Under the pieces are notes generated by a model. The model made no database searches. It was not told the DNA's origin and saw only the letters and a program-made list of their open reading frames with translations. Below are positions 1-64,000 of a stretch of 64,000 bases of DNA, one piece after another; within the stretch, counting starts at the first letter, position 1, and each line of letters starts with the position of its first letter. The DNA lies in assembly GCA_036012755.1 (NCBI GenBank), contig DASCPX010000009.1:1-64000 (forward strand). Reading direction: 5' to 3'. The translations under genes were made by a program, and so were the position numbers. The stretch comes from Myxococcota bacterium (GTDB lineage Bacteria; Myxococcota_A; UBA796; CAJQPC01).

Positions 1-133
1 CAGGAACCACTTCCGAATCGCCCTGGGCAGCGCCGGCGAGGTGTTCGCGGTCTTTCAGATGCTGCGGCTGGACACGGAGCTGCAGGGCGACCTCCAGCGC
101 ATCGGCGCCATGCTCAGCGGGCTCGCCCGCTGA
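1..133 (+). CDS. Four-helix-bundle protein (23S rRNA-IVP/Avd-like family), 3' end only
   Basis: Frame from nt 2 reads RNHFRIALGSAGEVFAVFQMLRLDTELQGDLQRIGAMLSGLAR-stop(131-133); 'F.IA.GS..E' and 'I..ML.GL' are typical of this family. Not in the ORF track because it is truncated by the window edge. Confidence 0.7.
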   Translation, partial: RNHFRIALGSAGEVFAVFQMLRLDTELQGDLQRIGAMLSGLAR

Positions 134-165
134 GCCCACGCCTTGGGCCAATACGCAACATCCTG

Positions 166-1482
166 CTAAAGCGCGTCCTGGAGCGCGCTCGCGGCGTCGC
201 TGCCCTCGCGCACGAAGACCGGGAACTCGTCCAGGGGCACCTCGAGGGTGACAGCGCCGGAGTAGGCGGAGCCGTCGAAGAGGTAGATCCAGTCCCCATC
301 GGGCAGGGTCGTGCTCCGCGAGGTCCCCTCCTCCAGCATCGGCGCGACGAAGACATCCGGACCCAGCAGGTACTCGAAGGTCAGCGCGGACGTGAACGAC
401 ATCAGGGAGTTGCCTTCATGGAAGGCCGTCGCCCCGTGCTCGTTGATGTAGGGGAGGAGCGCCATGTGGAGGTCGACGAAGCGCTTGTAGATGGCGACCG
501 TCTCGTCGTCGAAGGCCCAGGGGTGGTGGTCGCCACCCCCGCCGTTCTCCATGACGGGGGACAAGGCGCCCAGCTGAGCCCACCGAAGGAAGAGCTCCTT
601 GCCACGCCCCTGCGGGTAGGTGTCGTCCTCGCGATAGCCGCCGATGTCGCTGCCGAAGGTCGCGTAGCCGTACTCCGAGGAGTGGCGCATGTTGTTCAAG
701 GCCGCCTGGAGGCCACTGAAGGTCGCGTCCTGGTCGCCGACCCACCCGGCCCAGAGGATGTCGACCGGCGTGAAGGCGAACCAGTCCCCGCCCTTGTCCG
801 CGCCGTAGTTGTCGATCGGCCGCGAGGTGTTCACCCGGTCATCTCCGAGCTGCTCGCGCGTGTAGTCGTGGAAGTCTCGGTAGTAGGCCGAGGAGTACTC
901 GATGCGATCGACCGCGCGGCCCGCGCCAGGGCTGTAGGGGGCGAAGACGACGCCGTAGTCGAGGCCGTCGCACTTCCAGCCGTCGATGTCGTAGGCCAGC
1001 GTCTTGTCGACCTGGCCGTGCCACCAGTCGACGGCCTCTGGATTCCAGTAGTCGATGAGACTCCCCTCGCCCTTCCACCAGTCGATGACCTCTGGCCCAG
1101 AGGACTCGTCGTCCTGCATGAACCAGCCCTTTTCGGCCACCTCGTCGTAGACCTCGACGTCCGTGTTGATGGCCGGCACGACCCAGACGAAGACGTGCAC
1201 GCCCTTGTCGTGAAAGTCGTCGATCATGCCCTGTGGGTCCGGGTAGCGGTCCGTGTCCCACTCGAAGGTGTTGTACCCGGTGGCCCAGGGCGAGTCGATG
1301 ATGATGGCGCCTACGTCGATGTCGCGCTCGAGGTAGCCATCCACCAGCGCCGTCGCGGACTCCTGGGTGGACTCGTCCTCCCAGACCCAGTGCTCGAAGG
1401 TCCAGTCCGGCCAGGGTGCCTCGTACTCGGGGGCGGCGGTGTCGTCGGGGGTCTTCTTGCAGGCAAGGGCGAGGATCAACAT
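166..1482 (-). CDS. Glycoside hydrolase family 31 (alpha-glucosidase/xylosidase-like), lipoprotein-like N-terminus
   Basis: IIIDSPW, YPDPQGMIDDFH, DGWKCD (nucleophile region), WVGD (acid/base), GSDIGGY, ELFLRWAQLGAL, YLLGPDVFVAP. Start chosen at ATG 1482 (MLILALAC). Confidence 0.85.
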   Translation of the reverse strand: MLILALACKKTPDDTAAPEYEAPWPDWTFEHWVWEDESTQESATALVDGYLERDIDVGAIIIDSPWATGYNTFEWDTDRYPDPQGMIDDFHDKGVHVFVWVVPAINTDVEVYDEVAEKGWFMQDDESSGPEVIDWWKGEGSLIDYWNPEAVDWWHGQVDKTLAYDIDGWKCDGLDYGVVFAPYSPGAGRAVDRIEYSSAYYRDFHDYTREQLGDDRVNTSRPIDNYGADKGGDWFAFTPVDILWAGWVGDQDATFSGLQAALNNMRHSSEYGYATFGSDIGGYREDDTYPQGRGKELFLRWAQLGALSPVMENGGGGDHHPWAFDDETVAIYKRFVDLHMALLPYINEHGATAFHEGNSLMSFTSALTFEYLLGPDVFVAPMLEEGTSRSTTLPDGDWIYLFDGSAYSGAVTLEVPLDEFPVFVREGSDAASALQDAL

Positions 1483-1574
1483 CGGATTCCGGCTAACCCG
1501 GCACCATCCGTGGACACTCGCCATCCTGGAGTTCCCCGGGATGCGCCGCCAGGTGGACGACCAGTAGCGCTGGG

Positions 1575-2345
1575 CTACTGGGGCTGGGTCGCCAGCATGG
1601 CCAGGTCGGGGCCAACCTGCTCGGCTCCCACGGGCCACTCCACCGGCGCTCCGAAGACCCGGGTGCCCTCGGCGGTCCAGGCGCGGTGGAGGAGCACGAT
1701 GTGGTCGTGTTCCTCGTGAATCGGAACGATCTCGCTGGAGTGGGCCTCTCCTATCGAGACCTCCGTGAAGATCTCCGCGTCGAGGACATCGACCCGCAGC
1801 CCGCCAGCGTCGTCGGCGACGAGGTGCAGGTAGCCGTCCTCTGGCCAGGCCGAGAGGCCCCCGTCCGCCTCGACGACGAGGTCGTCGGCCCGGTAGCCGA
1901 GGGGGCGACTCCAGCGGTCGAGGACCTTGACCCCGACGGCGGTCTCACCACCGGGTGCGAAGGCGATGGCGTCGAGCTCCTCGCCCACGAGGTCGACGAG
2001 CACGATCTCCGAGGCCGGCCGGAACCGGAGCTCGAAGTGGTCGTCGAGGGCGCCGTCGAAGAAGGCCTCTCCGCGGCCACGGTTCGGTCCGTGGACCAGG
2101 AGCGTGTAGGGCTCGGAGGCCGCGAAGCGGAGGCCGTCGGCCTCGCCCCAGACCTCTGGGAGCTCCTCGCCATCCTCGGCGTCGACCTCTGCGACGGCGA
2201 CGAAGGTGGCGTCGGAGCCTCCGACGATGCCGTGCTCCGGGTTCCACTTGGTCCCGGACTCGATCTGGAGGTCGGAGACGAAGCCGATGCGGCCCTCGTC
2301 TCCTGCGAAGTCGTAACAGGCGAACAGTGTCATCAGTGCAGTCAT
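1575..2345 (-). CDS. Hypothetical lipoprotein
   Basis: 256-aa ORF starting MTALMTLFAC; acidic composition typical of real genes here; TAGGGT hexamer 6 nt upstream of the ATG. Confidence 0.6.
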   Translation of the reverse strand: MTALMTLFACYDFAGDEGRIGFVSDLQIESGTKWNPEHGIVGGSDATFVAVAEVDAEDGEELPEVWGEADGLRFAASEPYTLLVHGPNRGRGEAFFDGALDDHFELRFRPASEIVLVDLVGEELDAIAFAPGGETAVGVKVLDRWSRPLGYRADDLVVEADGGLSAWPEDGYLHLVADDAGGLRVDVLDAEIFTEVSIGEAHSSEIVPIHEEHDHIVLLHRAWTAEGTRVFGAPVEWPVGAEQVGPDLAMLATQPQ

Positions 2346-2354
2346 GAAGGGACC

Positions 2355-3251
2355 CTACAGTCCGGGTGTCGCACCCATCTGACCAGGAGATGAAAAGGAG
2401 GTGAACCGGTCCGGGTAGTCGGTGATGAGGCCGTCGACCCCCCACTGCAGAAGCACGGCGCCACGCCCCGTGTCGTTGACGGTCCAGGGAATGACCCGGA
2501 GACCCAGCGCGTGCGCTGTCGTGACCAGCTCCGCCGAGAGCTGCTCGTGGTCGGGGGACCAGATGTCGCAGCCCGCAGCCTTCACCAGGGAGGGCAGGTC
2601 GTCGAAGCTGGCGGGGTCGAGGCCCCCGGTCCACGCAGAGCCCGGGACGACGGTCGCGGCCTCGGTCAAGCAGGCCGTCTCGAAGGCGCCTCCGAGGTGG
2701 GGGAACACCCGCCAGTCGAAGCTCTGGACGACGACCTTCGAGCGGTCCAGCTCCAGGGCGAGCAGCGCCCGGGCGAAGTCCTCTGGAGAGGCTGTGGCCT
2801 CTGGCCGCGTGGGATCCAGCTTGGTCTCGACGTTCAGGGGCGCCCCCAGTCCGGCCACCTCCGCGAGGGCGGGGATGCGCACGCCGTCGGCACCCTGCAG
2901 CTCCTCGAAGCGCTTCGCGTAGGCCGTGCCTGGCCGCAAGCGCCCGACATCGTAGGCGTTCAGCTCCTGCCAGGTCAGGGAGCGCAGGGACGGGGTCTGT
3001 TCCACCCACGCGCCGTCCAGCCGCGTGGTGTCGGGGTTGATGTGGGTGTCGTGGTGAGCGACGAGGACCCCATCGGCCGTCATGCCCACGTCCAGCTCGA
3101 GCCGGTCCACGCCGATCTCCAGCGCCCTCGAAAACCCCATGAGCGTGTTCTCGGGGGCCAGCCCGCGGGTCCCCCGGTGGCCCTGCAGCTCAAACGACAT
3201 CGTGCCTCCCAGCGCCAGCGTGATCAGCACGAGACCTTGGATGATGGGCAT
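2355..3251 (-). CDS. Glycerophosphodiester phosphodiesterase
   Basis: HRG...PENT, ELDV, HD, NVETK, QSFD, PWTVN, GVDGLITDYPD motifs. Start at ATG 3251 preferred because TACCAT lies 7 nt upstream. Confidence 0.9.
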   Translation of the reverse strand: MPIIQGLVLITLALGGTMSFELQGHRGTRGLAPENTLMGFSRALEIGVDRLELDVGMTADGVLVAHHDTHINPDTTRLDGAWVEQTPSLRSLTWQELNAYDVGRLRPGTAYAKRFEELQGADGVRIPALAEVAGLGAPLNVETKLDPTRPEATASPEDFARALLALELDRSKVVVQSFDWRVFPHLGGAFETACLTEAATVVPGSAWTGGLDPASFDDLPSLVKAAGCDIWSPDHEQLSAELVTTAHALGLRVIPWTVNDTGRGAVLLQWGVDGLITDYPDRFTSFSSPGQMGATPGL

Positions 3252-3274
3252 GCCTCGCATGGTAGACCCTGTCG

Positions 3275-4390
3275 GTGTTCCTGCTCGTCGGCGCCGCCCT
3301 CGCGGGCGACTGGTCGCTGACGCCGATGCCCATCGGCGACTACAGCACCGATCACGGCATCGGCTATGGCGGCTACGGCCTGGCGGTTCGGCGGGAGCAC
3401 GAGGGGGCTGACGACTACCAGCTCCGGCTCGGCCTCCAGCTCTTCTGGAGCACGGGAAGATACCGGAACCACTGGCTGAAAGCAGAGGCGCCAGGCATCC
3501 GCGGGAGCCCGTGGAGCGTGGAGGTCGAGGCCGGCTGGGAGGCCTGGGAGTTCGCGCCCTACTACGGCGCAGGCAACGCCGTGGAGGTCTCGAAAGACGC
3601 CTCGGAGAACTTCGACGCCTACGACATCGCCGGTGGCTACGTGCTCTCCAACCTGCGACGCGACCTCGTCGGCTCCTGGGACGCCTTCGCCACGGCGCTC
3701 TACCGTCCTACGCAGGTGAATCCATACCCCCAGACCCGCCTCAGCGCCGAGGCCCCGCTGGGACTGTTCGGAGGCAGGGCGACTCGGCTGGGCGTCGGCT
3801 TGATCCACGACACGCGCCGGGGACTGCCGAACCCGACCTCCGGACACGCGACCGAGCTCTCCGTCCGGATCTCCCACCGGTGGCTGGGCTCGGAGTTCAG
3901 CGGCTTCGGTCTGACCTTCGCCGACCGGCGCTTCCACCCCATCGCCCAGTGCGATCGACTCGTGTTCGCCTCGCAGATCGTGGCCGATGTCCGCTTCGGC
4001 GAGGAGCCCTTCTTCATGGCTCACATCCTGGGTGGAAGCCGCTGGCTCGCCCTCGGAGGCCCCGACCTCCTGCGCGGCTTTCCCGAGGGTCGCTTCCGGG
4101 GGGACGGCGCCCTGGTCGTAGCGGAAGAGCTGCGCTGGACGGCCCATGTCTTGAACATCCGGGGCCACAGCCTGGGCCTGGCGCCCACCCCATTTTTCGA
4201 GGTCGGCCGCGTGTGGCTCCGCGGCGAGGACGACCCCTGGTGGCACGTGCACGGTGACGCGGGCCTGGGACTCCGCTTCATCTGGGACGAAGACCTCGTC
4301 ATCCGCTGGGACACGGCCATCGGCCTCGAGGAGTACGACGAGCTCTCCCCGGTCCTGGGGATGTGGTTCATGTTCGACCATCCCTTCTGA
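3275..4390 (+). CDS. Omp85/BamA-TamA family outer-membrane beta-barrel without POTRA domains
   Basis: Alternating beta-strand pattern, 'DTR...NPTSG', 'LGG..LLRGFPEGRF' (VRGF/Y-like), 'G.GLR', C-terminal aromatic F. Confidence 0.7.
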   Translation: MFLLVGAALAGDWSLTPMPIGDYSTDHGIGYGGYGLAVRREHEGADDYQLRLGLQLFWSTGRYRNHWLKAEAPGIRGSPWSVEVEAGWEAWEFAPYYGAGNAVEVSKDASENFDAYDIAGGYVLSNLRRDLVGSWDAFATALYRPTQVNPYPQTRLSAEAPLGLFGGRATRLGVGLIHDTRRGLPNPTSGHATELSVRISHRWLGSEFSGFGLTFADRRFHPIAQCDRLVFASQIVADVRFGEEPFFMAHILGGSRWLALGGPDLLRGFPEGRFRGDGALVVAEELRWTAHVLNIRGHSLGLAPTPFFEVGRVWLRGEDDPWWHVHGDAGLGLRFIWDEDLVIRWDTAIGLEEYDELSPVLGMWFMFDHPF

Positions 4391-4422
4391 ACCGGTCAGC
4401 CTCGCCAGTGTCCGAGACGAGC

Positions 4423-4989
4423 GTGTTGTTCCTGCTGCTCGGCGCCGGTCTCGTGGACGAGGGCTCCGACACGCCTGAGGGGGCGATCGTGAACTTCTCC
4501 CAGGGGAGCGGCTTCATCATCTCCCCAGAGGGCCACGTGCTCACCAACGTGCACGTCGAAGCACGCGAGATCGCATGGGTCGTCATCGACGACGAGCCCC
4601 GACGGCTGGACCTGGTCGCCCTGGAGACGGACCTCGATCTGGCCCTCTACAGGCTCGAGGGCGCGGATGACGTGGAGTGGATCCCGATCCGCGCGAAGCC
4701 GCCCGTGCGCTACGAGCCGATCACCTGCATCGGCTACCTGGACAAGGACCTCTCGATCAGCCAGGGACGCATGCGCTCACGGCCAGAGATGCTCGGGGGG
4801 ATACCGATCATCGAGCACAACGCTCCGACCTTGTGGGGCTCCAGCGGCTCCCCCCTGCTCGACACCCACGGCGAAGCCATCGGCGTCCACTGGGCCTGGT
4901 CGGAGACACGTCGCACGCTGCTCGCCATCGACCTTCCTGCTGCGGTCGCGCTGTGGGAGCCCTTGGCCGAGGTCGTCCCTCCGAGTTGA
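4423..4989 (+). CDS. Trypsin-like serine protease (S1C-like)
   Basis: GSGFII, LTNVHV (His), DLDLAL (Asp), GSSGSPL (Ser). Start inferred at GTG 4423. Confidence 0.8.
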   Translation: MLFLLLGAGLVDEGSDTPEGAIVNFSQGSGFIISPEGHVLTNVHVEAREIAWVVIDDEPRRLDLVALETDLDLALYRLEGADDVEWIPIRAKPPVRYEPITCIGYLDKDLSISQGRMRSRPEMLGGIPIIEHNAPTLWGSSGSPLLDTHGEAIGVHWAWSETRRTLLAIDLPAAVALWEPLAEVVPPS

Positions 4990-4996
4990 GGCCAGG

Positions 4997-5725
4997 TCAC
5001 CTCCAGCGGAGCGCCTCGTGGAGCGACGCCACGGGGCCCACGATCGTCGTCGCGGGAGCGCGGAGCCCGGCCTCTGTGACGCGCTCGGCGATGTCCGACA
5101 GAGTCCCCGTGACCACCATCTGGGTGGGCAGGGAGGGGGCCTGGACCACTGCGACGGGGGTCGCAGGATCGCGCCCGGCAGCGACGAGGACAGCGGCGAT
5201 GTCCCCCAGTCGGCTCAGGCCCATCAAGATGACCAGCGTGTGGTCCGTGCCAGCCAGCGCCTGCCAGCTGACCGGGCGCCGTCCCGAGGCCGCGTCGTGT
5301 CCGGTGACGACCGTGAAGGCCCCCGAGAGTTCGCGGTGGGTGACGGGAATGCCCGCCATCGCCGGTCCGGCGACCGCGACGCTGACCCCAGGCACGAGCT
5401 CGTAGTCGACGCCCGGCTCGCGGAGCTGCAGCATCTCCTCTGCTCCCCGACCGAAGACCAGCGGGTCGCCACCCTTGAGCCGGACCACCCGCCTGCCAGC
5501 CCGGGCGTGCTCGACGAGCAGCTCGCCGATCGCTCGTTGCTCGGCCATTTGCCGTCCGCGGCGCTTGCCCACGTCGATGACGACGGCCTCCCCCGGGATC
5601 AGCTCGAGGATGGCGGCACCCACGAGGGCATCGTGAAGGACGACCTCCGCCGCCTGCAGCACCTCGAGACCACGAACGGTGAGCAATCCCGGGTCGCCCG
5701 GTCCAGCGCCGACGAGCCAGACCAT
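4997..5725 (-). CDS. cobA: Uroporphyrinogen-III C-methyltransferase (SUMT)
   Basis: VWLVGAGPGDPGLLT, VVRLKGGDPLVFGRGAEE, VPGVS, GIPVTHR, TLVILMG. Confidence 0.92.
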   Translation of the reverse strand: MVWLVGAGPGDPGLLTVRGLEVLQAAEVVLHDALVGAAILELIPGEAVVIDVGKRRGRQMAEQRAIGELLVEHARAGRRVVRLKGGDPLVFGRGAEEMLQLREPGVDYELVPGVSVAVAGPAMAGIPVTHRELSGAFTVVTGHDAASGRRPVSWQALAGTDHTLVILMGLSRLGDIAAVLVAAGRDPATPVAVVQAPSLPTQMVVTGTLSDIAERVTEAGLRAPATTIVGPVASLHEALRWR

Positions 5726-5833
5726 CAGGCCAGCTCTGAGGTCGAGGTCAGCAGGGTGGCCGAGAGCACGCCGTCCTCCGGGAACCGAGTCGGAACCCAA
5801 AAGATGTAGAGTCGTGGACCGCACGGAGGCCCC

Positions 5834-7885
5834 ATGACTCCCCTCGCCCTCCTCCTCGCCTTGTCCTGCCGAAGCAAGGTCGACACGGGCTCTCCCACCG
5901 ACTCCTCTCCTGTCGTCTCAGAGGACCTCGACGGCGACGGCTACACGGACGACTGCGACGACAACAACCCCGACGTGCACGCTGGCGCGGCGGAGATCTG
6001 CGACGGCCTCGACAACGACTGCAACGAGCTCGTCGACGACTCCCCGACCGATGGCACGACCTGGTACGCGGACACCGACGGGGACGGCTACGGCGACGCG
6101 GACGACTCCCAGGACGCCTGCGAGATGCCCGCCGGCTACGTCGCCAACGACGAGGACTGCAACGACACCGACGCCCGCTACAACCCCGGAGCGCCCGAGT
6201 ACGACTGCGAGGATCCAGAGGACTACAACTGCGACGGCTCCGTGGGCTACGTCGACTCCGACGCCGATGGCTTCGCCGCCTGCGCCGAGTGCGATGACTC
6301 CGACGCGGACATCAACCCCGACGCCGACGAGGTCTGCAACGACCAAGACGACAACTGCAACGGCTTCACGGACGACGAGGACCCGCTGTTGTCAGACGGC
6401 ACGACGTACTACGCGGACAGCGACAACGACGGCTTTGGCGGCAACCGCCTCACGGTAGAGGCCTGCGAGGCCCCCGATGGCTATGTCGACAACTCCGACG
6501 ACTGCGACGACCTCGAGGCGGACACGTACCCGGACGCTCAGGAGGTCTGCGACGAGGAAGACAACGACTGCGACGGGGACACGGACGAGGACGTCGAGTC
6601 CATCTTCTACGCCGACGACGACGGCGACGGGTACGGAGAGCCCGGCAACGTCGAGCAGGCCTGCGACGCGCCCTCCGGCTACGTCGCGAACAACGACGAC
6701 TGTGACGACGACGACGCCGCGACCAGCCCCGCCGCCTACGAGATCTGCGACGAAGAGGACAACGACTGCGACGGAGACACGGACGAGGACAGCGCCATCG
6801 ACGCCTCGACCTGGTACGCGGACGACGACGGGGACGACTACGGCGACTCCTCCGACAGCCAGGAGGGCTGCGAGCAGCCCAGCGGCTACGTCTCCGACGA
6901 CACGGACTGCGACGACACCGACGCGGACATCAACCCCGGCGAGACAGAGGTCTGGTACGACGGCACCGACTCGGACTGCGACGGAGGGAGCGACTACGAC
7001 CAGGACGGCGATGGCTACGACAGCGACGACTACTCGGGCGACGACTGCGACGACACGGACGCCAGCAAGTACGAGGAGTGCGTCCTGTACACCTTCAGCT
7101 CGCACACCTTCACGCCGTGCAGCGCCGAGGGACACGAGGGCCCGACGCTCGCCGCCTGCAAGACCGCCTACAGCACCGACTGGGACAGCGACAGCGACTA
7201 CTTCTCGATGGACACCCAGGGCGTGCAGCTCTGGACCGTGCCAGAAGACGGCGACTACAGCTTCGAGGTCTACGGCGCCGCCTCTGGAGAGAACACCGGG
7301 TACACGAGCTACCCGGGCCGAGGCGCCTACGAGTACGGCGAGTTCACCCTCACCCAGGGCGACGTCATCCAGATCCTCGTCGGCCAGCGCGGCGAGACCG
7401 TCTACTACCACACGGGCGGTGGCGGCGGCTCCTTCGTCGTGGAAGAGGACAACACGCCGATGATCATCGCCGGCGGCGGCGGCAGCGCCTGTCGGGGAGA
7501 CGACACCCGCAGCTCGTACACCGACGCGACCAGCAGCACCAGCGGTGTCAACACGGCCTGCAACGGCGGCTCTGGGGGCGACGGCGGCGAGAGCTGCAGC
7601 GGCAGCTACGGTCCCGGCGGCGGCGGCTTCTCCGGCGACGGCGCCGACGGCCCCACCAGCGGCAGCGACGACTCCACCGGCGGCTCGAGCTTCCTCAACG
7701 GGGGCGAGGGCGGCGACTGCTGCTGCATCTGCGGGAGCAACGCGGGCGAGGGCGGCTTCGGCGGCGGCGGCGGCAGCTACTGCACCGGCGGCGGCGGCGG
7801 CGGCTCATACAACAACGGCTCGAACTCCTCGTCGTCGACCAGCGCGAACGATGACGACGGCTACGTGACGGTGACCAGGCTCTGA
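5834..7885 (+). CDS. Lipoprotein with multiple Asp/Cys-rich putative metal-binding (MopE-like) repeats and a C-terminal ALK/LTK-like glycine-rich domain
   Basis: GGAGG SD; signal ending LALSC; repeated DCDD...PGA.E.CD..DNDCDG..DE and WYAD.DGDGYG; C-terminal Q.WTVP..G.Y.FE.YGA..G / ILVGQ.G / GGGGGSFV / IIAGGGG. Confidence 0.8.
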   Translation: MTPLALLLALSCRSKVDTGSPTDSSPVVSEDLDGDGYTDDCDDNNPDVHAGAAEICDGLDNDCNELVDDSPTDGTTWYADTDGDGYGDADDSQDACEMPAGYVANDEDCNDTDARYNPGAPEYDCEDPEDYNCDGSVGYVDSDADGFAACAECDDSDADINPDADEVCNDQDDNCNGFTDDEDPLLSDGTTYYADSDNDGFGGNRLTVEACEAPDGYVDNSDDCDDLEADTYPDAQEVCDEEDNDCDGDTDEDVESIFYADDDGDGYGEPGNVEQACDAPSGYVANNDDCDDDDAATSPAAYEICDEEDNDCDGDTDEDSAIDASTWYADDDGDDYGDSSDSQEGCEQPSGYVSDDTDCDDTDADINPGETEVWYDGTDSDCDGGSDYDQDGDGYDSDDYSGDDCDDTDASKYEECVLYTFSSHTFTPCSAEGHEGPTLAACKTAYSTDWDSDSDYFSMDTQGVQLWTVPEDGDYSFEVYGAASGENTGYTSYPGRGAYEYGEFTLTQGDVIQILVGQRGETVYYHTGGGGGSFVVEEDNTPMIIAGGGGSACRGDDTRSSYTDATSSTSGVNTACNGGSGGDGGESCSGSYGPGGGGFSGDGADGPTSGSDDSTGGSSFLNGGEGGDCCCICGSNAGEGGFGGGGGSYCTGGGGGGSYNNGSNSSSSTSANDDDGYVTVTRL

Positions 7886-7892
7886 GCCCCCC

Positions 7893-8911
7893 TCACGGCG
7901 TGTAGCAGGCCTGGTGATCCGGGTCGTGGTGGATGTGGCGGGCCGCGCCGCAGCTGGCCATGCCCTGGTGGTCGTTCTCGACCTCGCAGACATCCGTGGC
8001 GTCGGGATCGAGCTGGAAGACGACGCTGTAGCTCCAGTGGCCCCAGACGTTCACGCAGTAGGTCCCGCAGTAGTTGCAGCCCTGCAGGTCGTCTTCCCAC
8101 CAGCCGGTCGTGATCTCGGTGGCCACGTCGGATGCGTGCCCGTCGACGCTCAGCTGGAAGACCTGGAGCCCGTTTTCGTTTTTCGGCCAGTAGTTCTGGC
8201 CCACGAAGGACCCGCTGGAGTCCATCGTCACCGTCGCCGGGATGCTGGAGGGGTCCGTGTCGTTGTAGATCGGAGGCACGGTGGTCGCAGGCTGGCCGAT
8301 CTTCACGGTCGCTCCCGACACCCCCTGACCGGCTGCGTCGAGGACGCTGATGCTCACGTAGTTGCCGCACTGGGGCTGCTCGCCGCAGGTCCACTGGTGG
8401 TTCTGGACCACCTTGTAGATGCCGCCGGTGGTGTCGGGCACCGTGTCTCGTGCCGTGACATCGACCTTCTCCGCCCACTCGGTGTTTCCGCCGACCTCGC
8501 CAGCGAGACACAGCTCGCCGAGCTCGACCTGGCTCAGGGCGAAGTACCAGACGGCGGCTCCCCCCTCGACGGTGCCCGGGTCGATACGCCTCGTGCCTCC
8601 GGCGCCCCCCGCCACGAGCACCATGTCCGGAGCCTCTGCCCTCCCCGTTCCGTCCGTGGCCCGCACCGTGACGGTCAGGGTGTCACCGGGATGGGGCTCT
8701 CGGCCGGGTCCCAGAGCACGGCGGTCTGGACGCTCGTCGAGCCCACCGTCGCCGCCTCGCAGGTGAACGTCGAGGCCTCGCTGTCGTCGACGACGGGCTC
8801 GGAGTCATCGACCACCGGCTCCGAGTCGTCGGGGTCGTCGTCGCCGTCACGCTCCGGACGAATGGGCTCGTCGGTGACGGGCTGACTCGAGCAGGCCAAC
8901 AAGAACAACAC
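7893..8911 (-). pseudogene. Cys-rich secreted lipoprotein split by a 2-nt frameshift near 8697-8700 (pseudogene or sequencing error)
   Basis: ORF 8675-8911 (MLFLLAC...) and ORF 7893-8666 join as ...WDPAE-PHPGDTLTVTVRATDG... if one AG of GAGAG is removed. Confidence 0.6.
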
Positions 8912-8952
8912 AGCCTCGGCAATAGCCGGATTGGTGGTGCGTTGTCAGGGAC

Positions 8953-9783
8953 ATGCTCCTCCTGTTGTCGTCCTGCTCGCCCGGTCCCATGGACGTCGAG
9001 CCCCTCTACTTCTTCGACTCGCACATCCACAGGACCACGGACGAGGAGGAGTTCCTCGACCTCGCCGAGCGCTTCGAGGGTGTAGCCGTCCTGGGTCCGT
9101 GGACGACCATCGAGATGCCCTCTGACACGCTGTTGCCCTTTGCCTTCCCGGCGCGAGACGAAGACGGCGCTCTGGAGCTGAGCGAGCGCACCATCCCGGT
9201 CCTCGAGGCCCAGCTCGAGTCGGGCGCGCAGGGAATCGGGGAGCTCTCGGTCCGCCACCCGCCGACCATCAACAACCCCTCCGGGGACGACGTCGAGGCC
9301 GACCATCCGATCCTCCTCGAGGTCTACGAGCTCGCAGCCGAGCGCGGGGTACCCGTGAACCTGCACTTCGACCACTCGGTGGAGCACGTCGATGAGCTGC
9401 ACGCGGCCCTGGATCACACGGACGCCGTCTTCATCTGGGCTCACGCCGGCGACGCTCAGCCCGACGCGGTCCGCGAGGTCATGGAGGCCCACCCTTCGCT
9501 GTATGTGGACCTCGCCTGCCGGGGCCCCCACTACGAGCGCGGCTACGACTTCGACGCGCAGTCGATCGGCGAGCTCGACGTCGGCCTCGACACCGACTGG
9601 AAGTCCTTGCTCGAGGACCACGGCGACCGCTTCCTCTTCGGCTCGGACATCGGTCCAGAGGGCCGCAACGAGCAGCTGGACGAGGTCATCGACTACTTCA
9701 CCGCGATGTTCGGCGAGCTCGACGAGGACACCGCGCACGCCATCGCCCACGACAACGCGGAGCGGCTCTTCGGCGTCCCCTAG
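8953..9783 (+). CDS. Amidohydrolase-family metallohydrolase (lipoprotein-like)
   Basis: DSHIH, GIGE, PVNLH, WAHAG, DRFLFGSD, NAERLF. Confidence 0.8.
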   Translation: MLLLLSSCSPGPMDVEPLYFFDSHIHRTTDEEEFLDLAERFEGVAVLGPWTTIEMPSDTLLPFAFPARDEDGALELSERTIPVLEAQLESGAQGIGELSVRHPPTINNPSGDDVEADHPILLEVYELAAERGVPVNLHFDHSVEHVDELHAALDHTDAVFIWAHAGDAQPDAVREVMEAHPSLYVDLACRGPHYERGYDFDAQSIGELDVGLDTDWKSLLEDHGDRFLFGSDIGPEGRNEQLDEVIDYFTAMFGELDEDTAHAIAHDNAERLFGVP

Positions 9784-9836
9784 CGCAGGCCGGCGTGCTA
9801 TGTAGTCGCCGACTACATTCTCTCCCCGGAGCCGAG

Positions 9837-10985
9837 ATGCTGACCTTTCCCCCCTGGAACGACGAACACGACATGCTCCGCAAGACGGTTCGGGAGTTCG
9901 CGCTCCAGAACCTGGCGCCCCACCGCGAGGAGTGGGACAAGGCCAGGTGCTTCCCCGTCCGCGAGGTCTTCCAGGAGATGGCCAAGCTCGGCCTGCTCGG
10001 CATCCGCTTCCCGGAGGAGTACGGCGGGCTCGGCCTCGACTGGTGGTACACCGCCGCCTACGTAGAGGGGCTCTGCTGGGCGAAGAACGGCGGCGTCATC
10101 ATGTCGACGCTGGTCCAGACCGACATGGCCACGCCGGTGATCGCCGAGATCGGAACCAAGGAGCAGTGCGAGGAGTTCCTCGTCCCGGTCATCTCGGGCG
10201 AGTACATCGGCGCCCTCGGCGTCACGGAGCCCGGAGCCGGATCCGACGTCGCCGGGATCACGACCACGGCGAAGAAGGACGGCAGCGACTTCATCATCAA
10301 CGGCGCCAAGACCTACATCACCAACGCCTCCGTGGCGGACTTCATCGTGCTCGCCGTGCGCACTGGCGACGAGGGCCACTTCGGCATCAGCCTCGTGCTC
10401 TTCCCCACCAAGACGCCGGGCTTCTCTGTGGGCCGAAAGCTCGACAAGCTGGGAACGCACAGCATCGACTCGAGCGAGATCCACTTCGACAACTGCCGGA
10501 TCCCCCAGCGCTACCTGCTCGGGCAGGAGAACGCGGCCTTCATCCACATCATGAAGAACTTCCAGGGCGAGCGCCTAGTCGCCGCTCTCATGGGCGCCAC
10601 GGGCATGGAGCTCTCGCTCAAGGACGCCATGGAGTACGGCCGCACCCGCGAGGCCTTCGGCCGCCCGATCAGCAAGTTCCAGGTCTGGCGCCACCGCTTC
10701 GCCGAGCACCTCACGTCGGTGGCCGCGGCCAAGATGCTGACCTACCACGCGGTCGATGCCTGCAACACGATGGACGACCCGACCCTGGCGGTGAGCATGG
10801 CCAAGCTCCACGTCGCCGACCTCGCCCAGAAGGTCGCCTACGACTGCCTGCAGTTCCACGGAGGCTACGGCTACGTCGAGGAGTACGACATCTGCCGCGC
10901 CTTCCGTGACGTGCGCCTGCTGCCCATCGGCGGCGGCACGAGCGAGGTGATGAAGGAGATCATCGCCAAGTGGAGCGGGCTCTGA
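9837..10985 (+). CDS. Acyl-CoA dehydrogenase
   Basis: PEEYGG, ALGVTEPGAGSD, INGAKTYITN, FQGERL, R.AFGRPI..FQ, QFHGGYGY, IGGGTSEVMK. Confidence 0.95.
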   Translation: MLTFPPWNDEHDMLRKTVREFALQNLAPHREEWDKARCFPVREVFQEMAKLGLLGIRFPEEYGGLGLDWWYTAAYVEGLCWAKNGGVIMSTLVQTDMATPVIAEIGTKEQCEEFLVPVISGEYIGALGVTEPGAGSDVAGITTTAKKDGSDFIINGAKTYITNASVADFIVLAVRTGDEGHFGISLVLFPTKTPGFSVGRKLDKLGTHSIDSSEIHFDNCRIPQRYLLGQENAAFIHIMKNFQGERLVAALMGATGMELSLKDAMEYGRTREAFGRPISKFQVWRHRFAEHLTSVAAAKMLTYHAVDACNTMDDPTLAVSMAKLHVADLAQKVAYDCLQFHGGYGYVEEYDICRAFRDVRLLPIGGGTSEVMKEIIAKWSGL

Positions 10986-11025
10986 TTCACTGAACCGGCG
11001 GTTGTCCTGGTTTACTAGAGGGGCG

Positions 11026-13662
11026 ATGCTCCTCCTCTTCGGCTGCACGGGCTCCGATCCGGGAGACCCCCCGCGCACCAACAACGCCCCGCAGGTCGCC
11101 GAGCTCCACCTGGAGCCGGACCCGGCCTATGGCGGCGATGACATCAGCGCGGTCGTGCAGACCATCGACCTCGATGGAGACGAGGTCACGGCGATCTACA
11201 CCTGGCTCGTCGACGGGTCCGAGGTGGAGGTGGACGGCGACGTGCTCCCCTCGGGGACCGCGATTCGAGACCAGGTCGTGCTCCTGGAGGTCACGGTCAG
11301 TGACGGCTTCGCCTTCGGGACGCCGGCAGAGGCCAGCCTGACGGTGCTGAACTCGGCGCCGGTGATCGACGCCATCGCCATCGACCCGGCCACTCCCCAG
11401 GAGAGCGACCCGCTCAGCTGCGCGGTCGAGGCCCACGACGACGACGGCGACGAGCTCGAGTACAACTGGGCCTGGACCGTCGACGGGGCGGACATCGAGC
11501 ACAACGCCTCCGTGCTGGAGGACGAGCTGCCCCGCAACACAGAGGTCGCCTGCGGCCTGTTGGTCTCGGACGGCACGCTCCAGAGCGAGTGGGCCTGGAG
11601 CGACAGCGTCTTCATCGGCAACAGCCCGCCCGGCTCTCCGACCATAGAGCTCGTCCCCGACCCTCCCACCGCATGCGCCGGGGGAGAGGTCCTGATCACC
11701 GCAGAGGCCAGCGATCCCGACGACGATCCCCTGACCTACGGGGTCTCGTGGACCGACAGCGACGGGACCGAGGTCTGGGCGGAGTTCGAGTACCCCGGGA
11801 GCACCTTCACGACGGGCGAGACCTACACCGTCGCGGTCTGGGCCGACGATGGCTTCTTCCAGGGCGAGCCGGCCACCCTCGAGTTCCAGGCGGTGGCTGG
11901 CGGGGAGACCCTGGGCAACGGCATCGACGACGACTGTGACGGCGTCGTCGACGAGTGGATCGACAACGCCTGGCAGGGCCAGCAGATGTGGTGGGACGAC
12001 ACCGCCTCGGCCCAGGCGGGCTTCGCCCTCGGCACCGGCGACGTCGACGGAGACGGCCTCGGCGATGTCGTCGCGACCCGCTCTGGAGAGAGCGATCTGC
12101 TGGTCTTCCTGGGCTCCAGCATGGACCCGACCCAGCCCGTGCTGGACGGGCCCGACCTCACGCTCACCGGAGCGGACTCCAGCAACGCCCTCGATCTCGG
12201 CGAGGTGGACGGAGACGGGCTCGCCGATCTCCTCATCGCCTCTCCGGGGGCCAACGGTGGCTTCAACGACACCGGCGTGGTGCAGCTCGTGCTCGGGGCG
12301 GATCTCTCGGACGGCAGCGTCGATGACCTCGCGTCGTGGGCGCTCTGGGGTGAAGAGGTCGACCAGCGCCTCTCGGGCAGCGTGGCGCTCGGAGACCTCG
12401 ACGGAGACGGTCTCGACGAGGTCGTCGTGGGAGACCCGGAGGCCGACGCGCCGGGCCGGCAAGCAGGCCGCGTGTTGATCTTCTCCTCCTTCACCGAGAC
12501 CGAGCCCGCGCTGGACGACGCGGACGTGATCCTGGAGGGCGGGGTCCGCGAGGGGCTCTTCGGCACCAGCGTCGCCGTGGTCGGGGACATCGACGGCGAC
12601 GGCATCGCCGAGGTCGTCGGCGGCGCCCCGGAGACCGACCCGGACGGCACCGACAGCGGCACGCTGGCACTCTGGTTCGGCGGCTCCCTGGTGGACGCCT
12701 ACGCCTCGACCGCGGACGTGCGGATCCTCGGAGACACAGAGGGCGCCTATGTCGGCCGCGAGCCCGCCAGCGCCGCGGACATCGACGGGGACGGGCTCTC
12801 GGAGCTGGTCCTGGGGTCGGAAGAGGACCGCGACGGGCTCCACATGCCCGGCAGCCTCTCGCTGTTTCTCGGCAGCGATCTCTCCGGTGGGGGCGAGTGG
12901 GACATCTCGGATGCCCACCTCCGCGTGCACGGCGACTCCAACGACGCCTGGCTCGGGCTCTACGGCGCGGGGCCCCTGCTCGGGGACACCGACGGCAGCG
13001 GCGTCGCCGACCTGATCTCCGGCGCCGCCGGTGAAGGCGCGATGTACCTGTGGCGCGGAATGGACCTCGTCAGCGGGGGCGAGTTGAGCACGGCGGAGGC
13101 GACGATTCGCATCGCTGGCGAGGACACCGACGACTACTTCGGGCGCTGGGCGTTGTTGGCGGACACCGACGGGGACGGCATCCAGGATCTCGTCGGCAGC
13201 GCCTGGCGCCATTCGACCTTCGCAGACCGAGCAGGCGCCATCTATGTCTTCCGCCCCCCCTTCGGCGAGCCCGCGGAGGCCTGGGAGCCGGAGTGCGAGG
13301 CCGTCGGCGCCCTGTTGTTCTGCCGCACACCCGGGACCTGGGACGAGGCCCGAGCGCACTGCGAGAGCCTGGCTACGGACCTCGCGAAGATCGAGTCCAC
13401 CACTTGGAACCTGACAGCCGCCGCTGGAGGCGCTGCGCGCTATCCGGCCGGAGTGGATCGCGGCGAGTGGTGGATCGGCCTGTCCGATGTCGCGACGGAG
13501 GGGACCTGGCTCTGGACCGACGGCTCGGCCGCGACCTTCACGGCCTGGGGCGAAGAGCCAGAGCCGGACAGCACGAACAACTGCGCCGTCATCAACGAGC
13601 CCGTCGAGGGCTCCTGGGACGATCGACCCTGCGACTCCTCGCGCTTCTTCGTCTGCCGGTAG
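11026..13662 (+). CDS. Surface lipoprotein: Ig-like repeats + FG-GAP (integrin-alpha-like) propeller + C-terminal C-type lectin domain
   Basis: MLLLFGC; repeated N.AP...D.DGD...Y.W; many GD.DGDG..D/E loops; C-terminal W.EAR..C, WWIGLSD...EG.W.W.DGS, EPD..NNC, WDDRPC, FVC. Confidence 0.8.
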   Translation: MLLLFGCTGSDPGDPPRTNNAPQVAELHLEPDPAYGGDDISAVVQTIDLDGDEVTAIYTWLVDGSEVEVDGDVLPSGTAIRDQVVLLEVTVSDGFAFGTPAEASLTVLNSAPVIDAIAIDPATPQESDPLSCAVEAHDDDGDELEYNWAWTVDGADIEHNASVLEDELPRNTEVACGLLVSDGTLQSEWAWSDSVFIGNSPPGSPTIELVPDPPTACAGGEVLITAEASDPDDDPLTYGVSWTDSDGTEVWAEFEYPGSTFTTGETYTVAVWADDGFFQGEPATLEFQAVAGGETLGNGIDDDCDGVVDEWIDNAWQGQQMWWDDTASAQAGFALGTGDVDGDGLGDVVATRSGESDLLVFLGSSMDPTQPVLDGPDLTLTGADSSNALDLGEVDGDGLADLLIASPGANGGFNDTGVVQLVLGADLSDGSVDDLASWALWGEEVDQRLSGSVALGDLDGDGLDEVVVGDPEADAPGRQAGRVLIFSSFTETEPALDDADVILEGGVREGLFGTSVAVVGDIDGDGIAEVVGGAPETDPDGTDSGTLALWFGGSLVDAYASTADVRILGDTEGAYVGREPASAADIDGDGLSELVLGSEEDRDGLHMPGSLSLFLGSDLSGGGEWDISDAHLRVHGDSNDAWLGLYGAGPLLGDTDGSGVADLISGAAGEGAMYLWRGMDLVSGGELSTAEATIRIAGEDTDDYFGRWALLADTDGDGIQDLVGSAWRHSTFADRAGAIYVFRPPFGEPAEAWEPECEAVGALLFCRTPGTWDEARAHCESLATDLAKIESTTWNLTAAAGGAARYPAGVDRGEWWIGLSDVATEGTWLWTDGSAATFTAWGEEPEPDSTNNCAVINEPVEGSWDDRPCDSSRFFVCR

Positions 13663-13665
13663 ACT
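13660..13665 (+). promoter_or_regulatory. Putative -10 element (TAGACT) of a leaderless transcript
   Basis: 6 nt before ATG 13672, no SD; same arrangement at 15727 (TAGACT), 31094 (TAGGCT), 33227 (TAGGAT) and 54859 (TAGGTT). Confidence 0.5.
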
Positions 13666-13671
13666 GCCCCC

Positions 13672-15711
13672 ATGCTGCTGTTGGCGCTGGGCTGCGCGCT
13701 CATCACGAAGGACGACTACGACACCCGGACGGGCTCCTGCGACGAGCCCTCCACGTGGTACGAGGACGGCGACGGAGACGGCTTCGGAGCCGACGCGCAG
13801 GTCGTCGAGGCCTGCAGCCAGCCCGAGGGCCACGTGGCGGTGGGCGGTGACTGCGACGACAACAGCTCCGGCATCAACCCGGAGGCCAACGAGATCTGCA
13901 ACGGCGCCTCGGACGACTGCGACCCAGAGGTGGACGAGAACGCGATCGACACCCTGGCCTACGCCCCGGACCTCGACGAGGACGGCTTCCCAGACCTCGA
14001 CGAGCAGGACTCGTTCTGCCCCGGCTCCGAGCCGGCGGACTGGATCGATGTCATCGCCGGCGAAGAGGGGGACTGCGACGACGGCGACGACGATGTGCAC
14101 CCGGGGGCGGACGAGTACTGCAACGAAGAAGACGACGACTGTGACGGCGAAGTGGACGAAGAAGCTCTCGACGGCCCCACCTGGTACGCCGACGCGGACG
14201 GGGACGACTACGGCGACCCGGAGAGCCCCGTCGTCGCCTGCACCGCACCCTCCTCGACGGCGGACAACGACCTCGACTGCGACGACTCCGCCGAAGACAT
14301 GAACCCTGACGAAGAGGAGGTCTGCGGCGACGGGATCGACAACGACTGTGACGGCCTCGGCTGCCGCATCTCTGGAGCGGTCGGGGTCCAGGGCAAGTCC
14401 TCTGCGATCCTCTTTGGGCTCAAGGCATCCGAAAGAGCCGGAGCGAGCCTGGCCGGAGCCGGCGACGTCGATCGTGACGGGGCCGAGGACTTCCTGGTCG
14501 GCGCCCCCTTCGCGCTGGACAACGAGCGCGGGACCTACCCAGGCCGGGCCTACCTGGTCCTCGGCCCGGTGACGACGGGGCAGGCCGAGCTGGGCACCAT
14601 CGCCGCGACCACCCTGGCGCTGGACACGCACGACGACGCCTCGCTCGGCCACTGTCTCGGGGGCGGCGAGGACCTGATGGCGGAGGGGGCGCCGACGCTG
14701 GTCCTGTGCGCCCCCCTGGCCGACGGTCGCTCGGGAGCGGTCTACCTCCTCGACTCCAGCGGCCTCGGGAGCTCAGAGGACCCCTCCGACGGAGTGACCA
14801 TCGAGGGTGCCTTCGAGTCGGGCTACTTCGGCTCCGCGCTCGGCCTGGCGGACCTGGACGGGGATGGCCAGGAAGACCTCGCCATCGGGGGCAGCAACAC
14901 TGGGGTCAACGGCGCCTCCTCGGGCTCCGTCTACACCTTCCTGGGACCCATCACCGCCGATGCCGACGCCACGGACACCACCGGCCACTACAAGGGCAAG
15001 ACCTCCAGCGAGCTCGGGGGCTCCCTCGCAACCGGCGACCTCGACGGCGACGGGCTCGACGACCTGCTCTTAGGCGCCCCCCAGGCCAACGGCGGCAGCC
15101 AGCGGAGCGGCGAGGTCTACGTGGCTCTGGGTCCGGCGACGGCACAGGCCCTGGTGAACTCCCTCACCACGCTGACGGGAGAGGCGACGTGGGACGAGGC
15201 CGGGGCCTCGGTCGATGTGCTCGGCGACACGGACGGGGACGGCAACAACGACATCGTCATCGGTGCCCCCTATGCCAGCGTGAGCGCCTGGGACGCCGGC
15301 GCCGCCTATGTCGTGCTCGGTCCGGTGACCACCGATCTCGACCTCGGCTCGGCGGACACGATCATCGACGGTGTCAACGACGACGCCCTGACGGGCTGGG
15401 CGGTCAGCGGACCCGGAGACCTCGACGGCGACGGCCTCGCGGAGGTGGCGATCGGCGCTCCGGGGATGTCCGGCGCGGCCGGCACGGTGGCCTTCTTCTA
15501 CGGACCGACCAGCGCCGGCAACATCCTGACCTCGGACGCCGACTTCAGGGTCATGGGCAAGACGCAAGGGGACGGTCTGCACGTCACCACCCGCAGCGGA
15601 GACTGGCTGGGCAACGGCACGCCCACGCTCCTGCTCGGGGCCCCCGGCGTGCAGCACGGCGACTACGAAAGCGCCGGCGCCGTCTACCTGCTCGAGCACC
15701 CCAGCCTGTGA
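13672..15711 (+). CDS. Lipoprotein with MopE-like metal-binding repeats + FG-GAP propeller (paralog 1)
   Basis: MLLLALGC; DCDD/NDCDG repeats followed by repeated GD.DGDG..D...GAP blades. Confidence 0.8.
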   Translation: MLLLALGCALITKDDYDTRTGSCDEPSTWYEDGDGDGFGADAQVVEACSQPEGHVAVGGDCDDNSSGINPEANEICNGASDDCDPEVDENAIDTLAYAPDLDEDGFPDLDEQDSFCPGSEPADWIDVIAGEEGDCDDGDDDVHPGADEYCNEEDDDCDGEVDEEALDGPTWYADADGDDYGDPESPVVACTAPSSTADNDLDCDDSAEDMNPDEEEVCGDGIDNDCDGLGCRISGAVGVQGKSSAILFGLKASERAGASLAGAGDVDRDGAEDFLVGAPFALDNERGTYPGRAYLVLGPVTTGQAELGTIAATTLALDTHDDASLGHCLGGGEDLMAEGAPTLVLCAPLADGRSGAVYLLDSSGLGSSEDPSDGVTIEGAFESGYFGSALGLADLDGDGQEDLAIGGSNTGVNGASSGSVYTFLGPITADADATDTTGHYKGKTSSELGGSLATGDLDGDGLDDLLLGAPQANGGSQRSGEVYVALGPATAQALVNSLTTLTGEATWDEAGASVDVLGDTDGDGNNDIVIGAPYASVSAWDAGAAYVVLGPVTTDLDLGSADTIIDGVNDDALTGWAVSGPGDLDGDGLAEVAIGAPGMSGAAGTVAFFYGPTSAGNILTSDADFRVMGKTQGDGLHVTTRSGDWLGNGTPTLLLGAPGVQHGDYESAGAVYLLEHPSL

Positions 15712-15739
15712 GCCCACCCATCGCTGTAGACTTGGCTTC

Positions 15740-17779
15740 ATGCTCCTGCTGACCCTGGGCTGCGCCCTCATCACGAAGGCCGACTACGACAAGCGGATCG
15801 CGCTCGACGACTCGGGCCTGGACTGCGACGAACCGACCACCTTCTACGAGGACGCCGACGGAGACGGCTTCGGCAACGAGGAGACGCTGGAGGCCTGCGA
15901 GCAGCCCGCTGGCTACGCAGCGCAGGGCGGCGACTGTGACGACAGCACCACCGGCATCTTCCCCGGGGCCAACGAGATCTGCAACGGCGTCTCCGACGAC
16001 TGCGACCCGGAGGTCGACGAGGACCCGATCGACGGCAAGCCCCACGCCCCCGACCTCGACGAGGACGGCTATCCCGACCTCGACAGCGTCGAGTCCCACT
16101 GCGAAGGGGCCCAACCTCCGAAGTGGATCCCCGCCGACGCGGCCGAGCACGACTGCGACGACGGCGAGGCCGCGATCCACCCCGGCGCCGACGAGGTCTG
16201 CAACGACGAGGACGACGACTGCGACGATGACGTCGACGAGGATCCCGTCGACGGGACGGAGTACTGGATCGACGAGGACGGGGACGACTTCGGCGATGCA
16301 GAGGGCCTCGTCGTCGCGTGTGACCGGGGCGACCTCGCCGACAACGACCAGGACTGCGACGACGACGACGACACGGTCAACCCGGAGGGCGAAGAGGTCG
16401 AGGGCGACGGCGTCGACAACGACTGCGACGGGGGCGGCGCGCGCATCGAGGGCGTCCGCAGCGTCTCGAGTTCCGCGAGGACGCGGGTCATCGGCACGAC
16501 GAGCACTGGCTCCCTCGGCGATCGGTTTGCTGACCTCGGAGACGTCGACAGCGACGGGATGGACGACTTCCTCGTCGCCGCGCCCTACGCCGGCACGACG
16601 TTCAGCGGAGTGGTCTTCCTCGTCCACGGACCCGTCAGCAGCGGGGACCTCTCGATAGCGGAGGTCTCCTCGACCATCTTCACCCTCGGCAACGACGGCG
16701 CCGACGCCGCGCTGGGCGTGTCGCTCGCCGGCGGGGTGGACCTGCTCGGAGGCTCCTCGACGCTCGCCATGGGCGCGCCATGGGTCGGGGACTTCGTCGG
16801 CGAGGTCTACCTCGCCGACGCGGCCAGCCTCAGCGGCCTCGAGAACCCAAGCACGCACACCATACTCAAGGGGGACACCGAGTCCCGGTTCGGCGCCGCC
16901 ATCGGCGTGGGTGACGGCGACGGAGACGGCCAGGCGGACATAGCGGTCGGCGCGCCGCGCGCGGACACCTACGGGACCGACTCCGGTGTGGCCCTCGTCT
17001 TCCTCGGCCCGATCACAGAGAATCTCAGGTACACCCGCGCGGACGGGACCTACTGGGGCACGACGGAGATCGAGCTGGGCAGCGCGCTGGATGTCGCCGA
17101 CCTCGACGGAGACGGAGTCGACGACCTCGTGGTCAGCGCGACGAAAGCGGACGCCGCCGGCAAGTCGGATTGCGGAGCCGTCTACATCATCCACGGTCCG
17201 CTGACCGACACGGCGAGCGTGACCGACGCCGCGGTCCGGCTCGCCGGGGGCAATGACAGCGACCGCGCTGGCGCCTCCATCGCCGCCTTGCCGGACCACG
17301 ACGGCGACGGCCGCGGAGACATCCTCGTCGGCACCCCGGCGTTCGACGCGGGGGGAGGCATCTCGACGGGCAACGCTTCGCTCATCCTCGGGCCCTTCAC
17401 TGGGAGCTCGACCCTGGGCGCGGCCGACGTGATCATCAACGGCTCCGCTGCGAACCTCAACCTCGGCTACCGCGTCGCCTCACCCGGGGATCTCGACAGC
17501 GACGGCTTCAGCGACTTCTCCGTCGGGATCCCGGGCTCCAGCAGCTACGCCGGCATGGTCTCCACCTGGTACGGACCGGTGAGCGCGGGTGTCTACACCC
17601 AGGCCTCGGCGGACTTCGGGTACATCGGGACGAAGGCCAGTGACGGGCTCTACGTCCCGGGGCCCCACGGGGACTACCTGTCGTCTGGATCGGCGATGCT
17701 CTTCGGCAGCATCGGACTCGACAGCAACACCATCAGCAGCGTCGGCGGTTTCTATGTCGTCGAACACCCGGACCTCTAG
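15740..17779 (+). CDS. Lipoprotein with MopE-like metal-binding repeats + FG-GAP propeller (paralog 2)
   Basis: MLLLTLGC; same architecture and length (679 aa) as 13672-15711; both end EHP.L. Confidence 0.8.
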   Translation: MLLLTLGCALITKADYDKRIALDDSGLDCDEPTTFYEDADGDGFGNEETLEACEQPAGYAAQGGDCDDSTTGIFPGANEICNGVSDDCDPEVDEDPIDGKPHAPDLDEDGYPDLDSVESHCEGAQPPKWIPADAAEHDCDDGEAAIHPGADEVCNDEDDDCDDDVDEDPVDGTEYWIDEDGDDFGDAEGLVVACDRGDLADNDQDCDDDDDTVNPEGEEVEGDGVDNDCDGGGARIEGVRSVSSSARTRVIGTTSTGSLGDRFADLGDVDSDGMDDFLVAAPYAGTTFSGVVFLVHGPVSSGDLSIAEVSSTIFTLGNDGADAALGVSLAGGVDLLGGSSTLAMGAPWVGDFVGEVYLADAASLSGLENPSTHTILKGDTESRFGAAIGVGDGDGDGQADIAVGAPRADTYGTDSGVALVFLGPITENLRYTRADGTYWGTTEIELGSALDVADLDGDGVDDLVVSATKADAAGKSDCGAVYIIHGPLTDTASVTDAAVRLAGGNDSDRAGASIAALPDHDGDGRGDILVGTPAFDAGGGISTGNASLILGPFTGSSTLGAADVIINGSAANLNLGYRVASPGDLDSDGFSDFSVGIPGSSSYAGMVSTWYGPVSAGVYTQASADFGYIGTKASDGLYVPGPHGDYLSSGSAMLFGSIGLDSNTISSVGGFYVVEHPDL

Positions 17780-17812
17780 GGGTAGACTGCTTCGTCACCC
17801 TGGAGGCCTGCT

Positions 17813-20083
17813 GTGACGCTCATCGCCCTGCTCGCTTGTCAGGACAACGGCGTCACGGTCTACCACGAGCCCCCGGCGGTCAACATCTTCGAGCCCGCAG
17901 AGGGCACGCTCTACTACGAAGAGCAGACAGTCGAGTTTCGCGCCCAGGTCGAGACCATCAACGGCTCGGACGTGGACACCATCACCCACCGCTGGGTGGC
18001 CGACAGCAGCACGATCTGCCAGGAGACCCAGGTTCCGGCGGACGGCATCGCCACCTGCTCCTCCTCCTTCGACACCGCCGGCGAGTACAAGGTCACGGTC
18101 ACGGCGACGGATCCCCGCCTGGATCGGGCCACCGACACCGTCGTCATCAACATCGCCTACAACAACCCGCCGGAGGTGACGCTGCATGAGCCCCTCGACG
18201 GCGAGGTGCTGCAGTCAACCGACCTCGTCGTCTTCCTGGCCACCCTCGCGGACGCAGAGGACGAGGCGGACCAGCTGGAGGTGCAGATCAGCTCCTCCCA
18301 GGACGGCGTCCTGGCGGTCCCGGACAAGGGCATGACCTCTGGCGACTACAGCGGCAGCGCCTACCTCACCGGGGGCAGCCACCTGCTCACGGTCCAGGTC
18401 ACGGACACCGCCGGCAAGACCGGGCAGGCGACCGCGACCGTCCGCGTCAACGATCCCCCCGATCCGCCAGAGGTCGAGCTCAGCCCAGACCCGGCTGGCT
18501 CCGGAGAGAGCCTCGTCGCCACCATCACCTCGGAGGCGGTCGATCCGGAGGGGGACGCCGTCACCTACCGCTACGACTGGTACGTCGACGGAGCGGTGTA
18601 CTCGTCGGGGACCGTGCCCACCGTGGCCGCCGGCGTGACCCAGCGCAGCGAGTACTGGGAGGTCTTTGCCTACCCCTACGACGGCCAGGCCTATGGAAAC
18701 CCGGGCAGCGACGCCCTGAGCATCGGGAACACCGCCCCGAGCATCGACTCGGTGACCTTGACCCCCACGCCACTGCTGACCCTCGATGACGGCGTCTGCA
18801 CCCCGGTCGGGTGGGACGACCCGGAGGGCGACGCAGAGGCCTACCGCTACGCCTGGTACCACGGCGGAACCCTGGACAAGGGCCAGACCACCTCGACCTA
18901 CCCCTACGCCAGCTTCGTCAAGGGCGACACCCTGCGCTGCGAGGTCACCCCCTACGACGACTACGACGACGGCGACTCGGTCTCGAGCCCGACCGTGACG
19001 ATCGAGAACACGGCACCAACCCAGCCGACGGTCACGATCACGCCTGCCTCGCCAGAGCCAGAGGACACGCTGGTCTGCACGGTCAAGCCGGGCAGCAGCA
19101 CGGACGACGACGGCGACTCGATCAGCTTCAGCTACGCCTGGGTCCAGAACGGTTCGACGACCAGCTACACCAGCGCGAGCGTGTCGGACACCGCGACCGC
19201 CCACAACGACATCTGGGAGTGCCTGATCACCCCGAGCGACGGCGAGGACGACGGCACCTACGGCTCCGACACCGTCACCGTCACGGACGTGACAGCCCCC
19301 GACGCCCCGGTCATCAGCTCGATCGACGAGTACCGGAACGACGAGGACGTGGCGCTGTCCGGCACCTGCGAGGCCAGCTGCACCCTCACCTGGTACATCA
19401 GCGACTCCACCGGCTCCTGGACCGAGACGTCGACCTGCACCAGCGGCGGGGCCATCTCCCACACGACCTACGTCACCAGGGGCTACGAGACGGAGATCTA
19501 CGCCACCTGCACGGACGCGGCCTCGAACACCTCGTCGGACTCGAACACGGTCACGACAGAGGCCTGCGACCCAGAGGACACCTACGAGAACACCACCGGC
19601 TACGGCGACACCTCCAGCAACCCGGTGGACGAGTGGAGCGCGCTGGCGGACGACGGCAGCACGACCATCACCATCGAAGGCAACGTGCTGAGCTCCGCGG
19701 ACGAGGACTGGTACATCATCTCGACCACGGACGACTACTCCACGGACGTCAGCGCCGGGATCAACTACTTCAACCTGGAGATCGAGCTCACAGAGGGCTC
19801 GAGCACCTACGAGTTCCGCACCTACCAGACGAGCTACTCCAGCGGCGGCCATGTCTGCAGCACCTCGGACGCCTACACCGAGTTCTCCTGGGACCAGGAG
19901 GACTCGGGCGACGGAGCGGACCACTCCATCCCGAGCGACGACCGCTACTGCGGCGCCTCCGGGGACGCCTCCTACAACGAGTGCTCGGACTTCAGCGACG
20001 ACTGGATCGTCGAGGTGACGCGCAAGTCGACGGCGACCGCCAGCTGCCAGCACTACGAGCTCACCATCAACAACGGCCTCTGA
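17813..20083 (+). CDS. Thr/Ser/Asp-rich surface lipoprotein with tandem Ig/PKD-like repeats
   Basis: GGAGG SD; MTLIALLAC; repeated N.PP.V...P / D.(E/D)GD...Y.Y.W / C.(V/I)TP.D modules. Confidence 0.75.
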   Translation: MTLIALLACQDNGVTVYHEPPAVNIFEPAEGTLYYEEQTVEFRAQVETINGSDVDTITHRWVADSSTICQETQVPADGIATCSSSFDTAGEYKVTVTATDPRLDRATDTVVINIAYNNPPEVTLHEPLDGEVLQSTDLVVFLATLADAEDEADQLEVQISSSQDGVLAVPDKGMTSGDYSGSAYLTGGSHLLTVQVTDTAGKTGQATATVRVNDPPDPPEVELSPDPAGSGESLVATITSEAVDPEGDAVTYRYDWYVDGAVYSSGTVPTVAAGVTQRSEYWEVFAYPYDGQAYGNPGSDALSIGNTAPSIDSVTLTPTPLLTLDDGVCTPVGWDDPEGDAEAYRYAWYHGGTLDKGQTTSTYPYASFVKGDTLRCEVTPYDDYDDGDSVSSPTVTIENTAPTQPTVTITPASPEPEDTLVCTVKPGSSTDDDGDSISFSYAWVQNGSTTSYTSASVSDTATAHNDIWECLITPSDGEDDGTYGSDTVTVTDVTAPDAPVISSIDEYRNDEDVALSGTCEASCTLTWYISDSTGSWTETSTCTSGGAISHTTYVTRGYETEIYATCTDAASNTSSDSNTVTTEACDPEDTYENTTGYGDTSSNPVDEWSALADDGSTTITIEGNVLSSADEDWYIISTTDDYSTDVSAGINYFNLEIELTEGSSTYEFRTYQTSYSSGGHVCSTSDAYTEFSWDQEDSGDGADHSIPSDDRYCGASGDASYNECSDFSDDWIVEVTRKSTATASCQHYELTINNGL

Positions 20084-20084
20084 C

Positions 20085-20576
20085 ATGAAGCGACGAGATC
20101 TGCTGAAGGGCCTGGCCGTCGGAACTGCCGTCGGGTGTCTCCCCGTCTCGCTCGGGCGACCCGCAGAGGCCGCCGCCGCCGCCGTCGAGCCGGGCGATGG
20201 CCCCTGGTGGCTGCTCGCCCCACTCCGTCCGGGTCAACAGCTGGCCTTCGGATGGCACCTCGGGCTCTTCGAGTCCCTCGACCGAGGCGCGCTGATCCTG
20301 AACCTCCACAACACGGACGGGCGGAACGCCCGGGTGCACCTCTGCTACCACCAGGGCAGGCCCAAGGGTGTGGGCCACACGGAGCTCCTGGACCTGGTCC
20401 TCATGGACGGCGGCGCCGGTGCCTCGCCCACGGAGGAGTCCGTCGGCCGTGTCGTCCGTCACGTGGCCGAGATCGTTCGCAAAAACGAGCTCCGCGAGGG
20501 CGCGGAAGAGGAGCTCGCCCGGCTCATGACCCACGGCGAGCGCGTCGAGACCTTCGGCCCGGAGACCCTGGTCTGA
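20085..20576 (+). CDS. Twin-arginine (Tat) signal protein of unknown function, first gene of the Hxs block
   Basis: MKRRDLLKGLAVGTAVG (Tat consensus) followed by an Ala-rich cleavage region; stop overlaps hxsD start (TGATG at 20574-20578). Confidence 0.75.
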   Translation: MKRRDLLKGLAVGTAVGCLPVSLGRPAEAAAAAVEPGDGPWWLLAPLRPGQQLAFGWHLGLFESLDRGALILNLHNTDGRNARVHLCYHQGRPKGVGHTELLDLVLMDGGAGASPTEESVGRVVRHVAEIVRKNELREGAEEELARLMTHGERVETFGPETLV

Positions 20577-20998
20577 TGGAGCTGTCCTACGAGCTGGACG
20601 AGCGGCGCGTGCGCTTCCCCATCGACGAGTCGCTGTTTCCCCTCGACGCGATCTACGGGGCTGCCTACCTCTTCGTCGACCGCTGCTATGTCTTCCTCGA
20701 CCGCCCGACTGACCAGGTCGTGGAGGTCCAGCTGCGCACCAAGGGCGAGGCGGACGAGGCGGCGCTCGAGGCGCTCGCCGGGGAGTTCGCCAACGAGCTG
20801 CTCAACCAGGTCCTGCGCGTCCGCGTCGGCGAGTCCACCCGCAAGCTGCGGGAGTACACCCTGGCGAAGGCCTTCTTCTCCCACACGCGGACCACCAGCA
20901 TCGACGCCCTGCTCGCCGAGCTCGACGCCGAGGAGCTCGAGGACGACCCCCTGGAGATCGAGGTCCCCTGGGACAAGCCGGAGTCGCCCGGTGCCTGA
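20576..20998 (+). CDS. hxsD: His-Xaa-Ser system protein HxsD
   Basis: 140 aa: D..LFPL.AIY.AAY.F.DRCYV.L ... EFANELLNQVLR..V...T..LRE..LA.AF matches the HxsD pattern; adjacent to an HxS-repeat peptide. Confidence 0.8.
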   Translation: MELSYELDERRVRFPIDESLFPLDAIYGAAYLFVDRCYVFLDRPTDQVVEVQLRTKGEADEAALEALAGEFANELLNQVLRVRVGESTRKLREYTLAKAFFSHTRTTSIDALLAELDAEELEDDPLEIEVPWDKPESPGA

Positions 20999-21206
20999 TC
21001 TGCGCTTCCATCGCTCGCTCTACCCGGCGGAGGTCGTGGTCTCGGCCGCGGAGACCTTCAGCCAGCTCGCAACCATCACGGTCGAGGACAACGAGCACGA
21101 CGTGAAGCTGTCGATCGAGGACGTCCACCCCCACTTCGAAGGCCGGCTGGCGGACGAACTGGCCAACTACGTCCTCCAGGCCACCATCCAGGCGGAGCGG
21201 TCGTGA
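20991..21206 (+). CDS. Short HxsD-like protein (71 aa)
   Basis: GTG start overlapping the hxsD stop; LRFHRSLYP..VV..A...F ... DELANYVL parallels HxsD (LFP..AI..A / EFANELL). Confidence 0.7.
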   Translation: MPDLRFHRSLYPAEVVVSAAETFSQLATITVEDNEHDVKLSIEDVHPHFEGRLADELANYVLQATIQAERS

Positions 21207-21240
21207 GGTCGAACGCGCCCATGCATTACAGGGAAGCCTG

Positions 21241-21588
21241 ATGTCCATCAAAGACGACAAGCCCGGGCTCCCCACCATCAACAAGAGCCCCTCTGACTTC
21301 CTCCAGAAGCAGGAGGCCCAGGACGCCGCCGCCGAGGCATCCCCTTCCCTCTTGCTCCTGAACGCCGCGGACGGCCTCGATCTGGACGCGGCCCACCTCG
21401 ACCGCACCCTGGCCGGCCTGCCCGACGCCCTGGGCACGCACTGTTCCCATGGATCCCACGGCTCACACGGTTCGCATGGCTCACACGGCTCACACGGCTC
21501 GCACGGAAGCCATGGCTCCCACGGATCGCACGGCAGTCACGGCAGTCATGGCTCCCACGGATCGCATGGCAGCCACGGGCAGTGGTGA
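21241..21588 (+). CDS. hxsA: His-Xaa-Ser repeat RiPP-like precursor (HxsA-type): 66-aa leader + HCS-(HGS)14-HGQW
   Basis: Direct translation; AGGGA SD-like motif upstream; repeat encoded by highly varied synonymous codons; lies between HxsD genes and radical SAM genes. Confidence 0.85.
   Translation: MSIKDDKPGLPTINKSPSDFLQKQEAQDAAAEASPSLLLLNAADGLDLDAAHLDRTLAGLPDALGTHCSHGSHGSHGSHGSHGSHGSHGSHGSHGSHGSHGSHGSHGSHGSHGQW
21439..21585 (+). repeat. 9-bp period coding repeat (His-Gly-Ser codons)
   Basis: CAY-GGN-(TCN/AGY) x14 after CAC-TGT-TCC, ending CAC GGG CAG TGG. Confidence 0.95.
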
Positions 21589-22540
21589 CTCGCTCGTCCT
21601 GACGGTCACGCGGCGGTGCGACCTCCGCTGCAGCTACTGCCCGACGGCGAAAGAGGGCTGGCCCTCGCTGAGCATCGGCCAGGTCAACCGGGCCATCGAT
21701 CTCTTCGTCGAGGGCGGCGGCGGTGACCTCAAGCTCTTCGGTGGCGAACCCCTGCTCGTTCCGGAGGTGGTGGAGGCGGTGCTCGACCGGACAGAGGACG
21801 AGCCTGCGATCTCGCGGGTCTACCTCTCGACCAACGGGCTCGGCCTGGACGAGGGCTGGCTGGCTCGGCGACGCGACAAGCTCATCCTGACGATCTCGAT
21901 GGATGGGCGCCCAGAGGACCACCGGCGTTTCCGACGCCCGGCTCGCGAGGGTGTCCGAGATGCCTACGACCACGTGATCTCCCTGCTCCCGGCGCTGTTG
22001 CGGACCCCCCGGGTCGTGCTCACGATGACGATTCCACCTGCCTCGGCGCATAGCGCAGTCGAGAACTTCGACCACCTCCGCGGCCTGGGCTTTCGCCGCT
22101 TCAACCTGCTGCCCGGCTACTACCTGCCCTGGCGACCACAGCAGCTCGAAGCGCTCCGAGAAGGCCTCGACGGCATCGCGACACGCTTCCGGGTCGCCTG
22201 GTCGGAGGGCTCGCACCTCTACCTGCGCAACCTCTTCACCTGGGCGCCGACACCCTTCTTCAACACGGGCATGGTGGTCGACGCCGACGGCTCGATCCAC
22301 CCGAGCAACATCGGGCTGTCGCTGGATCACCTCTGCGCCGAGACCCGCGCAGGCACGCTGGAGGCGCCCCCCTCGGCGGCCGAGCTCGACGACAAAGCCG
22401 GGACCATCAGCGCCTTGCTGGAGCGAGAGGTGGACGAGCGCGTCCTGGCCTCGACCAGGGCGGTCGACGCGGAGCTGACCCGCATGGTGCGCGGCCTCTA
22501 CCCGGCCTGGGCAGCATGGAAGAAGGCGAGGAGCTCGTGA
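21566..22540 (+). CDS. Radical SAM enzyme 1 (HxsB/anaerobic-sulfatase-maturase-like core, SPASM cysteines lost)
   Basis: TRRCDLRCSYC, FGGEPLL, STNG, ISMDG; 'DADGSIHPS' where SPASM proteins have DG..YPC. Start uncertain (last in-frame ATG 21566; frame open from 21449). Confidence 0.85.
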   Translation: MAATGSGDSLVLTVTRRCDLRCSYCPTAKEGWPSLSIGQVNRAIDLFVEGGGGDLKLFGGEPLLVPEVVEAVLDRTEDEPAISRVYLSTNGLGLDEGWLARRRDKLILTISMDGRPEDHRRFRRPAREGVRDAYDHVISLLPALLRTPRVVLTMTIPPASAHSAVENFDHLRGLGFRRFNLLPGYYLPWRPQQLEALREGLDGIATRFRVAWSEGSHLYLRNLFTWAPTPFFNTGMVVDADGSIHPSNIGLSLDHLCAETRAGTLEAPPSAAELDDKAGTISALLEREVDERVLASTRAVDAELTRMVRGLYPAWAAWKKARSS

Positions 22541-23481
22541 GCTGGGTCGGACCCGACGGGCGAGTAATGAGGCGCCTGGAGCTGCACCTGACCTACACCT
22601 GTCCCCAGGCCTGCGTGTTCTGCTCAGAGGACCACCGGATGCAGCGTTTCCGGAAGTTCCCCGTGACCTGGGGACGGGTCGCGGCGACCCTCCGGGAGCA
22701 CGCCGCCCATGGGGTCGACCACCTCCACCTCACAGGCGGCGAGCCGACCATCCACACCCGCTTGCTGGACGTGCTCGCCCTGGCGAGGAAGCTGGGCATG
22801 CGGACCTCGATCGGCACCATCGGCGCACGGCTGGCCCGCGAGGACTTCGCCGCCTTGGCCTTTCCGCTGCTGGATACAGCCCTCTTCAGCCTCCACGGTC
22901 CCACCGCGGAGCTCCACGACAGGCTGACCTCGAAGGCCGGGAGCTTCGAGAGGCAGCTTCGCGCGATGGAGCTGGCGGAGCGACACCCCACCCTTCGCTG
23001 CGCGAACACGGTGGTCTGCAAGGACAACATCGAGCGGCTCCCGGAGACCGTGGACTTCCTCGATCGAGCAGGTGTTTCCTTGATCGTCGTGTCGAACACC
23101 ACCCCCGAGGGCGCGGCCCTGGATCGCTACGAGGAGCTGGCTGTCACCCTCGAGGTCCTCGCCGAGGTCCTGCCCAAGGTGCGCACCGAGCGGGCCACGC
23201 TGCGCTTCTTCGGGGTGCCGATGTGTGTCCTGTCAGAGGACCAGCGGATGCTCTCGAACGACCTGCACTGGGACCCGCGGGTGACCGTGGAGTGGACCGC
23301 CGAGCCCGACAAGGTGGTCTACACCGGTCAGTTCAACTGGACCCCGGCCCGGAAGCGCAGCCACGTCGAGGAGTGCGCCCAGTGCAGCCTGCGGGGGGTC
23401 TGCATGGGGGTCTACACCCACTACGCCGAGCTCTGGCCGACCACCGCGCTCTGCGCTCGGCCGGCTATCGTGGCGGAGTGA
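22537..23481 (+). CDS. Radical SAM enzyme 2 (HxsC-like)
   Basis: CPQACVFC, TGGEPT, SLHG...HD.LT...GSF, GVPMC, CAQCSLRGVCMG; GTGA overlap with previous stop. Confidence 0.88.
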   Translation: MSWVGPDGRVMRRLELHLTYTCPQACVFCSEDHRMQRFRKFPVTWGRVAATLREHAAHGVDHLHLTGGEPTIHTRLLDVLALARKLGMRTSIGTIGARLAREDFAALAFPLLDTALFSLHGPTAELHDRLTSKAGSFERQLRAMELAERHPTLRCANTVVCKDNIERLPETVDFLDRAGVSLIVVSNTTPEGAALDRYEELAVTLEVLAEVLPKVRTERATLRFFGVPMCVLSEDQRMLSNDLHWDPRVTVEWTAEPDKVVYTGQFNWTPARKRSHVEECAQCSLRGVCMGVYTHYAELWPTTALCARPAIVAE

Positions 23482-24467
23482 CCCGCGACACGCGCCGCAA
23501 CATCGAAGTGAACGTCGGCAAGGCGTGCAACAACCGCTGCGTCTTCTGCCTCGATGGCCTCCCCAAGCGCGAGGACCGCTCCTTCCTACCGCTGGCGGAC
23601 ATGAAGGCGGAGATCACCCGCTGGTACGGCGAGGGCCACCGCAGCCTGGGCTTCCTCGGCGGCGAGCCGAGCACCTACCCCGGGCTCACGGAGTCCATCG
23701 CTCATGCCCGGGATCTCGGCTTCACCCGCATCGCCATCGCCACCAACGGGACCAGGCTTCGCAAGGCGGCCTTCGTCGATCGCCTCATCGACGCGGGCCT
23801 GACCCGGGTGACGGTCTCCTCCCACGGCCACACAGCAGAGCTGGAGGACCGGCTCACGCGAGTCCCGGGCAACTTCCTGAAGAAGCAGCAGGCCCTGCGC
23901 ATCCTGGTGGACCGCCGCGACGCTGGCCGCCTGCCGGACAACGTGAGCGTGAACATCGTGCTCAACGGCTGGAACTACCGAGTCCTGCCGAAGATGCTCC
24001 GCTACTTCTTCGGCCTTGGCGTGGACGACGTGCGCGCCAACTTCATCCGCAGCGAGGGCCACGCCGACGAGGACTGGTCGCTCACCCCGACCTACCAGCA
24101 GACGGTGCCGGTGCTCATGAAGGCCCTCGCGCTCAACGAGTTCCACTTCCACAAGTCATTCACCTTCGGCGGCTTCCCCCTCTGCGTGCTGCCCATGGAG
24201 TTCCTCGCGAACACGCGCATGGTGAGGAAGTACCTGGGCGAGTACCGGGACCTCGACACCGACTGCTCGGTCCGCGGCGAGGGCGACCACGGCATCGCAG
24301 AGGTCGAGGACGGCCGGGCCCGCTTCAACTGGCAGGATCGCAAGCGCTTCGATCTCAAGCACCAGCTGGAGCGCTGCGGTCACTGCCGCTACGCCGGGGT
24401 CTGCGAGGGCGTCTGGAAGATGTACCTCACCATCCACGGCGACGAGGAGTTCTCGCCCGTGCCGTGA
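23478..24467 (+). CDS. Radical SAM enzyme 3 (HxsC-like)
   Basis: CNNRCVFC, LGGEPS, ATNG, GFPLC, CGHCRYAGVCEG; GTGA overlap. Confidence 0.88.
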   Translation: MTRDTRRNIEVNVGKACNNRCVFCLDGLPKREDRSFLPLADMKAEITRWYGEGHRSLGFLGGEPSTYPGLTESIAHARDLGFTRIAIATNGTRLRKAAFVDRLIDAGLTRVTVSSHGHTAELEDRLTRVPGNFLKKQQALRILVDRRDAGRLPDNVSVNIVLNGWNYRVLPKMLRYFFGLGVDDVRANFIRSEGHADEDWSLTPTYQQTVPVLMKALALNEFHFHKSFTFGGFPLCVLPMEFLANTRMVRKYLGEYRDLDTDCSVRGEGDHGIAEVEDGRARFNWQDRKRFDLKHQLERCGHCRYAGVCEGVWKMYLTIHGDEEFSPVP

Positions 24468-24479
24468 TAGACGGCGCCC

Positions 24480-25565
24480 ATGCGGGAGTCCCTCGCCAGC
24501 GCCAGGCGCGTGGTCGTCAAGGTCGGAACCAGGGTCGTGTCTCGGGACGATGGGCGCGTCGCCCTGGGCCGGATCGGCATGCTCATAGAGCAGATCGCAG
24601 AGCTGCGAGAGGCCGGCAAGCAGGTCCTGCTGGTGTCCAGCGGAGCCATCGGCCTGGGCGCGGATCGCCTCGGTCTGGAGCCCAAGAACGTCGCGGACCA
24701 GCAGGCTTGCGCAGCCGCCGGACAGGGGGCTCTGGTCGCCTTCTACGACGCCCTCACCCGCCGCCTGGGCATCCGCACGGCCCAGGTCCTGCTCACCGAA
24801 GGCGACTTCCACGACCGGCGTCGCTACGTGAACCTGTCGGTGGCCCTGGAGCGCCTGCTCGCACTCGGCGCGCTGCCCGTCATCAACGAAAACGACGCCG
24901 TCAGCACCGCCGGCATCGATCCCGAGCGGGCTCGCATCTTCGGCGACAACGACCGCCTGGCCGCCCTGGTCGCCGCTGGCCTCGACGCCGACCTGCTGGT
25001 GCTGCTCACCAACGTCGACGGGATCTTCACCGCTCCCCCAGAGGAGGAGGGCGCCCAGCGGATCTCGGTCTGGAGCGACGACGAGGTGCGCTTCGGCTCC
25101 GTCTCCCATGGCGGACGCGGGGGCATGAAGGCGAAGGTCGAGGCCTGCCGGGTCGCAAACGGCGCCGGGGTCCATGTCGTGGTCGCCAACGGCTTCGAGG
25201 ACGGCATCCTCCACCGGATCCTCGCCGGAGACGACCTCGGCACGCTCTTCCCCGCCGAGCGCAGACAGGCCCGGCATCGGCGCTGGCTGCGCTTCGCGAC
25301 ATCTCCAGCCGGTGTCCTGATTGTGAACGAGGGCGCTCGCGAGGCCCTGGTCGCCCGCAACGCATCGCTCCTGCCCGTGGGCGTGGTGCGGGTCGAGGGC
25401 GACTTCGGCTCTGACGAGGTCGTCGCCATCGCCGGCGAGGACGGCGTGCCCTTCGCTCGGGGGGTCTGCAAGCCCTCCTCCGAAGAGGCCCGCGGGCGTC
25501 TCGGCAAGCGCGGCGAGGCGGTGCTCGTCCACCGCAGCCGCCTGGTCTTCCTGGAGGCCCCATGA
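24480..25565 (+). CDS. proB: Glutamate 5-kinase with PUA domain
   Basis: VVKVGT, VSSGAI, QACAAAGQ, PVINEND, FGDND.LAA, GRGGM..K, SLLPVGV..VEGDF. Confidence 0.95.
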   Translation: MRESLASARRVVVKVGTRVVSRDDGRVALGRIGMLIEQIAELREAGKQVLLVSSGAIGLGADRLGLEPKNVADQQACAAAGQGALVAFYDALTRRLGIRTAQVLLTEGDFHDRRRYVNLSVALERLLALGALPVINENDAVSTAGIDPERARIFGDNDRLAALVAAGLDADLLVLLTNVDGIFTAPPEEEGAQRISVWSDDEVRFGSVSHGGRGGMKAKVEACRVANGAGVHVVVANGFEDGILHRILAGDDLGTLFPAERRQARHRRWLRFATSPAGVLIVNEGAREALVARNASLLPVGVVRVEGDFGSDEVVAIAGEDGVPFARGVCKPSSEEARGRLGKRGEAVLVHRSRLVFLEAP

Positions 25566-26818
25566 GTCCCGTCGAGCTCGCCGTGGCCGCGAAGGCGGCG
25601 GCTCTTGGCCTGCAGCGAAGCAGCACCGTGGCTCGCGCCGCAGCCCTGGAGCGCATGGCCACCGCCCTGATCGAGCGACAAGACGAGATCCTCGCGGAGA
25701 ACGAGCGGGACTTGGCCGTCGCCGGCGACCTGGAGCCAGCGCTACGCAGCCGGCTGAAGCTGAGCCCGGCCAAGCTCGCGACCCTGGCGGAGGGCATCCG
25801 AGCGATCGCGGCAGCGGAGGAGCCCCTCGGTCGGGTCCTGCGCGCAACAGAGCTGGCAGAGGGCCTCGAGCTCCAGCAGGTCACCGCCCCCATCGGCGTG
25901 CTCCTCGTCATCTTCGAGTCCCGCCCGGACGTGCTGCCGCAGGTCGCCGCGCTGGCGGTGAAGAGCGGCAACGGCCTGCTCTTGAAGGGCGGCTCGGAGG
26001 CTCTGCACAGCAACCGCTGCCTCCACCGGATCGTGACGGAGGCCCTGGACCTCGGGCCTGTCATCGGCTTGGTCGAGACCCGCGCCGACATCGCCGATCT
26101 GCTCGCTCTGGACGATGTGATCGACCTGGTCATTCCTCGGGGATCGAAGGCCCTGGTCCGCCACATCCAGCAGAACACGCGCATCCCGGTGCTCGGCCAC
26201 GCCGACGGTGTCTGCCACGTCTACGTCGACGACGCCGCGGACCTCGGGAGCGCCCTGGAGGTCGTCCTCGACGCCAAGTGCGACTACCCGGCGGCCTGCA
26301 ACGCGATGGAGACCCTGCTGCTGCACGAGGCCCTCGATCCCTCCCCCTTCGTCGAGGCCCTCGAAGCAGCCGGGGTCGTCGTCCACCGCCAGCCCGCCGA
26401 CTGGCACACGGAGTACGGCAGCCTCGAGTGCAGCCTGGCCATCGTCTCGGGCATCGACGAGGCCATCGACCACATCCACGCTCATGGCAGCGGCCACACA
26501 GAGGCCATCCTCACAGCGGACCCCATCGCCGCGCAGCGCTTCCTCGACGGGGTCGACAGCGCCTGTGTGTTCCACAACGCCTCCACCCGCTTCGCGGACG
26601 GCTACCGCTTCGGCCTGGGCGCCGAGGTCGGCATCTCGACCGCCCGCATCCACGCCCGGGGCCCCGTCGGCCTCGACGGCTTGTTGACCACGCGGTGGAA
26701 GCTACGGGGCCAGGGCGACACCGCCAGCGCGTTCTCACGCGGGGAGCGCGTGTTCACGCACCGGGCGCTCGACCGGTCGTCCCAGGTCCTGGGTGCGCAT
26801 CGACGCGAAGGCGACTGA
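25562..26818 (+). CDS. proA: Gamma-glutamyl phosphate reductase
   Basis: PIGV..IFESRP, KSGN..LLKGGSEA..SN, IPRG, GVCHVYVD, ACNAMETLL, GSGHTE.I, NASTRFADG..FG.GAEVGIST..IHARGPVG. Confidence 0.95.
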   Translation: MSPVELAVAAKAAALGLQRSSTVARAAALERMATALIERQDEILAENERDLAVAGDLEPALRSRLKLSPAKLATLAEGIRAIAAAEEPLGRVLRATELAEGLELQQVTAPIGVLLVIFESRPDVLPQVAALAVKSGNGLLLKGGSEALHSNRCLHRIVTEALDLGPVIGLVETRADIADLLALDDVIDLVIPRGSKALVRHIQQNTRIPVLGHADGVCHVYVDDAADLGSALEVVLDAKCDYPAACNAMETLLLHEALDPSPFVEALEAAGVVVHRQPADWHTEYGSLECSLAIVSGIDEAIDHIHAHGSGHTEAILTADPIAAQRFLDGVDSACVFHNASTRFADGYRFGLGAEVGISTARIHARGPVGLDGLLTTRWKLRGQGDTASAFSRGERVFTHRALDRSSQVLGAHRREGD

Positions 26819-26872
26819 CGGACGCGCGGGCACCTGGTGCCCCTCCAGGGCAGGGCCCGAATGCGACGGGAT

Positions 26873-27021
26873 GTTGCGTATCGGCCTCGGTTCTCCGGAA
26901 CCCCCGGAGATGTGCAACAGAACGTTGCGTATCGGCCTCGGTTCTCCGGAACCCCCGGATATGTGCAACAGAACGTTGCGTATCGGCCTGGGTTCTCCGG
27001 AACCCCCGGAGATGTGCAACA
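26873..27021. repeat. Tandem 51-bp palindromic repeat, about 3 copies (REP-like)
   Basis: Unit GTTGCGTATCGGCCTCGGTTCTCCGGAACCCCCGGAGATGTGCAACAGAAC starts at 26873, 26924 and 26975; contains TCTCCGG/CCGGAGA and GTTGC/GCAAC inverted pairs; no spacers. Confidence 0.9.
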
Positions 27022-27179
27022 AGACGTGCTTGCACGCCGCGGACGAGAGAGGACCAGTCCTCAGCCAAGTGTCCGATCATATCGCCGGAGACCGGATCGT
27101 AGACGCCCCCAGATCGGTCGAAGACCACGTCTTCGGCGTTGCCGACGTTGGCTCGTTCCTTCGCCGCATTCAGCCTCCT

Positions 27180-27282
27180 GCCCGCCGACTGGCACACGGA
27201 GTACGGCAGCCTCGAGGCAGCCTGGCCATCGTCTCGGGCATCGATGAGGCCATCGACCACATCCACGCCCACGGCAGCGGCC
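27180..27282 (+). pseudogene. Frameshifted internal fragment copy of proA (duplicate of 26392-26495)
   Basis: 103 vs 104 bp; one T deleted (GAGTGC>GAGGC) and three third-position changes (GAC>GAT, GCT>GCC, CAT>CAC). Confidence 0.9.
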
Positions 27283-27360
27283 GGCGTGGCCGGGCTGCGA
27301 GACACACTGCCGGAGTGAGGCGGACAGGCGGGGGCGAAGAGGCGGGGGTCGGTTCGTCGG

Positions 27361-29493
27361 TCAGTCGGGCAGTCGATCAGCCGGGACAAGCCGCTCCACC
27401 TCCCCGTCCCACTCCACCCGAAACAGCGGCGCCTCCCCATCATGGCGGACGGGGCCCTCGCCGTCCCGAAAGAACAGCCGTCCGCTCGATCCCCACAGCG
27501 CGCGAACCCGTCCGGACACCGGCTCCCAGACGCGAATCATCGCCCCACCGACACCGCCTGCGCTGCCCCCGAGCACCACCCGTCCGCCCATCCAGTGCAC
27601 CGACGCGACGTTGTCTACGGCGAGGGTGTGCGTGGGCTGCCCGCTGTCCACGGCCAGGACCTCCACCCGACCATCAGCAACGACAAGCGCGGTGTCCTGC
27701 TCGGGATGGACCGCGACCGCAGCGATCCCCGCCCGCTGCCAGCGAAGCGTGCCGTCCGTCCAGCAGCACAGTGCCCCGGCTTCGTCCCGGCTCAGCAGCG
27801 CGCCGCCCGCAGACCACGCCGCATCGCACACCTTCGCGGCGGACTCCAGCACCCGCAGTCCGTCCCCCGGCGTCCACAGCAGCAGCCTGGCGGAGCGGTC
27901 CACCACGGCGATCTGTGCCCCCATCACCCACTGCTTGACTGCACAGACATCGGCGATGGGACAGGCCGCCAACCGTGCCCCGGTCTCCACACACCACACC
28001 GCAGCCGCGTCCTGGTCACGGATCAGGATCTGGGCATCGTCCAGCCAGCCCAGGACCGCCTCCCCCGGCAGCATGATCACTACACCGGACGCCTGCCAGA
28101 TCCGGATCCCGAACGGCGTCTTGTCGGTGGTGGTCACCGCCAGACGTCCCCCGCCCGGCGCCCACGATCCACCAGGAACCCCGGTCATCGATCCGACCCA
28201 GTCGGTCGACACGAAGCACGCCTGCTCGGTCCAGTCCGCCGTCGACCAGATCCGCAAGCTGCCGTCCCAGGAAGCACTGGCCAACCAGGCGCCGTCCGCG
28301 GAGAAGCGGGCGTACATCAGCGCGCCAGTGTGCCCGATGAGTCGGGTCACCTCGCGCTCCTGCGCCAGATCGCAGACGATGAGCGCGCCGCCTTCACCGG
28401 ACAGCACGAGGTGCTCGCCCCACTGCACCCCGATCTGCCCCGTCGGCGGGGACTCCGGGTCGATGGCCACCGCCCGCACCGCGCCGCCCTCGTCGACCAC
28501 GACCAGGCGATAGTCGGGCCAGACGAAGGTCCGCCCGTCCGGGAGGATCCCCGCGATCAGCGCATCCATCTCCCCGAACAGCTCCAGCAGCACCGCCCCC
28601 GACTCTGCGTCGATGAGGCAGACATCGCCGGTGTCATCGACCACCACGACCGCCGCTTCCCCCACCCAGGCCGCGGCGTTGGGGCAGACGAATTCCGCCT
28701 CGGGCAGGCTCAGGACGGACGCATCGGTCAGGTCGACCATCGCCACGGACGAGTCACCGGTCAGCAGGAGCCGCTCGCCGGACGGACTGAGGTGGACGTT
28801 CCCGAACAGCCGCGGCAGCAGGACCGGCTCAGACGGCGCCCCGACCAACAACTGCAGCGTCGGCGGGGCTCCCAGAAGCGCGCATTCCTGGCCATCCGCC
28901 CACCAGAAGACCGCCAGCGTCTCCGAGCGAACCGACGCGACCGCCCCGGTGGTCAGATCGAACAGCACGGTCTGATTCTCGCCGTAGCCGCCCCTCGAAC
29001 CGATGGCCAGGATGCGCCCGTCGGGACCGATGCGCAGCGCCTTTCCGTAGTTGAGGAAGTCCGTGCCCTCCGGCCAGGGCAGCACTCGCCATGCCCCGGT
29101 CGCCGGTGTCCAGGAGAACAGCCCCACGTCCGACACCACCCCGATGAGCGTCTGGCTGTCTGATGTCCAACACAGCGGACCCCGGCCCCCTGCGCGGAAG
29201 GCGTGGCGCTTCTTGGTCCGGGTGTCGAAGACCTCGATCCCGTCTCCCTCCAGAGCCAGCCAGGCACCGTCCGGACTCCAGGTCGGCGCCCGGGCGTACA
29301 GCGGCAGCCGATGACGGGCCACCACCCGCCAGGGATCCGGCGTCAGCCAGAGCATGGTGGTCTTCGACCTGGCTGGAAGGGGACCACCGCTGCCCAGCGA
29401 CGAGATCACCACCGCACCGCGACCATCCGGCGCCCCAGCCGCCATCCCTGCTCCCGAGAACAACCCCGGGAGGCCATCAAGCCACGCCGCCAT
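27361..29493 (-). CDS. WD40/beta-propeller repeat protein
   Basis: WSPDG.WLA, GHTG......FSADG.WLASASWDGSLRIW, IRIWQ, IRVWE repeats; 710 aa. Confidence 0.8.
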   Translation of the reverse strand: MAAWLDGLPGLFSGAGMAAGAPDGRGAVVISSLGSGGPLPARSKTTMLWLTPDPWRVVARHRLPLYARAPTWSPDGAWLALEGDGIEVFDTRTKKRHAFRAGGRGPLCWTSDSQTLIGVVSDVGLFSWTPATGAWRVLPWPEGTDFLNYGKALRIGPDGRILAIGSRGGYGENQTVLFDLTTGAVASVRSETLAVFWWADGQECALLGAPPTLQLLVGAPSEPVLLPRLFGNVHLSPSGERLLLTGDSSVAMVDLTDASVLSLPEAEFVCPNAAAWVGEAAVVVVDDTGDVCLIDAESGAVLLELFGEMDALIAGILPDGRTFVWPDYRLVVVDEGGAVRAVAIDPESPPTGQIGVQWGEHLVLSGEGGALIVCDLAQEREVTRLIGHTGALMYARFSADGAWLASASWDGSLRIWSTADWTEQACFVSTDWVGSMTGVPGGSWAPGGGRLAVTTTDKTPFGIRIWQASGVVIMLPGEAVLGWLDDAQILIRDQDAAAVWCVETGARLAACPIADVCAVKQWVMGAQIAVVDRSARLLLWTPGDGLRVLESAAKVCDAAWSAGGALLSRDEAGALCCWTDGTLRWQRAGIAAVAVHPEQDTALVVADGRVEVLAVDSGQPTHTLAVDNVASVHWMGGRVVLGGSAGGVGGAMIRVWEPVSGRVRALWGSSGRLFFRDGEGPVRHDGEAPLFRVEWDGEVERLVPADRLPD

Positions 29494-29499
29494 CGCTCC

Positions 29500-29655
29500 T
29501 CCGCGGCGGGGCCAATCCTGACGTGCCCGTCACGGGCCGAGGACGAGGAAGGTCTCGCCCGCATCCCACGCCGTCGTGTCGCTCCCGGCCAATCCCAGCA
29601 GCATATCGTTCACCCCATCTCCGTCGACGTCTCCGATGCCCGCGGCCCGCTGGGA
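29500..29655 (-). pseudogene. Remnant of an FG-GAP repeat gene
   Basis: Reads AAGIGDVDGDGVNDMLLG....TTAWDAGETFLVLGP then continues VTGTSGL after a 1-nt shift; resembles GDTDGDGNNDIVIG...SAWDAGAAYVVLGPVT in 13672-15711; no start or context of its own. Confidence 0.6.
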
Positions 29656-29663
29656 CATGCACC

Positions 29664-30494
29664 TCAGTCTTCGGTGTCCGTCGCCGGGCTCTCGACCGGG
29701 GGGATGGTCAGTCGTTCGGCGAGCGATCCTGTCCCAGCGGCGGCGAACTCGGCGACCGCATCCGTCCCTCCCAGCCGCTGCACCGCTCCCCACACGGCGC
29801 GGGCGTCGGCCGCCTTGGCTGCGTCGTCGGTGGGGGGCTCGATGTCGAGGTCCCGGTACAGGCCGTTGGAGAGGGCGAACGCAGCCATCGGGACATCCGA
29901 GGCCAGCGCGTCGCGAACCGATGTCGCGTCCTGAGCGGACTTCTCTGCCGCGTCGCGGGCGAGGATTCGCTTCTCGGCGGCGTTGTTGTAGGCGCAGAGG
30001 ACCGCGGCCCAGTGGACCGCGTAGGGCGTCTCGCCCCACTCGATGAGGGGGGCGTTCATCCCCTTCGCGATGTCGGCCGCCAGTCGCCAGGCTTCATCGT
30101 CCTTTGGCGTGTAGCAGATGTTCGCCGTGCTTGGGCACTGCCCGCGGTGAGCGGCGTACGCGACGGGCGCGGTGCTCACGGAAGGCGCGAAGCCATAGAA
30201 GCCGTCGACCTTGTACTCGCCGGTGTAGAAGTCCTCTGGCGCATGGAACGTGGGTCGAGTGGCTTCGCCCACCACCTCTCGCACGGACGCGAACGCGTAG
30301 ACCCGACCCAAGGCGTCGTACCACTCGCCGCCCATCTCCACCGCTTCGAGCGTCTCCCACTCGACCGGGAACAGCGGCCCTGGGGGATCCATGGGGTCGA
30401 TGTGGGTGCGATCCGGGAGCGGGTCGGGCACCGGAGCGGGCTCGACGCACAGGTCTGCCGCGGGCATCGCCCAGGCAGAAGCGATCCACATCAT
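29664..30494 (-). CDS. Hypothetical exported protein
   Basis: Starts MMWIASAWA at an ATGA overlap with the upstream SRPBCC gene; no recognisable motif. Confidence 0.55.
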   Translation of the reverse strand: MMWIASAWAMPAADLCVEPAPVPDPLPDRTHIDPMDPPGPLFPVEWETLEAVEMGGEWYDALGRVYAFASVREVVGEATRPTFHAPEDFYTGEYKVDGFYGFAPSVSTAPVAYAAHRGQCPSTANICYTPKDDEAWRLAADIAKGMNAPLIEWGETPYAVHWAAVLCAYNNAAEKRILARDAAEKSAQDATSVRDALASDVPMAAFALSNGLYRDLDIEPPTDDAAKAADARAVWGAVQRLGGTDAVAEFAAAGTGSLAERLTIPPVESPATDTED

Positions 30495-31039
30495 GGGCGC
30501 TCCGTCTCGGCCCGCCTGCGCTGACCTTCGAGCTGCTCGCTCATCGAGCCCCCGACCAGGGCCTTCTTGATCCACATCGGCGTGCCCCCAGCGCTGATGT
30601 CGGCGGTGTACATCATCCGGCTGTGCTCCCCGCGGGCGTAGACCTGGTAGGCTCCGTCGGAGGCGGAGATGTCGTTTTCGTAGCTCTCGTCGAGGTGGTA
30701 CTCGGTGTAGTTCTCGGCCCTGTCGACGGTGTAGAGGATGTGGAAGTCGGCCGAGAAGCCGATCAGGCTGGCCTCGAACTTCGCGCCGATGATGTCGGTC
30801 TCCTCGCGGTAGAGGCTGACCTTGTCGAGGTTGTCGATGTCCCCGGCGCGGGCTGGCAGATCGAGCACGGCGGCGAGGACCACATCAGGCGGGGCGTCGA
30901 TGTCGATGAAGGCCACGACCGAGCTCTCGCTCTCTGTGCGCACGACGATCTCGCGAGCATCCAGGGCCTTGGTCTCGGCCTCCGTCAGCTCGGGCAGGGT
31001 GACGGGACCGGCGAAGGCACTGGCGAGTAGCAACCACAC
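30491..31039 (-). CDS. SRPBCC/START (polyketide cyclase-like) ligand-binding protein, exported
   Basis: Signal MWLLLASAFA; IDIDAPPDVV...V.D, DI....G.Y.V, P.WIKK.L C-terminal helix. Confidence 0.6.
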   Translation of the reverse strand: MWLLLASAFAGPVTLPELTEAETKALDAREIVVRTESESSVVAFIDIDAPPDVVLAAVLDLPARAGDIDNLDKVSLYREETDIIGAKFEASLIGFSADFHILYTVDRAENYTEYHLDESYENDISASDGAYQVYARGEHSRMMYTADISAGGTPMWIKKALVGGSMSEQLEGQRRRAETERP

Positions 31040-31093
31040 AGCTGGAAGCTAACCGTCCGGGGAGCGTCATCCAGGCAGGAGGCAACACCCGGA

Positions 31094-31099
31094 TAGGCT
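31094..31099 (+). promoter_or_regulatory. Putative -10 element (TAGGCT) for the second radical SAM block; divergent partner TAGCTT at 31046-31051 (- strand)
   Basis: TANNNT 7 nt before GTG 31107 and 6 nt before GTG 31039 on the opposite strand. Confidence 0.45.
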
Positions 31100-31106
31100 A
31101 CTGGCC

Positions 31107-32339
31107 GTGGAAGCGAGCCACCGGACCAAGGGCCTGTTGCGGCTGACGATGGCGTGCAACGAGCGCTGTCCCTTCTGCAACGTGCCCGCCGAGGACCACC
31201 CCGGTCACCCGACCCCCGACGAGGACCTCGAGGCGGCACTCCAGGGATTGGCCAGCCGCGGCGAGCGGACGGCGACCATCTCCGGAGGGGAGCCGACCAT
31301 CCTCCGGAAGCGACTGGTGGCCCTCGTCGCCAGGGCGCGGGCCCTGGGCCTGGACTTCGTCGAGCTCCAGACCAACGCCGTGCTGCTGACGCCGGACTAC
31401 GTCGAGGAGCTGCACGAGGCAGGGCTCACCTCCGCCTTCGTGAGCCTCCTCGCGGACAACGAAGTCGACCACGACGCACTCGCCGGACTCGGGGGCGCCT
31501 TCGAGCGCTGCCTCGCCGGCATCGACGCCCTCCTCGACGACCGCATCCCGGTCACGCTCAACCCGGTCTTCACGGCGCGGACCCAGGGGCTCCCACCTCG
31601 CTACATCGCCTTCGTCAGCGAGCGCTTCCCGGGCATCGCCCACATCTCGATGAGCGCCGTGCAACCCCACGGGCGAGCCGCCGACGGTGCCATGCTGCCC
31701 GACTACGCCGTGTTGGGTCCGGCGATCACAGAGGCGCGGGAGATCGCATCAGAGCGCGGGATCGAGCTCTTGAACCCCTACTGCGGGCTGCCGCTGTGCG
31801 CAGGCTGGGCGGACGACCTGGAGCACTGCGTGGAGAGCCTGGACCCCTCGACGGGACCCGGACTGGACAACGCCGGGAACAAGGCCTTCGGCCCCCCTTG
31901 CCGTCGCTGCGCCCTGCGGCCGGCCTGCGGAGGCGCTTGGCACGCCTACTGGACGGAGCGCGGAGGCAGCGGACTCCAGGCTCCCGTCCAGAAGCACCCA
32001 CCCTGGGACGGAGCACCGACGACAGAGGCTGCGACGGTCTGGGGCCACGACCTCCAGGATGACGCCACGGACCTCGCCCTCACCTGGAACCCGGACGATC
32101 TGCCCACCTTGAAGCGCATACGACAGTTCATCTCCGGCCAGGCCGGACGCCCCGGTCGCCAGCGGGTCCAGGTCGCCCTGGGCATACGGGTCGCCGGCCT
32201 GGGAGAGGCCGCGGTGCTGGAGCTGGTGCGCATGGCCAACGCCATCGGCGTGACGCAGGTTGGGCTCCTCGGGGGGCACGCCGAGCTGGCCAGGAAGCTG
32301 GAGTCGATCGGTGGACTCCCGGTCGAGGCGCGGCCATGA
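31107..32339 (+). CDS. Radical SAM enzyme 4 (HxsC-like, with C-terminal extension)
   Basis: CNERCPFC, SGGEPT, LQTNA, CGLPLC, CRRCALRPACGG. Confidence 0.88.
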   Translation: MEASHRTKGLLRLTMACNERCPFCNVPAEDHPGHPTPDEDLEAALQGLASRGERTATISGGEPTILRKRLVALVARARALGLDFVELQTNAVLLTPDYVEELHEAGLTSAFVSLLADNEVDHDALAGLGGAFERCLAGIDALLDDRIPVTLNPVFTARTQGLPPRYIAFVSERFPGIAHISMSAVQPHGRAADGAMLPDYAVLGPAITEAREIASERGIELLNPYCGLPLCAGWADDLEHCVESLDPSTGPGLDNAGNKAFGPPCRRCALRPACGGAWHAYWTERGGSGLQAPVQKHPPWDGAPTTEAATVWGHDLQDDATDLALTWNPDDLPTLKRIRQFISGQAGRPGRQRVQVALGIRVAGLGEAAVLELVRMANAIGVTQVGLLGGHAELARKLESIGGLPVEARP

Positions 32340-33229
32340 AGAACCTCGTCGCAGCCTTCTCGACTCGCTTCCGCGGACACACCGACCGCGGCTGGGACCT
32401 TCCCCATCCGCCCCTGGAGGCGCTGGTCCAGCTCGCGGACGAAGACGACGTCGTGCTCGGCGGCGGCGAGCCCACCCTCAGACCGGACCTGCCTCGCCTG
32501 CTGGCAGCCATCCCGACGGCTCGCCTGCACACCGACGGCCTGGCCTTCGCAGAGGGCCTCCAGGGGCTGGAGCTCCAGCGCGTTCGCATCGACTTCCACT
32601 GCGCGCGACAGGACGCACACGACTGGCTGGTCGGCCAGAAGGGAGCTGCCCGATCAGCGGTCCGAGCCATCCGCACCTGCCTGGAGGCGGGGCTCGACGT
32701 GGAGGTCGAGGTGCTGCTGACGCGCCCGACACTGCCCCACATCGAGGAGACGCTGGCTGTGCTGGAGTCACTGGGCGTGCAGCAGACGCGCCTGCGCCCG
32801 ATCGAGCGCCGTGGACCAGCGGCGGAGCACTACCTCGCGCTGGCGCCCCCGCTGACCGGTCTCCGACGACCCATCGTGCAGGGCGAGCTCTGGCACGCCC
32901 CAGGGGACCACCCCCTGGCCCAGCCTCTGGTGGCGAGCGACTCCAGCGGCCTCGGCAGGCGCCGCAGCATGCGCTCGGGAGGGGCCTCCATCGACCTGCG
33001 CGCTGCCCCTACACGCGCCCTCCGACAGCGCATGGTGAGCCTGGCCGAGCAGCATGACAGCCTGGATGTCCTGGTCGACCTGGAGCGACCCGAGTCCCCG
33101 GAGTTGATCACGGACTGCCTGCGGCTGTTCGCGACCGTCGACGCGGTGGCCACCGGGTCCTCCGAGCACTGGTCGAAGGCCGAGCTGCGCCACTTGAGGC
33201 GGCTCACGACCCTGACAGAGGCGAAGTAG
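32336..33229 (+). CDS. Degenerate radical-SAM-fold protein lacking CxxxCxxC
   Basis: Retains LGGGEPTLRPDL, LHTDG, HD.LVG..GA....RAI but has no N-terminal Cys triad; ATGA overlap with rSAM4. Confidence 0.7.
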   Translation: MKNLVAAFSTRFRGHTDRGWDLPHPPLEALVQLADEDDVVLGGGEPTLRPDLPRLLAAIPTARLHTDGLAFAEGLQGLELQRVRIDFHCARQDAHDWLVGQKGAARSAVRAIRTCLEAGLDVEVEVLLTRPTLPHIEETLAVLESLGVQQTRLRPIERRGPAAEHYLALAPPLTGLRRPIVQGELWHAPGDHPLAQPLVASDSSGLGRRRSMRSGGASIDLRAAPTRALRQRMVSLAEQHDSLDVLVDLERPESPELITDCLRLFATVDAVATGSSEHWSKAELRHLRRLTTLTEAK

Positions 33230-33237
33230 GATCCGCC

Positions 33238-34986
33238 ATGGACTCCCGCGCCCGGACCCTCGAGCACGAGCGCATCGCGAGCAGGCCGAAGCACTGGGTG
33301 CGGCTGACCACGGCCTGCAACAACAAGTGCCTGTTCTGCCTGGACATGGACACCCCTCGCAACGTCTACCTCGCGACAGAGGACATCGAGGCCGACATCC
33401 GCCGCGGGCACGTCGAGCTCGGCGCCGCAAAGGTCATCCTCAGCGGCGGCGAAGCCAGCGTCCACCCGCTGTTCTCACGCTTCATCCGCTTCGCCCTCGA
33501 GATCGGCTACGAGCGCGTCCAGACCGTGACCAACGGGCTCCGCTACGGCGACCGCCGGTTCTTCGACGAGGTCATGGACGCTGGCCTCGGCGAGATCACC
33601 TTCAGCCTGCATGGCCACGACGCCGCGCTCCACGACCGCCTCGTACAGACCCCCGGCAGCTTCGAGCTGCTCATGAAGGGGCTGCTGCGGGCGGTCCGAC
33701 ATCGCGACCGGCACGGCTGGCCCATCGTGAACATCGACGTGGTCATCAACTCGCAGAACGTCGGGGTCCTCGACCGCATCGTCGAGCTCGGCGTGAGCGT
33801 CGGCGTCAAGGAGTACGACCTGCTGCACGTCATCCCGCAGGCAGAGGCCTACAGGAATCGCGAGCAGCTCTTCTACGAGGTGCGGGAGCACCTGCCCGTC
33901 CTCCAGAAGGTCTTCAGGCTCAACCGCCGGGACGACTTCCACATCTGGACGAACCGCTTCCCGGTGGCCTACCTCGAAGGCCTCGAGGACCTCATCCAGG
34001 ATCCCCACAAGATGATCGACGAGGTCAGGGGCCGGCGCTTCCATGTCCGGCGCTACCTCGACTCGGGGACGCCGCTGGACTGCCGGCAGCCAGAGCGCTG
34101 CGAGCACTGCTTCATCGAGCCCTTCTGCACGACCATGGAGCGGACCATCGAGGCCCAGAACGGACACCGAGTAGACCTGTGGCACGTCGGTGGAGGGTCC
34201 TGGAGCGGTCCCCTGCCCTTCGGGGCCTGCCGTCTTGGTGTGATCCGTGAACGATATGAGGATCTTCCGACCGATTACCCGCTGCTGGTCGAGACCTCTA
34301 CGACGGAGCTGCCCGAACCTGGGGACGTCATCCTCGTCGCGAAGACCGCAGAGCAGTGTGCAGCCTGGCTCGGCCACGACATGGTCGTCCGCCTGAACCC
34401 CTCTACGGCACCGTGGCTGCTGGCGAACGTGAACGCTCTGCATGACCTACGCATCCACCAGCCGACCTGGACGAAGACGGAGGAGGCGGTCGCGGGTGAC
34501 CTGCGCGACCCCGCGGGCTTCTTCCGCCAGCTGAAGCGCCGTGTGCCCGTGAGCGGCCTGCCCGCTTGCCTGGCACCCGGGATGGAGCTGGTCCGAGTGC
34601 CGAGACGACTCGACGCGGCGCTCTTCCACGAAGGCCGCCTCCACTGGGAGGCCCTGGCGGCCTTCCACGTCGAGCACCACTACAGGGCGCGCTCGGTGCG
34701 CTGTGACGACTGCCCGGTGTCGGAGCTCTGCGAGGGCATCTCCATCCACATGATCCGAGCCCAGGGTCTGGGGCTCTGCCAGCCGCTGGAGGGTGACCAC
34801 GCCCGCGACGCGCGCGAGCAGCTCAGCGCACTCCCCAAGCGCATCGCCCAGGGCCTGCCGCCGCAGCCGGTGGCAGCCAGCCTGCCGGGTCACCCGCCAC
34901 CATCGGAGCCTCCGGAGGATCCCCTGCGCCAGCCCAACGGGCTCCGTCGCTCGGACTTCCTGCGAGGCGGGCGCGAGGTCGTCTGA
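33238..34986 (+). CDS. Radical SAM enzyme 6 (582 aa, two C-terminal Cys modules)
   Basis: CNNKCLFC, SGGEAS, VTNG, SLHG...HD.LV..PGSF; C.....CEHCFIEPFC, then GLPAC ... CDDCPVSELCEG. Confidence 0.88.
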   Translation: MDSRARTLEHERIASRPKHWVRLTTACNNKCLFCLDMDTPRNVYLATEDIEADIRRGHVELGAAKVILSGGEASVHPLFSRFIRFALEIGYERVQTVTNGLRYGDRRFFDEVMDAGLGEITFSLHGHDAALHDRLVQTPGSFELLMKGLLRAVRHRDRHGWPIVNIDVVINSQNVGVLDRIVELGVSVGVKEYDLLHVIPQAEAYRNREQLFYEVREHLPVLQKVFRLNRRDDFHIWTNRFPVAYLEGLEDLIQDPHKMIDEVRGRRFHVRRYLDSGTPLDCRQPERCEHCFIEPFCTTMERTIEAQNGHRVDLWHVGGGSWSGPLPFGACRLGVIRERYEDLPTDYPLLVETSTTELPEPGDVILVAKTAEQCAAWLGHDMVVRLNPSTAPWLLANVNALHDLRIHQPTWTKTEEAVAGDLRDPAGFFRQLKRRVPVSGLPACLAPGMELVRVPRRLDAALFHEGRLHWEALAAFHVEHHYRARSVRCDDCPVSELCEGISIHMIRAQGLGLCQPLEGDHARDAREQLSALPKRIAQGLPPQPVAASLPGHPPPSEPPEDPLRQPNGLRRSDFLRGGREVV

Positions 34987-36038
34987 TGGCAAACCTGGGC
35001 TACCTCCAGCTCACCCGCAACTGCCTCCAGTCGTGCCGCTTCTGCTCCAACCCACCGACCGGGATGGGGCTCGACGAAGATCAGATGCGTGGTCTGATCG
35101 ACGAGCTCGCCGACCGGGACTACGACGGCGTGATCCTCACGGGAGGAGAGCCGAGCCTCTCGCCGCTGCTGTTCTTGGCCCTGGCCCATGCCGCCGAACG
35201 CGGCCTCCACAGCCGCATGATCACCAACGGCCAGAGCCTGGCAGACGCCGAGTTCTTCCGGCGCTGCGTGGACGCAGGCCTGTCCCACGTCCACTTGAGC
35301 CTCCACAGCTACAGAGCCGAGGTCCACGACTTCATCACCCGCTACCCGGGCAGCTACGAGGCCATCGTCCGGTGCCTGGAACTCGTGCCGGAGATGGGCA
35401 TCACAGCTGACATCAACTGCGTCATCAACGCCTACAACTCCGACCACCTCCACCACAGCGCGATCTGGATCACCGAGCACTTCCCGTGGGTGCGCCACTT
35501 CGTCTGGAACAACATGGATCCCGATGGCAACCGGGCAGAGGACAACCCCGACTGCATCCCCAGGCACTACGAGTTCAGCCTCAGCCTGGAGCTCGCCATG
35601 AAGCACCTCCACGCCACTGGCCGGACCTTCCGCGCTGAGCGGGTTCCGCTGTGCTCGATGCCGGCGTTTCCCTGGGCCTCGACCGAGACACGCAAGATCG
35701 TCAAGGAGGAGGAGCGCTGCGTCCGCTTCCTCGACGCCAAGGGCTTCGTCCAGCAGCTGGAGTTCCTCCACGGCAAGGGCGAGCCCTGCGATGCCTGTCG
35801 CTGGGACGGGATCTGCGCGGGCATGTACTCGATGGCGCGCTCCTTCGACGAGCGGGAGCTCTCGCCGGTCTTCGAGGACATCGAGCCCACCGTGCGGGCC
35901 GTGCTCGGCCGCGAGCCTGAGCCCGAGCTCCTGGAGCGACTCCAGGCCCGTCGAGGCAGGCGATCGCTGACAGAGCAGCCCTCTGAGCGACAGCGCGCGG
36001 AGGCGCTCGCCCGGCCCTTCCCTCCGGGGGCGGCTTGA
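34986..36038 (+). CDS. Radical SAM enzyme 7 (HxsC-like)
   Basis: CLQSCRFC, TGGEPS, ITNG, SLHS...HD.IT..PGSY, RVPLC, CDACRWDGICAG; TGATG overlap. Confidence 0.88.
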   Translation: MANLGYLQLTRNCLQSCRFCSNPPTGMGLDEDQMRGLIDELADRDYDGVILTGGEPSLSPLLFLALAHAAERGLHSRMITNGQSLADAEFFRRCVDAGLSHVHLSLHSYRAEVHDFITRYPGSYEAIVRCLELVPEMGITADINCVINAYNSDHLHHSAIWITEHFPWVRHFVWNNMDPDGNRAEDNPDCIPRHYEFSLSLELAMKHLHATGRTFRAERVPLCSMPAFPWASTETRKIVKEEERCVRFLDAKGFVQQLEFLHGKGEPCDACRWDGICAGMYSMARSFDERELSPVFEDIEPTVRAVLGREPEPELLERLQARRGRRSLTEQPSERQRAEALARPFPPGAA

Positions 36039-38176
36039 TCCTGCTCCTGGCATGCCTCGAAGCCCAGGAGGTCACCCCGGCGCCAGTGGAACTGGGGACC
36101 AGCGAGGTCATTCCGGTCGGCTACCGTGTAGCCACTGTGGACACGCTCGAGGGCCCCTTCCTCAATCGCCTGGCGGAGGCCTCCAGCCCCTACCTACAGC
36201 AGCACGCGAACAACCCGGTCGACTGGTACGAGTGGGGGCCGGAGGCATGGGCGCGCGCCCGAGAGCTGGAGGTCCCGATCTTCCTCTCCATCGGCTACGC
36301 GGCCTGCCACTGGTGTCACGTCATGGCCCACGAGTCCTTCGAGGATCCGAAGGTCGCGTTGTTCATGAACGAGCACTTCGTGAACATCAAGGTCGACCGC
36401 GAGGAGCGCCCGGATGTCGACGGCGTCTACATGCAGGCCGTCCACGCGCTCAACGAGGGCAACGGCGGATGGCCCGCGTCCATCTGGCTGGAGACCGACC
36501 TGCGGCCCTTCCACGCCGGGACCTACTACCCCTCCGAGCCGAGCTACGGGCGCCCCTCCTTCATCCAGATGCTGGAGCTCGTCGACTCGATCTGGCGGAC
36601 CGACAGGGCGCGCATCCGGCGTGTGGCCGAGAGCGTGGAGGCGGGGCTCACCGCTGAGGCGATCCCTGCTCGCGCCGAGCTCCCGGGTACGGACCTCGGG
36701 GCGATCACCGCGGACCAGATGAGAGCGCAGTGGGACCCGGTGAACCAGGGCTTCGGCCCCGACAAGAAGTTCCCGATGGCCCCCCGCCTGGACTTCCTCC
36801 TGGCGCACGCGGCGCGCACGGACGACGTCGACACCCAGGGGCTCGTTCGTGGCGCGCTCACCGCCATGGCCGACGGCGGCATCCACGACCACCTCGGAGG
36901 CGGCTTCCACCGCTACACGGTCGATCCAGCGTGGACCATCCCGCACTTCGAGAAGATGCTCTACGACAACGCCCAGCTCGTCGGGCTCTACGCGCAGGCA
37001 TCCGTCGTGCTCGGACAGCAGCGCTACGCCGAGGTCTCCAGGGACACGGCCACCTACCTGATCCGAGACATGCAGGACGCCAGCGGCGCCTTCTACTCCA
37101 GCGAGGACGCAGACTCCGCCGGCGAGGAAGGCAGCTTCTACGTCTGGACGCCGACAGAGGTGGTGGCGGTCCTCGGCCCCGAGGAGGGCCCACGCTTCAA
37201 CGCGGCCTTCGGCGTGACCGAGGAAGGCAACTTCGAGCACGGGACGACGGTGCTGACCCGCCAGGGGGACGAGGACTTCGCGGAGGCCCGGCTGCTGCTC
37301 TTCACCCACCGGCTCGGGCGCACGCCGCCGCCCACGGACACCAAGCAGGTCGTTGCATGGAACGGCCTGGCGATCGGTGGCCTCGCGCTCTCGGGTCGCC
37401 TCCTCGATGAGCCCACCCACGTCGAGGCAGCCCGCCGCGCCGCCGAAGCCGTGCTCGCCTACCAAGGCGCCGACGGCCGTCTCCCGCGCACCCTGGCGCC
37501 GAACCCCCCAGAGGGCACCCTGTCGGACTACTCGTTCTTCGCCGAGGGCCTGCTCCACCTCTACGAGGCCGACCCGGACCCGCGCTGGCTGTTGGCCGCC
37601 GAGCTCACGGCCAAGGCGATGGTGGAGCGCTTCCAGTCAGACAGCGGCGGCTTCTACGAGGCACCAGAGGAAGCCGACGAGCTCTTCGTGCGTCGCCAGG
37701 ATCCCAGCGACGGCGCAGAACCGAGCGGCTGGGGGCGCGCCGTGGTCGTGCTGTTGCGCCTCCACGCCTACGGCTCGGCCGTCGGGGACATCGACAAGGC
37801 CGAGGCAGCCCTCGAGGCCGCCGGGCTGTACCTGCACCGCGCACCCTACGCCGTGCCATCGATGGTGCTCGCCCACGACGCCCTCCGACGCCCTTCCCTC
37901 GAGGTCATCCTGGCCAGCCCCACAGCGGACGATCCCGTGCTGGCGATGTTCCGACGGGCCTACGACAACAGCCACCGGCCCGACGCCGTGCTGGGGGTGG
38001 TCACGCCCGAGACCGCCAACGATCTGGCCCACATGACCGCTTTTTCAGGAAAGGTGCCCGGAGCCGGCCCCCGGGCCTATGTCTGCGTGGACAAGGTCTG
38101 TCACCTACCTACGGAAGACCTCGCCGAGTTCATCGGCCAACTCGAAGCGACCCTGGACTACTCCAGCGAGCGGTAG
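36035..38176 (+). CDS. Thioredoxin-domain / six-hairpin glycosidase-like protein (YyaL/SPATA20 family)
   Basis: NRLA.A.SPYL.QHA.NPVDW, SIGY.ACHWCHVMAHESFED, KVDREERPDVD, GGGFHRY.VD..W..PHFEKMLYDNA, YVC....C.LP. Confidence 0.92.
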   Translation: MILLLACLEAQEVTPAPVELGTSEVIPVGYRVATVDTLEGPFLNRLAEASSPYLQQHANNPVDWYEWGPEAWARARELEVPIFLSIGYAACHWCHVMAHESFEDPKVALFMNEHFVNIKVDREERPDVDGVYMQAVHALNEGNGGWPASIWLETDLRPFHAGTYYPSEPSYGRPSFIQMLELVDSIWRTDRARIRRVAESVEAGLTAEAIPARAELPGTDLGAITADQMRAQWDPVNQGFGPDKKFPMAPRLDFLLAHAARTDDVDTQGLVRGALTAMADGGIHDHLGGGFHRYTVDPAWTIPHFEKMLYDNAQLVGLYAQASVVLGQQRYAEVSRDTATYLIRDMQDASGAFYSSEDADSAGEEGSFYVWTPTEVVAVLGPEEGPRFNAAFGVTEEGNFEHGTTVLTRQGDEDFAEARLLLFTHRLGRTPPPTDTKQVVAWNGLAIGGLALSGRLLDEPTHVEAARRAAEAVLAYQGADGRLPRTLAPNPPEGTLSDYSFFAEGLLHLYEADPDPRWLLAAELTAKAMVERFQSDSGGFYEAPEEADELFVRRQDPSDGAEPSGWGRAVVVLLRLHAYGSAVGDIDKAEAALEAAGLYLHRAPYAVPSMVLAHDALRRPSLEVILASPTADDPVLAMFRRAYDNSHRPDAVLGVVTPETANDLAHMTAFSGKVPGAGPRAYVCVDKVCHLPTEDLAEFIGQLEATLDYSSER

Positions 38177-38628
38177 AGGTTGTTGAGCTGGTTCAACGCC
38201 GCCTCGCCAGCCTTGGCGTACATCACCTTGTCCGGCACCGGGATCGAGAGCTCGGCCTTCAGGTGGTAGGTGATGACCGTGCCGCCTTCCACCGCTGAGA
38301 CGGCCCAGCTGACCTCGTACTGATCGAAGTCCTCAGAGCTGACCAGCCGGTCCCGCCAGCTCGTGTCGCTCGTCTTGCAGCGCTCGGTGTGCATGCGCAG
38401 GTTGGACAACAGCCCCCGCGCCTCTGTCGTGACCGCGTCGCAGCTGCCCTCGTCCTCGACCGTGTAGCTGACGAGGTCGGGGCTGAGTCCGTAGACCTTG
38501 TCCGTGTCGTCGAGGACCGCCCTGACAGCGTCGACGTCGTGCGGCACGAAGTAGCGAATCGTCAGGCCGTCGTCGCCGACGATCGTCTCGGGTTCGGCGG
38601 CGAGACCAAGTGAGAGGAGGAGCAGCAC
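38158..38628 (-). CDS. SRPBCC/START-like exported protein
   Basis: Signal MLLLLSLGLA; V..VL.D, DF..YE..W.V....GGT...Y......PVP pattern. Confidence 0.55.
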   Translation of the reverse strand: MLLLLSLGLAAEPETIVGDDGLTIRYFVPHDVDAVRAVLDDTDKVYGLSPDLVSYTVEDEGSCDAVTTEARGLLSNLRMHTERCKTSDTSWRDRLVSSEDFDQYEVSWAVSAVEGGTVITYHLKAELSIPVPDKVMYAKAGEAALNQLNNLYRSLE

Positions 38629-38712
38629 GATAGATGTGTACCAGATCCCCGACAGGGGTGTGAATCGAATTTCGCACCTGTGTCGATCGTCACCTGGGGC
38701 GGCCTGGCAGGC

Positions 38713-39429
38713 TCACCTCCCGATCAGCTCGACGTCGCCTGAGAGAACCGCTCGGAGCCCGTCTTCGGTGCGCACCAGGAGCGCGCCATCGGAGCCGATG
38801 TCCTCTGCGAACCCCTCGACAGAGCCGAGACGGACGCGACGGCCGAGGGTGCGACTCCTGGCCCTCCAGGCGTGCAACATCGCCTCAGGATCGTGGACTG
38901 CCTGGGCACAGCGATCCTCGATTCGGGAGACGACCCGGGCGAGCAGCGCGACCCTGTCGATGCCATGGCCCAGGCCCACCGCGTCGGGCAGCTCGGGGGG
39001 GAAGCGCTGCTGGTTCACGTTGAGGCCCACGCCCAGGACGACGAAGGCCAGCCGCGAGCCCGCGGTCTCCAGCTCGGCGAGGATGCCGGCGAGCTTGTGA
39101 TCCTCTCGGTCGACGACGTCGTTGGGCCACTTGATGAACGCTTGCGTGGCCTCTGCGACGGCCAGCGCCGTGGCGAGGCACTGCAGCGGCGCCGCCTCCG
39201 GGGAGATCGGAGGTCGCAGGAGCAGCGAGAAGTAGAGGTTCAGGCCCGGCGGACTCTGCCAGCTCCGCCCGAGCCGTCCCTTGCCCCCGGTCTGCCCGTC
39301 GGCGACAACCAGGGTGCCGCTCGGCGCGCCCTGGCGTCCGAGCTCTCGGGCTCGCAGGTTCGTGGAGTCGGTCTCCTCGAAGAAGACCACGTCCCGCTCG
39401 CAGGCGCGGGACAGCGCCTCGGCCCTCAC
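38713..39429 (-). CDS. birA: Biotin--[acetyl-CoA-carboxylase] ligase (no DNA-binding domain)
   Basis: DSTN, QTGGKGRLGRSW.SP, KWPNDV, KLAGIL.E, G.GLNV. Confidence 0.93.
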   Translation of the reverse strand: MRAEALSRACERDVVFFEETDSTNLRARELGRQGAPSGTLVVADGQTGGKGRLGRSWQSPPGLNLYFSLLLRPPISPEAAPLQCLATALAVAEATQAFIKWPNDVVDREDHKLAGILAELETAGSRLAFVVLGVGLNVNQQRFPPELPDAVGLGHGIDRVALLARVVSRIEDRCAQAVHDPEAMLHAWRARSRTLGRRVRLGSVEGFAEDIGSDGALLVRTEDGLRAVLSGDVELIGR

Positions 39430-40241
39430 TCCAGCTCCAGGGAGAGATCCACCCAGCGCGCCTGGTGGATGAGGCCGCCGACGCTGACGACGTCGAGGCC
39501 CAGGACATCACGCAGCCGGGCGATGCGCTCGGCGTCCATGTTCCCGCTGGCCTCGAGGGTGGCACGACCAGAGGCGCGGGCGACCGCCTCCCGGATCATC
39601 GCGTCGTCCATGTTGTCCAGGAGGATGACGTCGGCGTCGGCGGCCAGGGCCTCGTCCAGCTCCTCGAGGGTCTCGACCTCGACCTCGACCTTGACGAGGT
39701 GGTGGACTGCCTTCCGGACCCGACCGACGGCCTCGCCGATGCTGCCGACGGCCCTGATGTGGTTGTCCTTGATCATCACGCCGTCGTAGAGACCGAAGCG
39801 GTGGTTGTGCCCGCCGCCATGACGCACGGCGGCCTTCTCGAGCTGGCGGTGCAGCGGGGTCGTCTTGCGGGTGTCGACCACGCGCAGCTTGCCCTGCGCG
39901 GCCCCGACGATACGTCGGGTGTTCGTGGCGATGCCGGACAGGCGCATGAGGAAGTTCAGGGCGACTCGCTCGCAGGTCAGGACGCTCTGGAGCGGACCGC
40001 TGACCTCGGCGATCGGGGTCGACGCAGAGACCCGGTCCCCGTCCCTGCCGATCGCGGACAAGCTGGCACCGCCGACATCGAAGACGGCCTCGGCGACCTC
40101 CAGCCCCGAGACGACCAGCTCCTCCTTGGCGATGATGAGGCCACGTCCGGCCTTCGCTGGGTCGACGCAGGCGGTGGTCGTGATGTCACCCGGGCCGACG
40201 TCCTCTTCCAGGGCCAGCTCGACCAGGCGCCGGAGCTTCAT
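39426..40241 (-). CDS. nadC: Nicotinate-nucleotide pyrophosphorylase (carboxylating)
   Basis: ED...GDIT, ER.ALN, SGIAT, DTRKT.P, HR.GL.D.VMIKDNH, EVEVE, LLDN, EASG. Confidence 0.95.
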   Translation of the reverse strand: MKLRRLVELALEEDVGPGDITTTACVDPAKAGRGLIIAKEELVVSGLEVAEAVFDVGGASLSAIGRDGDRVSASTPIAEVSGPLQSVLTCERVALNFLMRLSGIATNTRRIVGAAQGKLRVVDTRKTTPLHRQLEKAAVRHGGGHNHRFGLYDGVMIKDNHIRAVGSIGEAVGRVRKAVHHLVKVEVEVETLEELDEALAADADVILLDNMDDAMIREAVARASGRATLEASGNMDAERIARLRDVLGLDVVSVGGLIHQARWVDLSLELE

Positions 40242-42856
40242 CCGATGGCCTCGCGAGAGGTCCTCAGGGTCGCGAGGCGGGCCTGGGCGACGCCGAGCTT
40301 GTCGCGGAACTTCTGCACGACCTGCGGCGGCGCCTTGTCGACGAAGCCAGCGTTGCCGAGCTTGCCCTGGAGCTGCGCGACGTCTCGCTCCGTCTTGGCC
40401 AGCTCCTTGTCGAGGCGTGCCCTCTCCGCGTCGAGGTCGACCGTGCCCTCGAGATCGATGAGGATCTCGCAGCCCGGCACCACGGCGGTGGCGTGGTTCT
40501 CCGGTGGCTGTCCGAGGAAGGCCTCGACCCGACTCAGGTGGGAGAGCGCGCCGGCGTGTCGCACCAGCCAGTCGGAGCGCTCGCCGCGGGCGTGGACCGA
40601 AAAGGGCACCTTGGGGCTGATCTCCATGTCGGCCCGCACACGCCTGAGCGCGGTGATGGCCCCCTGGAGGAAGGCGACTTCGTCCAGAATCCGATTATCG
40701 CTCGGGAAATCGTGGGCCTCTGGATAGCGCGCGAGCATCACCGTGCCCTCGGTCCCGGGCAGGCGCTGCCACAGCTCCTCGCCGAGCATCGGCATGATGG
40801 GGTGCATCAGCCGAGCCACCGCCTCGAAGCAGGTCACCAGCGTCGCCTGCGCTGCCGCGCGGGGGGCCCCACCGCCATAGATCGCGGCCTTGGAGAACTC
40901 CAGGTACCAGTCGCAGAGCTCGCCCCAGGTGAAGGCCTGGAGCTCCTGGGCCGCCTGGTCGAAGCGATAGTCGTCCAGCGCAGCGCGGATGCGGGCCGTC
41001 GCCTGCCCCAGCCGGGCCAGGATCCAGCGGTCGTAGGTGCCGGGCTGGACCACCGCGGCGGGGTCGTAGCCGTCCAGGTTCATGTGGAGGTAGCGGAAGG
41101 CCTGCCAGAGCTTGTTGACGAAGCGGCTGGAGACCTCGACGAGCTGGTCCCCCCAGTTGATGTCGCCGCCCTGGGTGGCGTGGAAGGCCAGGGTGTAGCG
41201 GAAGGCGTCGAGGCCGTGCCGCTTGATGGTGTCGAGCGGGTCGATCGTGTTGCCCTTGGTCTTGGACATCTTGTGGCCGTCGGCGTCGCGCACGAGGCCG
41301 TGGATGCAGACCTTCTCGAAGGGCACCGCGCCCATGTTGTGGACCCCGGAGAACATCATCCGGGCGACCCAGAAGAAGATGATGTCGAAGCCAGTGACGA
41401 GCACGCTCGTCGGGTACCAGCGGCGCAGCTCGGGCGTGTCGTCGGGCCAGCCCATCGTCGAAAACGGCCACAGGGCGGAGGAGAACCACGTGTCGAGCAC
41501 GTCAGGGTCCTGCTCGATGCTGGAGGAGCCGCAGGCACGGCACTCTGTGGGGTCCTCTTCGCAGACCTGCAGATCGCCGCAGTCCGAGCAGGTCCAGGCG
41601 GGGATCTGGTGTCCCCACCACAGCTGCCGGCTGATGCACCAGTCGCGGATCTCGCGCATCCAGGCGAAGTAGGTGTTCTCCCACCCCCTCGGCACGAACT
41701 CGGTGTAGCCGCGCTCGACCGCGGCGATGGCCGGAGCCGCCAAGGGCTTCATGCGAACGAACCACTGCTTCGAGAGCATCGGCTCGACAACCGCGTGGCC
41801 ACGCTGGGAACGGCCCAGCGCCATCGTGTGGGGCTCCGAGCCCCTGTCCAGGCCGAGCTCGGCGATGGCTGCCTTGACCGCGTCCCTGGCCTCGAAGCGC
41901 TCCATGCCGCAGAAGCGCCCGCCGTTTTCGTTCACGTAGGCGCGCGTATCGAAGATCGTGATGAACTCGAGGTCGTGGCGCTTGCCCACCTCGTAGTCGT
42001 TGAAGTCGTGGGCAGGGGTCACCTTCACCGCCCCGGTCCCGAACTCGGGATCGACGAGGATGGAGTCGGCGATGATCTCGATGTGGCGGTCCACCAGCGG
42101 GTTGTGCACCGTCTCGCCGATGAGGTGCTGGTAGCGCTCGTCGTCGGGGTGCACGGCCACGGCGGTGTCGCCGAGCATGGTCTCGGGTCGGGTCGTGGCC
42201 ACCACGATCTCGCCGCTGCCGTCCGACAGCGGGTATGCGAAGGACCACAGCTCGCCCTTGTGCTCGCTGTCGTACTCGACCTCGAGCTCCGAGAGCACAG
42301 TGAGGCCTCCCGGATCCCAGTTGATGAGCCTGGTGTCCCGGTAGATGAGGTCCTCTTCGTAGAGCTTGCAGAAGACCTTGCGCACGGCCCGGGACAGGCC
42401 CTCGTCCATCGTGAAGCGCTCGCGACTCCAGTCGCAGGAGACACCGAGCTCGCGCAGCTGGTGGGTGATCCGGCCGCCGCTCTCCGCTTTCCAGGCCCAG
42501 GTCCGCTCGAGGAACTTCTCGCGCCCGAGCTCGACGCGATCGATGCCCTCTGCCGCCAGCTGGCGGGTCACGACGAGCTGCGTGGCGATGCCGGCGTGAT
42601 CGGTGCCCGGAATCCAGAGCGTGTTGTAGCCGTCCATCCGCTTGTACCGGATGAGGATGTCCTGGAGCACGTTGTCCAGGGCGTGGCCCATGTGCAGGAT
42701 GCCCGTGATGTTGGGCGGCGGGATGACGATGCTGAAGGAGCCCTTCTCGCCGTCCTCTGCGGGGTCCGCGGTGAAGAAGCCGCTGTCCTCCCACCAGGCG
42801 TAGTAGCGCTCGGCGGCGGCGTGCGGGTCGTACTTGTCAGGGAGGTCGTTCGACAT
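40238..42856 (-). CDS. valS: Valine--tRNA ligase
   Basis: PPPNITG.LHMGH, GTDHAGIATQ, ATTRPET, DWCISRQLWWGH, DTWFSS, KMSK, C-terminal coiled coil. Confidence 0.97.
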   Translation of the reverse strand: MSNDLPDKYDPHAAAERYYAWWEDSGFFTADPAEDGEKGSFSIVIPPPNITGILHMGHALDNVLQDILIRYKRMDGYNTLWIPGTDHAGIATQLVVTRQLAAEGIDRVELGREKFLERTWAWKAESGGRITHQLRELGVSCDWSRERFTMDEGLSRAVRKVFCKLYEEDLIYRDTRLINWDPGGLTVLSELEVEYDSEHKGELWSFAYPLSDGSGEIVVATTRPETMLGDTAVAVHPDDERYQHLIGETVHNPLVDRHIEIIADSILVDPEFGTGAVKVTPAHDFNDYEVGKRHDLEFITIFDTRAYVNENGGRFCGMERFEARDAVKAAIAELGLDRGSEPHTMALGRSQRGHAVVEPMLSKQWFVRMKPLAAPAIAAVERGYTEFVPRGWENTYFAWMREIRDWCISRQLWWGHQIPAWTCSDCGDLQVCEEDPTECRACGSSSIEQDPDVLDTWFSSALWPFSTMGWPDDTPELRRWYPTSVLVTGFDIIFFWVARMMFSGVHNMGAVPFEKVCIHGLVRDADGHKMSKTKGNTIDPLDTIKRHGLDAFRYTLAFHATQGGDINWGDQLVEVSSRFVNKLWQAFRYLHMNLDGYDPAAVVQPGTYDRWILARLGQATARIRAALDDYRFDQAAQELQAFTWGELCDWYLEFSKAAIYGGGAPRAAAQATLVTCFEAVARLMHPIMPMLGEELWQRLPGTEGTVMLARYPEAHDFPSDNRILDEVAFLQGAITALRRVRADMEISPKVPFSVHARGERSDWLVRHAGALSHLSRVEAFLGQPPENHATAVVPGCEILIDLEGTVDLDAERARLDKELAKTERDVAQLQGKLGNAGFVDKAPPQVVQKFRDKLGVAQARLATLRTSREAIG

Positions 42857-42883
42857 GGCAGGCCCCGCTAACTCGGACGAAGT

Positions 42884-43585
42884 CTAGCCGCGCTTGGCCA
42901 GCTCTTCCTTGACCGCCTTCTCGACCGCCTGGGCCACGATCTCCCGGAACTCCGGAGAGGAGACCAGGGCATTGCGGAGCACACCCTCGACCACCTCTGG
43001 GAGGACCTCCAGGATCGCGCGCTCGAGCGCCGGACCGACGACCTCCGGGTCGACCGAGACGGGCTCCGGCTGGCGGAAGTCCCGGGGAAGGAAGGTGGCC
43101 AGCCGCTCCTCGGAGACCGGGACGTTGTGCCTCGGCCCGACGAGGGGCCCGTCATAGCTCGGGACCGCGTCTGGGAGCTCTGACAGGTCGGGGGAGGTGA
43201 TCTCGGGCAGTCCGAAGCCGACGAGCCCGATGGCCTCTTCGACCTTGGACCGGAGCGAGCGGGCGGTGAAGGGCACCGAGATCTTCCCGTCCACCCCGCA
43301 CTCCGTCGCCCGGACCTCGTCGTACACGTCGAAGCCGCCAGCGAGCAGGTAGACCAGGGCCGCCGGGTAGCGCTCGCGCATCGCCCGGGCGAGGTCGTAG
43401 CCAGTCCCGCGTGGGAGACGGACCGCCGAGATGACGAGGTCGACGCTGTGGCCGTTGGAGGCTTCCTCCGCGTCGTCGAGGCCACGCGCACGAAGGCACG
43501 GGAAGCCCGTCCCTCGGAAGGCTTCCTCGACCCGACGACAGGTGGCCGGGTTGGGGTCCACCACGAGCACGGTCTTGCGAGTCAC
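42884..43585 (-). CDS. romR: Atypical response regulator, RomR-like (pseudo-receiver + linker + conserved C-terminal helix)
   Basis: Receiver fold (TVLVVD, DLVI.., GYDLA, PFT); C-terminal LERAILEVLPEVVE resembles the RomR C-terminal region; immediately upstream of valS. Confidence 0.55.
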   Translation of the reverse strand: MTRKTVLVVDPNPATCRRVEEAFRGTGFPCLRARGLDDAEEASNGHSVDLVISAVRLPRGTGYDLARAMRERYPAALVYLLAGGFDVYDEVRATECGVDGKISVPFTARSLRSKVEEAIGLVGFGLPEITSPDLSELPDAVPSYDGPLVGPRHNVPVSEERLATFLPRDFRQPEPVSVDPEVVGPALERAILEVLPEVVEGVLRNALVSSPEFREIVAQAVEKAVKEELAKRG

Positions 43586-43625
43586 GGTGGGGATCCCTAC
43601 CACCGCAACGGCGGTGGAGTCAAAG

Positions 43626-44444
43626 TCAGTCTTGAACGACGAGGACGTGCATGCCGCGGGTGACGACCTCGACCTTCTGCCCGTCTTCCATCTCGACCAC
43701 GTCGGAGTTCTGGAAGCCGACGAAGAGGTTGATGTACTCGACGGGCAGATCGCCGTTGAGCAGACCCCAGACCTCGTCGTCCACGTAGAAGCCGTCCTCG
43801 TCAGCGGCGCAGGTGACGGTGCCCCACGGCTCGCCGTCGCGCTCCTGCCGGATCTGGACCCAGGTCTCCTCCCAGCCCTCGGCATCCCAGGACAGCTCGA
43901 CGGGCTCGCCGAAGCTCAGGTTGCCGTCTTCATCGACGTCGTCGATGTCCTCGTCCACCCAGTCGATCTCCCCCGCAGCCGGCGTGCTGGCCCCGTCGAG
44001 TGCGGCGGCCTCTTCGAGCCAGACCCCCCCTTCGAGCAGGTCTTCCGAGCGCTCACAGGAGCGCACGTTCGACAGCACCTCGTGGTGGTAGAAGCCAGCG
44101 GCCTTGCGGGCGAGCTCGCCCCCGCCGTCGTCCGTGGACCAGCGGGGCTCGTCACCGCCCAGGCCGGGCAGGTCGGCGCCGCCCGCGCCGGCGTCCTCTG
44201 GGAACATGGACAGACCGTAGACGCAGCCGCCGGGCAGCTCGCGCTCCTGCAGCCCGTCGGGTGCGTACTCCAGCGCGACGTCGAAGCTGAAGACGCCCTC
44301 GTAGAGGTCCCCGGTCTCGTTGTCCCCGCACTCCCAGGTGTAGACGTCACTGGTCAGGCGAGCGTCGGCCTCGGGCCCCTTTCCAAGGTCGAGAGTGCCA
44401 CTGCAGCCCTTGCAGCCGGTCAGGATCATCATCAGTCCAAGCAT
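43626..44444 (-). CDS. Hypothetical acidic lipoprotein
   Basis: MLGLMMILTGC signal; GAGG upstream; strongly acidic composition. Confidence 0.6.
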   Translation of the reverse strand: MLGLMMILTGCKGCSGTLDLGKGPEADARLTSDVYTWECGDNETGDLYEGVFSFDVALEYAPDGLQERELPGGCVYGLSMFPEDAGAGGADLPGLGGDEPRWSTDDGGGELARKAAGFYHHEVLSNVRSCERSEDLLEGGVWLEEAAALDGASTPAAGEIDWVDEDIDDVDEDGNLSFGEPVELSWDAEGWEETWVQIRQERDGEPWGTVTCAADEDGFYVDDEVWGLLNGDLPVEYINLFVGFQNSDVVEMEDGQKVEVVTRGMHVLVVQD

Positions 44445-44539
44445 CGAAGAAACCTCAGAAGCGACAGAGATCATACCCAGGGCACGGTCGCCTGTCTGTC
44501 AATCCGAGGCTACGTTCGTCTGCTCGGAGGCGTGACACC

Positions 44540-46384
44540 GTGCTGTGGCTCTTTGCCTGCGTCGAAACCGGCCCAGCGCCGATGAACGACCTGTCAGCAG
44601 GGTTCTTCGACGCTCCCTGGCCCTCCGACCTCCGGAGGACGGCGTCAGGGGGCCTGGATCTCACCGGCTTCCCGAGTCGCGACGAGCAGCCGCTGGTCTC
44701 GCTCTACTGCGACGAGGGAGAGACGGGCATCGACGGCGCGGGGACGACGGCGCCCATCACCTTCCGCTTCGACGGCGAGCTGGCGACCGGTGACCTCCCC
44801 AAGCCCCTCGGAACGCTGTACCCCTCCAGCGCGCTGTTCTTGATCGACGTCGATCCGGACTCTCCCCACTTCGGCACGCGCGTCCCCGTCGAGTGGGACT
44901 ACCAGGAAGACGAGACCACCTTCCAGCCCACCAACCTCCTGACCCTGGCGCCGCTGTCGGGGATCCCACTTCGGCCAGGGAACACCTACGCCGCAGGGGT
45001 CACGACCAAGGTCGCCGCACGCGACGGTGACTTCTGGGAGGTCTTCACCGTCGATCACCCGGACCACGCCCTCTACGCAGACCTCCAGGCCGCGCTGTTC
45101 GAGGACGGAACGGCGGTCGAGGACGTGGCCATCGCGACGGTCTTCACCACCCAGGACCCGGTCGACGAGACAGCGCTGATCGCCAGCTGGATCCAGGAGA
45201 ACCTCGGCGTCCAGGATCTCTCCCAGGAGCTCACGCTCACTCACGCGGCCCGGACCTACACGCACTACGAGGGCACCCTCTGGCTGCCGATCTGGCAACA
45301 CGGGGAGCGGCCCTACGCCAGCGAGGGGGGCCAGTTCGTGATCGAGGACGGCGAGCCCGTCATCTACGCCTGGGAGCGGATCGCCATCTCCTGGACCGTC
45401 CCGGCTGACCGGGAGATGCCCGCGGAGGGCTGGCCGGTCGTCATCTACGCCCACGGCACCGGCGGGGACTGGACGACCTGCTGCAACGACTACAGCAAGT
45501 ACGCCCAGGCCTCCAGGGCCGGAGAGGCCGGCCTGGCCATGCTGGGCTTCTCCCAGCCCCTGCACGGTGACCGCAAGACCGCGGACACCAGCGAGGAGTT
45601 CCACACCTTCAACTACTTCAACCCGGACTCGGCGCGCTCCAACTTCCGCCAGGGCGCCCTGGACATCGTCTACCTGGCGCATGTCGTCAGCGGCCGCTCC
45701 CACACCTTCGGGCTCGAGGGCGAGGAGCACGTCACGAACCCCGAGATGACCCTCTTCATGGGCCACAGCCAGGGGGGCATCACGGGGGCCATCGCCCTCC
45801 CCTTCCTTGGCGACGACATCCGGGGTGCAGTGCTCAGCGGAGCCGGCGGGGGCCTGTCCCTGTCAATGGTCTACAGGAAGGAGGGCGGCTTCGACATCGA
45901 GTCGCTCATCACCGAGGTCCTGGACTTCAGCTCCGACGAGGAGCTCGATCCCCTCCATCCCGTGGCGGGCCTGCTCCAGACGCTGGCGGAGAGCACCGAC
46001 TCGGCCAACTACGCGCAGTACTGGTTCCAGCGCCGCTCCTGGTTCACCGGGCCCCCGGTGCCCGTGCTGATGTTCGAGGGCATGCTGGACCTCCACACAC
46101 CGCCCATCACCAGCGAGGCGCTGGCCGCGGCCGGGGGCGTCCCGATCATCGAGCCCAGCGTGAGCGTGAACGACGCCAACCGCGTCCAGGGCATCGGCAC
46201 CATCGTGACGCCGACCTCCTACAACGTCGAGACGCGCCTGGACGGCTGGACCACCGCGGGGCTCGCGCAGTACGACGACCAGGACCACTTCGCGATCCAC
46301 AACCTCGGCGCGGCCCAGCGGCTCTACCGGGACTTCCTGAAGAGCGTCGTGGAAGGGGACCCGGCGATCGGGGTGCTGCGATGA
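44540..46384 (+). CDS. Alpha/beta hydrolase lipoprotein with N-terminal Ig-like region
   Basis: MLWLFAC; PWPSD, WPVVIYAHG.GG, PLHGDR, R.NFRQ, GHSQGG nucleophile elbow, D...P, late H. Confidence 0.8.
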   Translation: MLWLFACVETGPAPMNDLSAGFFDAPWPSDLRRTASGGLDLTGFPSRDEQPLVSLYCDEGETGIDGAGTTAPITFRFDGELATGDLPKPLGTLYPSSALFLIDVDPDSPHFGTRVPVEWDYQEDETTFQPTNLLTLAPLSGIPLRPGNTYAAGVTTKVAARDGDFWEVFTVDHPDHALYADLQAALFEDGTAVEDVAIATVFTTQDPVDETALIASWIQENLGVQDLSQELTLTHAARTYTHYEGTLWLPIWQHGERPYASEGGQFVIEDGEPVIYAWERIAISWTVPADREMPAEGWPVVIYAHGTGGDWTTCCNDYSKYAQASRAGEAGLAMLGFSQPLHGDRKTADTSEEFHTFNYFNPDSARSNFRQGALDIVYLAHVVSGRSHTFGLEGEEHVTNPEMTLFMGHSQGGITGAIALPFLGDDIRGAVLSGAGGGLSLSMVYRKEGGFDIESLITEVLDFSSDEELDPLHPVAGLLQTLAESTDSANYAQYWFQRRSWFTGPPVPVLMFEGMLDLHTPPITSEALAAAGGVPIIEPSVSVNDANRVQGIGTIVTPTSYNVETRLDGWTTAGLAQYDDQDHFAIHNLGAAQRLYRDFLKSVVEGDPAIGVLR

Positions 46385-46911
46385 AGAACCTCCTGCTCGG
46401 CGTGAGCGGCGGCATCGCGGTCTACAAGGCCTGCGAGCTGACCTCGCTGGCCACGAAGGCTGGCTGGGACGTGCGGGTCGTGATGAGTGACAACGCCACC
46501 CGCTTCGTGGGGCCTGTGACCTTCGCGGGTCTGACGGGCAACCCCGTCCTCACCTCCACCTTCGACGACGCGATGGCCCACATCGACTGGCCGAAGTGGG
46601 CGACGGTCGCCTGCGTGGCGCCAGCCACCGCGAACAGCCTCGCCAAGCTCGCAAGCGGCATCGCGGACGACGTTCTGTCGACCACCCTGTTGGCACTTCG
46701 GCGAGGCACGCCCTGCGTCCTCGGGCCGGCGATGAACACCGAGATGTGGTGCAACCCCGCGGTCCAGCGAAACGTCGCGTGGCTCGCCGAGCAGGAGCGC
46801 TACACCATCGTGGACCCGGTCGAAAAGCGCCTGGCTTGCGGAGACGTCGGCGTCGGTGGGCTGGCCTCGCCAGGGGACCTGCTGGCTGCGATCGAGGGCG
46901 CGAGGGGTTAG
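46381..46911 (+). CDS. coaC: Monofunctional phosphopantothenoylcysteine decarboxylase (HFCD flavoprotein)
   Basis: GVSGGIA.YK, HI, APATAN..AK.A.GIAD, PAMNTEMW, LACGD.G.G; no CoaB half. Confidence 0.85.
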   Translation: MKNLLLGVSGGIAVYKACELTSLATKAGWDVRVVMSDNATRFVGPVTFAGLTGNPVLTSTFDDAMAHIDWPKWATVACVAPATANSLAKLASGIADDVLSTTLLALRRGTPCVLGPAMNTEMWCNPAVQRNVAWLAEQERYTIVDPVEKRLACGDVGVGGLASPGDLLAAIEGARG

Positions 46912-47029
46912 CTTGGGCCTGATGCGAGAGAACTCGAGCACCTGCATGTGTCCCGGCGCGACTCGACCGCGCTGCACTCGCTAGTCTCAACGCAATCCAA
47001 TCCGGGCTTCCGGCCCACCGAGTTCGACG

Positions 47030-47953
47030 ATGAACGCAAGTGCCCCCTGGCACGGCGAGGACGGGCTCCTCGGCCGTGTCGGAAACACCCCGCTGGTACG
47101 ACTGGAGAGCTTCGAGCTGCCAGACGGCGTCGAGCTCTACGCCAAGTGCGAGTGGTTCAACCCCGGCGGCTCGGTGAAGGACCGCGCGGCCGCCTCCATC
47201 ATCCTCGAGGCCGAGCGCTCCGGCCGGCTGCGGCCCGGCATGCGGCTGTTGGATGCCTCCTCCGGCAACACCGGCATCGCCTATGCCTGGATCGGAGCCA
47301 GGAGGGGCTATCCCCTCACCCTGTGCCTGCCGGCCAACGCCAACGCCGAGCGCCAGCGCACGCTCAGGGCCTACGGAGTGGAGCTCGAGCTGACCTCGCC
47401 CCTGGAGGGCTCCGACGGCGCCATCCTCAGAGCCCGCGAACTGGCCGACGACGAGCGCTTCTTCTACTGCTCCCAGTACGACAACGACGCAAACTGGCGA
47501 GCGCACCAGAGCTCGACGGGCCCCGAGATCTGGCGCGACACGCGCGGCCGGGTCACCCACTGGGTGGCGACCCTCGGCACGACCGGGACCTTCATGGGGA
47601 CCTCGCGCTTCCTGCGACCGCACGGGGTCGCCTGCATCGGAGTGCAGCCCGACTCGCCCTTTCACGGGCTGGAGGGGCTCAAGCACCTGGAGACGGCGAT
47701 CGTGCCCGGAATCTGGAACCCGGAGGGGCTGCTCGACGACACCCTCTGGGCCCCGACCGAGCGCTGCTACGAGCTGGTCCGACAGCTCGCGGCAGAGGAG
47801 GGCCTGCTCGTCGGCATCTCCAGCGGAGCCGCGGTCTGGGCGGCCCTGCAGGTGGCCAGGGGCCTGGAGAACGGCGTCGTCGTCACCCTCCTGCCGGACG
47901 GGGGCGACCGCTACCTCTCCGAGCCCCACGTCTGGGGGGAAGATGAAGATTGA
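47030..47953 (+). CDS. cysM: PLP-dependent cysteine synthase (CysM-like)
   Basis: VGNTPLV, K.E.FNPGGSVKDR, SSGNTGI, GTTGT, GISSGA, PD.G.RYLS. Confidence 0.85.
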   Translation: MNASAPWHGEDGLLGRVGNTPLVRLESFELPDGVELYAKCEWFNPGGSVKDRAAASIILEAERSGRLRPGMRLLDASSGNTGIAYAWIGARRGYPLTLCLPANANAERQRTLRAYGVELELTSPLEGSDGAILRARELADDERFFYCSQYDNDANWRAHQSSTGPEIWRDTRGRVTHWVATLGTTGTFMGTSRFLRPHGVACIGVQPDSPFHGLEGLKHLETAIVPGIWNPEGLLDDTLWAPTERCYELVRQLAAEEGLLVGISSGAAVWAALQVARGLENGVVVTLLPDGGDRYLSEPHVWGEDED

Positions 47954-48356
47954 GCGAGCCGAGCTCGACAAACTCTGGGCCCACGCGCGGCAGGGCTACC
48001 CCCACGAGGTGGTGGGCATCCTCGCCGGTGAGCGGGAGACCGGGCACGTCAGGCGCGTCCAGCCCCTGGTGAACGAGCGCGCCGATGCCGCCCACAACCG
48101 CTACCGCGTCAGCGGCCTGCTGCTGATGAGAGCCGAGCGCAGCCTGGAGGCAGAGGGCCTCCAGATCGTCGGCTACTACCACAGCCACCCGGATCATCCC
48201 GCGCGCTACTCCGAGACCGATCGGGACAACGCGCTGCCCAACACGAGCTACCTGATCACCGCCGTGAAAGGCGGGGAGATAGCAGACACCCTCAGCTGGC
48301 GCCTGGAGGAGGACCGCTCCTCCATGGTCGCCGAAGACATCGAGATCCTGCCCTAG
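47943..48356 (+). CDS. mec: JAMM/MPN+ metallopeptidase (M67, Mec-like)
   Basis: YP.E..G, YHSHPD.PA.YS.TD (HxHx7Sx2D). Confidence 0.88.
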   Translation: MKIERAELDKLWAHARQGYPHEVVGILAGERETGHVRRVQPLVNERADAAHNRYRVSGLLLMRAERSLEAEGLQIVGYYHSHPDHPARYSETDRDNALPNTSYLITAVKGGEIADTLSWRLEEDRSSMVAEDIEILP

Positions 48357-48374
48357 GGCCCGGAGACAACGACC

Positions 48375-48653
48375 ATGGCCACCATCCACATCCCCACCCC
48401 GCTCCGCCCCTACACCGACGGCAACGCCTCGGTCGATGTCGGCGGCAGCACCGTCGGCGAGGCCCTCGCGGCGCTGACGAGGACCCATCCTCGGCTGACG
48501 AAGCACCTTCGAGGTGACAACGGCAAGCTGCGCAGCTTCGTCAACGTCTACCTCGGCGACGAGGACATCCGCTTCCTCGACAAGGAGGCGACCCCCCTGG
48601 GAGAGGGGGACGAGCTGACCATCGTCCCGTCGATCGCCGGGGGTGTACGGTGA
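48375..48653 (+). CDS. Ubiquitin-like sulfur carrier (MoaD/ThiS/CysO family) with C-terminal GG-VR
   Basis: IPTPLR..T, TVGEAL, FVNVY...EDIR, IVPSIAGG followed by VR; GGAG SD. Confidence 0.9.
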   Translation: MATIHIPTPLRPYTDGNASVDVGGSTVGEALAALTRTHPRLTKHLRGDNGKLRSFVNVYLGDEDIRFLDKEATPLGEGDELTIVPSIAGGVR

Positions 48654-49798
48654 CCCTGCCCCTGCTCGAAGCGCCGGAGATCGCAAGGTATTCGCGCCAT
48701 CTCATCCTCGACGAGGTCGGCATGGAGGGCCAGCGCCGGCTGAAGGGCAGCTCCGTGCTCTGTGTGGGCACCGGCGGCTTGGGCTCGCCGCTGTTGATGT
48801 ACCTGGCGGCGGCTGGAGTCGGCCGCATCGGCATCGTCGACTTCGACGTCGTCGACGAGTCCAACCTCCAGCGACAGATCATCCACGGCACCTCGAGCCT
48901 GGGGCGACCCAAGGTGCAGTCCGCCGTCGAGCGCTTGGGAGACATCAACCCCTTCGTCCGCCTCGACGTCTACGAAGAGGCCCTGACCTCCGACAACGCG
49001 CTGGCCATCCTGGAGCCCTACGACGTCGTCGTCGACGGCACCGACAACTTCCCCACGCGCTACCTCGTCAACGACGCCTGCGTGATCCTCGGCAAGCCGA
49101 ACGTCTACGGCTCGATTTTCAAGTTCGAGGGCCAGGCGAGCGTCTTCAACTACCAGGGCGGGCCGAACTACCGCGACCTGTACCCGGAGCCCCCGCCTCC
49201 AGGGCTGGTGCCGTCGTGCGCGGAGGGAGGCGTGCTGGGGATCCTCCCTGGCGTCATCGGCTGCATCCAGGCGACCGAGACGATCAAGATCCTGCTCGGT
49301 CGAGGGAACACCCTCTCCGGTCGGCTCATGCTCTACAACGCCCTGGACATGAGCTTCCGCGAGCTCAAGCTGCGCCGCGACCCGGACGCCCCGGCGATCA
49401 CCGAGCTCATCGATTACGTGCAGTTCTGCGGCGTGCCTCACAACGACCACGAGACGGTCGGCTCGGTGGGCGAGGGCTTCGGCCGCATCAGCGTGGCCGA
49501 GGCGAAGGCCCGCCTCGACTCGGGGTGGGCGCCCTATGTCCTGGACGTGCGCCGTCCCAACGAGGCGGACATCGTGGCCTTCGACTTCTCCGACCGCCTC
49601 CAGCCCCACGGGATGGTGCTCGACATCGCCGAGGAGCTCCCGCGAGATCGGGACATCCTCGTGCACTGCAAGATGGGAGCGCGCTCCGCCACTGCCTGCT
49701 CGATGCTCGCCGGCGCCGGCTTCGAGCGGCTCTACAACCTCGAGGGCGGCATCGTCGGCTGGGCAAGGGAGATCGACTCCTCGCTGCCGGTGTATTGA
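48650..49798 (+). CDS. moeZ: MoeB/MoeZ-type adenylyltransferase with C-terminal rhodanese domain
   Basis: RYSRH, GTGGLGSP, SNLQRQ, DGTDNF.TRY, SCAEGGVLG, LDVR...E, HCKMGARS, NLEGGI..W. Confidence 0.9.
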   Translation: MTLPLLEAPEIARYSRHLILDEVGMEGQRRLKGSSVLCVGTGGLGSPLLMYLAAAGVGRIGIVDFDVVDESNLQRQIIHGTSSLGRPKVQSAVERLGDINPFVRLDVYEEALTSDNALAILEPYDVVVDGTDNFPTRYLVNDACVILGKPNVYGSIFKFEGQASVFNYQGGPNYRDLYPEPPPPGLVPSCAEGGVLGILPGVIGCIQATETIKILLGRGNTLSGRLMLYNALDMSFRELKLRRDPDAPAITELIDYVQFCGVPHNDHETVGSVGEGFGRISVAEAKARLDSGWAPYVLDVRRPNEADIVAFDFSDRLQPHGMVLDIAEELPRDRDILVHCKMGARSATACSMLAGAGFERLYNLEGGIVGWAREIDSSLPVY

Positions 49799-50538
49799 CC
49801 CTCGCGCTCGCCGCCCTGTTCATCGCCTTCGCGCAGGTCGTGCGAGGCGTCACGGGCTTCGGGTCGGCGCTGGTCGGCGTCCCGCTGTTGGCTGCTCTCT
49901 ACGGGCCGCGCACCGCCATCTTCGTGATGGCAGCCACGGACCTCGTCGGCAGCGGGCCCCTCATCTGGGACGTGCGCCGCCAGCTCAGGGTGCTGGTTCT
50001 CGCGGCGCTGCTGCCCGGATCGATCCTCGGCCAGCACGTCGGCACCGAGCTGCTGCTGATCCTCGACGAGGCCGTCGTGAAGGCAGTGCTTGCCACGGTC
50101 GTCGCCATCTTCGCGGTCCGCATGGTGTGGAGACCGGTGCGCACCGGCCGCGGCGAGCTCCTCGACCTGCCCGAGAACAAAGGCACCGTGCTCGGAGTCG
50201 GGGCCATCGCCGGAGCCATCGGCGGGGTCATCTCCGGACTCGTCGGAGCCGGAGGCCCACCCGTCGTGATCTGGGCCAGGCACTTCTTCGCCCCGCCGCT
50301 GTTCCGGTCCCAGCTCATCTGGATCTTCTTCTTCACGGGCGCCACGCTGACCGGGATGCTCTGGTTCAAGGGCGCCGTCGACGAAGGCACGCCGCTGTTG
50401 GCCACGCTCCTGGTGGTCCCGATGCTCATCGGAAACCGCCTCGGCGCCTGGCTCGCGCCGAAGATCCCGCCTGCGGCCTTCGGGCGCCTGGTAGGGCTCA
50501 TCCTCCTGGGGACTGCGGGCCTGATGGTCAGCGGCTGA
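49795..50538 (+). CDS. Sulfite exporter TauE/SafE family membrane protein
   Basis: TTGA overlap with moeZ; G.TGFG.ALV..P and G..GAGGPP motifs; multiple hydrophobic helices. Confidence 0.85.
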   Translation: MTLALAALFIAFAQVVRGVTGFGSALVGVPLLAALYGPRTAIFVMAATDLVGSGPLIWDVRRQLRVLVLAALLPGSILGQHVGTELLLILDEAVVKAVLATVVAIFAVRMVWRPVRTGRGELLDLPENKGTVLGVGAIAGAIGGVISGLVGAGGPPVVIWARHFFAPPLFRSQLIWIFFFTGATLTGMLWFKGAVDEGTPLLATLLVVPMLIGNRLGAWLAPKIPPAAFGRLVGLILLGTAGLMVSG

Positions 50539-51412
50539 GCACCACCATGGCCTCGACGTGGTGGGTGCCGGGGAACATGTCGAAGCCGACGGCGCGGGTG
50601 ACGCGGTAGCCGGCCTTCAGCGCGACGCTTGCATCTCGTTGCAGGCTGCGCGGGTTGCAGCTGACATAGACGATGCCCTTCGGGCGGGTCGGCAAGAGCT
50701 GGTCGAGCACACGGGGGGCTCCCCCCCGCGGCGGATCGAGCAAGGCCACGTCGAAGGCAGCGTCTCCGGCGCGGAACGAGCTGGCGTCGGCGGTGCGGGC
50801 GTCGATGTCCAAGCCGTGCCGCTTCGCCGTGTCCCTAGCGTCCCGCATGGCGGAGCCGGCGACCTCGATGAGGGTGACGGGCTGGACATCGGCGAAGCAG
50901 AGGCTGAGGTTGCCGATGCCGGCGTAGAGATCGAGGACGCGGCTCGGCGAGAGCCCCAGCACGGCGTCTCGGACCTCTTCGACGAGGACAGCGTTCACCT
51001 CGAGGTTGACCTGGTAGAAGCTGCCCGGGCTCACCCGCAGGCGGAGGCCTTGGACCTCGAGCCAGAGCTGGGGATCCCCGACCACCGCCTTGCCCCGACA
51101 AGCCGCCGGATAGCCGAGGTCGGCCAGGCGCTGCCGTGGTCCGATGCCGTTGAGCACGACCTTCGAGCCGTCGCTGCGGATCTCGAGGCGCTCGACGGTG
51201 CCGAGGTCCCGCTGCGCCAGCTCCCGGAGCGCTGCGTCGACCTCTTCGCGCGCCAGGGGTTCGTGCTCGATGGCGCGAAACGTGCGGCTGCGCCGCTCCA
51301 TCACCCCGACTCGCCCGCCGACCACGTTCAGGTCGATGCGCGCCCGGTAGCCCGTCTGGCGGGGTGAGCTCACCCACCGATCGAGGCGCCGACCCAAAAG
51401 TTCGCTCAACAT
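50528..51412 (-). CDS. RNA (uracil-5)-methyltransferase, TrmA/RlmD family, short form
   Basis: YR.R, SFYQVN, LDLYAG.G, DPPR.G, YVSCNP..L.RD, DMFP.T.HVE; lacks TRAM/Fe-S N-terminus. Confidence 0.85.
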   Translation of the reverse strand: MLSELLGRRLDRWVSSPRQTGYRARIDLNVVGGRVGVMERRSRTFRAIEHEPLAREEVDAALRELAQRDLGTVERLEIRSDGSKVVLNGIGPRQRLADLGYPAACRGKAVVGDPQLWLEVQGLRLRVSPGSFYQVNLEVNAVLVEEVRDAVLGLSPSRVLDLYAGIGNLSLCFADVQPVTLIEVAGSAMRDARDTAKRHGLDIDARTADASSFRAGDAAFDVALLDPPRGGAPRVLDQLLPTRPKGIVYVSCNPRSLQRDASVALKAGYRVTRAVGFDMFPGTHHVEAMVVLSR

Positions 51413-51449
51413 CGGGTAGCTTCATGCCATAGACGGGACACGGGACCGA

Positions 51450-51977
51450 ATGATCACTTTTCGAAAGTCGCAGGGCCTGCTCGTCGTGAGCATGGCCGAA
51501 GGAGCCGTGGTCGGCAAGCTGGACGACTTCCAGTTCGACCTCGAGGACCGCACGATCTACGGCTACCGCATCAAGGGCTCGGGCATGTTCTCGAAGACCG
51601 GCGGCATCGTGGCCGAGAAGCTGGTGAAGGTCGGGCGACACGTGGTCTTCATCTCCTCCGAGGCTGACGTGGAGTGGACCACCGCTGCCCGCCACGCCGA
51701 AGAGGGCCGCGCGTGGGCCAGCCAGTACACGGGCACCCGCGTGATGAGCCGACGCGGCACGATGATGGGCGAGGTGGACGACTTCGTCTTCGATCCCGAG
51801 GAGGACAAGGTCCTGGCGCTCTACCTGGACCACAACCGCGTGGTCGAGATCGGCGACGCGGTGACGACAGGGCCAGCGGCCTGCATCCTGGACGCCTCGG
51901 CGGTGCGCGAGGTCCCGGGAGAGAGCCACGAGCCCAAGTCATGGTGGTCGAGGCTCACAGAGAGCGACGACGACTGA
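51450..51977 (+). CDS. Tandem PRC-barrel domain protein
   Basis: Two G..V....G...G...D..FD repeats. Confidence 0.8.
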   Translation: MITFRKSQGLLVVSMAEGAVVGKLDDFQFDLEDRTIYGYRIKGSGMFSKTGGIVAEKLVKVGRHVVFISSEADVEWTTAARHAEEGRAWASQYTGTRVMSRRGTMMGEVDDFVFDPEEDKVLALYLDHNRVVEIGDAVTTGPAACILDASAVREVPGESHEPKSWWSRLTESDDD

Positions 51978-52103
51978 AGGGTCGCGTGTCAGCTGTAGTT
52001 GTCGTCGGCCCAGTCGGCCGACGGGGGGCCCGGCAACTCGCTCTCGGTGAAACAGCACGCCTGCGTGCAATCTGGACGAGGCTGACGCGCAGGGTCCCCG
52101 AGA

Positions 52104-52235
<132 letters not shown>

Positions 52236-52258
52236 CATCAGGACGTCACCGCCCACCC

Positions 52259-52897
52259 CTAGGGAGCCACCAGCTGGAGCTCCAGCGAGTCTGCGCTCGA
52301 ACGAGGCTCGCCCAGGGCTCGGGCGACGCAGGCCATGTCATCGGCGGTCAGGCCATCGACGAAGCCCTGGAAGCGCACGAGGCGCGCTTCGCTGGTCTTG
52401 TCGTAGAGCACCTCGACCGGGATCGGCGGCAGGCTCGGGTGGAGTGAGCAGCCAGCCAGCGCCCCGGTCGCCGAGGCAAGGGCGTCAGGGGGCCAGTCCG
52501 CGCCGCGGATCTCCAGCGGGCGGGGGTCCGTGACCACCGGGTCGGAGACGTCGTGGGCGTGGAGCGGGTCGTGGACGATCTGCCAGCCAACGTACGGCGG
52601 CTCGTGGGATGACCAGGTGAGCACCTCGCCATCGGTGAGCGTGTAGCCGCTCCTCCACTCCAGGCCTGCGGTGCGCATCCAGGTGCGCTCGCCGCCTTCG
52701 ATGGCTTCGTCGTGCCGGCGGAGCGCCCGGTGGACGACGCCGGCCTGCTCGCAGAGGAGGACCTCGTCGAGCCATCCGCAGCGCTCCAGCACGCCGAAGG
52801 GCCAGTCCTTGTCCTCGACGATGCCAGCAGGCAAGGGCCCGCCGAAGTGATCGGGGGCCCACCATGGTCCGTCAGCGGCGAGCAGAAGCAGTAGCAT
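52259..52897 (-). CDS. Hypothetical exported protein
   Basis: MLLLLLAA start, TACGCT 7 nt upstream; no motif recognised. Confidence 0.55.
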   Translation of the reverse strand: MLLLLLAADGPWWAPDHFGGPLPAGIVEDKDWPFGVLERCGWLDEVLLCEQAGVVHRALRRHDEAIEGGERTWMRTAGLEWRSGYTLTDGEVLTWSSHEPPYVGWQIVHDPLHAHDVSDPVVTDPRPLEIRGADWPPDALASATGALAGCSLHPSLPPIPVEVLYDKTSEARLVRFQGFVDGLTADDMACVARALGEPRSSADSLELQLVAP

Positions 52898-52950
52898 CTA
52901 CCTGAGCGTACGCGACACACCGCGGCGCCATTCGAGATAGAGAGGCCGCC

Positions 52951-54861
52951 GTGAGGGCGCCGAGCCAGCGAGTCCAGAGCGTGCTTCGGTGCGCGGCGAT
53001 GGGGGCGGCCTTCGGGCTCGTCACCCTCGGTGCAGAAGAGGTGCTCCACTGGCTCCTGCGCCACCCCAACCTGCGCGCAGGCGAGATCCTCCAGATCCTG
53101 CCCTTCTACGTGTTCCTGGCCTCCATCGCCGGGGCCTTGGTGGGTGCCGCTGGCCTCCGGGGAGTCGCGGCCGCGCTCTGGGTCTGGTCAGCGTGGCTCG
53201 GCATGCTCTTCGCTGGCGGTGCCTACGCCGCCTTCGGCATCGCAGGCTTGCCCATGGTGGTCTTCGGGATCCTCGCCGCGGTCGTGGTGGTGCTGTTCTT
53301 GACCCGCTCCCGCGACGAGCTCCGCTGGGGTGCCCTCGCCGGCGGCTTCGCATGGAGCGTCGGCGTCCTGGTGCTGAACAACAGCGGCCTGGGCACGACC
53401 TTCTCTGCCAGGCGGCTCCTCGTCAACATCGGCCTGGCGGTCATCGGCGTCGCGATGACCCTGGGCATCGGAAAGGGCCTGGAGCGCTTCGATCGCGAGC
53501 CGCGGCCAGGCGTAATGGCGTTCTTGCTGGCTGTCCTGCTCTGGGTGGTGCGCGCCCTGTTGCCGAACCCCACCGCCATCGATCTGCCCGGTCAGGCGAC
53601 CAAGGGTCACGAGGGGCCTGCCGTCCTCGTCGTGCTCGTGGACGGGCTGCGCGCGGACCACGTCGGCTACTTCGGCTACCCCGGCGAGACCACGCCCTTC
53701 CTCGACAAGCTGGCCTCGAAGAGCATCAGCTACGAACACGCCTACGCCAGCGCTCCGTGGTCACTGCCTGCCGCCGCGACGGTGTTCACCGGCCTGTACC
53801 CCTCTGCCCATGGCGCCGGAGAGAACCCGAACGGGGGCTTCGCACCACTCTCCGCCGACAAGCGCACCGTCGGCGAGTACTACCACGACGCCGGGTACGT
53901 GACCGCGCTGGTCGTCACCCGCCCCGAGTACCGCCAAGGCAGCGGCCTGGGGCAGGGCTTCGACTACCACCGCAGCGTCTCCGGACTCGCCCACGAGCCG
54001 GCCCTGCTGGCCACGCTCGACGCCGTGGGTGTCCCGATCCTCGGCGTGCGGGCCCACCCGGGCGCGGACCTCGTCACCGACAAGGCCGTCGAGTTCATCG
54101 GATCGCGACAAGGCCCGGGCTGGTTGCTGGTCGTGCAGTACAGCGATCTGCTCGGTGACCGCACCGCTCCGGACGAGTACCTCCGCGAGGGCGGTGATCC
54201 CCTCGCCGAGGCCTATGACGCCGAGCTCCGCTTCCTGGACCGCCACCTCAAGAGGCTGGTGAGGAACACCCCCGATGATGCATGGATCGTACTGGTGGGG
54301 ACCTACGGGGTGCACCTCGGCGAGCGGGACGCCGTCGAGTCGCCAGAGGTCGGCAACGACCTCTTCCAGGAGAACCTGCGGGTCCCGCTCCTGGTCTTCA
54401 AGCCGCGCAACCTCAAGCCGGTCACCGTCGTGCGCAACGTGCGGACGGCCGATGTTCTGCCGTCCCTGGTCGAGGTCATCGGGGGTTCCCTCCGCATCCG
54501 AACCGACGGCGATGTGCTCGACGAGGTCTTCGGCTTCGACCTTCCCCTGCAGGAGCGCCCGGCGATCTCCAGCGCGGTCATCGGCGAGCCCGACACGATC
54601 GCGGTCCGCTCCGAGCAGTACAAGCTCATCTGGCGCGACGGCACCATCGAGCTCTACGACATCGCCCTCGATCCCGGGGAGCAAGACGACCTCGCCGACG
54701 AGCAGCCCGAGCTCGCAGAGCGCATCTCCTGGGCCCTGCCAGGGATCGAGCGCCCGGTGGCCGACGACGATCTCGACGGCGTGCGCGAACACTTCGAGGA
54801 CCGCTTCAACCCCGAGGTCGTGCCCGAACGCGGCGACACGGGGGCCGTCGAGCCCGAGTAG
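52951..54861 (+). CDS. Membrane-anchored sulfatase-like hydrolase/transferase (alkaline phosphatase superfamily)
   Basis: N-terminal TM helices; VDGLRADH, TPFLD.LA, PWSLPA....FTGLYP..HG, YD.E...LD, RVPL, ELYD...DPGE. Confidence 0.8.
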   Translation: MRAPSQRVQSVLRCAAMGAAFGLVTLGAEEVLHWLLRHPNLRAGEILQILPFYVFLASIAGALVGAAGLRGVAAALWVWSAWLGMLFAGGAYAAFGIAGLPMVVFGILAAVVVVLFLTRSRDELRWGALAGGFAWSVGVLVLNNSGLGTTFSARRLLVNIGLAVIGVAMTLGIGKGLERFDREPRPGVMAFLLAVLLWVVRALLPNPTAIDLPGQATKGHEGPAVLVVLVDGLRADHVGYFGYPGETTPFLDKLASKSISYEHAYASAPWSLPAAATVFTGLYPSAHGAGENPNGGFAPLSADKRTVGEYYHDAGYVTALVVTRPEYRQGSGLGQGFDYHRSVSGLAHEPALLATLDAVGVPILGVRAHPGADLVTDKAVEFIGSRQGPGWLLVVQYSDLLGDRTAPDEYLREGGDPLAEAYDAELRFLDRHLKRLVRNTPDDAWIVLVGTYGVHLGERDAVESPEVGNDLFQENLRVPLLVFKPRNLKPVTVVRNVRTADVLPSLVEVIGGSLRIRTDGDVLDEVFGFDLPLQERPAISSAVIGEPDTIAVRSEQYKLIWRDGTIELYDIALDPGEQDDLADEQPELAERISWALPGIERPVADDDLDGVREHFEDRFNPEVVPERGDTGAVEPE

Positions 54862-54870
54862 GTTCTGTCC

Positions 54871-56379
54871 ATGTGGTGGCAACTCGCCTGCAGCCAACCA
54901 GAACCCCCGCCCCCCGCTCTGGTCCCCGAGCAGGTCTGGGTGGAGTTCGATGACGAGGGCACGCGCTTTGTCGCCCACTGCCGCTCTGACCCGACCATCG
55001 ACGCGGAGCCCGAGTGGCTCGTCGACGGCGCCCCGGGCACACCGGACGAGCTGGAGTGCCGCACCGCGGTGGCCTGCTCCCTGGGCGGGCGGCTGTCCGA
55101 GGCCTATCGCCCGGACGAGCAGTTCGACGCAGTCCTTCGCGCGAGGGCAATCGAAGACGCGTTGCTCTGCGAGGTCACCTGCGGGACCCACGCCGACGCG
55201 GCCTTCGACATCGGCTGGGACGGACGCCCCGGAGCGCTGTTGTGGCCCCAGGCACGGGCTGAGCAGAACACCTGCCAGGCCGAGGGGCCCGTGACGGTGG
55301 AGATCGTCGTCGAGGCAGGCCCCGCCTCGGCGATCGAAGAGATCGAGCTCCACGGACCAGGGGGCGACTTCGGCTTCGCGCTCGGGCACGGCGACGTGGA
55401 CGGGGACGGAGCGCGCGACCTCGCCATCGGCGCTCCGAAGGCTGGCGAGATGACCTACGCGGGACAGCTCTTCGTCCTCTCGGGGCTGGAGCTGGGCGTC
55501 CCGACGGTCGAGGTCACGGAGCCTGTGTTCGAGGGAGGCGCCGTGGCCGCCTACGTCGGCTGGAGCGTCGCCGCTTCGGACCTCGACGATGACGGCCTCG
55601 ACGAGCTGCTCGTCGGCGCGCCCGGGAGCGGGGAGCTCGCACACCGGGGAGGCGCCGCCCACCTGCTCTCCGGCGGCGAGGTGAGCGAGAGCTGGTACGG
55701 ACCGGTCACCTACGGCTGGGGGGCCGTAGACGTCGCGGCCACCAGCGAGGTGCTCATCGCCGGCGCCTACGGGGTCGAGGACAACGCCGGCGCCGCGTAC
55801 TCGCTGCTGTCGTCCGGACTCGACGAGGCCTTCGTGAACGGCGATGTCGCCACCGGGTACCTGGGCCTGGCGGTGGCCTTCGCCGGGGACACCGACGGCG
55901 ACGGCCTCGACGAGTGGGCTGCCGGCGCCCCCGGGGCGGACGCCGTCGCCCTCGTCGAAGAAGAGGACATCGACTGGCTCTTCGGACCGGCCGGGAGCTA
56001 CTTCGGGTGGGACGTCGCTGGGGTAGGTGACTTCGACGGGGACGGCCTCGACGACGTCCTGGTAGCCGCTCCGCTCGCGGACCAGGCCTGGGTCGGAGAC
56101 CGCTCGATCGACATCGACGCCCGCAGCGTGGCCGGGCACGGCGACCAGGACGGAGACGGCCACACCGAGCTGCTCCTCGGCGAGCCGGGCCAGGGCACGG
56201 TCTGGATGGTCCACGACGACGGCACGCTGGTGTCGCTGCAGAAGGGTGAGAACTTCGGGTGGTCGGTGCTCAGCGTGCCGGATCTCGACGGCGACGGCCT
56301 CGACGAGATCCTCGTCGGCGCGCTGGATGACGACGACGGGCCCCAGCCCTCGATCCTGTGGATGTCACCGCAGGACTGA
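54871..56379 (+). CDS. FG-GAP repeat lipoprotein
   Basis: MWWQLAC; multiple FG...GD.DGDG..(D/E)...GAP repeats. Confidence 0.8.
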   Translation: MWWQLACSQPEPPPPALVPEQVWVEFDDEGTRFVAHCRSDPTIDAEPEWLVDGAPGTPDELECRTAVACSLGGRLSEAYRPDEQFDAVLRARAIEDALLCEVTCGTHADAAFDIGWDGRPGALLWPQARAEQNTCQAEGPVTVEIVVEAGPASAIEEIELHGPGGDFGFALGHGDVDGDGARDLAIGAPKAGEMTYAGQLFVLSGLELGVPTVEVTEPVFEGGAVAAYVGWSVAASDLDDDGLDELLVGAPGSGELAHRGGAAHLLSGGEVSESWYGPVTYGWGAVDVAATSEVLIAGAYGVEDNAGAAYSLLSSGLDEAFVNGDVATGYLGLAVAFAGDTDGDGLDEWAAGAPGADAVALVEEEDIDWLFGPAGSYFGWDVAGVGDFDGDGLDDVLVAAPLADQAWVGDRSIDIDARSVAGHGDQDGDGHTELLLGEPGQGTVWMVHDDGTLVSLQKGENFGWSVLSVPDLDGDGLDEILVGALDDDDGPQPSILWMSPQD

Positions 56380-58257
56380 GCCCAGCTCGACGCCCTCCTC
56401 TGGCACCTCTGCCTCCAGGTCCTCGAAGTGGCGCCACCCATCGGGGGTCTCCTGCACGAGCTCGAAGCGGTGAGTGCCCGGGTGGATGCCGTCGATGGTG
56501 AAGGTGCCGTCCAGGTTCGTGAGCACCTCGAGGGGGCCGAAGTCGTCCATGCGGAAGCCCCGGATGCGTACGCCGATGAGCGGCTCGCCATCCTCTTCGA
56601 CGAGGCGCCCGGACACGCGGACACCAGCCGGCTCGAAGGGCGGCACGAGGGAGAGCTGCTGGCTCCCCTCCAGCGCGAAGTCGTGCCTCTCCAGCCCGGC
56701 GCTGGAGGAACGCCAGAGCACGTAGTCCCCGGCGGGCAGGAGGGTGATCTCGGCCTCGGCGAGAGTGGACCCCTGGGCCAGGCGGCGGACCTGACCCTCC
56801 CCGTCCTCCAGGCGCAGGGTCATCGCCGACGCGGCGACGTGCACGCTGGCGTTGGTGAAGAGCACGATCATCAGCCGCTCGTCGGCCGGCACGAGGGCCT
56901 CTACGCGCTTGCGGCCCCAGCGCGCGCGCACGGTGACGTCCTCGCCTTCGGGCCGGATCACCCAGGTGGTCCCTGCCTGATCGGCCAGCCGCACCTGGCC
57001 AGCTACGTCGACCTCGACCGCTCCATCGACAGGGTCGCCCCCTTGTCCGATGGTCCGAACCTCGAGGGCGTCGCGGTGGCCCTGAGGCAACAGCCGGAGC
57101 CGCGCCGGCCCCCCATCGACCTCGACGGAGCGACTGAGCGAGTCGCTGGTCTCGGCGTAGAGCGTGACGGACTCCCCCTCGGCCAGCTGCACCGGGAGCG
57201 CGAAGGCGCCTCGAGCGTCAGTCTCGACAGGGAGCGCGAGGTAGTGCTCCGTGTAGACAAGGGCCCCGGCGACAGGGCGACCCAGGCGCGTGCGGACGAC
57301 CCCGGTGACGACGTCGCCAGGCTCCAGCGCGATGGTCGTCTCCTGCTGTAGCCCCCCCTCGACGCGGACCGAGACCGAGCCTCCGCCGTCGACGTTGGCC
57401 GCCTGCAGCTCGTAGATCGCTGGTGGCAAGCCCGCGAAGGCGACCTCGCCAGCCTCGTCGGCCTCGGCGACACGGATCGACTCGAGGCTGGCGGAGGTGT
57501 CGTAGAGGTGGACCCTCAGGGGCCCGGAGGCGCCCTCGACTCGTACCAGGAGCTCACCGGGCTCGCTCGATGGGGTGGGAGCCGGCGGCAGCCCGACGAG
57601 CCAGGCCAGCGTGGCCGCGGCGTCGGTCGGCTCCGGGTCGAGATCGAAGACAAGGCGGCCTCCGATGACCAGCCTTCCCCCCTCGATGGACATCGGGCTC
57701 AGGGGCAGTCCACCGCGGACCGTGGCCACCTGGCTGTCGCCTCGGGTGACGCGCAGGACACCCCGCTCGAGCTCCGCCGTGTAGCCGCCGCCCTGCGCTG
57801 TGTAGCTCTCCTGCTGGCGGCTGCTCTCGAAGCCCTGCACGCGCTCGCGGTCCACCTCTCCGAGCAGAGCTCCGTCCGCGGGATCGAAGAGCTTCGCGGT
57901 CGGATCTCCCGAGGGCGAAACGAGCAGGCCGCCACCATCGACGAAGCGCATCGGGCCGACGAAGACCGGCTCGTCGGTGGCCGCGAGACGCCTGAAGGGA
58001 AGGGTCCAGCCATAGTCGGCGAGGACCGAGCAGGCCTGCTCATCGGTCTCACAGCGCGCCGACAGCGCCGCGGCTTCCCAGGCGGCGGGACCGGCCTCTC
58101 CCCAGTGACCGACGCAGCCGTCGAGGTCACCGAGTTCGCAGGCCTCTTCGAAGTACTCGATGCCGAGGCAGGCCTCTGCGTCGCCCTCCCGACATGCCAT
58201 GCGGTCAGTCTGCCAGGCGACGTCCTGAGCGCCTAGGGCCGCCGCGATCCAGATCAC
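56365..58257 (-). CDS. Exported protein with Sel1-like Cys motifs and carboxypeptidase-regulatory-like (Cna-B type) domains
   Basis: GTGA overlap; AC..GD..AC motifs; G.V....G.PVAGA.V, TD..G.F, G.F.I.GI.PG repeats. Confidence 0.65.
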   Translation of the reverse strand: MIWIAAALGAQDVAWQTDRMACREGDAEACLGIEYFEEACELGDLDGCVGHWGEAGPAAWEAAALSARCETDEQACSVLADYGWTLPFRRLAATDEPVFVGPMRFVDGGGLLVSPSGDPTAKLFDPADGALLGEVDRERVQGFESSRQQESYTAQGGGYTAELERGVLRVTRGDSQVATVRGGLPLSPMSIEGGRLVIGGRLVFDLDPEPTDAAATLAWLVGLPPAPTPSSEPGELLVRVEGASGPLRVHLYDTSASLESIRVAEADEAGEVAFAGLPPAIYELQAANVDGGGSVSVRVEGGLQQETTIALEPGDVVTGVVRTRLGRPVAGALVYTEHYLALPVETDARGAFALPVQLAEGESVTLYAETSDSLSRSVEVDGGPARLRLLPQGHRDALEVRTIGQGGDPVDGAVEVDVAGQVRLADQAGTTWVIRPEGEDVTVRARWGRKRVEALVPADERLMIVLFTNASVHVAASAMTLRLEDGEGQVRRLAQGSTLAEAEITLLPAGDYVLWRSSSAGLERHDFALEGSQQLSLVPPFEPAGVRVSGRLVEEDGEPLIGVRIRGFRMDDFGPLEVLTNLDGTFTIDGIHPGTHRFELVQETPDGWRHFEDLEAEVPEEGVELGSVLR

Positions 58258-59906
58258 GTGAACACGGAGAGATCGAGCTCGGCGAAGACTCCGTCGAAGA
58301 CACCGTCCGTGAGGCGGCTCTCCTCGAGGATGGTCTTCTGGGCGGGATCGGGCTCCAGCCCGGCGGAGAGGTCCTGAGCGAGATCGCAGAGCCGGTCGAA
58401 GCGGGCAGCATGGCCGCAGAAACGCTTCCAACCGTAGTCCGGTGCGCCGCCGGTGGTCACGACGAAGGGCCAATCGCTGGACTGCATCAAGAGGAGCTCG
58501 CGAGCCGCCTGGGCCAGGGTCTCGCGAGCGCTGGCCGAGCTGGCGTCGGGGACCAGCATCGCGAGTCGCTCCTCCGCGCGGTGGAGGACCTCCCAGGCCC
58601 ACTTCGTCTGGTCGTTGAGCCACACGCGGTGGTCGCCGCCCTCGCCCCAGCTCCCCTCTGGCAGGCTCACGACCTTGTCCGGGGCGTCCAGCTCAGAGGC
58701 GAGCGCGACCTCGACGTCCGGGTCGGCGTCCAGCGTCAGGAGCACGTCGCGGAGCCAGAGGGGTCCCTCGTGCCACCAGTGGCCGAAGAGCTCCGCGTCG
58801 AAGGGCGCGACGATGACGCCGCTTCGCCCCGTGGCCTCCTCGTGACCCTGGAGCAGCGAGCGCACGAGCATCGAGAAGTGCTGGGCGTGGCTGTATACGG
58901 CACCAGCGACCGCCTCCGGCTCGTAGCGCACCTTCTGGTCCAGCTCCGCGCGGGCCGAGGTCACGCGCCAGTAGCGCAGGCCGTCACCACCCTGCTTCTT
59001 GTGGAACTCGAGGTAGCGGCCGTCGCCGGGGTAGCCGATGCGCGCCGACCAGACCTGTTCGGACAGCTGCCGGTGGCGGGGGAGCAAGGTGACCTCGCCG
59101 ACCCGATGGAGCTCACAGGGCGAGCGCCACCCTCGCTCGGGCTCCGAGCCAGCCTGGTCCCAGCCGACGGGAACGACCCCTGCTCCGCGCACGACCCCCG
59201 TACTGCGAGCGCCTCGCAGGACACCCTCGTCGATCACGGTCCACTCGACGCCGGCCTCTGCGAGGAGCTCCTCGAGGCCTGCCCGGTTCAGGGCCCCGCT
59301 GTCGAGGACCGGGGGCTTCCAGCTGCCGCCAGGGCGGTAGGCACACTCGGGCAACCAGAAGCCCTTGGGCCGCTTGCCGAGGTGCAGCTCCGAGGTCCTC
59401 AGGCCGAGCTCTATCTGAGCTCGACACGCGGCGTCCGTTCGCAACAGCGGAAGGTAGGCGTGGGTGGCGGCGCAGCCCATCACCTCGATGTCGCCAGAGG
59501 CCCAGAGGGCACCCAGCGCGGCGGGGATGTCCCCGTCCAGAGCGACAAAGCGTGCCCTCTGCTCCTCGAAGCGACGAGCCCAGCGCTCGGCCAGGGCGAC
59601 CATCTCGGCGTCCCCGGCGAATTGGAGGGCGTCGGCCTCTGCGCGGGCCTGCTTGGCACCGAGCCAGCTGACGAAGCCGTCGGCGAAGTAGCTCTGGGAC
59701 AGCTGCTCCAGCAGGATCGGCGACACGCCGAGGGTGAATCGACAGCGGCCACCCGCTGCGGAGGCGGCCTCGACGGTCTCGAGCAGCGGCAGCCAGGTCT
59801 CTGCGGCGGCCTCGAAGATCCACTCCTCGCCATGCGGCCAGCGGCCGTGATGGAGGACCCAGGGGAGGTGCCCGTGCAGCACCAGGGCGAAGCTACCGGC
59901 GGCCAT
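58254..59906 (-). CDS. GH57 1,4-alpha-glucan branching enzyme (DUF1957 type)
   Basis: HGHLP, E.W..EA..ET, GFWLPECAY (nucleophile), PFDAELFGHWW.EG (acid/base), SWG.GG, RELLL.QSSDW.F. Confidence 0.9.
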   Translation of the reverse strand: MAAGSFALVLHGHLPWVLHHGRWPHGEEWIFEAAAETWLPLLETVEAASAAGGRCRFTLGVSPILLEQLSQSYFADGFVSWLGAKQARAEADALQFAGDAEMVALAERWARRFEEQRARFVALDGDIPAALGALWASGDIEVMGCAATHAYLPLLRTDAACRAQIELGLRTSELHLGKRPKGFWLPECAYRPGGSWKPPVLDSGALNRAGLEELLAEAGVEWTVIDEGVLRGARSTGVVRGAGVVPVGWDQAGSEPERGWRSPCELHRVGEVTLLPRHRQLSEQVWSARIGYPGDGRYLEFHKKQGGDGLRYWRVTSARAELDQKVRYEPEAVAGAVYSHAQHFSMLVRSLLQGHEEATGRSGVIVAPFDAELFGHWWHEGPLWLRDVLLTLDADPDVEVALASELDAPDKVVSLPEGSWGEGGDHRVWLNDQTKWAWEVLHRAEERLAMLVPDASSASARETLAQAARELLLMQSSDWPFVVTTGGAPDYGWKRFCGHAARFDRLCDLAQDLSAGLEPDPAQKTILEESRLTDGVFDGVFAELDLSVFT

Positions 59907-62106
59907 TGGTCTCCACGGCGAGGCTCAGGCGGAACTCCCGCTTCTCCTCGCCCCAGAGCTGGACCGGCCAGCTCAGGATCAAGCACACGCCCTGGTAGCT
60001 GGTCTCGAGATCGAGCAGCCCACCACGACGAATCGCCCTCACCGGGTAGTGCCAGAGATCCGCCGCGTGCACCGTCCGCAGCACGACCTTGAGCTCGCGA
60101 GAGGGGTCGTGCAGGGCGACCTCCTCGACCTGGTCCACCTTGCTCGCCTCGCCCACGTGGACCTCTTCGCAGCGGTCGATGACCAGCCTGGGCCCCCGCG
60201 GGTTCGAGCTGCTGGCGCCCAGGTTGACCTCGACCCCGAAGCGCCCGCTGACCGGCTTCAGGCTCCGATTGACGATGCTGTAGTGGACCTCCAGCGCCGG
60301 ACGATCCCGCAAGAAGAGGTAGCGCTTGCGGATCTGGACGAGGAACTCCTCGTCGGCTCGGCGAACCCGTCCCTCCCGCGTCAGGAGCACGCTGAACTCG
60401 CGCGGCCCCTGGGGCTCTGCGCTGACCACCTGGAAGGCGCCGTTGGCAAAGTCCCCTTCCTCGGGGAAGCTCGACTTCTCCAGGTTCGCGAGCGTCGTGG
60501 CCGGCCCGAGGAAGCGGTCGATGAAAGCACCCCGCTCGACGCGGTCGAAGGCGAGGATGCTCGCGAGCTCCTGCATGTAGGCGCCGCGGGAGGCGCCCTC
60601 GTCGATGCTGTGCTCGTCGATGCTGTCCTCGTCGCCGCTGACGAAGAGCTCGTAGGCGTCGGTGACCTCTGTGGGCTCCTCCTCTTCGAGCACCAGGGAG
60701 GGCAACAGCGAGTAGTCGTGCAGCTCGTGGTGCCAGGGCTCCTCGCGGCGCGAGATGCAGTCCAGGATGTTGCCCGGCATCGTCCAGCTTCCGAGCTCTA
60801 CCAGGCTGCCGCCCCCGTCCGGATTGATGACGCCTCCGAAGTGCGGCGTGCGGACGAGGACCTCTTCGGTCCCGTCGCAGTCGAAGTCGGCCCGGTAGGC
60901 GCGGATCCGGGCGGACTCTCCAAGGGTACGGGAGACCAGCGACTCGGCCTCGCAAAGGTTGCCGTAGGCACCAGCCCTCAGCGCCGGTTCATAGATGCCG
61001 CCCCGAGGCCCGGGCCAGTACACGGCCGAGCCCTGAGCCCTGTAGAGCGCCAGGCAGGCGTGCTCCAGGGCTCGCACCCGGGCGGGGTCCGCGTCCTCGC
61101 TCTCGGCGAGCCGCACGCGCAGCCGGTCGACCTCCAAGGACGCCGCCATCATTCGCTTGTGGATGCGGTTGCCCTCCTCGTAGCGGACCAGGAGCCCCTC
61201 CCAGGAGCCGGCCCGCGTGTATGGCCGACGCCGACCTCCCTCGGCCTGGGTGAGCTCGTCCTCTGAGAGCCCGGTGCAGCCCTCGGCGAGGCGGGCAGGA
61301 ATCCAGCTGGGCAGGTAGACGCGGCCTTCGCAAGGGCGCTTGTCGAGGAGCTCGGAGGGCAGGCCGAGGCGAAGCCAGTAGAGGCTGTCCTCGATGAGGT
61401 CGAAGAAGCCGTGGAGCCAGGTGCTGAAGGCCTTTGCGCCGACCTGGAAGGCCAGCTGCTCGACGCTGGCGACCCAGGCGACGGACTCGATGCCCATGGC
61501 GCGACGCCGCTCCAGGATGGACAGCGCCTCTGCAGGCGAGGTGTGACCGATGGCACCAGCGACCTGCGGATCGGTGGGGATGACCGCCAGCTGGGCGCCG
61601 CTTCGCTCCGTCACGTACCAACCGGCGAGGCGGCTGGGGCGCACGCCCGCGGCCAGGAAGGCCTCTCCTGGGACGAAGGCGTACCGGATGTCCGCTTCGT
61701 GGAAGAGCTCTGGGAGGTGGGGGTCCCAGACCCCCTCGCATAGGTAGGCGCCCCTCGGCCGAGCGCCGCACCTGGACTCGAGGATGCGCGACTGCAGCTC
61801 GATCTGGTTGACGGCATCTCGTCTGGGGATCCCCGTGAGGAAGGGGTCGGCCCAGCCGCCGGCGAGCAGCTCGACGCGACCCGCCTCCTGCAGCGAGTTC
61901 ACGAGCTTCAGCGCTCGCGCCTGTCGCAGCCCCAGCCACCGGAGCAGGTAGCCCGAGAAGTGGAGCGTCATGCGCAGGTTGGTGCGATCCCGGAGCGCCA
62001 GCAACAGGGGTGCGAACCATCGGTCGAACGCCATCTTGCGATCCCGCTCGGTGAGACCGACCGGGACGTGCAAGTGCAAAACCGGCAGGAATCGGATCTG
62101 GGACAT
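59893..62106 (-). CDS. GH57 4-alpha-glucanotransferase/amylase-like protein with C-terminal DUF1926-like domain, probably degenerate
   Basis: HLH.PVG, LHFSG.LL.W, VELL.GG..DP, G.YL.E.VW, RVYLP, RY.E.N..HK.M, D.D.DG..E, RR.E..H, ET.YQG. Start at ATG 62106. Confidence 0.8.
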   Translation of the reverse strand: MSQIRFLPVLHLHVPVGLTERDRKMAFDRWFAPLLLALRDRTNLRMTLHFSGYLLRWLGLRQARALKLVNSLQEAGRVELLAGGWADPFLTGIPRRDAVNQIELQSRILESRCGARPRGAYLCEGVWDPHLPELFHEADIRYAFVPGEAFLAAGVRPSRLAGWYVTERSGAQLAVIPTDPQVAGAIGHTSPAEALSILERRRAMGIESVAWVASVEQLAFQVGAKAFSTWLHGFFDLIEDSLYWLRLGLPSELLDKRPCEGRVYLPSWIPARLAEGCTGLSEDELTQAEGGRRRPYTRAGSWEGLLVRYEEGNRIHKRMMAASLEVDRLRVRLAESEDADPARVRALEHACLALYRAQGSAVYWPGPRGGIYEPALRAGAYGNLCEAESLVSRTLGESARIRAYRADFDCDGTEEVLVRTPHFGGVINPDGGGSLVELGSWTMPGNILDCISRREEPWHHELHDYSLLPSLVLEEEEPTEVTDAYELFVSGDEDSIDEHSIDEGASRGAYMQELASILAFDRVERGAFIDRFLGPATTLANLEKSSFPEEGDFANGAFQVVSAEPQGPREFSVLLTREGRVRRADEEFLVQIRKRYLFLRDRPALEVHYSIVNRSLKPVSGRFGVEVNLGASSSNPRGPRLVIDRCEEVHVGEASKVDQVEEVALHDPSRELKVVLRTVHAADLWHYPVRAIRRGGLLDLETSYQGVCLILSWPVQLWGEEKREFRLSLAVETNGRR

Positions 62107-62173
62107 CTGGGCGCGAAGGTGCCGAAAGCAGGGCGAGCCTAGCACACCGCCTCGGGATAGCTTTTGCGCAGCA

Positions 62174-64000
62174 ATGCCCACGCTCGTCGACCAGTTCTGC
62201 CCGAACGTGCATGACGCGCCGATCAGCGCGGCGGCCTGCGACCCGGACAGCGGGGTGCGCGTCACGGCGGACGCCAACGGAGTCGTCGCGGTCACGCGGC
62301 GCGGAGAGAGCGCCCCGGGCCTGGTCTTCCAGCCCGGAGGCCCGGTCAGCGGCGCGCTCGGGCTGATCCGCGGCGGCACGCTCGTCGCGGTCGGCGACGA
62401 CAACGGCACCATCGGGGTCTACCGCACCGACAACGGCAAGCCGACCTTCGAGGAGCTGCGGGAGGGTGCCCGCGGCCGTGTTCGCGCCATGCGCGGCTGC
62501 GCAATCAGCCCCACCGGCGGCATGCTCGCGAGCATCGCCATCGACGGCCTCATTCGGCTGTGGGACCTCGAGAAGGGCAAGCGCGAGGTCGCCTGGCAGG
62601 GCTTCGGCGGCCGAAGCGTCGCCTTCGACGCCCGCGGAGACCGGCTCCTCTGCGTCGATCAGGGCGGACAGCCCCGGCTCATCGACCTCCGCGACCGCGA
62701 GGGGCTGCCGATGGACCGGCTCCAGATGCCGGCTCACCACGCCTACTTCACCAGGGACGGGACCCACGTCGTCTGCTCGGGGGCAGCAGGTATCTCCTTG
62801 CTCCGCGTCGTCGACGGGGTGCTCCGCACCAGCTTCGCGACCCGCGGGGGGAGCGGGATCTCCAACATCGTGCTGTCCCCCGACGGGCGGCAGGTCGCCG
62901 CCGTCACCCAGCGCTCGGTCCACGTCTTTGGCCTTCCGGAGCTCAACCCGGCCGGAAGCACCAAGCACGGCGCGCCCGGGGCCGAGACAGGTGCAGCCTA
63001 CTGGACCACAGAGGGCGTGGCGGTCGGCGGCTCGGACGGACTGATGCACGACGGCGGGGACAAGGGCGTGCCCCCCGTGGTTGCGGTCGCGGGCTTCGGA
63101 ACCTGGCGGATCGCCGCCCACACGGACCGCATCGCGGTCTGGAGCGACAACCATCGAGAGAGCTTCTTCCCAGCGAAGGAGAAGCTCGAGCGCATCATCG
63201 TGGACCGCGACGGACGGCTGGTGGTCGCCCAGCCCGTGCGCGGCCCGATCACGGTGCACTCCACCCGCGACGGGCGGGTGGTCTTCAACGGAGGTCCCGA
63301 GACCTCGGGGGCCGTCGACGTCGCCGTTGGCGGCAGCGTCATCTGTACGCAGCTGCGCTCCGGGGGCGTGCGCTGGTGGGACATCCGGGCGAACCGGGCC
63401 TTCGAGCTCAAGTGGCCCCGCGCGATGGCGCTGTCAGGCAGCGGGACCTGGCTCGGGGTCGTCACGCCGAAGGGCGCAGTGCGCATCCTCGAGCCCTCGA
63501 CCGGCCGTGACGCGGTCCCGCCTCCGATTCCCCTCGCCGACGTGCCGATCGCGCGGGTCGCTTTCGTGAACCGGCGCCCCGACCTCCTCGTGGTCGATCA
63601 GGACGGTGTCCTCGGCCACTACGATCTCGCGAAGTCCGCGCGCGGAGGCCGCAGCGGGGAAGGCCGAGACGTGCTCGACTTCAACGTGCAGATCGACCGC
63701 CTGTGGGGCATCACCGGTGGTCAATACGCCGCGCTGCGTGTTCCGGAAGGCGACACCTCGACCGTCCTCGTCGTGGACCTCCACGCCTGCGACGTCGTGC
63801 ACGAGATCACCGAGCTGCACCCCGGTGTGTGGGTGGACCCGGAGACCGGTCACCTCATCGAGCCCGCCCGCAGCGGCGGCCTGCTCGAGCGCGAGATGGA
63901 CGGCTCGGAGCTCAGGGTGTTGCGGTCGCTGCCCGGGGATCAGTGGATTGCCTTTGGATCTCGCGGCCTTCTCGGCGCATCGGAAGGGGCCGGCGTCGCG
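62174..64000 (+). CDS. WD40 beta-propeller protein, runs off the window end
   Basis: ATG 62174: MPTLVDQFCPNVHDAPISAAA...VGDDNGTIGVY...ISPTGGMLASIAIDGLIRLWDL; the same frame is open at the window end. Absent from the ORF track because it has no stop. Confidence 0.75.
   Translation, partial: MPTLVDQFCPNVHDAPISAAACDPDSGVRVTADANGVVAVTRRGESAPGLVFQPGGPVSGALGLIRGGTLVAVGDDNGTIGVYRTDNGKPTFEELREGARGRVRAMRGCAISPTGGMLASIAIDGLIRLWDLEKGKREVAWQGFGGRSVAFDARGDRLLCVDQGGQPRLIDLRDREGLPMDRLQMPAHHAYFTRDGTHVVCSGAAGISLLRVVDGVLRTSFATRGGSGISNIVLSPDGRQVAAVTQRSVHVFGLPELNPAGSTKHGAPGAETGAAYWTTEGVAVGGSDGLMHDGGDKGVPPVVAVAGFGTWRIAAHTDRIAVWSDNHRESFFPAKEKLERIIVDRDGRLVVAQPVRGPITVHSTRDGRVVFNGGPETSGAVDVAVGGSVICTQLRSGGVRWWDIRANRAFELKWPRAMALSGSGTWLGVVTPKGAVRILEPSTGRDAVPPPIPLADVPIARVAFVNRRPDLLVVDQDGVLGHYDLAKSARGGRSGEGRDVLDFNVQIDRLWGITGGQYAALRVPEGDTSTVLVVDLHACDVVHEITELHPGVWVDPETGHLIEPARSGGLLEREMDGSELRVLRSLPGDQWIAFGSRGLLGASEGAGVA

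Follow-up and report, generated by a model that had tools for sequence, protein, structure and literature searches.

The locus lies in a 64,000-nucleotide stretch of DNA (the window) from the genome of an uncultured marine bacterium of the Myxococcota. An ORF check reproduced, on the + strand, all eleven ORFs that an earlier note had placed there, from the Tat protein gene to rSAM7, and their starts and stops overlap or abut as it had described. These ORFs, an Ig-repeat lipoprotein gene that was absent from the earlier reading, a mini-ORF and the genes between the two blocks are as follows.

17813..20083, +, Ig-repeat lipoprotein-like protein, 756 aa, system-specific PPC-like C-terminal domain
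20085..20576, +, twin-arginine (Tat) protein, 163 aa, RR motif in homologues, linkage to the precursor
20576..20998, +, HxsD (TIGR03976, 62.9 bits, cut-off 50)
20991..21206, +, HxsD-like protein, HxsD_rel (NF038315, 61.8 bits, cut-off 41)
21203..21241, +, 12-codon mini-ORF in the hxsB place of relatives, start/stop coupling kept
21241..21588, +, HxsA4 precursor, 115 aa (NF038313, 101.8 bits, cut-off 55)
21566..22540, +, rSAM1, CxxxCxxC only (best match PapB, 79 of 340 bits)
22516..23481, +, rSAM2, HxsC/HxsC4-like (NF038332, 80.8 of 500; TIGR03977, 73.3 of 267.9)
23478..24467, +, rSAM3, HxsC4-like, auxiliary motif (NF038332, 144.5 of 500)
24480..31039, intervening genes, outside the system by profile matches: proB, proA, WD40 protein, hypothetical, SRPBCC-like
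31107..32339, +, rSAM4, HxsC-like, auxiliary motif (TIGR03977, 77.1 of 267.9)
32336..33229, +, rSAM5, pseudo-radical-SAM protein, without CxxxCxxC or auxiliary Cys motif
33238..34986, +, rSAM6, 582 aa, HxsC4-like N-terminal domain, two auxiliary Cys motifs (NF038332, 86.9 of 500)
34986..36038, +, rSAM7, HxsC-like, auxiliary motif (TIGR03977, 88.5 of 267.9)

The start of rSAM2 is probably the GTG at 22537, in a GTGA overlap with the rSAM1 stop. Among 20 mapped regions, proB, proA and the SRPBCC gene occupy this place in one same-genus relative only.

The precursor, the HxsD proteins and the radical SAM proteins

The precursor consists of a 66-aa leader without a signal peptide followed by an HCS(HGS)14HGQW core; this 49-aa core, which bears out the earlier description of an (HGS)14 peptide, contains 16 His and no Lys or Arg. 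The leader is acidic and, as read from the sequence, has no N-terminal hydrophobic stretch, and a twin-arginine motif is absent from all 25 precursors inspected (25/25). Profile searches gave no TIGR03979 (NCBIfam) or peptidoglycan-binding (Pfam) match for the precursor. Among relatives the leader motifs are conserved and the terminal Trp is invariant, with a repeat number that ranges from 4 to 49. A chance origin of the repeat was rejected because it is in frame, its synonymous codons are varied, and the leader is conserved. In a genome-wide ORF scan the precursor was the sole real ORF with at least four HxS units; a second match, on contig C71, looks like the shadow frame of a GET repeat.

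Both small proteins that had been called HxsD-like pass a model, one as HxsD and the other as HxsD_rel. The HxsD fold weakly resembles those of RpoL, Rpb11 and Pcc1 (best E 3.6e-3, fold search). These scores show the family membership of the precursor and of both HxsD proteins, and because of them we assign the locus to the HxsA4 subtype of the His-Xaa-Ser (HXS) system. The earlier note had treated it as an unnamed Hxs variant; the subtype is already catalogued in NCBIfam, with models for HxsA4 and HxsD_rel.

The search against Hxs models that the earlier note had proposed thus succeeded for the precursor and the two small proteins but not for the enzymes, since none of the seven rSAM proteins reaches the NCBIfam cut-off for HxsB or HxsC. 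HxsC4 is the best match of rSAM2, rSAM3 and rSAM6. The cyclophane-synthase models gave scores far below cut-off for rSAM1 (FxsB 24.9 versus 370, YhhB 27.4 versus 445) and none for the others among the best 25 matches per protein. A viperin reading was rejected, as the PADLOC pVip matches are partial and general to radical SAM proteins.

As the earlier note had observed, six of the seven proteins carry CxxxCxxC, which is conserved in their homologues, and the exception is rSAM5. Its count of seven radical-SAM-fold genes holds insofar as all seven match Pfam Radical_SAM, but rSAM5 scores 25.6 bits against a cut-off of 29.5 and, judged by its sequence, is a pseudo-enzyme and not a catalytic radical SAM enzyme. 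Homologues of rSAM5 likewise lack CxxxCxxC, and the auxiliary Cys motif that is kept in six of nine family members is absent from it; rSAM5 is also shortened. rSAM1, from an unnamed family, lacks an auxiliary cluster motif. In rSAM2 this motif is C...CxxCx5C, with the cysteines conserved in 12/12.

Conservation of the system and loss of hxsB

The two blocks lie next to each other in many relatives and are found together across 41 genomes, which argues that they are one system, as had been proposed. Every one of the 16 genomes (of 41) whose HxsA4 exceeds its cut-off has an rSAM6 orthologue, and in the 21 that lack rSAM6 there is no HxsA4 over cut-off, no Tat protein, no Ig C-terminal domain and no HxsB; being related, the genomes do not count as independent. 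The neighborhood comparison suggested earlier found that homologues of rSAM4-7 do sit beside HxS precursors: an Hxs part lies within 10 kb of rSAM6 in 45 of 80 loci, and in 21/33 among loci of at least 20 kb. The common order is HExxH(-), r4-r5-r6-r7-[Ig]-Tat-HxsD-HxsD_rel-HxsB-HxsA4-r1-r2-r3. rSAM7 adjoins rSAM6 in 61/80 loci, and rSAM4 is present in 18/80. At the locus of the same-genus relative, rSAM4 has been lost.

An aKG-HExxH hydroxylase (TIGR04267, 89.6 versus 40) accompanies 37/80 loci and was not found in this 96%-complete genome; a Trp-halogenase-like flavoprotein occurs in some relatives and on contig C198. The earlier note had recognized no peptidase or ABC exporter in either block, and no dedicated one recurs among the neighbors in relatives either. 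PADLOC gave no defense-island signal around the loci; 9 of 145 neighboring proteins matched, through generic domains by inspection, with no control set. In one genome (G036, 90% complete) the Ig and Tat proteins and scattered rSAM genes are kept, and no precursor over cut-off and no HxsB were found.

In 31 of 32 related loci hxsB lies directly 3' of HxsD_rel. The cluster analyzed here has no hxsB (best window score on TIGR03978, 32.6 versus 370). The mini-ORF was considered as a remnant, but its best 15-mer match (11/15) equals that of three control genes, so this origin is not supported. Contigs from two of four sequencing runs (X4, 20967-21770; X5, 21000-21677) span the HxsD_rel–precursor junction without a difference, so an assembly artifact is unlikely as the cause of the missing gene; both runs belong to studies whose samples include possible sources.

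The only hxsB in the genome is intact and lies on C198 (TIGR03978, 473.9 versus 370). The gene after it scores 97 versus 267.9 on TIGR03977, and the best NF038332 score on this contig is 191.2 versus 500. Of the three genes lost from the cluster (hxsB, HExxH enzyme, flavoprotein), two have counterparts on C198. A second genome (G018) has also lost its in-cluster hxsB and, like this one, holds a remote-type copy; such copies are present in 3/16 HxsB-bearing genomes. Relocation of the in-cluster gene to C198 was rejected on its 56.5% identity to the same-genus HxsB and on an AU test (p 5e-5; quick LG+G4 tree built from 14 of the 17 strong rows, without three close genus mates and a weak match). 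A careful tree that included a long-branch row left the three remote HxsB copies unresolved. Comparison of these sequences shows that the in-cluster hxsB was lost and that the intact remote gene is a paralogue, not a moved copy. HxsB from C198 probably acts in trans on the precursor, and it could serve another substrate. The two blocks and this satellite operon very probably form one system.

Proposed export of the precursor

The RR-x-hydrophobic-hydrophobic motif is present in 111 of 119 homologues of the Tat protein, which itself scores below the Pfam TAT_signal cut-off (19.4 of 22.7 bits), and the genome encodes TatC. The predicted structure of the Tat protein (pLDDT 88.6) gave a best Z of 4.3 in a fold search, no Foldseek match at E<=0.001, no usable Atlas match and no named family. 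The Tat gene lies just upstream of the precursor in 29/30 loci, and the precursor follows the Tat gene in 18/18. In five loci the two genes stand apart as a unit of their own, and L083 has a joint duplication of them. A complex prediction (Tat protein 30-163 with precursor 1-90; score 0.00) speaks neither for nor against an interaction. The precursor has no signal peptide yet is tightly linked to the Tat protein, which suggests export by hitchhiking and argues against the intracellular product that had been considered earlier.

The upstream Ig protein has weak Big/PKD matches in Pfam and a lipobox-like LLAC, read from the sequence; the PPC-like assignment of its C-terminal domain, made by Atlas, is a lead only. 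Of the 41 genomes, 18 have this domain, and these are the ones that have the Tat protein; the gene lies inside the cluster in 17/80 loci. On this evidence the putative lipoprotein is part of the system, and comparison across relatives shows that the two blocks are linked with each other and with the genes for the Tat protein and this lipoprotein.

Relation to known systems and proposed function

The role of Hxs products, which the earlier note had called not well established, is now published. Canonical HXS is an anti-phage system of HxsD-HxsB-HxsC-HxsA (TIGR03976-03979; Li et al., Nat Commun 2026, PMC13128918). In E. coli it blocks phage DNA entry; its exported effector works in the periplasm, its repeats are essential, and cleavage requires HxsB/C/D (PMC13128918). 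Maturation there involves a +8 Da change in E. coli. More than 99.8% of the systems in that study have four proteins, and 'myxococc' is absent from its main text. The present locus shares with canonical HXS an HxS-repeat substrate, HxsD over cut-off, HxsC-like enzymes with the auxiliary Cys motif, HxsB in the genome, the lack of a dedicated peptidase, and signs of export. It differs in its substrate, an HxsA4 of 115 aa whose 15 repeats are non-basic and which has neither signal peptide nor peptidoglycan-binding domain, in that hxsB is available only in trans, and in a much larger set of proteins: two that are HxsD-like, five HxsC-like enzymes (none an HxsC by cut-off), rSAM1, the pseudo-enzyme, the Tat protein and the Ig lipoprotein. 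With the NCBIfam HxsA4 subtype (NF038313, NF038315, NF038332) it shares precursor and HxsD_rel, whereas no enzyme reaches the HxsC4 cut-off and rSAM1-7, the Tat protein and the Ig protein have no models of their own. Our literature search found no paper naming HxsA4, HxsC4, NF038313 or HxsD-like, and no experiment on any HxsA4 system.

Other radical SAM RiPPs also have repeated cores, such as those modified by TvgB (TVGG repeats, PMC9062424) and WprB (WPR repeats, PMC12957482). Radical SAM systems with aKG-HExxH enzymes are cited in PMC12636437, and His-containing triceptides are reported. The likeness to these systems lies in short motifs modified singly and in the HExxH partner of related loci; the differences are the weak or absent cyclophane-synthase scores, the many more enzymes per precursor and the HExxH enzyme not found in this genome.

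We infer the chemistry and role of the system as follows. Probably the iron-sulfur enzyme set reworks one histidine-rich peptide that is exported with a partner protein. HxsD and HxsD_rel would serve as a scaffold on which HxsB, rSAM1 and the five HxsC-like enzymes would oxidize the (HGS)n core repeat by repeat. The most likely chemistry would be His-to-Ser three-residue crosslinks with tailoring of the ends, and the His-to-X3 crosslinks that the earlier note had put forward as a candidate would be a reasonable guess. The leader may be removed in a radical-SAM-dependent step, by analogy with canonical HXS. There is about an even chance that the matured, signal-less core is carried across the inner membrane by binding to the Tat protein, and the Ig lipoprotein may help to keep it in the envelope. 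By analogy with HxsA, its most likely role, held tentatively, would be a barrier to incoming phage DNA. We give this overall explanation (HxsA4 maturation completed in trans, Tat-borne export, envelope retention and a phage-DNA barrier) a probability of roughly 0.45. Against it counts the absence from the precursor of the signal peptide, peptidoglycan-binding domain and basic repeat residues of HxsA. Typical defense systems, moreover, are patchy in distribution, unlike HxsA4, whose near-universality in some families (22/23 and 13/14 genomes) counts against a defense role.

That lineage-wide retention would fit a product made and exported in the same way whose role in the envelope is structural or metal-binding; displayed on the Ig lipoprotein as a stiffened poly-His ladder, it would bind Cu, Ni or Zn or support a predatory surface function. 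The His-rich core devoid of Lys and Arg and its free repeat number are consistent with this, and exported RiPP metallophores, the bufferins, are described in PMC11626156. We consider it unlikely, however, as inspection recognized no metal-homeostasis gene among recurrent neighbors and the only characterized HxS-repeat system is anti-phage (PMC13128918). A classical diffusible RiPP, with a core that is crosslinked, hydroxylated, halogenated and cut free as an antibacterial or a signal for predation, would account for the leader-core layout, the invariant Trp, the flavoprotein and the HExxH hydroxylase of relatives, a class of enzyme that hydroxylates Asp and His on a cyclophane scaffold (PMC12636437). 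It is improbable, given that no peptidase or ABC exporter recurs, Tat export stops at the periplasm, a defined small molecule would hardly be expected to vary in repeat number, and this genome yielded no HExxH enzyme.

We hold a third reading just as improbable, in which the cluster is a relic in decay and the C198 operon acts on a different substrate. The loss of hxsB, HExxH enzyme and flavoprotein, the shortened rSAM5 without its Cys motif, the same-genus locus without rSAM4 and the remnant-like G036 would agree with decay. The remaining frames, however, are all intact and coupled, catalytic and auxiliary cysteines are retained, C198 supplies counterparts of two lost genes, and identity to an outgroup is about as high here as in the same-genus relative (r1 66.7 versus 68.8, r2 64.2 versus 63.8, r3 73.5 versus 78.8, r6 67.6 versus 65.6, r7 75.6 versus 79.3).

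An extension of the preferred explanation, which we regard as unlikely, is a split-effector HXS in which six or more radical SAM enzymes would turn a signal-less (His-Gly-Ser)n peptide into a rigid, length-variable ladder of His-Ser crosslinks, carried to the periplasm by the dedicated Tat protein and anchored by the Ig protein. If true, a RiPP would be exported by hitchhiking, and roughly a third of the sampled phylum would have an envelope polymer of ribosomal origin, the system being completed here by a paralogous HxsB from another locus. Should the Tat partner carry the peptide, this would be an export route of which we found no description for this system. The subtype combines a short, uniform substrate with several unnamed radical SAM families, so its reactions are directly testable by co-expression, and the natural losses here (hxsB in cis, the HExxH enzyme, the rSAM5 cysteines) hint at how small the enzyme set can be. 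Since 97 of the 301 genomes sampled from the phylum have HxsA4 over cut-off, its function concerns a large, mostly uncultured group.

The HxsA4-type locus and its enzymes

The genes lie where the earlier note had placed them. All are on the + strand, most of them with stop and start codons that overlap, and the (HGS)14 precursor that it described is present:

21241-21588, + strand: HxsA4 precursor, a 66-residue leader followed by HCS(HGS)14HGQW

Because the repeat units are written with varied synonymous codons, the HGS repeat is coded, and slippage was rejected as its origin. When NCBIfam model scores were compared with the model cut-offs (in bits), the precursor exceeded that for HxsA4 (101.8 vs 55), a 140-aa protein that for HxsD (62.9 vs 50), and a 71-aa protein that for HxsD_rel (61.8 vs 41). 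The Hxs assignment of the earlier note therefore stands for these three proteins. None of the seven radical-SAM-fold enzymes (rSAM1-7) reached the cut-off for HxsB, HxsC, or HxsC4; their best models, all far under cut-off, were HxsC4 (rSAM2, 3, and 6), HxsC (rSAM4 and 7), and PapB (rSAM1). As previously claimed, six enzymes contain CxxxCxxC and one does not, here identified as rSAM5. This motif is absent from 9/9 members of the rSAM5 family, and the window protein also lacks a Cys motif that six of the nine keep. A conserved C...CxxCx5C auxiliary motif occurs once each in rSAM2, 3, 4, and 7, twice in rSAM6, and not in rSAM1.

Judged from its precursor and HxsD_rel, the system belongs to the HxsA4 subtype. 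It is not a canonical HxsD-HxsB-HxsC-HxsA (HXS) system, and our verdict is that it would work like HXS. No study of the HxsA4 subtype was found in the open literature, a result to which the supplementary distribution tables of PMC13128918 may be relevant.

The host genome (6.7 Mb, 96% complete, 68% G+C) is represented by DNA in marine metagenomes. Between the two enzyme blocks lie proB, proA, a WD40 protein gene, and two others. Directly 3' of proA, a 51-bp unit is present in three tandem copies (26873-27021); it belongs to a dispersed repeat family, since it is also found on at least seven other contigs. Beside the WD40 gene, 110 bp from within proA (26386-26495) recur at 27174-27282 with 94.5% identity, apparently as a scar of insertion or recombination.

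Co-occurrence and order of the two blocks

Among 41 related genomes, a strong orthologue of rSAM6 is present in 19, and a piece of one lies at a contig end in a twentieth. HxsA4 exceeded its cut-off in 16 genomes, all 16 of them rSAM6 bearers. The twin-arginine (Tat) protein occurs in the same 18 genomes as the C-terminal domain of the Ig-repeat lipoprotein-like (Ig) protein encoded upstream. In the 21 genomes lacking rSAM6, HxsA4 over its cut-off, the Tat protein, the Ig C-terminal domain, and HxsB were all absent. The exceptions are two fragmented genomes, a genome with a short precursor under cut-off, and G036, in which neither precursor nor HxsB was found. In G036, one region (L157, on contig C3) keeps the Ig and Tat genes without HxsD or precursor, within the stretch covered, and homologues of rSAM3, 5, and 6 are scattered over other contigs, possibly as a dispersed remnant.

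A survey with our own profiles and hand-set thresholds also covered the 80 best of 180 rSAM6 loci from the genome collection; this set overlaps the 41 relatives and contains kin that are not independent. An Hxs part lies within 10 kb of rSAM6 in 45/80 loci, and in 21 of the 33 that span 20 kb or more. The genes are commonly arranged as HExxH (opposite strand), rSAM4-rSAM5-rSAM6-rSAM7-[Ig]-Tat-HxsD-HxsD_rel-HxsB-HxsA4-rSAM1-rSAM2-rSAM3, an order of which the window locus is a block-swapped version. Co-occurrence and shared loci thus bear out the claim that rSAM4-7 belong with the rSAM1-3 block, and we consider it highly probable (about 0.9) that all parts form one predicted system.

HxsA4 exceeded its cut-off in 97/301 genomes sampled from the phylum, being near-universal in some families (22/23, 13/14) and absent from others (0/26). 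For the closest named loci, Myxococcota is the most frequent label (39/80) and the rest carry broader or conflicting labels; together with the marine metagenomes, this points to an uncultured marine myxobacterium as the probable source.

Several neighbouring features were also seen. A DUF255 thioredoxin-domain protein gene (36035-38176), which overlaps the rSAM7 stop and is 3' of rSAM7 in two relatives, is left out of the system as defined here. Three further large lipoprotein-like repeat proteins are encoded 5' of the Ig gene on the same strand (11002-17779); the mapped loci of relatives do not conserve them, within the stretches covered. In one genus (L023, L033, L147, L151), a second, far longer Ig paralogue (∼1490 aa where complete) is directly 5' of the precursor. 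A sulfotransferase-family gene between precursor and rSAM1 in another genome (G025, L025:16608-18197) is a possible extra tailoring step.

A remote HxsB and its satellite operon

HxsB is directly 3' of HxsD_rel in 31/32 loci with room for it, and a same-genus relative keeps the in-cluster protein (489 bits on TIGR03978). In the window, a 12-codon mini-ORF alone occupies this place, and contigs from 2/4 sequencing runs bridge the junction unchanged. The single HxsB of this genome (473.9 vs a cut-off of 370) is on another contig, C198, where its gene is coupled to three others:

L035:8686-15207 (G000:C198:80685-87206): satellite operon of HxsB, HxsC-like enzyme, Trp-halogenase-like flavoprotein, and HxsC4-like enzyme

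A quick tree grouped this HxsB with remote copies of two relatives, G018 and G035 (SH-aLRT 98), a grouping that a careful tree did not resolve. Placement in one lineage with the same-genus in-cluster copy was rejected (AU p 5e-5), and the C198 protein is, on phylogenetic grounds, a paralogue. Remote-type HxsB occurs in 3/16 genomes with strong HxsB. Because both genomes that have lost the in-cluster gene are among these three (chance ∼3 in 120 by our own arithmetic, post hoc and from small numbers), HxsB is probably supplied in trans from C198. A search of this genome did not find the HExxH hydroxylase gene, which is present in 37/80 loci.

Orthologues of the C198 HxsC-like enzyme (50-63%) were seen at five loci (L137, L138, L139, L140, L143): in G018 the gene adjoins the remote hxsB, and in four other relatives it is solitary. 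On the opposite strand at the satellite operon is a B12-type-like radical SAM protein gene, whose product has a Pro-rich tail, possibly a fused substrate, with several EM(A/V/I)(P/A/V) repeats.

Predicted processing, export, and role

According to Li et al. (PMC13128918), cleavage of canonical HxsA needs HxsB, HxsC, and HxsD, all three. A dedicated peptidase would therefore not be needed, and none recurs among the neighbours of window-type loci, in agreement with the earlier note. In the same source, an HxS repeat of HxsA is modified by +8 Da; by our arithmetic this equals +C -4H and would be consistent with a single methylation and three steps of -2H. Other reports describe repeat-by-repeat modification by TvgB (PMC9062424) and WprB (PMC12957482), and hydroxylation of Asp and His on cyclophanes by HExxH enzymes (PMC12636437).

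No twin-arginine motif was present in 25/25 precursor sequences; it occurs in 111/119 homologues of the 163-aa Tat protein, and TatC is present in the genome. The Tat gene is upstream of the precursor in 29/30 loci, a precursor comes after the Tat gene in 18/18, the pair forms its own unit apart from the enzymes in five, and both are duplicated together in L083. The Tat protein, which has 669 relatives among cluster representatives (E ≤ 0.001), is modelled confidently (pLDDT 88.6). Signal-less partner proteins reportedly cross by Tat hitchhiking (PMC4273604), and we give even odds to export of the precursor by its predicted Tat partner.

By analogy with canonical HxsA, which acts in the periplasm and slows the entry of phage DNA (PMC13128918), the product may tentatively be an anti-phage envelope barrier, at somewhat under even odds. 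Against a defence role, the HxsA4 core has neither the basic residues nor the anchor of HxsA, and in some families nearly every genome retains the system. There is no clear defence island, with PADLOC matches in 9/145 neighbouring proteins (scanned out of 223 neighbour clusters at 31 loci; no control set). It is less likely that the product is a metal-binding or structural envelope component, and a released RiPP is more doubtful still. Equally doubtful is that the cluster is a relic in this genome: compared with an outgroup, the enzymes that remain have not evolved markedly faster, which argues against general decay. To what is known of HXS systems, this locus adds the shown linkage of two enzyme blocks, the pairing of Tat protein and precursor, the Ig lipoprotein, and an hxsB that appears to have been replaced by a remote paralogue.

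Follow-up and report, generated by a model that had tools for sequence, protein, structure and literature searches.

In the HXS system of E. coli, processing needs HxsB, HxsC and HxsD, a change of +8 Da falls on SHRSS, and His and Ser are essential, as set out in the main text of PMC13128918. The product is periplasmic and blocks the entry of phage DNA (PMC13128918). The motif His-Xaa-Ser was reported by Haft and Basu to be a putative substrate of HxsB and HxsC (PMC9062424), and in the His triceptides links run from C2 of His1 to the C-beta of X3 (PMC11499958). Reconstitution of the +8 Da change on HxsA of E. coli did not succeed.

The locus described here lies in the window, the whole stretch of 64,000 nucleotides that was analysed (Myxococcota contig DASCPX010000009.1). 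Judged by its profile match, its His-Xaa-Ser ORF is HxsA4, a member of a family already catalogued at NCBIfam, and it has the features of that family, an N-terminal leader and C-terminal His-Xaa-Ser repeats. The operon runs in the order Tat-signal protein, hxsD, hxsD-like, hxsA4 and three radical SAM genes. The features of the region are:

17813..20083, + strand: Ig-like lipoprotein-type gene immediately upstream, position conserved in the family
20085..20576, + strand: 163-aa protein with a Tat-type signal (PF10518, weak) and no named family, co-occurring with hxsA4
20576..20998, + strand: hxsD (TIGR03976, 62.9 bits, cut-off 50)
20991..21206, + strand: hxsD-like (NF038315, 61.8 bits, cut-off 41)
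21241..21588, + strand: hxsA4, 115-aa His-Xaa-Ser repeat precursor (NF038313, 101.8 bits, cut-off 55)
21241..21438, + strand: leader, 66 aa, acidic (11 D/E, 5 K/R), without signal peptide
21439..21585, + strand: core HCS-(HGS)14-HGQW, as read from the ORF
21511..21566, + strand: paired 20-nt block (exact repeat), copies offset by 36 nt, left over from a four-unit duplication
21566..22540, + strand: R1, radical SAM with CxxxCxxC, weakly PapB/HxsB-like (start inferred; alternative 21548)
22567..23481, + strand: R2, HxsC-like radical SAM with C-terminal CxxCx5C (HxsC4 80.8 and HxsC 73.3 bits, both below cut-off)
23478..24467, + strand: R3, HxsC-like radical SAM (HxsC4 144.5 bits, below the cut-off of 500)
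31107..36038, + strand: second cluster, four HxsC-like radical SAM genes R4-R7

The ORF reads as the earlier note had it, with 15 consecutive HxS triplets, 16 His, one Cys in the first triplet and a terminal Trp. The 49 residues of the core include no Lys or Arg, no other charged residue and no Pro. The leader carries the family motif LPxLxRxPxDFLQxxE, and its hydropathy maximum over the first 30 residues is -0.48. A purine-rich, ribosome-binding-like site stands ahead of the gene (21230-21234), and a promoter scan found no promoter. When all six frames are scanned, hxsA4 holds the sole run of at least two HxS triplets in the window. Four further marine runs yielded contigs that match the array wherever they cover it, with zero differences, and a single 804-nt contig, from a run of the same study as the possible source samples, covers the whole array (20967-21770) with no mismatch and bridges the hxsD-like/hxsA4 junction.

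Across the phylum, NF038313 is over its cut-off in 124 of 401 genomes. Within the order it is over the cut-off in 63 of 154 genomes, and 73 of the 154 carry an HxsA4 match. HxsB is present in 68 of these 73 (72 HxsB genomes in total among the 154), an R6 orthologue also in 68 (77 in total) and the Tat-signal protein in 67 (74 in total), and kinship among the genomes inflates every cross-genome P value. HxsA4 is the only leader-bearing HxS repeat in the source genome, its three other matches being of a different type. Homologues with SEEGKI-type leaders and mixed HGS/HAS/HSS cores (P0002-P0121) are labelled Omnitrophota, Elusimicrobiales, Actinobacteria and a Diapherotrites archaeon, and the family therefore extends past this phylum. 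Distant homologues in other phyla mix G, A, S, T and N at X and keep H and S; uniform Gly at X is, as far as the compared sequences go, a trait of this phylum's branch. Literature searches on HxsA4, HxsC4, NF038313 and HGS repeats found no relevant paper, and PMC10288494 and PMC13635244 contain no passage on Hxs. The HxsA4 gene itself is catalogued and common; the type-4 system occurs in about a third of the sampled phylum genomes, with some ten radical SAM enzymes per precursor, and its product and function are undescribed.

That the core is a selected peptide repeat and not a recent slippage microsatellite, as the earlier note proposed, is borne out by its orthologues. Among 114 distinct pattern matches, with loci taken mostly best HMM score first, 103 cores were kept; eight were cut by a contig or locus end, and one each was dropped for an N run, as spurious and for a degenerate tail (L075). 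In this set, whose best-score choice favours clean HGS and which leaves the decaying arrays L075 and L118 outside the count, 1654 of 1681 interior units are HGS, 25 are HAS, one is QGS and one is HSS. Six more loci, one of them L118 with several substitutions, escaped the pattern because their core does not start with HCS or contains Ns. Gly to Ala is the only common substitution, and 10 of the 25 HAS stand at the second triplet. Extra alleles across the family number 446 synonymous vs 24 non-synonymous, and the same ORF is found at orthologous loci. In a genome of the same genus, the core is identical at 49/49 residues with 20 of 46 H/G/S codons different (13 of 40 in R3), and the leader is identical at 44/66 and R3 at 263/327. 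His number ranges from 11 to 50 per core with a mode of 16 (31/103), and the cores end in HGQW (53) or HGSW (50). In family f19, 16 His are found in 15 of 17 arrays, and same-position unit identity is at the shuffled level (2.85 vs 2.83, 14 arrays). Invariant HGS, same-genus identity and the fixed length in f19 together indicate that the sequence and, in some families, the length are under selection. A protein unit of two triplets, which parity of the His number would betray, was rejected, both parities being found within families. Very long HGS arrays of 32-50 His occur at L059, L062, L068, L049, L035 and L132, and family f2 has HAS units at conserved positions (11, 25).

Besides HxsA4, HxsB and HxsD, three clusters of the source genome encode R1, eight HxsC-like proteins, of which one lacks CxxxCxxC, and a flavoprotein resembling a halogenase. 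HxsC and HxsC4 are among the best matches of the eight paralogues, every one below cut-off (best HxsC 97 of 267.9, best HxsC4 190.8 of 500). The cyclophane-synthase models score R1 at 27.4 of 445 (YhhB) and 25 of 370 (FxsB), and PADLOC returned nothing beyond generic viperin radical SAM matches. The R2 ORF is open from 22516. In the second cluster, R5 (32336-33229) is radical SAM-like without CxxxCxxC and overlaps the R4 stop, and relatives keep it at 40-45% identity; homologues of R6 and R7 sit within the hxs operon at two other loci, L092 and L093. R1 and R3 group with their same-genus copies (moderate supports of 94 and 88/87), and their trees broadly follow taxonomy. All frames of the partner genes are intact, with GC3 of 0.87-0.96.

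HxsB of the source genome (473.9 bits vs a cut-off of 370) is found on another contig, C198, rather than in the operon. Of 15 genomes of the same order that have wide flanks, 12 place hxsB between hxsD-like and hxsA4, a position from which it is absent in the window. The C198 cassette (80685-85580) consists of hxsB, an HxsC-like gene, a flavoprotein of the Trp-halogenase family (PF04820, 133.8 bits) and a further HxsC-like gene. Mis-binning of this contig was considered and rejected, its composition being typical (rank 20 of 62). Its HxsB shares only 56% identity with the HxsB of the same-genus operon and is not grouped with that copy in the tree. A second HxsB is present in several relatives, so C198 likely carries such a paralogue, which may act on another substrate; its action on the HxsA4 of the window is putative. 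The flavoprotein is accessory, being found in 35 of the 154 order genomes, 30 of these with HxsA4, and its best match lies in another family (63%, vs 57% in the same genus). Nearly confined to type-4 genomes, it could act on the terminal Trp of HxsA4.

The Tat-signal protein gives a confident structure model, and its fold found no ESM Atlas match of at least 0.9, no TM above 0.36, no Foldseek match with E<=0.001 and a best Z of 5.2 in VIA, so that it is assigned to no fold. The HxsD model has a pLDDT of 84 and most resembles small alpha/beta folds (RPB11, Pcc1, DCoH and aIF2-alpha, with 73 residues aligned, rmsd 2.7 and Z up to 7.6), with no PqqD-like chain among the top 50 structure matches listed. 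Several other features were seen in passing. At L094 (13593-15428), an HxsC-like radical SAM protein near hxsD carries a fused class I methyltransferase domain; this fusion is a lead on the extra carbon of HxS chemistry. Facing the hxsB cassette, on the minus strand of C198 (85581-87206), is a radical SAM protein whose C-terminal tail has several (T/A/Y)EM(A/V/I)P-like repeats, perhaps the fused substrate of another system. Four large lipoprotein-like genes run into the hxs operon (11002-20083), two of them 679-aa paralogues, which we take to bear integrin/FG-GAP-like repeats. At 26862-27282, three 51-nt direct repeats (89-92% identical) are followed by a copy of about 110 nt, 95% identical, of the proA 3' region (26386-26495); this stretch lies upstream of two genes whose codon fit is weaker and is likely the scar of an insertion, situated between the two radical SAM clusters. 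A 52-nt repeat of 1.9 copies at 52104-52235 is followed by a perfect (CGTCAT)5 microsatellite.

A model of HxsA4 maturation can be proposed on the observed basis of family membership, operon, co-occurrence and purifying selection. HxsA4, a leader-plus-core peptide invariant as protein and freely diverged as DNA, would be taken as substrate by the HxsB/HxsC-like radical SAM enzymes and the HxsD proteins. Each His ring would be cross-linked to the Ser of its own triplet, two residues further along, to yield a polycyclic and rigid peptide, and the matured peptide would be exported and then act, likely, in the cell envelope. We consider this reading moderately probable, its parts unequally so. By analogy, given homology to HXS and co-occurrence, HxsA4 is very probably a substrate of the neighbouring enzymes. 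One His-to-Ser ring per triplet, with a small X needed for a tight ring, could equally prove right or wrong: it is modelled on the triceptides and on the essential His and Ser of HXS. Against the reading as a whole count the paralogues below the HxsC and HxsC4 cut-offs, none a triceptide-synthase member by HMM. The HXS modification moreover adds 8 Da (+C, -4H) on a single motif (PMC13128918), where a plain ring would mean -2 Da for every triplet. We suggest only tentatively that paralogues and the flavin halogenase-like enzyme would add further tailoring at the Cys and terminal Trp, and export helped by the Tat-signal partner, replacing the missing signal peptide, is a comparably tentative idea. 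An HXS-like envelope barrier against phage is, by analogy, the likeliest single role and still a doubtful one; the lack of Lys/Arg in the core and of an anchor domain, the housekeeping neighbours and the R1 and R3 trees close to taxonomy count against it. The fullest version is distinctly unlikely as a whole: a rigid polymer of some 15 contiguous His-to-Ser rings, tailored by a flavin halogenase and some ten radical SAM enzymes, a dedicated Tat-exported partner that carries it out of the cytoplasm, a free-peptide HXS barrier to phage entry, DNA turnover in two-triplet steps with the peptide length fixed, and a start codon for the following maturase hidden within the last His codons.

The junction with that next gene bears on the DNA of the repeat. 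The frame of R1 is the +1 frame of the HGS repeat, in which the repeat cannot hold a stop. Between the hxsA4 stop and the conserved first strand of R1 there is no ATG, GTG or TTG, and the nearest are the CAT-G ATGs at 21566 and 21548; the ATG at 21566 lies in the His codon of triplet 15, and GGA precedes it at 21559-21561. R1 adjoins hxsA4 at 43 loci. At the 17 without another start, a CAT falls in the last six units in 17/17 (11.3 expected by shuffling), vs 18/26 at the other R1 loci (P=0.014), with independence limited because 11 of the 17 are from one family (four families in all). The Gly codon before the start CAT is GGA in 8/20 vs 11/194 elsewhere, and at the same-genus locus R1 has a GTG of its own downstream, CAT being absent altogether. 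A His CAT near the 3' end of hxsA4 likely supplies the ATG of the overlapping R1 gene, in a call that considers the standard ATG, GTG and TTG and leaves room for non-standard starts. This overlap in turn likely accounts for two rare codons in the window core. A start codon inside an HGS repeat is unreported in the literature searched.

The codons of the core are mixed despite the GC3 bias, just as the earlier note had remarked: both His codons (CAC 11, CAT 5), all four Gly codons (GGC 9, GGA 4, GGT 1, GGG 1) and five of the six Ser codons (TCC 4, TCG 4, TCA 3, AGC 2, AGT 2; TCT 0) are used, and GC3 is 0.67 in the core vs 0.92 in the leader. The accompanying statement that only one 18-nt block recurs needs amending, since the block does recur, as an exact 20 nt (21511-21530 and 21547-21566), and two single 9-nt units recur too. 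Tandem Repeats Finder detects a 36-nt period (2.9 copies, 85% match, 21475-21578), so traces of duplication persist. Compared with random HGS units drawn from genome codon usage (2638 training ORFs), the core has 10 distinct units of 14 (9.1 +/- 1.5 under the null, P=0.39) and a longest exact repeat of 20 (19.7 under the null); its pairwise unit difference is marginally high (P=0.04), and its GC3 is 27/42 vs 35.7 expected, with a nominal P=0.0005 that is overstated because duplicated units are not independent. The window copy is an extreme of the family, second of 103 in distinct units and first in pairwise difference, with a distinct-unit fraction of 0.71 vs an orthologue median of 0.38. Perfect tandems of at least 36 nt occur in 75/103 orthologues and of at least 54 nt in 44/103, the longest reaching 126 nt. 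Under a local codon model, 47 of 60 orthologues are below expected diversity (22 with z<-2, one with z>2), and GC3 is low (z<-2) in 20 of them; in 6 it is high. These tandems and the below-null diversity indicate that slippage acts on the arrays, and that scrambling is not a family design.

The arrays also alternate. Relative to expectation, identical units are found at 0.64, 1.73, 0.67, 1.49, 0.58 and 1.36 for lags 1 to 6, an ABAB pattern that is family-wide (lag 2 above 1 in 23/27 families, lag 1 below 1 in 18/27), with the caveat that short-read assembly may bias which arrays are recovered. Identical neighbouring units number 221 vs 343.5 expected, and no array is made of a single unit throughout. 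ABABAB runs are present in 31/103 arrays with 15 different pairs (2.7 when shuffled), AAAAAA in 6 (2.2 when shuffled). In toy simulations, even-step (18/36-nt) turnover fits lags 1-6 best, and a penalty on identical neighbours fits less well. Other peptide repeats of the source genome, comprising only 16 arrays of 2-6 aa units and so a weak control, show no ABAB excess. Folding of native vs unit-shuffled core mRNA in 97 arrays gives no consistent effect (mean z -1.0, 40 weaker than shuffled; z +1.1 for the window core). The codon mix is likely the sum of silent saturation, leftover even-step duplications and overlap with the R1 start, and the depletion of identical neighbours could reflect instability of perfect 9-nt runs. 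ABAB alternation of repeat units is unreported in the literature searched, and together with the in-repeat start codon it makes a small addition to what is known on the evolution of selected peptide repeats.

Two other explanations of the codons have to be weighed. The earlier note had suggested that the DNA is diversified to limit recombination or slippage, and the strong form of this idea has selection actively diversifying codons to suppress both. The family-wide depletion of identical neighbours and the absence of single-unit arrays stand in its favour, as do the low GC3 and extreme divergence of the window copy, the part of the pattern that a simulated penalty on identical neighbours reproduces, and one database protein (P0012) whose array has collapsed to two triplets, in vivo or in assembly. 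Yet the diversity of the window core is that of the codon-usage null, nearly all orthologues that depart strongly from theirs lie below it, long perfect tandems persist, and even-step slippage without such selection fits the lags better, which leaves active diversification quite improbable. Alternatively, the operon could be decaying after the loss of its own hxsB, the AT-richer codons marking relaxed expression. The displaced hxsB, the divergence of the remaining HxsB and the low core GC3 would suit such decay; the zero amino-acid changes in the core, the intact partner frames with high GC3 and the GC3 deficit shared by a third of the orthologues (20/60) make it very improbable.

The peptide itself admits two further readings. 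In one, the product, matured or unmodified, binds Cu, Ni or Zn, the 16 imidazoles being the purpose of the repeat and the enzymes serving to pre-organise the peptide. An otherwise uncharged core so rich in His, and a His number held near 16, are consistent with this, and the operon lipoprotein at L092 and L093 bears putative metal-binding motifs (PF11617). Such motifs are common in myxobacterial lipoproteins, which weakens the point. RiPP metallophores do exist (PMC11626156), but in the operon of the window neither a TonB-dependent receptor nor an ABC transporter or a metal regulator could be recognised, and the Ser of position 3 is no less invariant than the His, a constancy that binding by itself would not require; metal binding as the purpose is rather unlikely, and the remaining probability falls to roles other than this one and the envelope barrier. 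In the other, a collagen-like (Gly-Ser-His)n chain would be trimeric or packed as polyglycine II, with Gly structural. Gly at every third residue, the Pfam Collagen match and the restriction of common substitutions to Gly to Ala, often at the second triplet, agree with it. The core, though, lacks Pro and charged pairs, the Collagen match is compositional, and homologues in other phyla vary X and keep H and S, so that we regard this as highly improbable. The cross-linked, exported substrate of the HxsB/HxsC-like enzymes remains the reading that we prefer, and a short, soluble-looking, uniform (HGS)14 substrate would make the stoichiometry of modification easy to read by mass spectrometry.

The locus can finally be set beside the described systems. 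With bacterial collagen-like proteins, the HxsA4 core shares Gly-X-Y periodicity (PF01391, 34.9 bits vs 27.2). With the triceptides HaaA/HaaB and HtkA/HtkB (PMC11499958) it shares a three-residue aromatic-X-X motif, His first, and radical SAM maturases; it differs in having 15 contiguous motifs, and the cross-link here is a predicted one. E. coli HXS (HxsABCD; PMC13128918) likewise has HxS repeats, HxsB, HxsD and HxsC-like enzymes that bear a second Cys motif at the C-terminus. However, its operon is the four-gene hxsD-hxsB-hxsC-hxsA, with 99.7% in Pseudomonadota, and the order in the window is different; the main text of PMC13128918 makes no mention of Myxo-, HGS or HxsA4, and its supplements may list type-4 loci. 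E. coli HxsA has 214 aa, a signal peptide, a domain for peptidoglycan binding and five basic repeats (PMC13128918), whereas HxsA4, at 115 aa, is a free peptide whose 15 repeats are uncharged, accompanied by some ten enzymes. Hydropathy revealed no hydrophobic stretch, and no twin-Arg was seen, in its first 35 residues; no peptidoglycan-binding domain was found, Collagen being the only Pfam match and the protein ending at the core. Since it lacks signal peptide, anchor domain and basic residues, HxsA4 falls outside the present definition of the HXS defence system, but it may act in a similar way. From the NCBIfam type-4 set (NF038313, TIGR03976, NF038315, TIGR03978, NF038332) this system departs in having hxsB outside the operon, no enzyme over the HxsC4 cut-off, and the additional HxsC-like proteins, R1 and flavoprotein of the source genome. 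Its precursor, HxsD, HxsD-like and HxsB are all over the curated cut-offs, and here as there a leader is followed by an HxS core that ends in Trp.
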